NCBI GenBank assembly: GCA_004284765.1
Contig: NQJD01000005.1
Coordinates: 86,618 to 118,617 of the forward strand
Direction of reading: 5' to 3'
Source: Candidatus Electronema aureum
GTDB lineage: Bacteria > Desulfobacterota > Desulfobulbia > Desulfobulbales > Desulfobulbaceae
Length of the DNA stretch: 32,000 nt
Of the stretch, positions 1 to 32,000 are shown one piece after another; position 1 is the stretch's first letter, and every line of letters begins with the position of its first letter. A program made the position numbers and the translations under genes. The notes beneath the pieces are model-generated. The model had not been told where the DNA came from. It was given only the letters and a program-made list of their open reading frames with translations, and made no database searches.

Positions 1-2
1 CG

Positions 3-1070
3 GATGAAAACTGCATTCGTTGTCACAACCGTTCAGGCCGGATTGGCATTTCCTACACCGGACTCTTTGAAGGCGAAGGCTACGGCACACCTTACGAGAA
101 AGGCGGGCCGTCCTCAAAGAAGCTGCCAGGCGGACGTTTTTATCTCGAAATTGCTGAAGATGTGCATCACAAGAAAGGTATGTCCTGTATCGACTGCCAC
201 ACCCGCGAGGAAATCATGGGTGATGGTACCCAGTACACCCACTACGAGGAGCAGCTGGAGATCAGCTGCGCTGGTTGTCACACCGCCGAGCCAGGCTTGA
301 CTCGCAAGGGCCGTAAAGTCACCAATATAAAAAAAGAAAAGGACAGCTTTGTTCTCACTGGGCGCAATGATGGCCAAGTCCGCCCGCTCAAGCCACCCAA
401 GCAGGATGCCTGCGCTTATCCGGGCCATAAACGGCTCTCTTGCGAGTCTTGCCACGCTACTTGGGTGCCACAGTGTTACGGTTGCCACGTCAAACGCGAC
501 ATGAGTGATACCGATTTGGACAAACTTAGTCTTCAGGAAACGCCGGGCTGGTGGAAGGAAGGCCGCTCCTACATTCGCTACGAGCAGCCCATGCTTGGGG
601 TGTGGAAGGACAAAGTGGTGATTGTTACGCCCGGCTGTCAGGATGTGGTCACGCTGATTGATAAAAACGGCAAAGTAGAAGGCGGCTTCAATCGCTTCAC
701 AATGGCGGCGATCAATCCGCACACCACCCAAGCCCAAGGCAGACCCTGCGCTGACTGTCACACTTCAACCAAGACCGTCGGCCTCGGTCAAGGCACGGTG
801 ACAAAAAAGAACGGCAAATGGGAATTTTATCCGGTGGGTCAGGGGGTGGAAACGCTCAAAGGTAGAACTGTGCCTTTAGATGCTTTCGTGACTATTGATG
901 GTCAGCAGCTACAGCACGGTTCCCGGCCTGATTTACGTCCCTTTAATGCCGAGGAACTGCGGCGCATTCTGCGAGTTGGGCTATGCTTGCAATGTCACAA
1001 GCGGTACGATGATCCGGCTTATAAGGATTATGACGGGAAGCGGATTTGCCCTAAGTATCAGGAGCCATGA
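3..1070 (+). CDS. multiheme c-type cytochrome, C-terminal part (5' end outside window)
   Basis: Frame 3 is open from base 3 (DENCIRCH...), so the start lies upstream of the window. Seven CxxCH heme-binding motifs are visible (CIRCH, CIDCH, CAGCH, CESCH, CYGCH, CADCH, CLQCH). Stop at 1068-1070. Confidence 0.85.
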   Translation, partial: DENCIRCHNRSGRIGISYTGLFEGEGYGTPYEKGGPSSKKLPGGRFYLEIAEDVHHKKGMSCIDCHTREEIMGDGTQYTHYEEQLEISCAGCHTAEPGLTRKGRKVTNIKKEKDSFVLTGRNDGQVRPLKPPKQDACAYPGHKRLSCESCHATWVPQCYGCHVKRDMSDTDLDKLSLQETPGWWKEGRSYIRYEQPMLGVWKDKVVIVTPGCQDVVTLIDKNGKVEGGFNRFTMAAINPHTTQAQGRPCADCHTSTKTVGLGQGTVTKKNGKWEFYPVGQGVETLKGRTVPLDAFVTIDGQQLQHGSRPDLRPFNAEELRRILRVGLCLQCHKRYDDPAYKDYDGKRICPKYQEP

Positions 1071-1146
1071 TTCTGTAGACCTCTTGCATAAATCGCAGTT
1101 AAGCTATGTCTTCTCGCTACGATGCACGTAGATACTGTTGTCCGAG

Positions 1147-2055
<909 letters not shown>

Positions 2056-2198
2056 CTACGTCGCGGAGTCTTTGCTCCAAGGGGCGAATCTTGTGATCTC
2101 CCTAGATGCTTGCAAGAGAGGGAAGCAAGACGGCAGGAGTATCGGCACCTCTCCGCCCTTGGTAGGACATCACCTCAACCGCCGGACACTATTTATTT

Positions 2199-2957
2199 AT
2201 GCAGATACAGAAAACACCTGCCGACAGCATCCGCTCCTGGCTCGCCTGCCGATACGGAGGCGTGCTGATCTTCCTTCTCGTGTACCTCTGCCTTTCCTTT
2301 GCCACCCGCGCCACGCTTCTTCTGCAAACCACCTCCAATCACAGGCCCTTCACCTTCCCAGAGGGACAGATTGATCTGCCCTCGCTCACCTCAGGCCGGA
2401 AGGGTGGAGTCAAGTACAGTGATCATGCTATTGGTGAGTTCATCCGCAATGCCTCCAGCAAGCCGTGGTTCAAGAACACCGTCTTCGTGATTGTCGCTGA
2501 TCACTGTGCTTCCAGTGCAGGCAAGACTGAGCTGCCGGTGGATAAGTACCATATCCCTCTGCTGATCTACGCCCCAGGTGGCCAGATTGCGCCCGGTAAG
2601 GTGGATACCCTGATGAGCCAGATGGACTATGCACCCACCCTACTGGGCCTCCTGCACTGGACATACCCTAGTCGCTTCTTTGGTCACGATGTCCGCAAGA
2701 TCAAGCCCGCTACCGATGCTCATGCCCTGCTGGGGAACTATCAAAAGGTCGGCCATATAGAGGACGGAAAAATGACGGTGCTTGCTCCAAAGCAGGTCAA
2801 AACCTTCTATGACGTTGCTGCTGATTCAACTTTGCGGCAGCGCAGCTCCTTGCCCAAAGAGAATGAAGAGGAAGCAATCAGCTATTATCAGATGGCTGAC
2901 TACCTTTTTGATCAGCATACCTACAGCGAGCTGAAGGCAGAGGAGTTTGCCAAATAG
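2199..2957 (+). pseudogene. sulfatase-like (LTA synthase / phosphoglycerol transferase family) gene with large internal deletion
   Basis: The C-terminal ~190 aa (KYSDHAIGEFIRNASSKPWFKNTVFVIVADHCAS...MDYAPTLLGLL) match the end of the sulfatase catalytic domain of this family. The N-terminal ~45 aa look like a first transmembrane helix (YGGVLIFLLVYLCLSFATRATLLL). At 252 aa it is far shorter than the several-hundred-aa full-length family, so most of the membrane and catalytic domains are missing. Confidence 0.55.
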
Positions 2958-3080
2958 ATATCTTGCTGGATTCCCTCGGACATATATCCCAATTTCCCGC
3001 CTCTGTTCTTGACCAAAAACCTGGAGTTCTCATACTACCAGCCTGCCGCTGCCCGTATCTGCCGGGCATTTTGCCTAGTA

Positions 3081-3128
3081 AAATGAGGTGGCCACCTCAT
3101 TGTTCGGGCTGACCGAATCGTTTACTAT
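3081..3128 (+). promoter_or_regulatory. promoter/operator module copy 1 (AAATGAG-N7-CCTCATTG-N2-CGGGC, then -10)
   Basis: Perfect 20-bp palindrome AATGAGGTGGCCACCTCATT at 3082-3101. The -35-like TTGTTC (3100-3105) is followed by a 17-nt spacer and -10 TACTAT (3123-3128). It lies 35 nt upstream of the permease start. The same module recurs at 6288-6335 and 13474-13521. Confidence 0.6.
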
Positions 3129-3163
3129 CCGCAGATACGATCAGCGGATACACCAACTAGACT

Positions 3164-4087
3164 ATGATGCAACAGACGCTCCGGCTCATGCTCACCCTGC
3201 TGGGCGTGTCGCTGCTTACCTTCCTGCTGTTGGAATTTGTGCCGGGCGACGCGGCAGAGCTGCTGCTCAGTGGCCAGCAGAACCTAAGCACCGAGAAGAT
3301 CACCGCGCTTCGGCAGGAGCTGGGCTTGGACGCGCCGCTGCCGCTGCGTTATCTCCGCTGGCTGAGACGCGCTGCTGTGCTCGACTTCGGCACGTCCTTC
3401 CGCAGCGGCGAGCCAGTCAGCCAAGAGCTGCTGCGCTGCCTGCCAATCACCCTGACGCTGGCCTGCTGCACCTTCTGCTTCGCAATCAGCATGGCGATGG
3501 CGGGCGGCATCGTTGCCGCGCTCTTGCAGAATCGGTTGCCCGACAAGATCCACCGCCTCTGGACAGTGCTGGCGGTCTCCGTTCCAGACTATTGGATGGG
3601 CCTGATGCTCCTGCTGATCTTCGGCCTCAAGCTGCGCTGGCTGCCAGTGGCAGGCGGCAGCGGCCTGAAGATATACATCCTGCCAACGCTTGCCCTCGGC
3701 CTCTCGGTCTCGGCAGCAGAAGGCCGGGTCTTCCGCGCCAGCATCATTGAGGTCATGAACCAAGACTGGGTGCTCTTTGCCCGCGCCAAAGGCCTGAGCC
3801 GGACGCAGGTCTTCCTTGGTCATGTCCTCAAGCCTGCACTGCTGCCGATGCTCTCCATCTGGGGAATGCTGCTGGGGCATCTGCTCGGCGGCGCGGTAGT
3901 GGTGGAGTCAGTCTTCTCACTGCCCGGATTGGGCAAGCTGGCTGCTGACGCAGTGCTGCAACGGGACATGCCAATGGTGCAGGGAACGGTTCTTCTAATG
4001 ACCTTCTTCTTTGTTGCAGCAAGCACTGTCATGGAGTCGGCACGGGCCGCGCTGCTGCCATTCCGGTCTGAGGCTCGGCTGCACTAG
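3164..4087 (+). CDS. ABC transporter permease, Dpp/Nik/Opp type (DppB/NikB-like)
   Basis: The N-terminus LRLMLTLLGVSLLTFLLLEFVPGDAAELL and the LGLDAPLPLRYLRWL motif are typical of DppB/NikB-family permeases, and the protein is multi-TM. Confidence 0.85.
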   Translation: MMQQTLRLMLTLLGVSLLTFLLLEFVPGDAAELLLSGQQNLSTEKITALRQELGLDAPLPLRYLRWLRRAAVLDFGTSFRSGEPVSQELLRCLPITLTLACCTFCFAISMAMAGGIVAALLQNRLPDKIHRLWTVLAVSVPDYWMGLMLLLIFGLKLRWLPVAGGSGLKIYILPTLALGLSVSAAEGRVFRASIIEVMNQDWVLFARAKGLSRTQVFLGHVLKPALLPMLSIWGMLLGHLLGGAVVVESVFSLPGLGKLAADAVLQRDMPMVQGTVLLMTFFFVAASTVMESARAALLPFRSEARLH

Positions 4088-4110
4088 ACTGCCTAACTTT
4101 CCCTGTATAC

Positions 4111-4194
4111 GAAACCATGCATTTGATTGGATCGAAACCATGCATTTGATCGGATCGAAACCATGCATTTGATCGGGACGAAACCATGCATTCG
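4111..4194. repeat. 23-bp tandem repeat, about 3.6 copies (GAAACCATGCATTTGATYGGATC)
   Basis: Units at 4111-4133, 4134-4156 and 4157-4179, plus a partial unit from 4180. The copies differ at only 1-2 positions. The array is non-coding (period not a multiple of 3) and sits between the permease and the receptor gene. Confidence 0.9.
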
Positions 4195-4241
4195 TGGATG
4201 CTCCGGCTATAACAAAAGACCTACTACAACATGAGGAGACG

Positions 4242-6251
4242 ATGAAGAGCACAGCTGTTTCAGTGGCGGCGATGACTGCCGTCCTGACGATTATGAACGG
4301 GCCGTCCGCTGCCCAAGAGCAGGCGCACACCATGAACGAGATCGTGGTCACTGCAACCAAGACCGAGCGCGAGGTGAAGGAGATTCCCACCAACGTGGCC
4401 GTGCTGACCGAAAAGGACATTGAGCAGATCCAGCCAACAGACACTATGGATCTGCTCCGCCATGTGCCTGGCTTGGTGCTCAACGGCATGGGCAGCAGCA
4501 AGGCATCGCATTATGCGGGAGTACGCGGTATGCAGCCCTCGTCGCGGGGCATGTTGCTGCTGATGGACGGGATTGAGATGAATGATCCCAGCAACTACCT
4601 CTCTGTTTCGACCATTCCGCTGGATGCCATCGAGCGAATCGAAGTGATTAAAACGCCTGCCTCGGTGCTCTACGGCCCGGCAGCAGTTGGCGGCGTGATT
4701 AACATCATCACCAAGAAGCCAAGCAAGCCGCTGGAGGCTAGGGTTGCAGCAGGCTATGGCTCCTTTGAGCGCAAGGAAGTGTCAGCGAATATCGCCGGAC
4801 TGCGGGAGAGCGGCCTCACCTACGGCCTCAATTATCAGATGCTGGACAGCGACGGCTACCGCGACAATAGCTGGCGCACGCAGCACGCCTTCACCCCGCG
4901 CCTTGGTTATCTTGGCGAGCAGGTGGACTTTGACCTTGTTGCCAACGTGGTTGATGCGGAATACGCCTTCCCCGGCGGTCTGCCTCTGAGCACGTGGGAA
5001 CAGGATCCAACCAAGTCCCTCCAGCCTGACCGCGAGGGCGATTCGGTCAAGAGCACAGTCGGCGCGACCATGAACTGGAGCCTGAACGAGAGCAACATCC
5101 TCAAGCTGAAGACCTCCTACCGCGACAACGACTGGGAGACTGAGGACTACGGCATGTTCTTCAAGGGCGATAACTACAAGGTCTGGACGGGCGAGGCCGC
5201 CTATCAGCACCTTGCGGTCATCAATGGGATGCGCAACTCGCTGCTCCTTGGCACAGAATACCGGGACCTGAACAATGAGCCGAGCATGTACATGGACGAT
5301 CAGCACGGCTCCATGCTCCTTAGCCAAGCGAAGATTCAGGAGCAGATCACCGGCTTCTTTGTTCAAGATGAGCTGTCGCCAACGGACAAGCTGCTGCTCA
5401 ACCTCGGTGTGCGCTACGACCAGATTGACACTGACTTCACCAACAAGCTGATGTCCTTAGCCAGCTTTGACAGCTCGCATGACAAGTGGAGTCCGCGCTT
5501 TGGCCTGACCTACACGGTCGCGCCAGAGCTGGCCTTCTTCGGCAACTACTCGCAGGGCATCCGCTCGGTCAACTTGGCCCGCTCGGCCTTCCAGCTCAAG
5601 AGCAACATCGTGCCGGAGACTGAGGAGAGCATTGAGGTCGGCCTGCGCGGCGTGCTGGGCGGGGTGATGGAATACACGGTGGCAGGCTTCCAAGTCAATA
5701 CCGAGGACAAGATCATCCAGAAGGAGCGGTATCTGTATGAGAACGCGGGCGAGGCCGAGTCCAAGGGCATCGAGGCCAGCCTGACCCGCAGCCTTCCCTG
5801 CGGCTTCTACGCCTCAGCAGACTACACCTACATCAATGCTGAGTTCACCGAGTTCTCCACGTCCAGCACCACGCCAGACGCGGCCATCTCCTACAACGGC
5901 AAGCGCGTGCCGTTGGTGCCGGAGAACATCTTCGGCCTGACCGTTGGCAGGAAGGACCCGCTCTATGGCCACCTGAGCGCATCGCTCCGTTATGTGGACG
6001 AGAAGTTCATTGACAACGCCAACACCCTCAGCTTGGGCGACTACACAGTGGTGGACGTGAAGTACACGGTCGGCTTGCAGGCGCTCTTCCCGACGGCACA
6101 GGGCTGGGACTTCACCTTGGCCGTCAACAACCTCTTTGACGAGACCTACGCTGAGTACGGCGAGGCCAACGGCGGCTCCTATGTTCCTGAGCCGGTGGCC
6201 TTCCCGGCGGACGGCGTGTCGGTCTTTGGTGGTATCAGCTATTCGTTCTGA
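4242..6251 (+). CDS. TonB-dependent outer-membrane receptor 1
   Basis: GGAGA RBS before the ATG at 4242. Signal peptide MKSTAVSVAAMTAVLTIMNGPSAAQE, TonB-box-like EIVVTATK, plug motif IERIEVIKTPASVLYGPAAVGGVINIITK, a long beta-barrel region and a terminal ...GGISYSF. Confidence 0.9.
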   Translation: MKSTAVSVAAMTAVLTIMNGPSAAQEQAHTMNEIVVTATKTEREVKEIPTNVAVLTEKDIEQIQPTDTMDLLRHVPGLVLNGMGSSKASHYAGVRGMQPSSRGMLLLMDGIEMNDPSNYLSVSTIPLDAIERIEVIKTPASVLYGPAAVGGVINIITKKPSKPLEARVAAGYGSFERKEVSANIAGLRESGLTYGLNYQMLDSDGYRDNSWRTQHAFTPRLGYLGEQVDFDLVANVVDAEYAFPGGLPLSTWEQDPTKSLQPDREGDSVKSTVGATMNWSLNESNILKLKTSYRDNDWETEDYGMFFKGDNYKVWTGEAAYQHLAVINGMRNSLLLGTEYRDLNNEPSMYMDDQHGSMLLSQAKIQEQITGFFVQDELSPTDKLLLNLGVRYDQIDTDFTNKLMSLASFDSSHDKWSPRFGLTYTVAPELAFFGNYSQGIRSVNLARSAFQLKSNIVPETEESIEVGLRGVLGGVMEYTVAGFQVNTEDKIIQKERYLYENAGEAESKGIEASLTRSLPCGFYASADYTYINAEFTEFSTSSTTPDAAISYNGKRVPLVPENIFGLTVGRKDPLYGHLSASLRYVDEKFIDNANTLSLGDYTVVDVKYTVGLQALFPTAQGWDFTLAVNNLFDETYAEYGEANGGSYVPEPVAFPADGVSVFGGISYSF

Positions 6252-6287
6252 GGCAGGCCGCCCGAAAGCCGGGAGCTTTGCCTATGG

Positions 6288-6335
6288 AAATGAGCTTCCC
6301 GCCTCATTGTCCGGGCAGTGCTGGCTTGTTATAGT
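6288..6335 (+). promoter_or_regulatory. promoter/operator module copy 2 (upstream of precursor peptide)
   Basis: AAATGAG (6288-6294), N7, CCTCATTG (6302-6309), TC, CGGGC (6312-6316). The -35-like TTGTCC (6307-6312) is followed by a 17-nt spacer and -10 TATAGT (6330-6335). TTTGCCTA lies 3 nt upstream (6277-6284), as in copy 1 (3070-3077). Confidence 0.6.
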
Positions 6336-6464
6336 AGGCAATTGAAAAGCAGCGGCATCCCCCAGCACTACCGCCGCTGCGTTTGGATGTCTGAGCTTTG
6401 CCCAACGGCGGTCTGCAATTCCGCAGGCCGCTTATCACAACCCTTCAACACTAAGGTGATTGAA

Positions 6465-6656
6465 ATGGCTATTCAAGCAGAAGTTCTCAAGCCCGAGTCT
6501 TCGTACAACGCTGCTCCCTGCGCTTGCTGCCACGGCGGTGCCTATCAGGCTGCGCCGTGCGCCTGCTGTCATGGCGGAGCGTACCAAGCCGCACCGTGTG
6601 CATGTTGCCACGGTGGTGCCTATCAGGCTGCCCCCGCAGCGTGCTGCCACGGCTGA
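6465..6656 (+). CDS. RiPP (TOMM-type) precursor peptide with repeated Cys/His-rich cores
   Basis: AAGGTG RBS 6 nt before the ATG at 6465. The 63-aa product is MAIQAEVLKPESSYN-(AAPCACCHGGAYQ)x3-AAPAACCHG. It sits immediately upstream of E1-like, YcaO and SagB-type genes on the same strand. Confidence 0.8.
   Translation: MAIQAEVLKPESSYNAAPCACCHGGAYQAAPCACCHGGAYQAAPCACCHGGAYQAAPAACCHG
6510..6653 (+). repeat. 39-bp coding tandem repeat (3 full units plus one 27-bp unit) inside the precursor gene
   Basis: Units at 6510-6548, 6549-6587, 6588-6626 and 6627-6653. The three full units encode identical 13-aa peptides but differ at 9, 7 and 12 of 13 codons pairwise, and every difference is synonymous. 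Confidence 0.9.
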
Positions 6657-6693
6657 GAGTAACGGTCGGAGCACTCTGACCTGAACGAAAAAA

Positions 6694-6728
6694 GGGGGCC
6701 TGCCTATCGGCAAGCCCCCTTTTCTTTG
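6694..6728 (+). terminator. intrinsic terminator / attenuator hairpin after the precursor gene
   Basis: GGGGGCCTGCC (6694-6704), loop TATC, GGCAAGCCCCC (6709-6719) with one mismatch, followed by TTTTCTTTG. Confidence 0.6.
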
Positions 6729-6732
6729 CAAC

Positions 6733-6870
6733 AAGGTGAGTGCGGTTCCAGCAGAAGTTCTCAAGCCCGAGTCTTTGCGCAACGCCACATCCTGCGCCTG
6801 CTGCCTCTGCCCCCGCAGAGACGAGCAGGCCATTCACCTCTTTTATCATTCTAGCCGCTCTGGAAACGCC
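6733..6870 (+). other. second, degraded copy of the precursor 5' region, in frame with the downstream E1-like gene
   Basis: AAGGTGA followed by agcagaagttctcaagcccgagtctt repeats 6453-6500 almost exactly. It would encode (V)SAVPAEVLKPESLRNATSCACCLCPRRDEQ.... The ATG is replaced, the only in-frame GTG (6736) sits inside the SD-like sequence, and there is no stop codon before the ATG at 6871. Confidence 0.6.
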
Positions 6871-7767
6871 ATGCAACAAAATGTTCTAAAACTCTGCCGC
6901 TGCCGCCAGATTCCTGTGCAGGAGCACAAGCTGCTGCTCAAATCAGCGGACACGTCGCTCTCTCTCGCCGCTGAGGGCATCCAGCGGCTGGCGGACTGCC
7001 TGCTGCCCCTGCTCGACGGCAGCCGCACTGAAGCGCAGGTGCTTGCTGCTGTGCCGACGGATTTACAGGAAGGGGCCAAGGAGCTGCTCCAGCTCTTTGC
7101 CAAGGAAGGCTTTCTCAGCACAGAACCGGCCAAGAGGCTGGCTGACTGCCGCATTGTCCTGATTGGTGGAGGACGGCTGGCGCAGAAGATCGCCCAGAGC
7201 TTGCGGGAGTCCGGCGCAGCGCAGTTAGAAGAACTCAGCGGCAGCGAGCCGGACAGCTGGTCTTTGCTGGAACGGCTGCGCAGTGCCGACATGGCTGTGG
7301 TCTGCACTGATCTCCCCCGCCCGGATATCTGCGAGCTGGTCAACAAGGCCGCCCTGACCCGCAAGCTGCCGTGGCTGCTGGTACAGATGGACGGCAGGGA
7401 CGGCTGGGTTGGGCCGCTTTTCATTCCCAGAGAGACTGGCTGCTATACCTGCCTGAGGCAGCGGCTGCTCTCCTGCTCCTTCCACGCGGAGACGGACAAG
7501 GCTGTCCATGCCGCCGCCTTGCGCACGCCTTTCACTGAGACGCTGGAGCTGCTGCCGCCCTTCGCCGACCTGCTTGCGGCTCTGGCCGCGCTGGAGGTCA
7601 TCCGCCACCTGACCGAACTTAGTCCGCCGCTCACGTATCAGGCCCAGCTGCTGCTGGACTGCATCACTGGCATTTCCCGCAGGGACGTGCTGCACCGGAT
7701 TCCGCGCTGTCCGGCCTGCTCCGAGACTGCCGAGCAGGTTTCCGCCATCCAGCCTTTCTCAGGGTGA
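6871..7767 (+). CDS. E1-like/ThiF-like TOMM leader-peptide-binding protein (cyclodehydratase partner with N-terminal RRE)
   Basis: PqqD-like RRE signature LLPLLDGSRTEAQVLAAV, Rossmann-like CRIVLIGGGRLAQKIAQSL, and CxxC pairs (GCYTCLRQR and RCPACS) as in E1-like/SagC-type proteins. Its stop lies 6 nt before the YcaO start. The start could instead be 6736 if the upstream relic is translated. Confidence 0.75.
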   Translation: MQQNVLKLCRCRQIPVQEHKLLLKSADTSLSLAAEGIQRLADCLLPLLDGSRTEAQVLAAVPTDLQEGAKELLQLFAKEGFLSTEPAKRLADCRIVLIGGGRLAQKIAQSLRESGAAQLEELSGSEPDSWSLLERLRSADMAVVCTDLPRPDICELVNKAALTRKLPWLLVQMDGRDGWVGPLFIPRETGCYTCLRQRLLSCSFHAETDKAVHAAALRTPFTETLELLPPFADLLAALAALEVIRHLTELSPPLTYQAQLLLDCITGISRRDVLHRIPRCPACSETAEQVSAIQPFSG

Positions 7768-7773
7768 GCCGCC

Positions 7774-9060
7774 ATGATGATGAGCCATTTGCAGATCACC
7801 CCGCAGCAGCGCGGCCAAGAGAAGCTGTTGGATGAATTCGTCAGCACCCGGCTTGGCCCGGTGAGGAACCTCTATGAGCTGACCCGTGAGCCGGACGCGC
7901 CAGACATCTTCAGCTATGTCTCAGAACTCTGCGACATGACGCAGTTCAGCTTCCAGCAGTCCGGCACAGTCAGCACCGGCATTGGCATCACCCGCTTTCA
8001 TGCCCGTACAGCAGCTATCGGCGAAGCACTGGAACGCTACGCCAGCGGCTTCTATAATCCGCAAAGCCAAGTCCGGCTCGCCTCCTACAAAGAGCTGCGT
8101 GCAGACGGGCTACGAGCTGCCCATCCCTCAGACTTCGGCCTCTACTCTGAGCAGCAGTATCAGCAGTGCGGCTACCTCCGTCGCTTTACCGAGGAGACTA
8201 GGATCGGCTGGGCCAAGTCAGTCGCACTGACTGACAGCCATGCTGAGGTCTGGCTGCCCGCCTGCTTTGTCTTCCTGCCCTATACGTACATGGCAGGTGA
8301 GACGCAGATATCCTCGCAGATATCTACCGGCCTGTCCGCCTCCTTCGACTTTGACACAGCGGTTATGGGCAGTATCTGTGAGATCGTCGAGCGCGAGGCA
8401 GCGATGCTCACCTGGCTGCACAATCTCCCCTGTGCTGAACTCAGCTTCAGTCCTGACTGCTGGTTCTCTGAGGTTTTTGCCCAGCGGTTTGCCCGCTCTG
8501 GCTTTGCATACCGTCTTTGCCATGCGCCGGGCGACCTTGGCCTGCACACCGTCTTTGCCATGATGGTAGATAAGGGCCGCCACGTCGTCTCCACCGGCTC
8601 TTCCACGAAGACCGATCCACAACAGGCAGCACTGAAGGCCCTGCTGGAGACCGTGCAGGTGCGCGAGCTGCTTCAGTCCATTCCCAAGAGGCGCACGCCA
8701 GCCAAGTTCCATCTAGAGCTGTACCAAGATATTCCTCTCAGTCCTGACCTGCATCAGTTCTTCCATTCAGGTATCACCCAGCATTCCGTGGGTGAGGAGA
8801 CCGCGTTGACGCTGCCAGAATTGCTGGCCAACTGCAAGCAGGCGGGCATAGATGTCTATGTCATTGACCTGACCACCGCTGACCTTGCTGACGCGGGCCT
8901 CAAGGTGGTGCGCGTGGTGATGCCGCAAGCTGTACGCCTCTACCGCGAGTTTGAGCTACCCTATCTTGGCGGCAAACGGTTGTACGAGGCTCCGGCACGG
9001 ATGGGCTTCGCTGCCATGTCTGAGGCAGAGCTGAATCTGCAACCCCATCCCTTTGGCTGA
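7774..9060 (+). CDS. YcaO-family cyclodehydratase (SagD-like azoline synthetase)
   Basis: YcaO signatures GIGITRFHARTAAIGEALERYA and ICEIVEREAAMLTW. The C-terminus ...LQPHPFG resembles the proline-rich PxPxP tail described for azoline-forming YcaOs. Confidence 0.9.
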   Translation: MMMSHLQITPQQRGQEKLLDEFVSTRLGPVRNLYELTREPDAPDIFSYVSELCDMTQFSFQQSGTVSTGIGITRFHARTAAIGEALERYASGFYNPQSQVRLASYKELRADGLRAAHPSDFGLYSEQQYQQCGYLRRFTEETRIGWAKSVALTDSHAEVWLPACFVFLPYTYMAGETQISSQISTGLSASFDFDTAVMGSICEIVEREAAMLTWLHNLPCAELSFSPDCWFSEVFAQRFARSGFAYRLCHAPGDLGLHTVFAMMVDKGRHVVSTGSSTKTDPQQAALKALLETVQVRELLQSIPKRRTPAKFHLELYQDIPLSPDLHQFFHSGITQHSVGEETALTLPELLANCKQAGIDVYVIDLTTADLADAGLKVVRVVMPQAVRLYREFELPYLGGKRLYEAPARMGFAAMSEAELNLQPHPFG

Positions 9061-9064
9061 TACG

Positions 9065-10276
9065 ATGACAGAAAACACGCCCGCGCTGCTGCGGAACCAC
9101 CGCTTCTGGCTGTTCTGGGGCGGCCAGTCGTTGTCCAAGATCGGCGACAAGCTGCACTACATTGCCCTGATGTGGTATGTGGTCAACCGGACCGACTCTG
9201 GCATGGCGATGGGCAGCGTGCTGCTTGCCTCTTCGCTGCCCATTGTCCTCTGTGCGCCCAAGGCTGGGGAACTGATTGACCGACTGAACCGCAAATGGTT
9301 GCTGGCCGCTGCTGACTTACTTCGGGCTGGAGCTGCGCTGGGCATTGGCTGGGCAGCCTCTTCTGGGGAGATCAACCTGCCTCTACTGCTGCTCTTCACC
9401 GCCCTGATGGCTGTGGGCACTGCCTTCTTCCAGCCTGCGGTTAATGCCCTGCTACCGTTGATCGTCCGCGAGGAAGACCTGCTCCGCGCCAACTCTGTCA
9501 ACGAGAGCGCGACCCAGACAGCAGGCCTATCCGGGCCAGTGCTGGCTGGTGTTTTCCTCAGCGTTGCTGCTCCGTATCTGGTTTTTTATCTCAACGCCTT
9601 CTCCTTCCTTGTCGGTGCGCTTTCTGTTTTGCCCTTGATAGTGCAGCAGCCAAAGGTGGAAGCTGACCGGAAAGGTGGTCTGCGTGAGGGTCTGAGCTAT
9701 CTGCTGATGCGGCCCGCGCTGCGGGACATTGCCCTAACCTTCGCGGTGCTCAACTTCGCTGTGAGCTTCATGGAGGTTTATATCCCCTTCCTCAACAAGG
9801 AGAGCTTCGGCGGCGGCGCACAAGAGTTGGGCCTGATCTTCAGTGCGATCTTCGCCGGTGCCCTCTTGGCCTCATTCGGCCTGCTGCTGAAGAAGGACAT
9901 CAACCAGTGGGAGAAGGTGATTGGCGGCGGCATCATTCTGATGGGCCTGTCCTTTGCCGCCATATTCTTCTTCCGCCAGCAGCATATTGCCCTGAGCCTC
10001 TTTCTCCTCGTCGGGGTTGGCTGGGGCGTGTTTGGCACCAATGCGCGGGTTTATATTCAGAAGACCGTGGAAGACCAACGCCGGGGCCGCGTCTTTGCCC
10101 TGATTAGTGCCGTATCCAACCTGATGATGCCGCTCGCCTATGGCCTAGCCGGGCTGGCCGCCAGCGTGTTGCCAGTCTATCCGGCCTTCCTACTGGGCGG
10201 CAGCGTCGTCCTGTTCTGCGGGCTTTATCTATTCTCAAGGAGATTCAACCATGCCGAGTGTCAATGTCCGGCTTAG
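9065..10276 (+). CDS. MFS transporter, EntS/DHA3-like (candidate product exporter)
   Basis: N-terminus LLRNHRFWLFWGGQSLSKIGDKLHYIALMWYV and a polytopic hydrophobic profile. The ATG at 9065 is preferred over the TTG at 9053. It starts 5 nt after the YcaO stop. Confidence 0.8.
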   Translation: MTENTPALLRNHRFWLFWGGQSLSKIGDKLHYIALMWYVVNRTDSGMAMGSVLLASSLPIVLCAPKAGELIDRLNRKWLLAAADLLRAGAALGIGWAASSGEINLPLLLLFTALMAVGTAFFQPAVNALLPLIVREEDLLRANSVNESATQTAGLSGPVLAGVFLSVAAPYLVFYLNAFSFLVGALSVLPLIVQQPKVEADRKGGLREGLSYLLMRPALRDIALTFAVLNFAVSFMEVYIPFLNKESFGGGAQELGLIFSAIFAGALLASFGLLLKKDINQWEKVIGGGIILMGLSFAAIFFFRQQHIALSLFLLVGVGWGVFGTNARVYIQKTVEDQRRGRVFALISAVSNLMMPLAYGLAGLAASVLPVYPAFLLGGSVVLFCGLYLFSRRFNHAECQCPA

Positions 10277-10931
10277 TCTGCCTGACGACAGCCCCTGTGA
10301 GCTGTTCCATACTGCAACTAAACTCTCGCCCTATCAGTTCCGGCAGTGGTACTACCAACAGCCCCCCGTGACTGAGCATCCGGCCATTGCTAAGTGGATG
10401 CAGGCCCCGTTCAAGGAATATCTCTCCTTGCCGCAGACCGAGCTGCCTCCGCCTGCATCTGCGGCTGCCCAAGCAGGCCAGGTAGATGCAGCCTGCCTTG
10501 CTGCGCTGCTCCAGCAGCCAGCCGAGATCAGTTCATTAGAGCTGTATCTCTGGGTGAATGCTGCCAGCGGCATGATGCCGGGCCTGCATCATTACAACAA
10601 ACGAACACACCGGCTGGAGTCCTTCCCTGCTGCCGGGCCGCTGCTGCCAACAGCACAACTGCGCCGGCACATGCCAGAGCACCTCTCCGCCCTGCTCTTT
10701 ATTAGCGGAGTCGTGACCAGAGTGCGCCTGCAACACGGCGAGCGCGGCTACCGCTACATGCTCTTTGAGACTGGCCAAGTGCTGGAGCGGATGCGCTCCC
10801 AGGCGGCAGCCTTGGGCTTCTCGCTGGCTTTGATGCCGGACTTCTATGACGATGCGGTCAACAAGCTGCTCGGCTTGGATGGCGTAGAGGAGTCAGTGCT
10901 GCATATGGCTGGCGTGCTCATGCCGACATAG
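10251..10931 (+). CDS. SagB-type (nitroreductase-fold, FMN) azoline dehydrogenase
   Basis: AAGGAGA RBS. N-terminal FHTATKLSPY motif and C-terminal ERGYRYMLFETGQVLERMRSQAAALGF, typical of SagB/ThcOx dehydrogenases. It overlaps the MFS gene by 26 nt. Confidence 0.75.
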   Translation: MPSVNVRLSLPDDSPCELFHTATKLSPYQFRQWYYQQPPVTEHPAIAKWMQAPFKEYLSLPQTELPPPASAAAQAGQVDAACLAALLQQPAEISSLELYLWVNAASGMMPGLHHYNKRTHRLESFPAAGPLLPTAQLRRHMPEHLSALLFISGVVTRVRLQHGERGYRYMLFETGQVLERMRSQAAALGFSLALMPDFYDDAVNKLLGLDGVEESVLHMAGVLMPT

Positions 10932-11021
10932 GAGCCTATGTCAGCATGACGTAGGTACCTGTGTCATGGTGATGCAGGCACCTCTGTCAGGTTGATAGAG
11001 GTGCCTCTGTCAATCTGAGCA
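10930..11021 (+). repeat. four 23-bp-periodic direct repeats (AGGNNCCTNTGTCA...) with an embedded 10-bp perfect inverted repeat
   Basis: AGGAGCCTATGTCA at 10930, AGGTACCTGTGTCA at 10953, AGGCACCTCTGTCA at 10976 and AGGTGCCTCTGTCA at 10999. AGGCACCTCT (10976-10985) pairs perfectly with AGAGGTGCCT (10997-11006). Confidence 0.8.
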
Positions 11022-11067
11022 AAATTGCCGGTGGCGGTTTGCGAACGGCTTTACGGATATCTGGACT

Positions 11068-11874
11068 ATGAATCCTCTGCAACAGTGGCGGGCCTTTCAG
11101 GACAAGAGCTTGTACTATCAGGCCGTGAAGGCAGATGGCGAGGAATCCTGCTGGCGGGAGATCGCCCGCCAGTATGATCAGCTGGTCTATCCGCAGCATC
11201 AGCAAAGAGCGCTGCTAGCCCGGCTGCTGCCGCGCTTAGACGGTGTGTCCAGCGCGATTGAGATCGGTGCGGGCAGCGGCACGCTCACCATGCCGCTGGC
11301 ACGGCAGTTCAGGCGGATGACGGCGGTTGAGCCGTCCCCATCCATGGCCGAGGTCTTGCAGGGCAATCTCGTCCAGCAGCGGCTTGGGCACGTCACTATC
11401 ATCCGCCAACGCTGGGAAGAAGCACAGCTGCCGCCAGCAGACGCAGTGATTGCCGGTGGCTGTCTTTACGTCTTCTATGAGATTGAAGCTGCGCTGCGGA
11501 AGATGCGGGAGGCGGCCAGGTCAACGGTGCTCCTCACCCATGTTGGCAATGAAGGGCTGTGGGATATTGACCTGCGCGCGCAGGAGCTGCTGGCCGCGCC
11601 CAAGCCCTGCCTCTTTCCGCCACTGCCGCTGCTCATGGATGTGCTGACCTCGCTGCGCATTCCAGCCACAGTTGAGCTGTTCTATGTCACGACCACGAAA
11701 CGCTTCACTGAAGAGCAATGGCTCAAACGCTGCCAGCGGCTTTTCGCGGTGCGTCCTGAGCAGCAGCCGCTCCTGCTGGACTTTCTCCGGCAGGAATTGC
11801 ATCAGGAACACGGCTGCTGGACTGTTACCGAGGATGTTCCCGCCACGATAGTCGAATTACGGAGAGAGAATTGA
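11068..11874 (+). CDS. class I SAM-dependent methyltransferase (candidate tailoring enzyme)
   Basis: SAM motif I IEIGAGSGTLTMPLA and post-I AVEPS. Its stop overlaps the next gene's start. Confidence 0.8.
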   Translation: MNPLQQWRAFQDKSLYYQAVKADGEESCWREIARQYDQLVYPQHQQRALLARLLPRLDGVSSAIEIGAGSGTLTMPLARQFRRMTAVEPSPSMAEVLQGNLVQQRLGHVTIIRQRWEEAQLPPADAVIAGGCLYVFYEIEAALRKMREAARSTVLLTHVGNEGLWDIDLRAQELLAAPKPCLFPPLPLLMDVLTSLRIPATVELFYVTTTKRFTEEQWLKRCQRLFAVRPEQQPLLLDFLRQELHQEHGCWTVTEDVPATIVELRREN

Positions 11875-13331
11875 ACAAGTTCATGCTGCTGACGCTGGCT
11901 GCCCTGTTGATCTGTTCTGCTGCCCTTGCAGGCGAGGACAAACTGACTGTCGCGCTCGGCAAAGATGAGTACATCACCGCAGGGCCAAGGGCAAATCTCG
12001 GCAAGTACCCGCTCAACGCCAAGATCTTTGAATCGCTGACCACCTTTGATCAACACTTCAGGCTGCTGCCTTGCCTGGCGGTCTCTTGGACGCAGCACGA
12101 TAGGAAGATATGGCGGTTCGTCCTGCGCGAGGGCGTGCGGTTCCATGACGGCAGCCCGCTTGATGCCGCAGCCGTGCGTCGCTCCTTTGAACAGCAGGCG
12201 CAGAGCGGCACACTGCTCTTTGAGTACGAGAGCCTCAAAGACATCGCGGCCAACATCATTGAGATCACCACGCCGCAGGAGAATAGGATCCTGCCGTACA
12301 TCCTCTCGCATCCCTATCTCGGCATCACCAAGATAGGCAGCAAAGAGCCTGTCGGCACTGGGCCATTGCAGTTTGTTCGCTACGAGAAAGACCAGTTGCT
12401 GGAGGTCAAGCGGTATGAAGACTACTGGGGTGATCAAGCCAAGAATGCAGGCATTGTCTTCCGCTTTCTGCCGGATAACGCAGCCCGAATGATGGCTTTT
12501 CAGGCAGGCGAGGCGGATATTCTCGCCGATTTGCCATGGGAGGCTCTGCCGGAGCTACAGGCCAGCAGCGGCATCACGCTGCGCACGTCGCCAGTGGGCA
12601 GCTATGTCGGCCTGATGCTCTCAGGCAAGGGGGCCACGGCAGAGAAGCGCGTGCGGCAGGCCATTGCCCTCGCGTTTGACCGGCAGGCGATCAGCAAGGC
12701 GGTTTGGCACGGTCTTGGCGAGACACGGCAGACCCTGCTGGCGCCGTCCTTTCTTGGCAGTCATGAGGCACTTCTGGCTGACCTGCCATGTAATCCAGCC
12801 AAGGCCAAGGAGCTGCTGGGCGGCAGAACGATCAGCCTTGCTTTGATCTCCGGCTTTCCCAATGCCAATGCCCACGGCATACTGCCGGAGATCCTGCAAG
12901 CACAGCTTCAGGCCGCAGGCTTTGAAGTACGTCTGCAGAAAATCAACGACGCTGGTCTGTACCACTCGATGATGAAGGCGGGAAAGGGCGACCTATGGCT
13001 GGAGAAAGGCAGCGTCAACAGTGCAGATCTGACCTTCCTGCCGCACCTGCTCTTTCATCCTGAGGGCTATTACCCTAAGCAGCTCGGCACAGCAGCAGGC
13101 ACAGTGGCATTCGTTGATCACATTGCCAAGGCCAGAGCTGCGGAGAGCGATGATGCCTTGCGGAGAAACACCGCGCTGGCCTTGAAGGAGATTGTTACGG
13201 AGGAGCTGCTCTTTATCCCGCTTGCCGAGCTGCCCTTCCTGCTGGCAGCGCAGCCAGATGTGCAGACACCTGAGCTGCACCCGACGCTGCTCACCACCCG
13301 CTGGGATCAGTTTGCATCTGTCCGGCGGTGA
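11871..13331 (+). CDS. ABC transporter substrate-binding protein, family 5 (NikA/DppA/OppA-like)
   Basis: Signal peptide MNKFMLLTLAALLICSAALA. Family-5 features AVSWTQHDRKIWRFVLREGVRFHDGSPLDAAAV and LEVKRYEDYWG. The TTG at 11871 follows GGAGAGAGA; an alternative ATG lies at 11883. Confidence 0.85.
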   Translation: MNKFMLLTLAALLICSAALAGEDKLTVALGKDEYITAGPRANLGKYPLNAKIFESLTTFDQHFRLLPCLAVSWTQHDRKIWRFVLREGVRFHDGSPLDAAAVRRSFEQQAQSGTLLFEYESLKDIAANIIEITTPQENRILPYILSHPYLGITKIGSKEPVGTGPLQFVRYEKDQLLEVKRYEDYWGDQAKNAGIVFRFLPDNAARMMAFQAGEADILADLPWEALPELQASSGITLRTSPVGSYVGLMLSGKGATAEKRVRQAIALAFDRQAISKAVWHGLGETRQTLLAPSFLGSHEALLADLPCNPAKAKELLGGRTISLALISGFPNANAHGILPEILQAQLQAAGFEVRLQKINDAGLYHSMMKAGKGDLWLEKGSVNSADLTFLPHLLFHPEGYYPKQLGTAAGTVAFVDHIAKARAAESDDALRRNTALALKEIVTEELLFIPLAELPFLLAAQPDVQTPELHPTLLTTRWDQFASVRR

Positions 13332-13377
13332 GGAATTCCTCTCGTTGCAAAGGAACACTGCCGGGCAGATGCAACAT

Positions 13378-13440
13378 AGCGGCAGTTGCTCCCTGTGTTG
13401 AACGTGCCTTTGACTCTCCTCGTCCTGCCGCTGTTTTTTA
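13378..13440 (+). terminator. possible intrinsic terminator after block 2
   Basis: AGCGGCAG (13378-13385) pairs perfectly with CTGCCGCT (13425-13432), followed by GTTTTTTA. The 39-nt loop is long, so this is tentative. Confidence 0.35.
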
Positions 13441-13473
13441 TGCCACCCAGCCATCCGGGCATTTCACCCAGAA

Positions 13474-13521
13474 AAATGAGTTTTCTGCCTCATTGCGCGG
13501 GCGGGCGGAATATGGTTTAAG
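13474..13521 (+). promoter_or_regulatory. promoter/operator module copy 3 (upstream of receptor 2)
   Basis: AAATGAG (13474-13480), N7, CCTCATTG (13488-13495), CG, CGGGC (13498-13502). The -35-like TTGCGC (13493-13498) is followed by a 17-nt spacer and a weak -10 TTTAAG (13516-13521). Confidence 0.5.
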
Positions 13522-13609
13522 GGTGAGTATCAAATCTTGAACCCATGCGATACGCATCCCGCCCGGCGCGGGAATCCTGATACTCATCTCAAAGAAAGGA
13601 AGAACGAAC

Positions 13610-15910
13610 GTGCGCACAAAGAGATACCGGAAGGCCGCCCTCATGGGACTGACCGCCGCAGCCTTGGCTGGACAGGCCGCCGCAGCGGAGACAGAGATGG
13701 CGGAAGTGCTGGTGACTGGCGACAAGCTGATCACGCCGTCCATGCAGGCCAGCGAGACTGTGTACACCGGCAGCGAGATCACGCCCAAAGGCATTGAACT
13801 GCAAGGCGCGAAAGCCAGCACCAGCGTGTACAGCGCCTTGGACATGCTGCCGGGCATCAACGTCGAAAGCCCGGACAGCACCGGCTTGGCTGCGGAGATG
13901 AGCAGCGTTCGGGTGCGCGGCGTGCGCAGCTCAATGGGCGCGATGACCGTGGAGGGAATGCCCAATCATGGCGGCAATCCCATTGGCCCGCGCGACTACC
14001 TCTATGACATGGAGAACATGCGCGGCATCTCCATTTACAAGGGCGCGATACCGGGCGACATCGGCACTGGCATAGGCTCACGCGGCGGGGCAATAGAGCT
14101 ACGCCCTGATTGGCCGGGCAAGGGCTTCGGTCTGCGCTTCAAGCAGAGCCTCGGCTCGAACAGCTACACCCGCAGCTATGTCCGCTTGGACAGCTGCCCG
14201 GCGGCTGAGACAGGCACTGCCGTTTCCGGTTCCTATTCCTTTAGCCAGGCGGACAAGTGGCGCGGTGAAGGCGAGCTGGGACCCCGCAACAACGCCAACG
14301 TCTCCTTGAGCCAGCCGCTCAGTGAGAAGGCTGATGTCAAGCTCTGGTATAACCACAACGACCTTGACCAGCACCTCTACCGCCCGCTGACGTGGAAGGA
14401 AACGCAGAACCTCTCGGCAAACTATGAGAAGGACTTCAACGCTGCCCGCAGCGGCTTGGCAGAGAAGGACTTTGAATATTACGACTACAACCGTGGCACG
14501 TATGAGAACAATGACCTGCTGGCCATTCTGACGCTGCGCGCCTCCGATTCCCTGCGGTTCACGGTCAAACCCTACCACACTAGGGAAGACGTGGAGATTC
14601 TACAGGGAGTGGCCACGGTTGTCACGCCTTCTTCTGGGGCCTCCTCCTCAGGCACTTCAACCTCCGCTGGAAGCTCCTCTTCCGGCGGAGCCGCTGTTCC
14701 TTCCTCCACCTACAGCGTGCAGAAACGCCTGCGCGACATCAAGCACACCGGCATGGTCGCGGAAGCAATGGCCGAGCAGGGCGACATGAAGGGCACGCTG
14801 GGCTATCATCTGGAAAGCTCAGACTCCAGCATACTGACGGAGAACTACGCCCTCACCGGTTCTGGCCTTGCATATCGGGGCTATGGCCGCATGACCGTCG
14901 GAGAAGATAACGATTACATCAACAGCCCCTATGTCAAACTGGCAGGCACACGCGGCGCGTTTGACTGGCAAGCTGGTCTCAAGTATTTCCACTACACCGA
15001 AGCGGCGAGCAAAGGCTATATCTCTGACAAGACCGCGCCCTACTCTTTAAAGCGCGCTGCTGACATTGATCAGAATGAAAAGACCTTGGACATCTGGCTG
15101 CCCACGGCAGCAGCAGCGTGGCGGTTCAGCAATGAGCTGGAAGGCCGCGCCAGCTACGGTAAGACCTTCATCCGGCCATACTCGTATCTGCCGCTGCACA
15201 ATATCTATAGCCAGAACCGGGCCACCTTCTTGGCCAAAGGCATCAGCCTGCAAGACCTCTTCGCGGGCTACGACTTTGAACAGGCAGACATCTTCGATAT
15301 CGGCGTGCGCTGGACTTCCGGTATGTTCGAGATCGCCCCGACCTTCTTTTATGGCAAGCACAAGAACTTGCTGACCACCATCTATGATCCTCGCGTTGAT
15401 CTGAACTACCAGCAGAACGTGGGTGAGGCCACCGGGTATGGCCTTGATGTGGAAATGAACGCCTATCTGAGCAGCAATCTCACCGCCTTTATCAACCCAA
15501 CTTGGACTTCGATGACCTACGATGAGGATCTGAGCTACGCGGGCAAACGCAGGGCCACTGAGGGCAATCAGGTGATTGACACGCCAGAGTGGATGGTTAA
15601 GACAGGGCTGATCTGGAGCTGGCAACAGTTCGAGCTTGCCCCAATGCTGCGCTATCTCGGCGAGCGCTACGCCGACGCGGAGAACCGGAGCGAAGTGGAC
15701 TCCGCCTTTGTTGCTGACCTGCGCATGAGCTATCTGCTGCCGCCCATGCTGCACAGCAAGGAAATGAAGCTCTCGCTGGAGTTGAACAACCTCTTGGACG
15801 AGGAGTACATCTCCAGCATCACTGGCTCAGACGACAGCCGGGGTGGCCAGTCGAGCTTCTATCAGGGCGCGCCGTTCTCAGCCATGCTGATTTTCTCTGT
15901 CCGGTATTGA
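13610..15910 (+). CDS. TonB-dependent outer-membrane receptor 2
   Basis: GTG start after AAAGGAAG. Signal peptide ...LTAAALAGQAAAAE, TonB-box-like EVLVTGDK, plug region SVRVRGV...ISIYKGAIPG, and a barrel ending ...IFSVRY. It contains a Ser/Gly-rich insert at 14624-14707. Confidence 0.9.
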   Translation: MRTKRYRKAALMGLTAAALAGQAAAAETEMAEVLVTGDKLITPSMQASETVYTGSEITPKGIELQGAKASTSVYSALDMLPGINVESPDSTGLAAEMSSVRVRGVRSSMGAMTVEGMPNHGGNPIGPRDYLYDMENMRGISIYKGAIPGDIGTGIGSRGGAIELRPDWPGKGFGLRFKQSLGSNSYTRSYVRLDSCPAAETGTAVSGSYSFSQADKWRGEGELGPRNNANVSLSQPLSEKADVKLWYNHNDLDQHLYRPLTWKETQNLSANYEKDFNAARSGLAEKDFEYYDYNRGTYENNDLLAILTLRASDSLRFTVKPYHTREDVEILQGVATVVTPSSGASSSGTSTSAGSSSSGGAAVPSSTYSVQKRLRDIKHTGMVAEAMAEQGDMKGTLGYHLESSDSSILTENYALTGSGLAYRGYGRMTVGEDNDYINSPYVKLAGTRGAFDWQAGLKYFHYTEAASKGYISDKTAPYSLKRAADIDQNEKTLDIWLPTAAAAWRFSNELEGRASYGKTFIRPYSYLPLHNIYSQNRATFLAKGISLQDLFAGYDFEQADIFDIGVRWTSGMFEIAPTFFYGKHKNLLTTIYDPRVDLNYQQNVGEATGYGLDVEMNAYLSSNLTAFINPTWTSMTYDEDLSYAGKRRATEGNQVIDTPEWMVKTGLIWSWQQFELAPMLRYLGERYADAENRSEVDSAFVADLRMSYLLPPMLHSKEMKLSLELNNLLDEEYISSITGSDDSRGGQSSFYQGAPFSAMLIFSVRY

Positions 15911-15944
15911 TTTTTTGCTATCAATTTCAACGCAAAGGGTAATT

Positions 15945-16484
15945 ATGTCTGTTGCAACACAGAACGACTGGGAGCAGTGCGTCGCCTTTCACGGCCACGA
16001 ATGCCCCGGCTTGGCTATCGGCTACCGGATCGCCAAAGCGGCGCAGAACAAGCTGGGCGTAAGCTTCTCGCCGGACGAGGATGTGGTCTGCGTGACCGAG
16101 AACGATGCCTGCGGCTTGGACGCAGTCCAGTATCTCACCGGCTGCACCTTGGGCAAAGGCAACCTCATCTACCGCGACCGGGGCAAGCAGGCGTTCAGCT
16201 TCTTTGTCCGCTCGCAGAACAAAAAGCTGCGCGTGGTGATGTCGCTGAAGTTTGACCGGGACAAAATGGATCGGGAAGCTCTGAAAAAACAGATACTGAC
16301 CATGCCGGACGAGGAGCTGTTCGCCTTCAGCGAGCCAAGCTATGACCTGCCCGCCCGCGCCCGTCTCTTCAAAAGCGTGACCTGCGAGCAGTGCGGCGAG
16401 ACCTGCTCGGAGCGCAATGTCCGCCTGCACGAGGGCAAGCAGCTCTGCATGGACTGTGCGCCGGATTATTCCAGAGGGTGGTGA
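15945..16484 (+). CDS. FmdE-family protein (formylmethanofuran dehydrogenase subunit E-like) with C-terminal zinc ribbon
   Basis: AFHGHECPGLAIGYR and DACGLDAVQYLTGCTLGKGNL are typical of the FmdE domain. The C-terminal CEQCGE...CMDCA forms a CxxC pair. RBS AAAGGG. Confidence 0.8.
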   Translation: MSVATQNDWEQCVAFHGHECPGLAIGYRIAKAAQNKLGVSFSPDEDVVCVTENDACGLDAVQYLTGCTLGKGNLIYRDRGKQAFSFFVRSQNKKLRVVMSLKFDRDKMDREALKKQILTMPDEELFAFSEPSYDLPARARLFKSVTCEQCGETCSERNVRLHEGKQLCMDCAPDYSRGW

Positions 16485-16485
16485 G

Positions 16486-17265
16486 ATGAGCGCAAAAATT
16501 CCTCGGCATCAGCGGGCCTTTTGGGAGAAAATGGCCACAAAATATCCTCTGCCTTTTGAGGAGAAAAGCTTGGCCGACACGATTCGGCTGATTGAAATGG
16601 TTGAAGCTTGCGGAGTACGGATTGACGGAGTTTCCATTTTGGACATCGGCTGCGGCACAGGTCGGCAAAGCCTGCTACTGGCCCAGCGGGCGGTCAAGGT
16701 GTTGGGGCTGGATTTTTCTCAAGGCATGGTTGACTGCTTTGAGCGCGAACGGCAGAAGCATGGCATTGCCAACGCCGCTGTCATGCGGTGTGCGTGGAAC
16801 GAGCTGGATATCACCGCGCAGGGGCTGGAAAAAGGCTTTGATATTGCGTGGGCTTCCATGACTCCGGCAATGCGCGGAACGGACGATCTGACCCGCATGA
16901 ACCGCTGCGCCCGTGAATGGTGCGTGTATATTGGCTGGGGCAGAACGCGGCGCAATCCTTTTCTGGAAGAGGTCTTCGCCGCCCATGCCTTGACCTTTGG
17001 CCCGCCGCCAGGAGCCATCGCCGCGCAGGCGCTGCTCAGGCAGCTGGGGATTGACACTGAGGTGAGCTGGCTTGAAAGTTCTTGGGACTGGCAAGGCACT
17101 GAACAGGAGGCTGTTGACCATGCCGCCGCTTTTGTCGAATCGCAAGGCGATGTCACCTCGGACAGCGGGATTATCAGGGAAATTACCGCAAAGTTCAGCC
17201 GCAATGGCCAAGTCAGCTGCTGCACTGAAGCTGAAAAGGGGGTGCTGACGTGGCGGGCAAGATGA
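16486..17265 (+). CDS. class I SAM-dependent methyltransferase 2
   Basis: Motif I ILDIGCGTGRQSLLLA and post-I LGLDFS. It starts 1 nt after the FmdE stop, and its stop overlaps the next start (ATGA). Confidence 0.8.
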   Translation: MSAKIPRHQRAFWEKMATKYPLPFEEKSLADTIRLIEMVEACGVRIDGVSILDIGCGTGRQSLLLAQRAVKVLGLDFSQGMVDCFERERQKHGIANAAVMRCAWNELDITAQGLEKGFDIAWASMTPAMRGTDDLTRMNRCAREWCVYIGWGRTRRNPFLEEVFAAHALTFGPPPGAIAAQALLRQLGIDTEVSWLESSWDWQGTEQEAVDHAAAFVESQGDVTSDSGIIREITAKFSRNGQVSCCTEAEKGVLTWRAR

Positions 17266-18365
17266 CACAATGTGTGGCCAAGTTGGCCGCCGCGTTCGCG
17301 TTAGCCGCCGCCCTTGCAGCCGGAAATGCCGCAGCAGCAGGCTCGCGCACCCTGTCTGACATGAACAGCCGGACGGTCACTGTGCCGGAGACAATCCGCA
17401 AGGTTGTTCCGTTAAGCGGGGCATTGCGTTTTCTGGTGTATATGCAGTCCCTTGATCTGGTCAGCGGCATGGAGCGTATCGAGCAGCGGCACACCGCCGC
17501 AGGCAGACTGTACGGGCTGGCCACCCGCGATCTTGCCCGGAAGCTGCCAATCGTCGGCGAAGGTGGCCCCGGCAAGCTGCCTGATTTTGAGCGGATCATC
17601 GAGCTTGGGCCGGACGTGATCATCGTCATGGGACTTGACAGCAGCCAGATTGCGAACATCGAGCAGAAAACCGGGATTCCAGTTTTTTCACTGAATTACG
17701 GTGCGCCGGGCGTGCTTGATGTGCAGAGCACCCGCACCGCTCTCGGCCTGCTGGGGCAGCTGCTTGGCCGCAGCGGGCGTTCAGCGCAGCTCATCGCCGA
17801 GATGGACCGGCTGGAGGCTGATTTTGCCCGCCGCACTGCCGGACTGGAGACGGAAGACCGCCAGACGGCGTATGTTGGCGCAGTTTCTTTGAAAGGTGTT
17901 CAAGGAATCACCAGCACGGACGCAGCCTATGCCCCGCTGGCTTGGGCAGGCGGCAAAAACGTGGCTGCCGAGAGCGGCAAATCCGGTCATCTCTTCATTG
18001 ACCCGGAACAGCTGCTTGCGTGGAATCCGGCCATTTTGTTCCTTGATGCCGCCAGCTTGACCACGATTCAGGAGGACAGCCGGAAACGAGCTGATTTTTA
18101 TCAGCGGCTACAGGCCGTCCAAAAGAATCAGGTCTATTTGGTGATGCCCTACAACGCCTACCACACCAATATTGAAATAGCCTATGCCGACACCTACTTT
18201 ATCGGCAAAACTCTGTACCCGTACCGCTTTCAGGATGTTGATCCTGCGGCCAAGGCCGACGAAATCTTTCAGGCGTTTATCGGCCTGCGCGGCTACGAAG
18301 CACTGAAAAAGGAATACGGCGGGTTCAGGCAGATGGAGTTTGGAGCGCAGCATGGCTTCCGCTGA
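17262..18365 (+). CDS. ABC transporter substrate-binding protein, siderophore/cobalamin/heme type (FecB/BtuF-like)
   Basis: Signal peptide MTQCVAKLAAAFALAAALAAGNAAAAG. RTVTVPETIRKVVPLSG...PDFERIIELGPDVIIV is typical of the Peripla_BP_2 fold. Confidence 0.8.
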   Translation: MTQCVAKLAAAFALAAALAAGNAAAAGSRTLSDMNSRTVTVPETIRKVVPLSGALRFLVYMQSLDLVSGMERIEQRHTAAGRLYGLATRDLARKLPIVGEGGPGKLPDFERIIELGPDVIIVMGLDSSQIANIEQKTGIPVFSLNYGAPGVLDVQSTRTALGLLGQLLGRSGRSAQLIAEMDRLEADFARRTAGLETEDRQTAYVGAVSLKGVQGITSTDAAYAPLAWAGGKNVAAESGKSGHLFIDPEQLLAWNPAILFLDAASLTTIQEDSRKRADFYQRLQAVQKNQVYLVMPYNAYHTNIEIAYADTYFIGKTLYPYRFQDVDPAAKADEIFQAFIGLRGYEALKKEYGGFRQMEFGAQHGFR

Positions 18366-19407
18366 CCTTTCGTTGACTGCCGACTATTTGCGGCTTGTCC
18401 GCCGAAAAAATATGTTCGGCTTCGCTCTGCTGCTCCTGCTCGCTGCCGCAGCAGGGCTTTCTTTGCATGTCGGCTCGTTGCAGCTGCCGTGGTCGGAAAT
18501 TTTCTCCGCCCTCTGGAACTGGGATGCCGCCGACCGGACGGCCCATGTCATTCAGCAAATACGGCTGCCGCGAGCCACAGCGGCGGTTTTGGCTGGCGGC
18601 AGCCTCGGCATTGCTGGCGCTGTCATGCAGACGGTTCTGAAAAATCCCTTGGCATCGCCCTTCACCATCGGAGTTTCGCACGGAGCCGCCTTTGGGGCTT
18701 CCTTTGCAATCATTTTTCTGGGCGCGGGCCAAGCCGCAGGAGCTGGAACCTTCACTCCCGGCCTGCTGATCGCCTCTTCCTTTGCCGGCGCACTGCTGGC
18801 TGTGGGTTTTATCCTCATGCTGGCCTCTATTAAAGGGGTGAGCACAGAGGCTGTGATTTTGTCCGGCGTGGCTCTGTCCTCTTTTTTCGGAGCAGCCACC
18901 ATGCTGCTCCAATATTTTGCCAGCGATGTCCAAGTAGCTGCCTCTGTCTTCTGGACCTTCGGCGATCTTGGCAAGGCTGGCTGGACGGAAAATCTGCTGA
19001 TGGGAGGGGTCTTGGCGGCGACTTTAACCTTCTTCCTCTTCGACCGCTGGAATCACAACGCCCTGCTCTGGGGGGATGAAGTGGCGGCCAGCCTCGGCAT
19101 CCGGGTGCGGAAGCTGCGGCTCACCGCCATGCTGCTCTCTTCGCTGACTGTTGCCGTGACCACCTCATTTCTTGGGGTGATCGGTTTTGTCGGCCTGATG
19201 GCCCCGCATCTGGCCCGTCTGTTTGTTGGCAGCGACCACCGTTTCCTTCTCACCTCCTCCGCCTTGACCGGCGCACTGATGCTGCTGGTGTCCGACATCA
19301 TCGCCCGCATCCTGATTCCGCCGGTCATCCTGCCAGTGGGCATCATCACCTCCTTTGCCGGAACCCCCCTGTTCCTTTACCTGCTCACCCGGAAGGGGAA
19401 AAGCTGA
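18352..19407 (+). CDS. FecCD-family ABC transporter permease
   Basis: IRLPRATAAVLAGGSLGIAGAVMQTVLKNPLASPFTIGVS and GIITSFAGTPLFLYLL are FecCD/BtuC hallmarks. GGAG RBS before the ATG at 18352. Confidence 0.85.
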   Translation: MASADLSLTADYLRLVRRKNMFGFALLLLLAAAAGLSLHVGSLQLPWSEIFSALWNWDAADRTAHVIQQIRLPRATAAVLAGGSLGIAGAVMQTVLKNPLASPFTIGVSHGAAFGASFAIIFLGAGQAAGAGTFTPGLLIASSFAGALLAVGFILMLASIKGVSTEAVILSGVALSSFFGAATMLLQYFASDVQVAASVFWTFGDLGKAGWTENLLMGGVLAATLTFFLFDRWNHNALLWGDEVAASLGIRVRKLRLTAMLLSSLTVAVTTSFLGVIGFVGLMAPHLARLFVGSDHRFLLTSSALTGALMLLVSDIIARILIPPVILPVGIITSFAGTPLFLYLLTRKGKS

Positions 19408-19409
19408 CC

Positions 19410-20174
19410 ATGCTGGCTTTAGACAACCTCTCGTTCGCCTTCAACGGCAGGGCGATCCTGAACAAGGTCAGCTTCCGGCTGGCCAGCGGAGAAATGGCCG
19501 CCCTGCTTGGAGTCAACGGATCGGGCAAATCAACCCTGCTGAAAACCATTAACGGCATTCTGAAACCCAAAGAAGGTGCTGTACTGGTGGAAGGCGTTGC
19601 CCTGCACGGCCTTTCCGGCAGAGAAATAGCGAAGCGGATTGGCTATATGCCGCAAAAAAGCAGTGGAACTGCCTGCACCGTCTTTGATGCGGTGCTGCTG
19701 GGAAGAAAGCCGCATTTTGACCGCAGCGTCACTCCGCATGATTTGGCGGCAGTGGAAAGAGTGCTGAAAAGGCTTGGCTTGGAAAAGCTGGCCCTGCGGG
19801 AGACTGCGGAACTCTCCGGCGGAGAGCTGCAAAAAGTGGTCATCGCCAGAGCATTGGTGCAGGAACCGAAGGTGCTGCTTTTGGATGAGCCTGTCAATCA
19901 TTTGGACATCCGCAACCAGCTTGAAACGATGTCCATCCTGCGCGAGATCACACGGGAAATGAATCTACTGACCATCACCGTGCTGCACGATCTGACCATA
20001 GCCCTGCGCTACGTCGACCGCTTTGTCCTGCTGAAGGACGGTGCGCTGCACGCCTGCGGAGACCGCCGTGTCATGACCCCGGAAGCAATCCGCGAAGTCT
20101 TTGGAATGCACGCCGTGATCCGGGAGATTGACGGCATTCCGGTCGTCCTGCCTCTCGGTTCAGCAACCTGCTGA
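19410..20174 (+). CDS. ABC transporter ATP-binding protein (FecE/BtuD-like)
   Basis: Walker A GVNGSGKST, signature LSGGELQKV and Walker B LLLDEP. It starts 2 nt after the permease stop. Confidence 0.9.
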   Translation: MLALDNLSFAFNGRAILNKVSFRLASGEMAALLGVNGSGKSTLLKTINGILKPKEGAVLVEGVALHGLSGREIAKRIGYMPQKSSGTACTVFDAVLLGRKPHFDRSVTPHDLAAVERVLKRLGLEKLALRETAELSGGELQKVVIARALVQEPKVLLLDEPVNHLDIRNQLETMSILREITREMNLLTITVLHDLTIALRYVDRFVLLKDGALHACGDRRVMTPEAIREVFGMHAVIREIDGIPVVLPLGSATC

Positions 20175-20227
20175 AGATGCTGCAATATAATGCGAATCAG
20201 AAGGGCTTGGCGCACAGGCTGTGACAG

Positions 20228-21082
20228 ATGGCTGCTCAGAACAAGACGATCTTTCCCGCATCAGCAAGACCGCTCAACGGAATGCTGCTGACAGGAATTC
20301 TGCTCTGCACCCTGCTGCTGGTGTTCTGCATGGGCGGGGAGCGACTGGTTCCGCATGACCCGCTGGCCGTCAATTTGGCGCAGCGGCTGGCTCCGCCCTC
20401 GGCGGCGCATCTCCTTGGCACTGACCAGCTCGGCAGGTGCGTGCTGTCACGTGTCATCTGCGGAGCGCGGAACTCGCTCGCCTCGGCCCTTGCCGCCGTC
20501 GGCCTCGCCCTGAGCATCGGTCTGCCTGCCGGTGTTCTTGCCGGGCTGGGAGCGCGGCGCATTGACCAAGCTCTGATGGGCCTCTGCGACGTGGTGCTGG
20601 CCTTTCCCTTTCTCATTCTCGCCCTTGCTTTGACTGCCGTGCTGGGGCCGTCGCTGCGCAGCCTAATTCTCGGCGCAGGGCTGGCAGGCTGGGCGTGGTG
20701 GGCAAAGTTTGTCCAGGGCATGACTGCGGCTGCCAAGGAAAAAGACTTTGTCCACCAAGGCCGGGCAATGGGCCTCAGCCGCTTCCGCCTGCTGCGGCAT
20801 CACATCCTGCCGCAAATTTTGCCGCCGCTCTTGGTCAGCGTCTCTCTCAGCGCGGGCCGGATGATTGTCGCCATTTCCAGCCTCAACTATCTCGGCCTCG
20901 GTATTCAGCCGCCGCAGCCAGAATGGGGCGTGATGCTGCGCGAGTCCATGCTCCACATCGCCTCCGCGCCGTGGCTGGCTGTCGCGCCGGGCTTGGCGGC
21001 CAGCATATCCGTGCTGGCCTTCAATCTGCTCGGCGAGGGACTGAAAGATCATTTCCAAATCCGGCCTGTTCATGCTGCTTGA
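20228..21082 (+). CDS. ABC transporter permease, Dpp/Nik/Opp type (DppC/NikC-like)
   Basis: LVPHDPLAVNLAQRLAPPSAAHLLGTDQLGRCVLSRVICGAR is the DppC/NikC N-terminal signature. The C-terminus is NLLGEGLKD. Confidence 0.85.
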   Translation: MAAQNKTIFPASARPLNGMLLTGILLCTLLLVFCMGGERLVPHDPLAVNLAQRLAPPSAAHLLGTDQLGRCVLSRVICGARNSLASALAAVGLALSIGLPAGVLAGLGARRIDQALMGLCDVVLAFPFLILALALTAVLGPSLRSLILGAGLAGWAWWAKFVQGMTAAAKEKDFVHQGRAMGLSRFRLLRHHILPQILPPLLVSVSLSAGRMIVAISSLNYLGLGIQPPQPEWGVMLRESMLHIASAPWLAVAPGLAASISVLAFNLLGEGLKDHFQIRPVHAA

Positions 21083-21833
21083 ACTCGACAACCTGAGCAT
21101 CAGCATAGGCGGACAGGAGCTTGTCCGCGAAGTCAGCTTCAGCATAGAGCGCGGCGAGGTTTTCGGACTGCTCGGCGCAAGCGGCAGCGGCAAAACCCTG
21201 CTCGCCTCTGCCCTCTGCGGCCTGCTGGCACCGCCGATGCGCATCAGCGGCGGCGCAATCCGCTTTGCCGGAGAAACGCTGCATCCCGGCAGCACGAAGC
21301 AGCTCGCCCGCAAACGCGGCAGACATGTCTTCATGATGTTTCAAAGCGCGGCAGCCGCCCTCAATCCTTACATGACCGTGGGCAGGCAGATTGCTGAAGC
21401 CTTGCAGTCAGCGCACAGGCTTTCCGCCAAGGCCGCTCTGCGCGAAGCGGGCGCACTGCTGGAGAAGGTCGGCCTGCGCGGCGATTTAGTCAGCGCGTAT
21501 CCGTTTCAACTCAGCGGCGGCATGCAGCAGCGCGTTTTAATCGCTGTCGCCTTGGGTCTTCATCCTGAACTGCTGATCGCCGACGAGCCAACCACCGGTC
21601 TTGATGCCGCCGCCGCGCTGCATGTGCTGGAGCTGTTGCGCAGTCTGCAACAGGAAGGCGCAGCCATCCTCTTCATCTCACACGACATCCGGACAGTCTC
21701 TTTTCTTGCCAAGCGAACCGGGGTGATGTGCGGAGGCCAGCTCGTCGAGACGGGAGAAACTGAGCAGCTGCTTGCTGCGCCACAGGATTCTTACACCCGC
21801 GAGCTGACATCCGCTTTCAATGTGCTGCGATGA
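21072..21833 (+). CDS. ABC transporter ATP-binding protein, Dpp/Nik type (NikD-like); the only such ATPase in the window
   Basis: Walker A GASGSGKT, signature LSGGMQQRV and Walker B LIADEPTTGLD. It overlaps the permease gene by 11 nt. Confidence 0.85.
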   Translation: MLLELDNLSISIGGQELVREVSFSIERGEVFGLLGASGSGKTLLASALCGLLAPPMRISGGAIRFAGETLHPGSTKQLARKRGRHVFMMFQSAAAALNPYMTVGRQIAEALQSAHRLSAKAALREAGALLEKVGLRGDLVSAYPFQLSGGMQQRVLIAVALGLHPELLIADEPTTGLDAAAALHVLELLRSLQQEGAAILFISHDIRTVSFLAKRTGVMCGGQLVETGETEQLLAAPQDSYTRELTSAFNVLR

Positions 21834-21913
21834 ATGTGTGAACAGAAAGAAAGCGGCGGGCCGAAGCGCAGGCTCTCCCGCAGAAACAATAAAAAGTGCA
21901 TAGGAAGAATATT

Positions 21914-22531
21914 ATGTGGGAACTGATGGACAAAGGCGGATGGGTCATGTGGCCGCTGCTGGCCTGCTCGGTGATTGTGACCGCCGTCATCTTCGAGCGG
22001 GCTTTCTTCTGGACAGGCATAGTCAGACGACGCAACCGCCCATTGCGGGACGAGCTGCTGGCCCTTGCGCGGCAGAGCGAATGGGCGATGATCGAGGAAA
22101 AGACCGAGGGCTGCACGGATCCGGTAGTGCGCGTGCTGCATGTCGGCATTTTGCATCGGGACTTTGACATGGCCAAGGCTATGGAAGATGAGGCGCAGCA
22201 GATCGTGAAAAGAATGTCGCAGTTCATGCCGGTGATGGACACTATCATTACCGTGGCGCCGATGCTCGGCATATTGGGCACAGTGACCGGCATCATGTCC
22301 GCATTCAACGTCTTGAGTGGCAGTGGCATGGCAGATCCGAAGCTGGTTACTGGCGGCATTGCCGAGGCCTTGATCACCACAGTCGCAGGCTTGGTCATCT
22401 CCATCGCCACAGTCTTTCCGTACAACTATTTCAAAAGCCGGATCGAACATGCCATTCACTTTATGGAGAAATACGCCACCCGCCTTGAGGTGGTCTGCCG
22501 TAAACTCCACGCGCAGGAGAACATGCAATGA
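21914..22531 (+). CDS. exbB: MotA/TolQ/ExbB proton-channel protein
   Basis: MWELMDKGGWVMWPLLACSVIVTAVIFER and TVAPMLGILGTVTGIM...GGIAEALITTVAGL. AGGAAG RBS before the ATG at 21914. It is followed by exbD and tonB with overlapping junctions. Confidence 0.85.
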   Translation: MWELMDKGGWVMWPLLACSVIVTAVIFERAFFWTGIVRRRNRPLRDELLALARQSEWAMIEEKTEGCTDPVVRVLHVGILHRDFDMAKAMEDEAQQIVKRMSQFMPVMDTIITVAPMLGILGTVTGIMSAFNVLSGSGMADPKLVTGGIAEALITTVAGLVISIATVFPYNYFKSRIEHAIHFMEKYATRLEVVCRKLHAQENMQ

Positions 22532-22962
22532 AGCTGAGTAGGAAAGGTATCTCGCCGGTCCGTCTGGAGATGACTCCTCTGATGGACATTATCTTTCTGC
22601 TGCTGGTCTTCTTCATTTATGCCATGATGTCCATGACCGTTCATCATGGCAAGCAGCTGGATCTGCCCCAGTCAAGCAGCGCGACAGTGGAAATGCAGGA
22701 GGCCGTGAGCATCACTATCGAGTCGGATAAAGGCGGTTTGAGAATCTCCGTCGATGGCGGTGCGGCCTTCAGCGGCGTTGAGCGTCTGCAGGAGATTCTG
22801 ACGGAGAAGAAGGCCAAGGCCCCACAGGGTAAGGAGCTTGATCTGCAAATATTTGCCGATAAGACAGTCTCCTACCAGAGCCTGTACAGCGTGCTGGATA
22901 GCATCACTCAGGCAGGGCTATTCCGCGTCTCCCTGCAAGCCACGTTGCAGGAGGCCCCATGA
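22528..22962 (+). CDS. exbD: ExbD/TolR biopolymer transport protein
   Basis: The N-terminus EMTPLMDIIFLLLVFFI is typical of ExbD/TolR. The ATGA overlap with exbB and the overlapping tonB start indicate coupling. Confidence 0.85.
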   Translation: MKLSRKGISPVRLEMTPLMDIIFLLLVFFIYAMMSMTVHHGKQLDLPQSSSATVEMQEAVSITIESDKGGLRISVDGGAAFSGVERLQEILTEKKAKAPQGKELDLQIFADKTVSYQSLYSVLDSITQAGLFRVSLQATLQEAP

Positions 22963-23978
22963 ACGAGGCGGCGCATCGCTTGCTACCTGCTGGCCTGCTG
23001 ACGTTGGCTCTGCACAGCGCGTTTCTTTCATGGCAAATGGAGAACCGGCCCATTGAGCTGCCCAAGCCGGAGAAGATATCCGTTACCCTGCGGCAGCCAC
23101 CCCCGCCGCCACCGCCGCCGCAACAGCAGAGGATCGTCAAAGAGCTGCTCCCGCCACCAGAGCTGCAGCCCGTGGAGCGGCAGCCCTTGGAAACCCTGCC
23201 GCCGCCGCAAAGTAAAGTGGTCAAACTGAGAAAGCCACTCCCGGAGGTCATCAAGCAGATACAGCATAAGCCCTTGGAACAATTGCCGCCCGCGCAGAGC
23301 CGGATAGCGCGTAGGATGCCGCCTCCGCCGCCAGTCGCTCCCGTCGCGCTGCGGCCATTGGAGACCTTGCCGCCTGCGCTTCCGGCCCAAGGCCGCATTC
23401 TCCGCCCGCTGCCGCGTCTGCCTGATACTCTTGCCATCAGCCAGCCGACACTGAAGCCGCTGGAGACGCTGCCGCCAGTGCAAGAGGAAGTCTTTGAGGA
23501 GGTGTTTGAAGAGGAGCTTGTCCAGACGGAGCCGGTGCACGAGGAGATTGTGGAGGAATACAGCCCGCCGCCAGTCGAGGACTTTGTTGAGGTGGTCGAG
23601 GAGCAGGAGCAGAGAAGGCAGCGCGACTACGTGCCGCCGCAGCCACAGCCTGCACGCCAGCGGCAGGCGGAGAGCAGCTCTGCTTCTTCCAGCGCAGGCG
23701 ATCAGGAGGCTGCGCCGCTTTATGCCAGCAATCCGCCGCCTGCGTACCCGATGCAGGCCCGGCGACGCGGGCTTCAGGGGATGGTTATCATTGAAGCCCT
23801 GATTGATGTCAGCGGCAATGTGACTGATCTCCGCCTCTTTGCCAGCAGTGGTCACGGTATCTTAGATAAGGCGGCTCTGAACTCCGTGCGCGGCTGGCGT
23901 TTCCAGCCAGGCACAGTCGGCGGCAGACGGAAAGCGATGTGGGTGAAAGTGCCGGTGCGTTTCGAGTTACATACATAG
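22959..23978 (+). CDS. tonB: TonB-family energy transducer with unusually long repeat-containing linker
   Basis: N-terminal anchor LLPAGLLTLALHSAFL, a Pro-rich region, and a C-terminal TonB domain PPAYPMQARRRGLQGMVIIEALIDVSGNV...WRFQPG. Confidence 0.85.
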   Translation: MNEAAHRLLPAGLLTLALHSAFLSWQMENRPIELPKPEKISVTLRQPPPPPPPPQQQRIVKELLPPPELQPVERQPLETLPPPQSKVVKLRKPLPEVIKQIQHKPLEQLPPAQSRIARRMPPPPPVAPVALRPLETLPPALPAQGRILRPLPRLPDTLAISQPTLKPLETLPPVQEEVFEEVFEEELVQTEPVHEEIVEEYSPPPVEDFVEVVEEQEQRRQRDYVPPQPQPARQRQAESSSASSSAGDQEAAPLYASNPPPAYPMQARRRGLQGMVIIEALIDVSGNVTDLRLFASSGHGILDKAALNSVRGWRFQPGTVGGRRKAMWVKVPVRFELHT

Positions 23979-24180
23979 GAGTTACGCAGTTCGATTGCCA
24001 ACCCATTGATTTTATTTAACTGGCGATTTATGTGACAAAAAGACAACTTGCTGTAATGGTTGAGCTTCGTATTTCAACTGCGTTTAACTCCTATATTTAT
24101 ACATTGATACATGCGGATTTTTTGCGAATCAAAATGGCACCCTTCTATATACTAAAAGGTCTCCCTTTTTAGATATAAAA

Positions 24181-24215
24181 ACCTCCCTTTTGATATATAG
24201 AAGGGAGGTTTTTTG
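24181..24215 (+). terminator. intrinsic terminator closing block 3
   Basis: ACCTCCCTT (24181-24189), an 11-nt loop, AAGGGAGGT (24201-24209), then TTTTTT. Confidence 0.65.
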
Positions 24216-24258
24216 ATAGGCAAAACCTACGCCTTTTGACAGGCAAAATCTCTGCTGT

Positions 24259-24723
24259 TTGTTAGCTCATAGGTTGCGGGGAAATGAATGGGGGTCAGAG
24301 CGGTGGGATGGGCGCGGAGTTGGCCTTAACCAGCTTCCGGTGGATATGATTGAGCGCATCGAAGTAGTCAAGGGGCCAAGCTCCGCGCTCTACGGCAGTG
24401 ATGCCTTGGCAGGCGTGGTTAACATCATCACCAAAGACACCCCAGACAAGCCCAGTGGCAAGGCTGGTGCTGCGTATGGCTGGTACACGGTGAAAGAGAA
24501 GGTCAATAGCGACGGCAGTATCAGCCTGCCCAGCGATGACGGCGACTATCGCAGCAGCAAGCAGGCGTATGCCTCCTTTGGTGACCGGCCTATCGAGCGT
24601 TTCGGCTACTTGGTCAATTACAACTACGAATCGGCAGAAGATGTCAGCCAGAGTCCGCTTGAATCGCTCCGCCACTCTTTGCTGGCTAAGATGAATCTGG
24701 CAGCTATAGCCGGAGCAGGATAA
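24259..24723 (+). pseudogene. TonB-dependent receptor fragment (distal plug region only)
   Basis: [32 protein letters not shown] plus about 90 aa. It has no signal peptide, no TonB box, no barrel and no C-terminal aromatic residue. The two intact receptors in this window are 670 and 767 codons. Confidence 0.7.
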
Positions 24724-24986
24724 TTTGAAGAGCGCATCTCCCTCTGTCAACGGGAAAAATGCAGCAGACAGCTCGCCGCCTTTCACGCAGCCGCTGCTCA
24801 AATTCCCAGCCTCCCTGCTTCTCCCGGAAAAGCACTAGAGTGCTTTCAGAAAAACCACTCTCTATGTCGTAGCACGAGTACCAGGGTGCTTTTTTCAAGC
24901 CACAGGGCAGCGTCAAGGTTGTGATTCCGCCCATGCCGACAATTACTTCGCTCTCGAAGCATCATTTTATAATACATGCGGCGGAG

Positions 24987-25175
24987 CAAGACTTTGTCCG
25001 CCAAGGCCGGGTAATGGGCCGCAGCTACTGTCGCCGCTTTTAGTCAGCGTCTCCCTCAGCGCAGGCCGGATGATCGTGGTCATCTCCAGCCTCAGCTATC
25101 TTGGCCTCGGCATTCAGCCACCCCACCCTGTCGGTGCTGTCCTTCAACCTACTCGGCGAGGGGTTGAAGGATTAT
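24987..25175 (+). pseudogene. fragment of a DppC/NikC-like permease gene, paralogous to 20741-21050
   Basis: Blocks are visibly near-identical to the intact gene (aagactttgtcc.ccaaggccggg.aatgggcc; gtcagcgtctc.ctcagcgc.ggccggatgat; ctcggcgaggg..tgaa.gat). Two internal deletions break them up, and there is no start codon or complete frame. Confidence 0.7.
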
Positions 25176-25419
25176 CTAGGGATTGCACAAAACTGACCTG
25201 CCTTATGGGCGAACGATCTTTCGCCCCCTGCTCTTCTGCAAGATATCTAATGGCTGCAAACTGAGCAGATATCCGTATCGTGAAGCCCATCAGCGTGAGA
25301 ACGAGCACGTTGCCTCATGCTGTTTTCCACAGTTTTTTATGGACAGGGAGGTATTTTCCACATAACCTGTCATCAGGTAAACTGAATGGCGAAAGCCACG
25401 GAAAAATCAGGCTGAAGAG

Positions 25420-26793
25420 ATGAAGAAGAGCAGCGCAAAAGTTTTAATCGTAGATGATGAAGAGACGCAACGGCACCTGCTTCGTGCTATCCTCGAAAAT
25501 TGGGGCTGGCTGTGTGTAGAGGCGGATGACGGCGAGACCGCTGTAGATGAGGTACGCGGTGGGCCGTTTGATCTCGTGCTGATGGATGTCTGCATGAAGA
25601 ATATGAACGGTCTGAAGGCACTGTTGGAGATTCGCGCCATTAACCCGGCCATTCCAGTGGTGATGTTGACCGGAAATTCGTTTATCGAGACAGCGGTTGA
25701 GGCGATCAAGCTGGGCGCGCACGATTATCTGACCAAGCCGGTCAATAAGGAACGCCTTCACGAGACCGCAAAAATCGCCATGAGTCACCGGCAGCCGCCT
25801 GATGAGCCAGAACCACACGGCGGCCAGCCTCTTGACGAAGACGGTAGGATTATCGGCACCTCCCCGCCCATGCAGGCTTTGTGGGAGATGATTCTTCAGG
25901 TTGCGCCTACCGAAGCAACGGTGCTGATCAGTGGCGATTCAGGTACGGGCAAGGAGCTGGTTGCCTCTGCCCTTCATTACAAGAGCCTGCGCAAGGACGG
26001 CCCCTTTATCAAGGTAAACTGCGCAGCACTGTCTGAGAACTTGTTGGAGTCTGAGTTGTTCGGCCATGAAAAAGGGGCCTTCACCGGTGCCGACCGCCGC
26101 CGCGAGGGGTGTTTTGTTCAGGCCCAGCACGGCACTCTTTTTCTCGATGAGATCGGCGAGACGACCCCAGCTATGCAGGCCAAGCTGCTGCGGGTACTCC
26201 AAGAGCATGAAGTACAGCGGGTGGGTGGCCAGGATATCATCAGTATAGATGTCCGCATTGTCACTGCCACCAACCGCGACTTGGAGGTAGAGGTACAAGA
26301 AGGCCGCTTTAGGGAAGACCTTTACTATCGCCTGAACGTGGTCACACTGGACGTGCCTTCCCTTCAAGAGCGCAGAAACGACATACCTCTGTTGACTGAT
26401 TTCTTCATCCGCCGCTGTGCCAAGCGGAATAAACGAAAAGTCAGGGGCCTCACTCCTAAGTGCATGGATGTCTTGACTCGCTACCCTTGGCCAGGTAACG
26501 TGCGCGAGTTAGAGAACGCGATTGAACGCTGCGTGATCCTGACTCGTGGAGAATATTTGAATGTGGACGGTTTACCCTTAGCCGTGCAGCGTTGGGTCGG
26601 TATGAATTTGTCGCATGAGTCGGAAGAAGACCTGCCGCAGGGTACGCTCAAGGAGGCGGAACTCCAGCTGATTACCAGAACCCTTGAGGAGACCGGCGGC
26701 AACAAGAGCGAGGCAGCCCGCCGTCTTGCTATCACCCGAAAGACCCTGCTGAACAAGCTCAAGAAATACGGGCTTGACAGTGGCAAGTCCTGA
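25420..26793 (+). CDS. sigma-54-dependent response regulator (NtrC/ZraR family)
   Basis: REC domain (VLIVDDEE...DLVLMDVCM), AAA+ domain with Walker A GDSGTGKE and the GAFTGA sigma-54 contact motif, and a C-terminal Fis-type HTH NKSEAARRLAITRKTLLNKLKKYG. Confidence 0.9.
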   Translation: MKKSSAKVLIVDDEETQRHLLRAILENWGWLCVEADDGETAVDEVRGGPFDLVLMDVCMKNMNGLKALLEIRAINPAIPVVMLTGNSFIETAVEAIKLGAHDYLTKPVNKERLHETAKIAMSHRQPPDEPEPHGGQPLDEDGRIIGTSPPMQALWEMILQVAPTEATVLISGDSGTGKELVASALHYKSLRKDGPFIKVNCAALSENLLESELFGHEKGAFTGADRRREGCFVQAQHGTLFLDEIGETTPAMQAKLLRVLQEHEVQRVGGQDIISIDVRIVTATNRDLEVEVQEGRFREDLYYRLNVVTLDVPSLQERRNDIPLLTDFFIRRCAKRNKRKVRGLTPKCMDVLTRYPWPGNVRELENAIERCVILTRGEYLNVDGLPLAVQRWVGMNLSHESEEDLPQGTLKEAELQLITRTLEETGGNKSEAARRLAITRKTLLNKLKKYGLDSGKS

Positions 26794-26843
26794 GCAGCAC
26801 CCCCTTCCTAGCACATCCCGGATACATTTCATTCATCAGGCAG

Positions 26844-26872
26844 TTGACGTGGTTCTCCGACTGTGGTAATGA
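26844..26872 (+). promoter_or_regulatory. candidate sigma-70 promoter for the aminotransferase gene
   Basis: TTGACG (26844-26849), a 17-nt spacer, then TAATGA (26867-26872). Confidence 0.3.
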
Positions 26873-26948
26873 CTTGAGCTTTCAGAGAGAAGGAGGGCAT
26901 TTTCTTGTCGTCTGAACGTGCAACTTAAACGAAAAAGAGAGACTGTCC

Positions 26949-28259
26949 ATGCGAACGGATATTCTGCATATCGGAGCGGGCGAACTCACCTACGAGATTC
27001 GCAACATCGTCAATGTTGGCAATCAGCTCCAGGCCTTAGGCGTGAAGGTGAACTGGGAGAACATCGGTGATCCTATAGCCAAGGGTGAGCAGATTCCAAC
27101 GTGGATGAAAGACATCGTTGCTGCTGCTGCCTGTGACAACGCCAGCTACGGTTATTCACCAACCAGAGGCGTGTTAGCTACTCGGCAGTTTCTTGCCGAG
27201 CAGACCAACGCCCTCGGCGGAGCGCAGATCACTGCTGAGGATATCCTTTTCTTCAACGGTCTCGGCGATGCAATCTCCAAGGTCTTTGGCTTACTCAAGC
27301 CCACGGCCAGAGTGGTCGTACCCACGCCCAGCTACTCCACCCATTCCTCGGCTGAAGCGGCTCATGCAGGCGACCGCCCACTGACCTACATCCTTGATCC
27401 GAACCACAACTGGTACCCGGACTTGGATGATCTGGAGAATAACATCAAGTATAACCCAGCGATTGCGGGTATCTTGGTGATCAACCCAGACAACCCCACT
27501 GGCGCGGTGTACCCTGAACGCATTCTGCGGGCGATTGTTGACATTGCTGAACGCTACGACCTCTTTATCGTCTGTGACGAGGTCTATCAGAATATGGTTT
27601 ATAACGGCACCAAAGCTGTACCGTTAGCCACGGTGATCGGCACGCGAGTACCTGCGCTCTGCATGAGAGGTATGTCTAAAGAAATGCCGTGGCCAGGCGG
27701 TCGCTGTGGTTGGATCGAGGTGTATAACGGCCATAACGACCCGATGTTCGAGAAATATACGAAGTCCATCCTCAATGCCAAGATGATGGAGGTCTGCTCC
27801 ACCACCCTGCCGCAGCTCGTGTTGCCCAAGGTGGTGACGCACCCAGAATATCCCAAGTATCTCAACGAGCGTATCCGTCGCTACGAGCGCTACTCCAACA
27901 TCGCCTATAACATCCTCAAGGAATTGAAAGGCGTGTTAGTCAATCGTACCAACGGCGCGTTTTACATGAGCGTGGTCTTTGAACACGGTTTGCTCAATCA
28001 CAAGCAGAGCCTGCCTATCGTCAAGGACGAGGTGCGCACCACGGTAGAAAAGATGGTCAGCGGCTCTGGTGTGGAGCCGGACAAACGCTTTGTCTATTAC
28101 CTGCTTGGCTCGACCGGCATTTGTGTGGTGCCGCTCTCATCTTTTGCCACCACCTTGCAGGGCTTCCGTATTACCTTGCTGGAGCGCGACGAGGAAACCT
28201 TCACCCGCATCTTCAACACCATTGCTGATTCCATTCGGCTGTACGTGGCCTCAGCCTGA
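26949..28259 (+). CDS. PLP-dependent aminotransferase, class I/II fold (alanine/aspartate aminotransferase-like)
   Basis: NIGDPI, YSPTRG, VINPDNPTG and the PLP-lysine region RGMSKEMPWPGGRCGW are characteristic of class I aminotransferases. Confidence 0.8.
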   Translation: MRTDILHIGAGELTYEIRNIVNVGNQLQALGVKVNWENIGDPIAKGEQIPTWMKDIVAAAACDNASYGYSPTRGVLATRQFLAEQTNALGGAQITAEDILFFNGLGDAISKVFGLLKPTARVVVPTPSYSTHSSAEAAHAGDRPLTYILDPNHNWYPDLDDLENNIKYNPAIAGILVINPDNPTGAVYPERILRAIVDIAERYDLFIVCDEVYQNMVYNGTKAVPLATVIGTRVPALCMRGMSKEMPWPGGRCGWIEVYNGHNDPMFEKYTKSILNAKMMEVCSTTLPQLVLPKVVTHPEYPKYLNERIRRYERYSNIAYNILKELKGVLVNRTNGAFYMSVVFEHGLLNHKQSLPIVKDEVRTTVEKMVSGSGVEPDKRFVYYLLGSTGICVVPLSSFATTLQGFRITLLERDEETFTRIFNTIADSIRLYVASA

Positions 28260-28275
28260 GACTTTCGCCTTCCCG

Positions 28276-28304
28276 CTTTGGTGGTTTTTCTGAAACCACC
28301 AAAG
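28276..28304 (+). terminator. perfect 12-bp stem hairpin after the aminotransferase gene
   Basis: CTTTGGTGGTTT, loop TTCTG, AAACCACCAAAG. No clear 3' T-run, so a terminator function is tentative. Confidence 0.45.
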
Positions 28305-28330
28305 TGTCTTGCCGTGGCAGTAACCCCTCC

Positions 28331-28360
28331 CTTGACAGCATTCCTCCCCGTGCTTACTCT
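28331..28360 (+). promoter_or_regulatory. candidate grpE promoter
   Basis: CCCTTGACAGC contains TTGACA (28332-28337), followed by a 17-nt spacer and TACTCT. The same 11-mer CCCTTGACAGC precedes dnaK. Confidence 0.3.
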
Positions 28361-28422
28361 TGCCGTAAATTCGCTGTGCCCCCGATCATACATAACAACC
28401 GCTCAAACGAGGGAGAATATAC

Positions 28423-28992
28423 GTGGCTGAAGAGAACAAAAACGAAACGACTGAGGAGAGCTTGGCCCAGCCTGCTGAGGCAGCTGAATTGGTGGAAGAG
28501 GTTTCCGCTGAGGAGAGCCTGATGAAGGAGCTGGAGGAGACCCGCGCCAAGTTAGATCAGGTGACGCGCTTTGCTGCCGAGGCGGAGAACTCGCGCAAGC
28601 GGATGGAGCGCGACAAGGAGAAGCTGCTCAAGTACGCGGGCGAGAACATTCTGCGCGATCTGCTGAACACAGCCGACAACCTTGAGCGGGCCATTGAGCA
28701 AGGCAAGGTCGAGGGCGGCGAGGCGGAGCAGAAGCTGGCCGCGCTGCTGGCAGGCGTGGAGCTGACCAAAAAGGGCCTCGACACCATGCTGGAACGCTGC
28801 GGAGTCACGCCGGTTTCCGCAGTTGGCCAGCCTTTTAACCCTGACCAGATGGACGCGCTGACGATGGAGGCCAGCGAGGAACTCCCGGCCAACCACGTCG
28901 TGAAGGAGTTTGCCAAGGGTTACGCCTTCAAGGACAAGGTGCTGCGCCATGCGCAGGTGGTGGTGTCCAGCGGCCCGGCGAAAGCAGCGTAG
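28423..28992 (+). CDS. grpE: nucleotide exchange factor GrpE
   Basis: GTG start after GAGGGAGAA. Acidic N-terminus, coiled-coil RFAAEAENSRKRMERDKEKLLKYA and C-terminal GQPFNPDQMDALT...GYAFKDKVLRHAQVVV. It sits directly upstream of dnaK. Confidence 0.9.
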   Translation: MAEENKNETTEESLAQPAEAAELVEEVSAEESLMKELEETRAKLDQVTRFAAEAENSRKRMERDKEKLLKYAGENILRDLLNTADNLERAIEQGKVEGGEAEQKLAALLAGVELTKKGLDTMLERCGVTPVSAVGQPFNPDQMDALTMEASEELPANHVVKEFAKGYAFKDKVLRHAQVVVSSGPAKAA

Positions 28993-29029
28993 GCCTGCCC
29001 AGAATTCTTGCTGCCGCTGAACAAGTCCC

Positions 29030-29059
29030 CTTGACAGCGGTATTTTCATGCACATTGTA
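29030..29059 (+). promoter_or_regulatory. candidate dnaK promoter (heat-shock-like -35 CCCTTGAC)
   Basis: CCCTTGACAGC at 29028-29038. GCACATTG lies 14 nt after CTTGAC and loosely resembles a sigma-32 -10 (CCCCATNT). This is a weak call. Confidence 0.25.
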
Positions 29060-29121
29060 GAGAGCGGCAGGTAGCTTTGAACCATTTCGTTTACACGACA
29101 ACATATTGAAGGAGATATATC

Positions 29122-31017
29122 ATGGCTAAAATCATCGGCATTGACCTCGGCACCACCAACTCGTGCGTGGCGATCATGGAAGGCGGCGACCCCAAGGTGA
29201 TCGAGAACAGCGAAGGCAACCGCACCACCCCGTCCATCGTTGCCTTTCCTGACAGCGGCGAGCGGTTAGTCGGCCAGATTGCCAAGCGGCAGGCCGTCAC
29301 CAACCCCACCCGCACCCTCTTTGCCATCAAGCGGCTGATCGGGCGCAAGTTCTCTGACCCAGAGGTAAAGAAGTCCATCCAGCTCAGTCCGTTCGCGATA
29401 GTGGAAGGGCCGAACGGCGACGCGATGGTTAATGTCGAAGGCAAGAACTACTCGGCGGCTGAAATCTCAGCCATGATTCTTGGCAAGATGAAGAAGACGG
29501 CGGAGGAGTATTTGGGCGAGCCTGTGACTGAGGCGGTCGTCACGGTGCCGGCCTACTTCAACGATGCCCAGCGCCAAGCGACCAAGGACGCAGGTAAGAT
29601 TGCCGGCCTCAACGTGCAGCGGATCATCAACGAGCCAACTGCCGCCGCGCTCGCCTACGGTTTGGACAAGAAGGGCGAAGAGACGGTGGCGGTCTTTGAC
29701 CTTGGCGGCGGCACCTTTGACGTGTCCATCTTGGAGATCGGCGACGGCGTGTTTGAGGTTAAGTCCACCAACGGCGACACCTTCCTCGGCGGCGAGGACT
29801 TTGACATGCGCATTGTTAACTGGCTGGCTGACGAGTTCAAGCGCGACAGCGGCATTGACCTGCGCACGGACAAAATGGCCTTGCAGCGGCTCAAGGAAGA
29901 GGCGGAGAAGGCGAAGAAAGAGCTGTCCTCCTCCTTGGAGACCGACATCAACCTGCCCTTCATCACCGCCGACGCGACAGGCCCCAAGCATCTGAACATC
30001 AAGATGTCCCGCGCCAAGCTGGAAGCCTTGGTCGCTGATCTGATCGACCGTTGCGAAGGGCCGTGCCGCACCGCGCTCAAGGATGCCGGACTTGATCCGT
30101 CCAAGATTGATGAAGTGATACTGGTCGGCGGCATGACCCGGATGCCGAAAGTGCAGGAGAAGGTAAAGGCGATTTTTGGCAAAGAGCCGCACAAGGGCGT
30201 GAACCCGGATGAGGTGGTTGCGGTCGGCGCGGCGATTCAGGGCGGCGTGCTCAAGGGCGATGTGAAGGACGTGCTGCTGCTGGATGTCACCCCGCTGTCC
30301 TTGGGCATCGAGACCCTCGGCGGCGTGATGACTAAGCTGATCGAGAAGAACACCACCGTGCCGACCAAGAAGAGCCAGGTCTTCTCCACCGCCGCTGACA
30401 GCCAGCCTGCCGTGTCCATCCACGTGCTTCAGGGTGAGCGGGAGATGGCCACGAACAACAAGACCATTGGCCGCTTCGAGCTGAACGACATTCCGCCTGC
30501 GCCACGCGGCGTGCCGCAGATCGAAGTCACCTTTGACCTCGATGCGAACGGCATCCTGCACGTGTCGGCCAAAGACTTGGGCACCAACAAGGAGCAGTCT
30601 ATTCGCATCACCGCTTCATCCGGCCTGACCGAGGCGGAGATTGAGAAGATGAAGAAGGACGCGGAGCTGCACGCCGACGAGGACAAGAAGCGCAAGGCCG
30701 TGATCGAGGCCCGCAATCATGCGGATTCGATGGTGCATATGGCCGAAAAGAGCCTGAAGGATTTGGGCGACAAGGTGGATGCGTCAACCAAAGGCAACGT
30801 GGAGAATGAAATCAGCAAGGTGAAGAAGGCGATGGAAAGCGAGGACGCGGAGGCGATCAAGGCCGCCACTGAGTCACTGACCCAGGCTTCGCACAAGCTG
30901 GCCGAGCTGATGTATGCGCAGGCTTCGCAAGGCGGTGCGCCCGGTGCTGACGCAGGCGGCAAGAAGGGCAAAGATGATGACGATGTGGTGGATGCTGACT
31001 TCGAGGAAGTGAAGTAA
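29122..31017 (+). CDS. dnaK: molecular chaperone DnaK (Hsp70)
   Basis: [40 protein letters not shown] and a C-terminal ...[16 protein letters not shown]. Confidence 0.98.
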
Positions 31018-31046
31018 TTCCAAACAGCGTTTACGTCGCGCAAACA

Positions 31047-31080
31047 AGGGGAGGGCAGAGGAATCTGCTCTCCCTTTACT
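31047..31080 (+). terminator. possible dnaK terminator
   Basis: The imperfect hairpin AGGGGAGGGCAGA / TCTGCTCTCCCTT has a GGAA loop, followed by TACTGTTT. Confidence 0.4.
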
Positions 31081-31224
31081 GTTTGCTGCTGTAAGAATAC
31101 CTTTCCAAGTCTGCCCGCGCCTGAGGTGCTAAGGAATTATTAGAAAATTCTGCGTTTCAGGTTGATTAATTCATACGCAGGTATCCTGCTGCCAGCAAGT
31201 ATGGGTGAGGGCGGGTGGAGGTCA

Positions 31225-31698
31225 TTATTTTATTGCTCCTTCAATTGCAATGTCAAGTGAGTCTATTTGCAAAAATGCATTTGTTTCAGGGAGATCAACA
31301 TCACATTCAACAAGAAGGAACATAGTTAATTGATACATAGTTCCAGTCTCAATCTGACTGTCAATACTTTGAGTGAAGTTATCATCCTTGAGATTTTCCA
31401 GATCAGCTATTATGGTATTGCCAGCCACGTGAATCACCAGAACTGCTCGCGCTGAACCTTCTATATTTACATGACCTCTAATATATTGTTTGACATTAAC
31501 CTGTTGATGGTCGCTATCAAGAGGGATTTGAAACGATACTGTACGTGTCTTTACAAGAATATCTTCTCTTCCACCTATAGAATTGATTTGAAGATTGCTA
31601 AAAAGTAGCGAGACTTCTTTGTTGTCTGGAGAGAATACAGTGGACACTTTCAACGAATTCGTTTCAACGGCAAGACCTTTAAACTTTGTGGCATTCAT
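31225..31698 (-). CDS. hypothetical protein in AT-rich segment
   Basis: AGGAGA RBS 7 nt before the ATG at 31698 (MNATKFKGLAVE...). The 157-aa product looks beta-rich with no signal peptide, and I recognise no family. Base composition is markedly more AT-rich than the rest of the window. Confidence 0.55.
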   Translation of the reverse strand: MNATKFKGLAVETNSLKVSTVFSPDNKEVSLLFSNLQINSIGGREDILVKTRTVSFQIPLDSDHQQVNVKQYIRGHVNIEGSARAVLVIHVAGNTIIADLENLKDDNFTQSIDSQIETGTMYQLTMFLLVECDVDLPETNAFLQIDSLDIAIEGAIK

Positions 31699-31828
31699 GA
31701 CGAGATCTCCTTTTTGATTTATTGAAACTATTGTTATCGTGCATATTTTCAAGACTATTCTCGTTGATTTATCCTGCGTTGGTGCCTATTTTCCTCTTAC
31801 TTATCCTCCTTTGTTAAGGATTAAAGAT

Positions 31829-31844
31829 TGGCACATTAATGGCA
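31829..31844 (+). promoter_or_regulatory. sigma-54-like -24/-12 element
   Basis: TGGCACATTAATGGCA against the consensus TGGCACG-N4-TTGCW. GG and GC are correctly spaced, with a single mismatch in the -12 block. It lies about 35 nt upstream of a candidate ATG at 31879. Confidence 0.35.
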
Positions 31845-31878
31845 ATCAAACATGCCTTCCTATGCTAAAGGATGGGTA

Positions 31879-32000
31879 ATGGTGAACCATGAGTGGCAAA
31901 GCGAACGGCTCCCTAAAAAACACATTGAATTTACCATTAAAAACAATATAATATTGAAAAAGTTGACTTCCGACTTGGTCTCAGTTTTCAGAGGGCGAAT
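31879..32000 (+). CDS. 5' end of an unidentified ORF running off the window
   Basis: AAAGGA lies 6 nt before the ATG. The 40 codons (MVNHEWQSERLPKKHIEFTIKNNIILKKLTSDLVSVFRGR) have no stop up to the window end. Too short to classify. Confidence 0.3.
   Translation, partial: MVNHEWQSERLPKKHIEFTIKNNIILKKLTSDLVSVFRGR

Follow-up and report, generated by a model that had tools for sequence, protein, structure and literature searches.

The conserved core of a gene cluster in the freshwater cable bacterium Candidatus Electronema aureum appears, on balance, to encode a pathway that makes a ribosomal azole-peptide metallophore, exports it and recaptures it, a putative function that is well supported by genomics. 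This core consists of a Nik/Opp-type permease (perm1), a TonB-dependent receptor (TBDT1), the precursor peptide, an E1-like protein, a YcaO protein, an MFS exporter, a SagB-like dehydrogenase, a methyltransferase (MT1), a binding protein (SBP5), a second permease (perm2), an ATPase and an ExbB-ExbD-TonB set.

Coordinates refer to the window, the whole 32,000-nt stretch of DNA that was analysed. An earlier note on this DNA had counted 22 genes with overlapping or ≤10-nt junctions throughout; the recount gave 20 genes and, at 6736-6810, the decayed remains of a second precursor, with only 11-12 of the 19 junctions that tight. The remaining 7-8 measure 154, 213, 214, 136, 278, 53 and 62-80 nt, and a 34-nt junction is added if the FmdE start is 15945. 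Gene content and order were as that note described, and all of its domain assignments, apart from a possible RRE in the E1-like protein, held in Pfam and NCBIfam profile searches of the open reading frames. The features are as follows.

3062..3118 (+): module copy 1, upstream of the NikB-like permease; AATGAG-N8-CTCATT overlapping a TTGTTC -35, with a TACTAT -10
3164..4087 (+): NikB/Opp2B-like ABC permease, perm1; PF00528 (BPD_transp_1), PF19300
4110..4192 (+): 23-nt tandem repeat, 3.6 copies (CGAAACCATGCATTTGATCGGAT), immediately upstream of TBDT1
4242..6251 (+): TonB-dependent receptor 1, TBDT1; plug PF07715 and barrel PF00593; conserved with the biosynthetic genes
6269..6335 (+): module copy 2, upstream of the precursor; TTGTCC-17-TATAGT, extended -10
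6465..6656 (+): precursor peptide, 63 aa; leader and four cassettes ending CCHG
6686..6728 (+): strong terminator-like hairpin and T-run, 3' of the precursor; -26.6 kcal/mol, z = -4.7
6736..6810 (+): decayed second precursor copy (leader AEVLKPES..., broken core); 83% nucleotide identity to 6472-6536
6871..7767 (+): E1-like (ThiF-type) cyclodehydratase partner; PF00899; TIGR03882 67.9 bits, cut-off 36.9
7774..9060 (+): YcaO cyclodehydratase; PF02624; TIGR03604 (SagD-type) 232.8 bits, cut-off 219.25
9053..10276 (+): MFS_3-type exporter; PF07690 (MFS_1), PF05977 (MFS_3)
10251..10931 (+): SagB-type (nitroreductase-fold) dehydrogenase; PF00881; TIGR03605 73.4, just below the cut-off of 78.4
11068..11874 (+): class I SAM methyltransferase MT1; stop codon overlaps the SBP5 start
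11871..13331 (+): Nik/Opp-family periplasmic binding protein SBP5; PF00496 (SBP_bac_5)
13455..13511 (+): module copy 3, upstream of TBDT2; same AATGAG-N8-CTCATT core
13610..15910 (+): TonB-dependent receptor 2, TBDT2, first gene of the apparently inserted block; Pfam
15945..16484 (+): FmdE-like cytoplasmic metal-binding protein with C-terminal zinc ribbon; HxHxC...C site kept
16417..17265 (+): second class I methyltransferase, MT2; profile search
17262..18365 (+): Peripla_BP_2 binding protein; matches PDB 2etv at 8e-81
18340..19407 (+): FecCD permease; nearest BtuC/FecD
19410..20174 (+): ABC ATPase of the Fec-type importer; Pfam
20228..21082 (+): NikC-like permease perm2; Pfam and NCBIfam
21072..21833 (+): single NikD-like ATPase, which with perm2 completes the Nik/Opp importer; Pfam and NCBIfam
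21896..23978 (+): ExbB, ExbD, TonB energising set; Pfam

The azole-peptide (TOMM) core proposed in the earlier note is real, with both the YcaO and the E1-like protein above their NCBIfam cut-offs. The nearest solved homologs of both are the cyanobactin heterocyclases TruD, LynD and MusD; judged by these matches, the azole-peptide enzymes of the locus are bona fide. The YcaO protein is 100% identical to a Ca. Electronema aureum protein. The precursor has the sequence MAIQAEVLKPESSYNAAP(CACCHGGAYQAAP)x3 AACCHG, a repeat with a 39-nt period and 3.7 copies (TRF). The cassette Y-x-x-(A/T)-P-x-(A/G)-C-C-H-G is invariant across divergent precursors, which carry two to four repeats each; precursor identity falls to 53-61%, yet A-P-x-(A/G)-C-C-H-G does not change. 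Conservation among relatives' precursors does not extend to the first Cys of CACCHG, and the previous description of the product as a poly-thiazole was overstated, since each repeat conserves no cysteines beyond the Cys-Cys pair. The invariant C-C-H-G fits a thiazole/His ligand. The decayed second precursor copy is intact in locus L002, and L001 carries a 59-aa His-rich open reading frame within the operon. The hairpin at 6686..6728 would set the ratio of precursor to enzyme transcripts.

In the proposed mechanism, the E1-like/YcaO cyclodehydratase and the SagB-type dehydrogenase would process the invariant Cys-Cys pair of each cassette, most likely yielding a 2,4'-bithiazole joined to His by an amide bond. 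A planar N4 site would then arise from both thiazole nitrogens, the amide nitrogen of His and its imidazole; the 5-5-6 chelate rings would match those of the ATCUN motif for Cu(II)/Ni(II). The product would exit the cytoplasm via the MFS_3 exporter, either as the whole multi-site peptide or as excised cassettes; no protease for leader removal or cassette excision is present in the locus. An intact core of ~4 kDa would be an uncommon cargo for an MFS exporter; this and the missing protease count against the metallophore reading. The metal complex would re-enter through TBDT1, powered by ExbBD-TonB, be bound by SBP5 and be moved into the cell by the Nik/Opp-type permeases and ATPase.

Part of the evidence for this reading is comparative. 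Biosynthesis and uptake remain linked in six further loci with enough context (L001, L002, L003, L091, L092 and the P0059 contig), in all of which the receptor, exporter and Nik/Opp importer are interleaved with the biosynthesis genes; YcaO identity to the query is 79% in L001 and L091, 71% in L002, 52% in L092 and 49% in L003. Orthologous cores without uptake genes had been raised as a prospect that would count against a functional link, and every adequately covered core keeps them. The fragments L087, L088 and L095 agree. The MFS exporter adjoins YcaO in L001, L002, L087, L088, L091 and L092, and perm2 and the ATPase lie immediately 3' of the binding protein in L001, L002 and L092. About 80 distant TOMM loci (YcaO identity 25-38%) have no homologs of TBDT1, SBP5, MT1 or the MFS exporter and carry the usual ABC exporter instead.

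Uptake-only relatives also occur (L089 from Ca. Electrothrix sp. AW5, L090 and L093/L094), and producers beside receptor-only genotypes are typical for shared metallophores. Biosynthetic genes were not found in the marine Electrothrix loci by the searches made here; the cluster is accessory, and this counts against the metallophore reading. MT1, which has no signal peptide, accompanies the binding protein in the YcaO-less, uptake-only loci L089, L093 and L094, including that of Ca. Electrothrix. Because it travels with the binding protein even there, MT1 may not be part of biosynthesis, and its earlier assignment to the biosynthetic core, otherwise upheld for the precursor, E1-like, YcaO and SagB-type genes, is doubtful. 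The metallophore model does not explain why MT1 is kept in loci without YcaO, a point that counts against it.

The three gene blocks had been said to share one promoter/palindrome module, and this was borne out: the AATGAG-N8-CTCATT core occurs three times against 0.11 expected by chance, a count reached in 0 of 100 shuffles; the module copies themselves span 3062-3118, 6269-6325 and 13455-13511. The module is kept in L001, L002, L088 and L091, also before a divergent exbB operon; in L001 the ExbB-ExbD-TonB set runs divergently to perm1 behind a module copy of its own. Since the module is common to all transcription units, a single regulator probably controls the entire regulon. To our knowledge, the operator is unlike NikR, Fur or Zur boxes, which counts against the metallophore reading. 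As a separate observation, the 23-nt unit CGAAACCATGCATTTGATCGGAT found upstream of TBDT1 recurs in the Ca. Electrothrix sp. AW5 locus L089 at 5883-5946.

The block at 13332-20227, previously taken as an integral part of the system, is absent from all relatives; TBDT2 has no ortholog in L001, L002, L003, L091 or L092. By this comparison TBDT2, FmdE, MT2 and the type II (Fec/Btu-like) ABC importer at 17262..20174 (+; Peripla_BP_2, FecCD permease and ATPase) are a lineage-specific insertion outside the conserved system. This second chelate-uptake block would have been inserted and then placed under the common module. Its FmdE retains a His2Cys2 site, occupied by Zn/Ni in PDB 2GLZ; a Zn/Ni site and gene neighbourhoods with metal transporters are reported for FmdE (PMC2954224). 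The earlier interpretation is thus supported in part, for the TOMM core and its conserved linkage, and not for this block, the placement of MT1 or the poly-thiazole.

TBDT1 scored 223.1 against TIGR01783 (cut-off 223.5), and its closest solved structures are YncD/PqqU, CntO/FoxA and FhuA. The importer parts score best against the nickel families Opp2B, NikC, NikD and Opp5A_nikA of NCBIfam: the top model for perm1 is the Opp2B nickel permease (313.6 bits, under its cut-off of 350), and those for SBP5 are Opp5A_nikA and nickel_nikA, both under cut-off, with NikA, CntA and GsiB as PDB relatives. As every nickel-family match lies under its curated cut-off, the substrate is unreadable from these matches. 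The nickel demand of the host is unusually large, and its TonB-dependent receptor plus Nik/Opp set was earlier singled out as cable-bacteria-specific (PMC11247825). Nickel is the most likely metal, as a leading guess ahead of copper, cobalt and zinc. A metallophore of the same kind for copper, cobalt or zinc is possible, though we think it doubtful. In its favour, Cu(II) is served no less well than Ni(II) by a planar N4 (thiazole, amide, imidazole) or Cys/His set, Nik/Opp importers of the Cnt type accept a wide range of substrates, the crystallised FmdE was loaded mostly with Zn (PMC2954224), and a tetrapyrrole methylase and a DUF4198 protein adjoin L093. The nickel-importer family matches and the exceptional nickel demand oppose it, neither point being decisive.

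It is improbable that the azole peptide acts as a microcin B17-type or Trojan-horse antibiotic, with the receptor and Nik/Opp importer serving an unrelated nutrient (nickel ions, Ni-histidine, peptides) or target-cell entry. Characterised linear azole peptides are mostly antibiotics, the distant relatives have ordinary ABC exporters, and the receptor and importer also occur without biosynthetic genes; however, a Pfam search found neither an immunity gene nor an ABC exporter among the locus genes, the interleaved order is still seen at 49% YcaO identity, the conserved residues are well-known metal ligands, and a producer normally would not co-express its own toxin's import route from one promoter module. 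Equally little credence is given to a bufferin-like product that buffers or chaperones metal in the periplasm or envelope, one version of which would deliver nickel to the periplasmic conductive fibres; the receptor and importer would then deal with nickel that is free or bound to other chelators. In its favour, Cys and His are abundant in the core, the MFS exporter guarantees only periplasmic delivery, and cable bacteria enrich periplasmic nickel for a nickel bis-dithiolene cofactor (PMC11247825). Against this, a co-regulated, co-conserved dedicated TonB-dependent receptor with its own ExbBD-TonB implies an extracellular ligand, Electrothrix-type loci have no biosynthetic genes even though the fibres are common to all cable bacteria, and genotypes with only the receptor are in keeping with a shared molecule that diffuses. 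Sulfur, redox or peptide signalling, with the modified peptide exported and re-imported via the Opp-like system as a cue, is highly improbable: elsewhere among bacteria, importers of the Opp family do transport peptide signals, and the metallophore model leaves the methyltransferase/binding-protein pairing unexplained, but TonB-dependent import, best matches to nickel-type ABC families, recruitment of FmdE to the same regulon and the His-rich L001 frame indicate metals, and no sensor/regulator pair is present at the locus.

The closest parallels to the proposed metallophore system are known chelator loci. Methanobactins (Mbn) are ribosomal copper chelators (chalkophores) of methanotrophs, whose operons hold precursor, modifying enzymes, exporter, the TonB-dependent receptor MbnT and the SBP_bac_5-family MbnE together, the same make, export and recapture logic in one locus. 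Unlike them, the present locus has YcaO/E1/SagB azole chemistry rather than oxazolone-thioamide, a precursor cassette repeated 2-4 times, an MFS rather than a MATE exporter, a complete Nik/Opp permease and ATPase set, and no ECF sigma/anti-sigma pair; the earlier statements that MbnB (DUF692/MNIO) and MbnC, a leader peptidase and a dedicated regulator are missing agree with the lack of any matching frame within 3081-24215. Opine metallophore systems (staphylopine CntABCDF/CntE, pseudopaline CntO) likewise pair an MFS-type exporter with an ABC importer of the Nik/Opp family, to which Gram-negatives add a TonB-dependent receptor, for a broad-spectrum Ni/Co/Zn chelator, and the pseudopaline receptor CntO is among the solved receptors nearest TBDT1. 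They differ in that the ligand here would be a ribosomal peptide, with no nicotianamine-synthase-like CntL or opine dehydrogenase CntM; the CntA model gives the binding protein 81 bits (cut-off 800). The cable-bacterial binding protein reportedly resembles S. aureus Opp1A more than E. coli NikA (PMC11247825).

The E1-like protein, YcaO heterocyclase and FMN dehydrogenase recall cyanobactins (patellamide/trunkamide), other TOMMs and microcin B17, and the repeated cassettes with conserved flanks recall PatE. Patellamides bind Cu(II) in vitro. Here, unlike in cyanobactins, the heterocyclase is split over two genes, and PatA/PatG proteases and a macrocyclase are lacking; the dedicated receptor, importer and TonB genes are absent from the ~80 distant TOMM loci, and we know of no characterised TOMM cluster that has them. 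The non-ribosomal thiazoline siderophores yersiniabactin and pyochelin also use thiazol(in)e nitrogens as metal donors, and yersiniabactin also supplies Ni and Cu. Their loci include a TonB-dependent receptor of their own, an importer in the inner membrane and a regulator of the AraC type (an AraC-type gene adjoins the cluster in L092), with NRPS/PKS synthesis and a YbtPQ-type importer as opposed to the ribosomal Cys-Cys-His cassette and Nik/Opp-type importer seen here. A literature search found no publication describing such a system; if the metallophore reading is true, the product would be a metal scavenger of a chemically new type, perhaps serving to obtain nickel.

The siderophore-type linkage of biosynthesis, exporter, receptor, binding-protein-dependent importer and TonB complex in the Candidatus Electronema aureum cluster (window 3081-24215) is conserved across its relatives. 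The principal genes and border features are as follows.

1147-2052, - strand: IS110-family transposase, cluster border
4242-6251: TonB-dependent receptor (TBDT1)
6465-6656: precursor peptide
6871-7767: E1-like protein
7774-9060: YcaO
11068-11874: methyltransferase (MT1)
11871-13331: Nik/Opp binding protein (SBP5)
13610-15910: TonB-dependent receptor (TBDT2)
16417-17265: methyltransferase (MT2)
24259-24723: receptor Plug-domain fragment, cluster border

An interleaved set comprising a NikB-like and a NikC-like permease (perm1 and perm2), TBDT1, precursor, E1, YcaO, MFS transporter, SagB, MT1, SBP5 and ATPase was found, with small rearrangements, in all relatives whose flanking DNA extends far enough. 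Six further loci with long context were counted (YcaO identity 49-79%), and the short contigs L087, L088 and L095 agree with the linkage.

Table. Relatives with long context and state of the biosynthesis-uptake linkage.
L001 (Desulfobulbaceae UBA5173): YcaO identity 79%; linkage kept
L002: YcaO identity 71%; two intact tandem precursors; linkage kept
L091: YcaO identity 79%; linkage kept
37.5-kb JGI contig: linkage kept
L092: YcaO identity 52%; linkage kept
L003: YcaO identity 49%; linkage kept

Orthologous cores devoid of uptake genes, which if routine would according to the earlier note make the adjacency fortuitous, were not found: 6/6 long-context relatives keep the linkage and distant TOMM loci do not, an outcome in favor of the metallophore reading. 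A metagenome scan with the YcaO family alignment yielded distant relatives only among the matches listed (identity <=33%); these served as a negative control and were not counted among the family. The distant TOMM loci among the matches listed (~80; YcaO identity 25-38%) have the usual layout of E1, YcaO, SagB and ABC exporter, and no homologs of TBDT1, SBP5, MT1 or the MFS transporter were found in these ~80 listed loci; two further distant TOMM examples agree in having no such uptake linkage. Receptor, MT1 and SBP5 orthologs with no YcaO nearby were located in Ca. Electrothrix sp. AW5 (L089, only a 9.6-kb contig), in L093 and L094, and in L090 (1.14-Mb contig). Producers beside receptor-only genotypes are the usual population structure of secreted metallophores.

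Several relatives carry additional neighbors. A radical SAM/SPASM enzyme and a second MFS transporter lie directly upstream of the receptor in L002 (891-3593) and may provide extra tailoring. L092 contains a second, divergently oriented set of receptor, binding protein, permease and ATPase (1-7265); it also has two ATPase genes versus one in the Electronema clade. Among the uptake-only loci, L090 adjoins a NifH/NifDK-like trio (11493-15167) and L093 a receptor, a tetrapyrrole methylase and a DUF4198 protein (9469-14119); these neighbors hint at a tetrapyrrole or Ni/Co context.

Judged by its enzymes, the locus is a predicted TOMM cluster. YcaO passes the SagD-type TOMM model TIGR03604 (232.8 bits, cut-off 219.25; PF02624 E = 4e-57), and its acidic ExxER-type motifs and C-terminal PHPFG are invariant across 11 family members. 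The protein matches a Ca. Electronema aureum protein at NCBI with 100% identity, which assigns the window to a freshwater cable bacterium of the Desulfobulbaceae. The adjoining E1-like protein passes TIGR03882 ("TOMM precursor leader peptide-binding protein"; 67.9 vs 36.9) and scores 36.3 vs 28.1 with PF00899; no RiPP recognition element was detected at its N-terminus, where residues 1-130 are covered by no profile or PDB match. Single-sequence AlphaFold models of the E1-like protein (mean pLDDT 42.6) and MT1 (mean pLDDT 35) were unusable and were set aside. The dehydrogenase, whose gene is kept in all family loci, passes PF00881 (32.4 vs 23.5) and falls 5 bits under the SagB-specific TIGR03605 (73.4 vs 78.4); apart from these two points, the domain assignments made previously from the sequence were borne out by Pfam and NCBIfam. 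Among solved structures, YcaO and the E1-like protein both come closest to the cyanobactin heterocyclases TruD, LynD and MusD. Unlike cyanobactin clusters, this one is missing the PatA/PatG-type subtilisin proteases and macrocyclase, and neither in the window cluster nor in L001, L002, L091 and L092 did a peptidase domain turn up, which for the window agrees with the absence of a leader peptidase reported earlier.

The precursor, a short ORF beside the YcaO and E1-like genes, encodes 63 aa with 11 Cys, a leader ahead of a Cys/Ser/Thr-rich core, and reads MAIQAEVLKPESSYNAAP-(CACCHGGAYQAAP)x3-AACCHG. The ORF is kept in L001, L002 (two copies), L088, L091 and L092. The family is rare: only four precursor clusters emerged from a search with the precursor and a profile search over 1.84 billion representatives; the other profile matches were long low-complexity proteins and were discarded. 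The precursors contain two, three or four repeats and diverge down to 53-61% identity. All of them keep (A/T)-P-x-(A/G)-C-C-H-G unchanged, CACCHG has A, S or D in place of its first Cys, and Y/F-x-x-(A/T)-P precedes every unit including the first, which indicates a cassette architecture resembling that of cyanobactin precursors. The mature peptide could consist either of excised cassettes or of one multi-site chelator.

The precursor is followed on its 3' side by a strong terminator-like hairpin (-26.6 kcal/mol, z = -4.7), beyond which lies a decayed second precursor copy (6736-6810, 83% DNA identity to 6472-6536). If the E1-like ORF is extended upstream to a GTG start, this remnant falls into its reading frame. 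The second gene is intact and nearly identical in L002 (6519-6713) and decayed in the window, L001, L088 and L091, where the leader AEVLKPES... is kept and the core broken. In what is predicted to be the precursor's 5' UTR (6348-6430), the window shares two hairpins with L001, L088 and L091; they are not found in L002, and in the alignment of this UTR the variation is too small to judge covariation.

The previously proposed system also included TBDT2, an FmdE-like protein, MT2 and a Fec/Btu-type ABC importer. These genes are present, but they fall outside the conserved system: together they form a block (13332-20227) that parts SBP5 from perm2 in this genome only. In L001, L002, L092 and the JGI contig, SBP5 is followed directly by perm2 and the ATPase, which makes the block an insertion, a second chelate-uptake module with its own promoter-module copy. 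In the FmdE-like protein the His-x-His-x-Cys...Cys site, occupied by Zn/Ni in PDB 2GLZ, is retained, and FmdE genes typically adjoin metal transporters (PMC2954224). The binding protein of the block is very close to Thermotoga TM0189 (PDB 2etv, E = 8e-81).

MT1 had been placed in the biosynthetic core. The gene does belong to the set, but its stop codon overlaps the start of SBP5, making MT1-SBP5 (11068-13331) the tightest unit of the locus, and this pair is retained without YcaO in the uptake-only loci L089, L093 and L094. Its retention there suggests that MT1 may serve uptake or utilization, with the imported ligand as its substrate, instead of biosynthesis. No signal peptide was predicted in MT1. 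PDB and NCBIfam searches gave no clue to the substrate of MT1 or MT2, returning generic class I methyltransferase matches only (CbiT, Erm, daptide, CpaM).

Twenty genes were counted in the cluster, against the 22 claimed in the earlier note. Junctions are overlapping or <=10 nt for most genes, as stated there, but 7-8 of the 19 span 34-278 nt. G+C content is ~59% in the cluster vs ~54% in the flanks, and a sulfatase fragment borders the cluster together with the transposase and the Plug-domain fragment; the G+C contrast, the transposase and the gene fragments fit a horizontally acquired island. A 47-nt inverted repeat is present at the borders (window 1147-2957 and 24113-24723), and one of its arms recurs upstream of L001 perm1 (5044-5085) at 90% identity, which points to a small repeat element common to the island borders and L001.

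Two tandem repeats of 23 nt, different in sequence, were also observed. Just upstream of TBDT1, the unit CGAAACCATGCATTTGATCGGAT occurs in 3.6 copies with 95% matches (window 4110-4192), each containing an ATGCAT palindrome. Ca. Electrothrix sp. AW5 (L089, 5883-5946) has this unit in inverted orientation, in 2.5 copies at ~90% identity, between its receptor ortholog and that of MT1; L001, L002 and L091 lack it at the corresponding place. The copies may be a series of regulator sites, or else a small mobile repeat. The other repeat (window 10935-11012; 3.4 copies, 74% matches) occupies part of the 136 nt that separate the dehydrogenase gene from MT1. In L001 alone, the place of the CGAAACCATGCATTTGATCGGAT repeat, between perm1 and the receptor, is occupied by a 59-aa very His-rich ORF (MKKTHEHEHQHAHTHKHEHTHSHDHD..., 6179-6358), whose product may bind metal or act as a regulatory leader.

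The analysis bears out the three-fold promoter/palindrome module described in the earlier note: AATGAG-N8-CTCATT is present at 3082, 6289 and 13475, against 0.11 occurrences expected by chance. The copies precede perm1, the precursor and TBDT2; in L001 the module also stands in front of a divergent exbB-exbD-tonB operon. Alignment of 13 copies from five loci gave the consensus CCGGGCAnTTTGCCCAGnAAAATGAGnCnnCCGCCTCATTGTnCGGGCAG...TGnT(A/T)nnnT. A TTGnnC -35 hexamer overlaps with the right palindrome arm, and a 17-nt spacer separates it from the -10 element, which is often extended; the palindrome is therefore centered near -43. With this geometry the regulator could be a class II activator, or it could be a repressor that occludes the -35 hexamer. 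In sequence and spacing the operator does not fit what we take to be the NikR, Fur, Zur, RirA, CRP/FNR, sigma-54 and PvdS-type consensus. A further copy in L002, downstream of the ATPase (15178), has no obvious gene behind it.

No regulator gene was found inside the window cluster, as had been noted before, and Rfam searches of the whole window at gathering thresholds detected no riboswitch (B12, NiCo or other) or other RNA family. An AraC-type gene adjoins the cluster in L092, a divergent family member lacking the module. A sigma-54-dependent response regulator is encoded 1.4 kb downstream of the cluster (window 25420-26793). In the related JGI contig a GAF/sigma-54 activator lies beside the ATPase, and at the matching position in L001 there is a minus-strand ORF equal to it in length (537 aa; 17164-18777). 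Since the modules are unlike the sigma-54 consensus, a link of this regulator to the cluster appears doubtful.

By analogy of gene content, the functionally closest known systems would be methanobactin operons and the opine metallophore Cnt systems. Methanobactin operons likewise hold exporter, TonB-dependent receptor and SBP_bac_5 genes in the precursor locus (here MFS_3, PF07715/PF00593 and PF00496), a functional analogy only; MbnB (DUF692/MNIO) and MbnC are absent here, none of the 20 ORFs giving such a Pfam match, in keeping with the earlier note. Cnt systems combine an MFS exporter with a Nik/Opp importer, with or without a receptor, and the same combination is present here, whereas CntL (nicotianamine-synthase-like) and CntM (opine dehydrogenase) are absent by Pfam and NCBIfam.

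On chemical grounds, heterocyclization and oxidation of the Cys-Cys pair would give a 2,4'-bithiazole whose carboxamide is the amide of the His. Chelate rings of the 5-5-6 type could then arise from four nitrogens, those of the two thiazoles, of the deprotonated amide and of the imidazole. The ATCUN site for Cu(II)/Ni(II) has this ring pattern, which the bithiazole-His site would present pre-organized in plane.

Nickel is pointed to by the importer scores, host demand, the L001 His-rich ORF and the proposed planar N4 ligand set; copper, cobalt and zinc are candidates beside it. The importer parts score best against nickel families, each below cut-off (Opp2B 313.6/350, NikC 265.6/358, NikD 217.2/319, Opp5A_nikA 160.7/600), so that no NikABCDE/Opp-type component reached the curated equivalog score. 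Cable bacteria have an exceptional nickel demand for their conductive fibers, and the published genomic survey, which picked out only the receptor and Nik/Opp importer, described that set as cable-bacteria-specific, possibly by lateral transfer (PMC11247825). The reference list of the same paper points to a stable single-strain sediment culture of Ca. Electronema aureum.

On the genomic evidence, the metallophore interpretation is the best-supported reading of the cluster, and we lean slightly towards it. Considerably bolder, and in our estimate unlikely, is the full proposal that this is the first YcaO-derived (bithiazole-histidine) ribosomal nickelophore, a secreted public good with which freshwater Electronema extracts nickel from sulfidic sediment for nickel enzymes and the nickel bis-dithiolene fiber cofactor, marine Electrothrix keeping only receptor, methyltransferase and binding protein as pirates. 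In the literature on YcaO/TOMM metallophores and cable bacteria, no YcaO-derived metallophore was found, as the earlier note had maintained, nor any mention of the cluster; the relevant papers were PMC11247825 and the FmdE structure paper only.

If the metallophore reading is right, the product would be a ribosomal metallophore with chemistry different from that of known ones. To our knowledge, ribosomal metallophores with their own uptake machinery have so far essentially been methanobactins only; an azole-peptide version, if true, would be a second, chemically unrelated class, and the large YcaO/TOMM family would gain a function other than antibiosis. For the way in which cable bacteria, with their unusually large need for nickel, obtain this metal in sulfidic sediment, the locus gives a concrete candidate that can be tested in Ca. 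Electronema aureum.

Follow-up and report, generated by a model that had tools for sequence, protein, structure and literature searches.

A tandem Cys-Cys-His peptide gene among YcaO-type enzymes and metal-import genes in the cable bacterium Candidatus Electronema aureum: probable precursor of a thiazole-containing metallophore

Linear azole peptides of the LAP/TOMM class, such as microcin B17 (McbBCD), plantazolicin and streptolysin S (SagBCD), are made from short Cys-rich precursors by a discrete E1-like protein, a SagD-type YcaO enzyme and a SagB-type dehydrogenase. Contiguous Cys-Cys should yield a 4,2-linked bis-azole, as in microcin B17. In the cyanobactins, several cores are carried on one precursor (PatE), with a repeated recognition junction before each of them. 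A different kind of cluster is represented by the methanobactin operons, of which MbnE is the periplasmic binding protein. A ribosomal peptide with N-heterocycle ligands, an exporter and a TonB-dependent receptor are clustered in these operons (PMC3621798). Bufferins and bulbicupramide derive from repeated short Cys cassettes (EGKCG) that become metal-binding heterocycles, with no protease encoded nearby (PMC12538549). In the opine metallophore systems (staphylopine Cnt, pseudopaline CntO/CntI) the ligand is a small opine made by CntKLM and not a ribosomal peptide. Cable bacteria have a special nickel demand, and a published survey reported an orphan TonB receptor with a Nik/Opp operon in some of them; no ligand-making genes were reported, and Ca. 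En. aureum was listed as being without the system (PMC11247825).

The window considered here, a stretch of 32,000 nucleotides from contig NQJD01000005.1 of the cable bacterium Ca. Electronema aureum GS, contains a cluster that resembles each of these systems in part. The ORF at 6465-6656 is considered to be the structural gene of an undescribed family of linear thiazole-containing ribosomal peptides, most likely a metallophore (probability roughly 0.6). The precursor gene and the enzyme genes of the cluster are as follows.

6465-6656, plus strand: precursor peptide gene (63 aa), leader MAIQAEVLKPES followed by four x-Y-x-A-A-P-x-A-C-C-H-G(-G) units
6871-7767, plus strand: E1-like (ThiF-type) cyclodehydratase partner with an N-terminal RRE-like domain (TIGR03882, 67.9 against a cut-off of 36.9)
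7774-9060, plus strand: YcaO cyclodehydratase of SagD type (PF02624, 194 bits; TIGR03604, 232.8 against a cut-off of 219.25)
10251-10931, plus strand: SagB-like FMN dehydrogenase of nitroreductase fold (PF00881 above cut-off; TIGR03605, 73.4 against a cut-off of 78.4)
11068-11874, plus strand: class I SAM methyltransferase, candidate tailoring enzyme, conserved in the cluster with orthologs in L004, L005 and L011

Translation of 6465-6656 on the plus strand gives MAIQAEVLKPESSYNAAPCACCHGGAYQAAPCACCHGGAYQAAPCACCHGGAYQAAPAACCHG and a stop codon, which can be written as MAIQAEVLKPESSYN followed by three copies of AAPCACCHGGAYQ and a terminal AAPAACCHG. Among the 48 residues of the core are 11 Cys and 4 His; the last unit has Ala (GCA) in place of its first Cys. 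The translation and the three 39-nt units given in the preliminary description were reproduced codon for codon on re-translation and realignment, while its count of 3.5 units is a matter of register: the leader ends in S-Y-N-A-A-P, a copy of the inter-unit junction A-Y-Q-A-A-P, and reading x-Y-x-A-A-P-x-A-C-C-H-G-G gives four full units after a leader of about 12 residues. A repeated [YF]-x-[AVIT]-[AVT]-P motif is found at the leader/core junction and ahead of every unit in all family members. Orthologs end in CCHGGE and a stop; in the window a GGC codon has become TGA, and the ancestral GAG TAA is still in frame downstream. The gene has no NCBIfam match and was missed by both the NCBI and the Logan gene callers.

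The substitutions that separate the gene from four orthologous genes are predominantly synonymous in the precursor frame (synonymous to non-synonymous 15:1, 25:5, 27:3 and 25:3), and in the other five frames the same substitutions are nearly all non-synonymous or stop-creating. The 6465-6656 ORF is thus a real protein-coding gene. The NCBI annotation at the locus is a spurious antisense gene. The proposal that this minus-strand ORF (6487-6849) is the true gene, with the plus-strand peptide a by-product of composition, can draw on a 120-aa gene called there in GCA_942492785.1. It is refuted by 0 synonymous against 17-32 non-synonymous ortholog substitutions in the minus-strand frame and by stop codons within the compared segment; the ORF also has no Pfam match, and conservation of the plus-strand peptide extends over seven loci and four divergent clusters, leaving the proposal next to no credence.

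Within the core, dN is 0 in comparison with L003, L006 and the second L004 copy and 0.009 (one change) with the first L004 copy, at a dS of 0.6-2.9, while dN of the flanking enzymes is 0.14-0.32. The synonymous divergence of the core is about that of the neighbouring genes. The three 39-nt units differ from one another at 9 of 13 codons (1 versus 2), 7 of 13 (1 versus 3) and 12 of 13 (2 versus 3), in every case by a single synonymous base. Units 1, 3 and 4 are each most similar to the unit at the same position in L003, the closest ortholog, with 1-3 nt differences against 5-10 nt otherwise. The recoding is older than the split from that ortholog and is at synonymous saturation. An old duplication under very strong purifying selection on every residue, as proposed in the preliminary description, therefore agrees with the near-absence of core dN and with the positional orthology of the units, and the synonymous recoding need be no more than the passive outcome of that duplication and of near-absolute selection on the amino acids.

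The same description had also raised selection against recombination between units. Active selection of synonymous changes that suppress inter-unit recombination or slippage would fit the window gene itself, in which the inter-unit codon differences sum to 28 against a random mean of 20.3 (P = 0.011; units 2 versus 3, P = 0.005), and it would fit the loss of a second gene copy through an internal deletion between units. However, the sums in the four other Electronema-clade genes (19-23, P = 0.26-0.70) match the value of about 20 expected from random synonymous draws, the units of the divergent relative L011 are almost identical at the DNA level (11 of 13 codons), and the deletion junction of the second copy shows only 6-nt microhomology. 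With the window gene alone nominally above expectation, selected recoding is judged unlikely, and passive saturation is preferred. The units then illustrate with textbook clarity how synonymous sites saturate under an absolute constraint on the amino acids, a phenomenon that is not new.

The second copy and the signals around the precursor gene are located as follows.

6307-6335, plus strand: promoter-like site TTGTCC-17-TATAGT with TG extension, both hexamers conserved in L003, L006 and L013
6408-6431, plus strand: 5'-UTR hairpin GCGGUCUGC ... GCAGGCCGC with variable loop, conserved (z = -4.2)
6453-6458, plus strand: Shine-Dalgarno sequence AAGGTG, 6 nt ahead of the ATG, conserved in all Electronema-clade orthologs
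6477-6497, plus strand: invariant 21-nt block GCAGAAGTTCTCAAGCCCGAG in the alignment, encoding leader residues AEVLKPE
6664-6728, plus strand: two hairpins 3' of the stop codon, the second (6686-6728) terminator-like with a U-tract (-36.7 kcal/mol, z = -5.0)
6736-6870, plus strand: relic of a second precursor copy, in which the leader and unit 1 as far as TGCTGCC are fused, out of frame, to CTGCCCCCGCAG from the last unit

The relic reads in frame into the E1-like ORF. A second precursor copy is intact in L004, an intact copy end lies at the same position in L007, and in L003, L006 and L010 the copy is decayed; the middle units of the decayed copy have gone by internal deletion. Repeat instability at the precursor locus is therefore real. 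The leader fragment left ahead of the E1-like gene is strictly conserved and in frame with that gene in three genomes. In an AF2 model of the fused ORF, considered with regard to docking of the leader on the RRE, a strand is predicted at residues 6-9, at a pLDDT of about 50. In the L003 relic, the in-frame TGA might be taken for a selenocysteine codon; this was rejected, there being no start codon in the relic there and no conserved downstream hairpin.

The leader block GCAGAAGTTCTCAAGCCCGAG is 100% identical in the four intact genes and three relics, in which other synonymous sites are saturated. RNA structure as the cause of this invariance was rejected, since the hairpins proposed by RNAalifold contain zero compensatory pairs. 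Compensatory covariation was likewise absent from the 5'-UTR hairpin in the Electronema-clade alignment. Counterpart hairpins of different sequence lie 3' of the precursor gene in L003 and L004. Visual inspection of the aligned upstream regions revealed no recognisable Fur, NikR or Zur operator, and no Rfam family matched the window at gathering threshold.

A short Cys-rich ORF with a leader beside a YcaO gene had been described in the preliminary account as a RiPP precursor, and this is borne out: a SagD-family YcaO, an E1-like partner with an RRE and an adjacent precursor of short leader and Cys-rich core lie together, as expected of a TOMM/LAP cluster, with a single YcaO where several had been mentioned. 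The E1-like AF2 model combines an N-terminal RRE-like beta-beta-alpha-alpha-alpha domain with an E1 fold, and its top Foldseek matches are LynD, MccB, TruD and MusD, with McbB also matched (E down to 2.5e-13). TruD, LynD and MusD are likewise the nearest solved chains of the YcaO protein, so that the cyanobactin and muscoride heterocyclases are the closest solved relatives of both enzymes (E about 1e-13). Unlike the PatD type of the cyanobactins, the E1-like and YcaO proteins are encoded here by separate, unfused genes. The SagB-like gene is conserved in synteny. In comparison with LAP/TOMM precursors, the leader is short (about 12-15 aa) and the core consists of 2-4 identical 13-residue units with an invariant CCH; in addition, a TonB receptor and a Nik/Opp-type importer are part of the cluster. 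These transport genes are as follows.

3164-4087, plus strand: NikB/OppB-like ABC permease (Pfam BPD_transp_1 and BPD_transp_1_N), here displaced upstream of the cluster
4194-6251, plus strand: TonB-dependent receptor 1 (NCBI start 4242; Pfam Plug and beta-barrel), directly upstream of the precursor
9053-10276, plus strand: MFS exporter, EntS-like (MFS_3; Pfam/NCBIfam)
11871-13331, plus strand: family-5 periplasmic binding protein (SBP), Nik/Opp/Cnt-like (PF00496, 207 bits)
20228-21082, plus strand: NikC/OppC-like ABC permease, 53% identical to the L011 and 74% to the L004 permease 3' of the SBP gene
21072-21833, plus strand: ABC ATPase of the Nik/Opp-type importer, one here and two in L011 and L005
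21896-23978, plus strand: ExbB, ExbD and TonB, energising the receptors, within the island

The cluster runs in the order TonB receptor, precursor, E1-like/RRE protein, SagD-type YcaO, EntS-like MFS, SagB-like protein, methyltransferase and Nik/Opp-type importer, and its genes overlap or abut in a single orientation. The exporter is conserved 3' of the YcaO gene in L003, L004, L007, L008, L009, L011 and L013, and the receptor slot upstream of the precursor is also filled in L003, L004 and L011. L005 and L011, in which the YcaO is 49-52% identical, keep the TonB-dependent receptor, precursor, E1-like protein, YcaO, MFS, SagB-like protein, methyltransferase, SBP, two permeases and one or two ATPases. 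The displaced permease at 3164-4087 is 52.5% identical to the L011 permease directly 3' of the SBP gene. In some genomes the importer appears partly eroded: in L004 the SBP gene is split and the first permease is missing, and in the window there is a single ATPase and the genes are scattered. The nearest solved chains of receptor 1 are YncD, PqqU, CntO and FoxA, and several of those of the SBP are named as nickel-binding proteins (3t66, E. coli NikA entries, 8spm). Both proteins score below every equivalog cut-off, receptor 1 at 223.1 against 223.5 for the siderophore receptor model TIGR01783 and the SBP at 160.7 for Opp5A_nikA (cut-off 600), 128.7 for nickel_nikA (393) and 81.1 for CntA (800), with membership of the SBP at family level only. 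The importer type is that of the opine systems, in which CntA/NikA are relatives of the SBP and CntO of the receptor, and both the opine systems and the present one fit a broad Ni/Co/Zn/Cu acquisition role.

The position of the gene among thiazole-forming enzymes, an exporter and genes for import of metal complexes makes the precursor of a metal-scavenging molecule its most likely role, and it is the conserved export and import genes, missed in the earlier account, that point to a metallophore. The enzyme trio of E1-like protein, YcaO and SagB-like dehydrogenase is also that of LAP antibiotics, and an MFS pump could provide both export and self-protection, so the product might be an antibacterial peptide of the microcin B17, plantazolicin or klebsazolicin kind beside unrelated metal-uptake genes. 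This is considered unlikely, as the linkage of receptor, SBP and ABC importer to the biosynthetic genes, all in the same orientation, persists down to 49-52% YcaO identity, import of its own toxin would make no sense for a producer, an immunity gene is lacking, and the core is an extremely conserved series of small Cys-Cys-His units and not a long variable azole tract.

A metallophore could be made and used as follows. The RRE of the E1-like protein would bind the short leader (AEVLKPE), and YcaO would cyclodehydrate Cys residues, as a minimum those of the invariant Cys-Cys pair in every unit, after which the SagB-like dehydrogenase would oxidise the thiazolines to thiazoles; the computed mass shift expected for azole formation is -20.03 Da per Cys, for up to 11 Cys. 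The conserved methyltransferase may then add a methyl group, the EntS-like pump would export the product, and the metal complex would re-enter by way of the TonB-dependent receptor and then the Nik/Opp-type ABC importer. On chemical grounds, each unit would present a 2,4'-bithiazole followed by His, with four N donors: the nitrogens of both thiazoles, that of the deprotonated His amide and one from the imidazole. Chelation by these would form a 5-5-6 ring system with the geometry known from the ATCUN Cu(II)/Ni(II) site. Such an N4 geometry would favour Ni or Cu as the metal.

The four units may remain as four sites on one chain, or may be released as four 13-mers cut at the [YF]-x | [AV]-A-P junction. 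The recurrence of the junction before every unit, with cyanobactin and muscoride heterocyclases as the closest solved enzymes, favours by analogy a cyanobactin-like release of units. No peptidase domain was found in any window ORF or among the called genes of L004, L005 and L011; unlike the cyanobactin systems, there is no PatA/PatG-type protease, macrocyclase or prenyltransferase, and the cores are invariant where those of cyanobactins are hypervariable. In muscoride, which has a contiguous bis-azole, MusD itself removes the residues after the bis-azole in an ATP-dependent manner (PMC10885120). By analogy, cleavage of the MusD type is a possible protease-free route for the present system.

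The arrangement of a precursor with an exporter, a TonB-dependent receptor and a periplasmic binding protein, kept down to 49% YcaO identity, is that of methanobactin operons. The chemistry differs, being YcaO/azole here and MNIO/oxazolone-thioamide there, and the window contains no MNIO/DUF692 (MbnB) or MbnC domain; four sites are present per precursor against one, an ABC importer is encoded, and the hosts are cable bacteria. The present system thus combines LAP chemistry with methanobactin-like logic, and a YcaO-made azole peptide metallophore is the best reading. A metal-buffering or detoxifying peptide like bufferins or bulbicupramide, sequestering excess Cu or other metals outside the cytoplasm instead of acquiring them, would also suit a Cys/His-rich core, as Cu(I) is bound by repeated heterocycles derived from Cys in the repeat-cassette RiPPs that MNIO enzymes make (PMC12538549). 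However, a dedicated TonB-dependent receptor, together with ExbBD-TonB and an importer that depends on a binding protein, is machinery for uptake. In PMC12538549 no such genes are described for bufferin-type clusters, and TonB receptors go unmentioned. These clusters also differ in their MNIO/DUF2063 enzymes and freer repeat number, and a buffering role is thought quite improbable.

The distribution of the family bears on its role in the host. The ORF, which the preliminary description had suggested following into related genomes, is kept in orthologous loci, and relatives have 2-4 units: the divergent precursors P0043-P0046 share this unit range, an invariant P-x-[AG]-C-C-H-G and an aromatic [YF]-x-[AVIT]-[AVT]-P junction. 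The family is rare. A contig search with the window YcaO as single query returned one relative only (L003), and a precursor-profile search of 1.84 billion representatives yielded as family members just the four short peptides known before. Three long profile matches that were inspected (P0057, P0063 and P0067) are unrelated proteins with GCCD or NSHHG repeats. No description of the family was found in literature searches, and no described family matches it. The named hosts are En. aureum, En. halotolerans, one Electrothrix MAG and UBA5173, every named source being a cable bacterium. The cluster is missing from most cable-bacterium genomes, which makes the system accessory.

The restriction of named hosts to cable bacteria, the vicinal Cys of the core and the linked Nik-like importer raise the speculation that the nickel-sulfur cofactor of the conductive fibres is built with the peptide or delivered by it. 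This is very improbable: natural absence of the system from most cable-bacterium genomes already suggests that it is dispensable for fibres and conductivity, the export pump and receptor indicate an extracellular cycle, and the linked Nik/Opp operon is absent from the closed Ca. E. gigas genome (PMC11247825).

With a secreted metallophore as the preferred role, a more detailed picture can be offered tentatively, at somewhat less than even odds. This would be the first YcaO/azole ribosomal metallophore, with Thz-Thz-His as an ATCUN-like square-planar N4 site and four sites or released units per gene, used by cable bacteria to scavenge Ni or Cu, the Ni perhaps for the conductive fibres; the conserved leader fragment before the E1-like gene could act as a built-in cyclodehydratase activator, the natural equivalent of LynD engineered with a fused leader. 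The RiPP metallophores in the literature searched (methanobactins, bufferins and bulbicupramide) are all made by MNIO enzymes. If the reading is true, a YcaO-made thiazole-His chelator would represent a second, independent ribosomal route to metal scavengers, with a compact and repeatable ligand unit. The locus supplies a candidate ligand for the way in which cable bacteria obtain nickel for their conductive fibres, a question that is now directly testable.

The open reading frame at 6465-6656 (+) encodes MAIQAEVLKPESSYN, followed by three copies of AAPCACCHGGAYQ and a terminal AAPAACCHG, and is very probably a real gene for a RiPP precursor (probability about 0.97). Re-translation yielded the product and the three units of identical protein sequence given in the preliminary description, and codon-by-codon realignment reproduced exactly its differences between units 1 and 2, 1 and 3, and 2 and 3 (9/13, 7/13 and 12/13 codons), each of which is a single synonymous base that leaves the amino acid unchanged. 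The earlier count of "3.5 units" stands for three full copies plus a terminal part; in the register x-Y-x-A-A-P-x-A-C-C-H-G-G, however, there are four full units. Since the last residues of the leader (S-Y-N-A-A-P) echo the inter-unit junction (A-Y-Q-A-A-P), the leader shrinks to about 12 residues, and four full units follow it. Cys is the sole cyclisable residue in the core. All the orthologs end in ...CCHGGE* and are two residues longer than this precursor; at 6654-6662, GGC GAG TAA has become TGA GAG TAA, so that the C-terminal Gly-Glu is lost and the old GAG TAA is still in frame. The following signals flank the gene:

6307-6335 (+): promoter-like TTGTCC-17-TATAGT
6 nt 5' of the precursor ATG (+): Shine-Dalgarno AAGGTG
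3' of the precursor stop: two hairpins, of which the second has a U-tract and resembles a terminator (z = -5)

The precursor is not called by NCBI or Logan; in its place, the NCBI record has a 120-aa hypothetical protein on the opposite strand (6487-6849, -). The gene is neither absent nor decayed in orthologous loci of relatives, the outcome that had been named as fatal to it: it is intact in L003, L006 and L013 and occurs as two tandem copies in L004. The YcaO proteins of L003 (Desulfobulbaceae UBA5173), L006 and L004 are 79%, 75% and 71% identical to that of the window, and a YcaO of identical sequence is present on OW818638.1 of GCA_942492785.1, the assembly of the freshwater cable bacterium Ca. 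Electronema aureum GS (PMC11976967). Relative to the window, four orthologous genes show synonymous to non-synonymous ratios of 15:1, 25:5, 27:3 and 25:3 in the precursor frame. Both minus-strand frames show 0-4 synonymous against 15-32 non-synonymous changes, with stops within the segment in one; in the annotated antisense frame the counts are 0 against 17-32, with stop codons inside the compared segment. The minus-strand gene was rejected on these grounds, and the spurious NCBI annotation masks the true gene. Nei-Gojobori counts over the core (48 codons, about 110 non-synonymous sites) gave a dN of 0 against L003, L006 and L004 copy 2, and one change against L004 copy 1, at a dS of 0.60 for L003, 2.9 for L006 and 1.3-1.7 for the L004 copies. 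The flanking enzymes and transporters have a dN of 0.14-0.32 at a dS of 1-2, a rate at which about 16-22 replacements would be expected in the core per comparison. These data agree with the strong purifying selection on every core residue proposed previously.

Units 1, 3 and 4 are closest to their positional counterparts in L003 (3, 3 and 1 nt, against 5-10 nt for other pairings), so that recoding preceded the split from L003; as had been suggested, the duplication is old and not recent slippage. L004, where synonymous sites are saturated, has the same four-unit architecture, including the already described exchange of the last unit's first Cys for Ala. Selection against recombination between units had also been put forward to explain the recoding. 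Under a null model of random synonymous codon draws from the island's own codon usage, 6.75 +/- 1.7 codons differ per unit pair, with a three-pair sum of 20.3. The window gene, at 28 (P = 0.011), is the only one above expectation; sums in the other four Electronema-clade genes are 19-23 (P = 0.26-0.70), and in the divergent relative L011 two units agree in 11/13 codons, which argues against such selection. Because the sums fit random draws and the L011 units are near-identical, the recoding is explained by age and purifying selection; selection for DNA dissimilarity, for which the evidence is one nominal P value, is not required. With this exception, the core interpretation of the preliminary description is supported.

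Directly 3' of the precursor lies the relic of a second copy, with a leader-like MSAVPAEVLKPESLRNATSCACCLCPRR..., which continues without a frame break into the E1-like ORF, both in the window and in the homologs P0083 and P0090. Relics were found at:

window 6736-6870 (+)
L003 4930-5089
L006 1827-1983
L010 1-104

Alignment to the intact gene resolves the relic into the leader and unit 1 up to TGCTGCC, fused out of frame to CTGCCCCCGCAG of the last unit; the middle units were lost by internal deletion, which shows that the repeat array can collapse. In L003 the relic has an in-frame TGA and lacks a start codon, and in L006 it is frameshifted. L004 retains the second copy intact (6519-6716), and L007 starts with the end of an intact further copy at the same position; two tandem precursor genes were the ancestral state. 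The 21-nt block GCAGAAGTTCTCAAGCCCGAG, which encodes AEVLKPE of the leader, does not vary among intact leaders and relics of the Electronema clade (100% identity across four intact genes and three relics). It lies at the following positions:

window 6477-6497 and 6751-6771
L003 4672 and 4949
L006 1560 and 1839
L013 ~212

The region from about -55 in the 5'UTR to codon 11 is nearly invariant in the Electronema clade, with synonymous sites saturated elsewhere. RNAalifold proposed hairpins in the leader region, one sequestering the start codon, but no covarying pair supporting RNA structure in the leader/5'UTR region. The invariant block and the in-frame relic leader might be explained by gene conversion from copy 1, by translational control or by a naturally occurring fusion of leader and enzyme.

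The cluster genes are tightly packed on one strand.

Genes around the precursor in the window
3164-4087 (+): NikB-like permease
4194-6251 (+): TonB-dependent receptor
6871-7767 (+): E1-like protein, TIGR03882 above cut-off
7774-9060 (+): YcaO, TIGR03604 (232.8, cut-off 219.25)
9053-10276 (+): EntS-like MFS
10251-10931 (+): SagB-like dehydrogenase (73.4, cut-off 78.4)
11068-11874 (+): SAM methyltransferase
11871-13331 (+): family-5 solute-binding protein (SBP), best models NikA, Opp5A and CntA, all under cut-off
13610-20174 (+): second uptake module (receptor, FmdE protein, methyltransferase, BtuF-like protein, FecCD permease, ATPase)
20228-21833 (+): NikC-like permease and ATPase
21896-23978 (+): ExbB-ExbD-TonB

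The closest solved relatives of the E1-like protein and YcaO are the cyanobactin/muscoride heterocyclases TruD, LynD and MusD. An AF2 model of the 343-aa ORF (pLDDT 77) has an RRE-like beta-beta-alpha-alpha-alpha domain and an E1 fold, and matches LynD, MccB, TruD, MusD and McbB. The second uptake module interrupts the order of SBP and NikC-like permease and is missing from the compact clusters L011 and L005; Rfam gave no cobalamin riboswitch for it. The island borders (1147-2957 and 24259-24723) carry an IS110-family transposase (-), a C-terminal sulfatase fragment and a TonB-receptor fragment comprising only the end of the Plug domain, which suggests that the island is rearranged or mobile. 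The window start cuts a multihaem cytochrome gene with Cytochrome_C7/c3 motifs, whose product has 587 aa in the full record; its 3' part lies at 162-1070.

YcaO clusters with 49% identity or more number only 11 among 5.8 billion protein clusters, and no other exceeds 32%. The search for relatives' repeat ORFs advocated earlier found divergent peptides, in four clusters: P0043 (unit 3, AVPDACCHG), P0044 (MEKEKVEVKVLRQEEGYS + VAPAACCHGSAYH + VAPAACCHGGAYH + VAPAACCHGG), P0045 (three units) and P0046 (two units). A precursor profile search of 1.84 billion representatives gave no further short peptide. The family shares P-x-[AG]-C-C-H-G, a repeat period of 13 residues and an aromatic residue that precedes each unit by two positions; the first Cys of C-A-C-C can be dispensed with. 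The hosts known by name are Ca. En. aureum, Ca. En. halotolerans and Ca. Electrothrix sp. AUS3; L003 belongs to a Desulfobulbaceae MAG. L011 is a compact cluster of receptor, precursor, E1, YcaO, MFS, SagB, methyltransferase, SBP, two permeases and two ATPases, and L005 (YcaO 49% identical) has YcaO, SagB, receptor, methyltransferase, SBP, two permeases and two ATPases. The scattered permeases and ATPase of the window are 47-53% identical to their L011 orthologs and 60-74% to those of L004, which makes the En. aureum island a rearranged form of the compact cluster. Divergent from the RiPP cluster, L011 also carries (1-7265) an AraC-type regulator and a second receptor/SBP/permease/ATPase operon, resembling the cable-bacterial layout of a TonB-dependent receptor directly upstream of Nik/Opp/Dpp (PMC11247825). 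In L004, a radical-SAM/SPASM enzyme, which may be an extra maturase for the same or another peptide, and an extra MFS lie just 5' of the receptor (891-3593); this relative lacks the first permease, and its SBP is broken up into two ORFs.

What the sequences show is a translated precursor under strong constraint, an apparently complete set of enzymes for azole formation, and a conserved association with genes for export and for TonB/ABC import. The leader would bind the RRE, and YcaO and the SagB-like enzyme would turn Cys into thiazoles, an activity that is likely for this enzyme set. The CC pair would become a 2,4'-bithiazole with His directly after it. By chemical reasoning, each unit would then chelate through its two thiazole nitrogens, the imidazole N-delta and the deprotonated amide N of His, in rings of 5, 5 and 6 members as in the ATCUN X-X-His Cu(II)/Ni(II) site; the need for such an N4 chelate would explain the invariance of C-C-H-G. 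The MFS pump would export the product, and the receptor and Nik/Opp-type system would re-import it. A metallophore role is rather probable, with Ni and Cu as equally tentative candidates for the metal. The chain may stay whole or be cut into units. Release is favoured by the recurring [YF]-x / [AV]-A-P junction and by the resemblance of the enzymes to those of cyanobactins, and protease-free, YcaO-catalysed cleavage next to a bis-azole by MusD is a precedent (PMC10885120); against it, no peptidase is encoded anywhere in the 32,000-nt window.

A survey of cable bacteria reported an 'undefined' TonB receptor upstream of a Nik/Opp operon, both absent in other Desulfobulbales, and asked for biochemical work on them; it does not mention YcaO, and its Table S6 gives no nik/opp/dpp genes for Ca. 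En. aureum (PMC11247825). In Ca. E. antwerpensis, five locus tags separate the receptor from nik/opp/dppA, a gap matching the gene number between receptor and SBP here, which is a lead rather than a demonstration. Full-text literature searches turned up no YcaO-type metallophore, CCH-repeat precursor or cable-bacterial RiPP cluster, and the text of the 2015 TOMM survey, when searched, proved to mention neither TonB nor siderophores nor metals. Closest in function is bulbicupramide, a Cu-binding product of MNIO enzymes with EGKCG repeats (PMC12538549). The context is the bigger point: the family is one of rare, unannotated RiPPs, associated with cable bacteria, in which the chemistry of linear azol(in)e-containing peptides is combined with the logistics of a metallophore.
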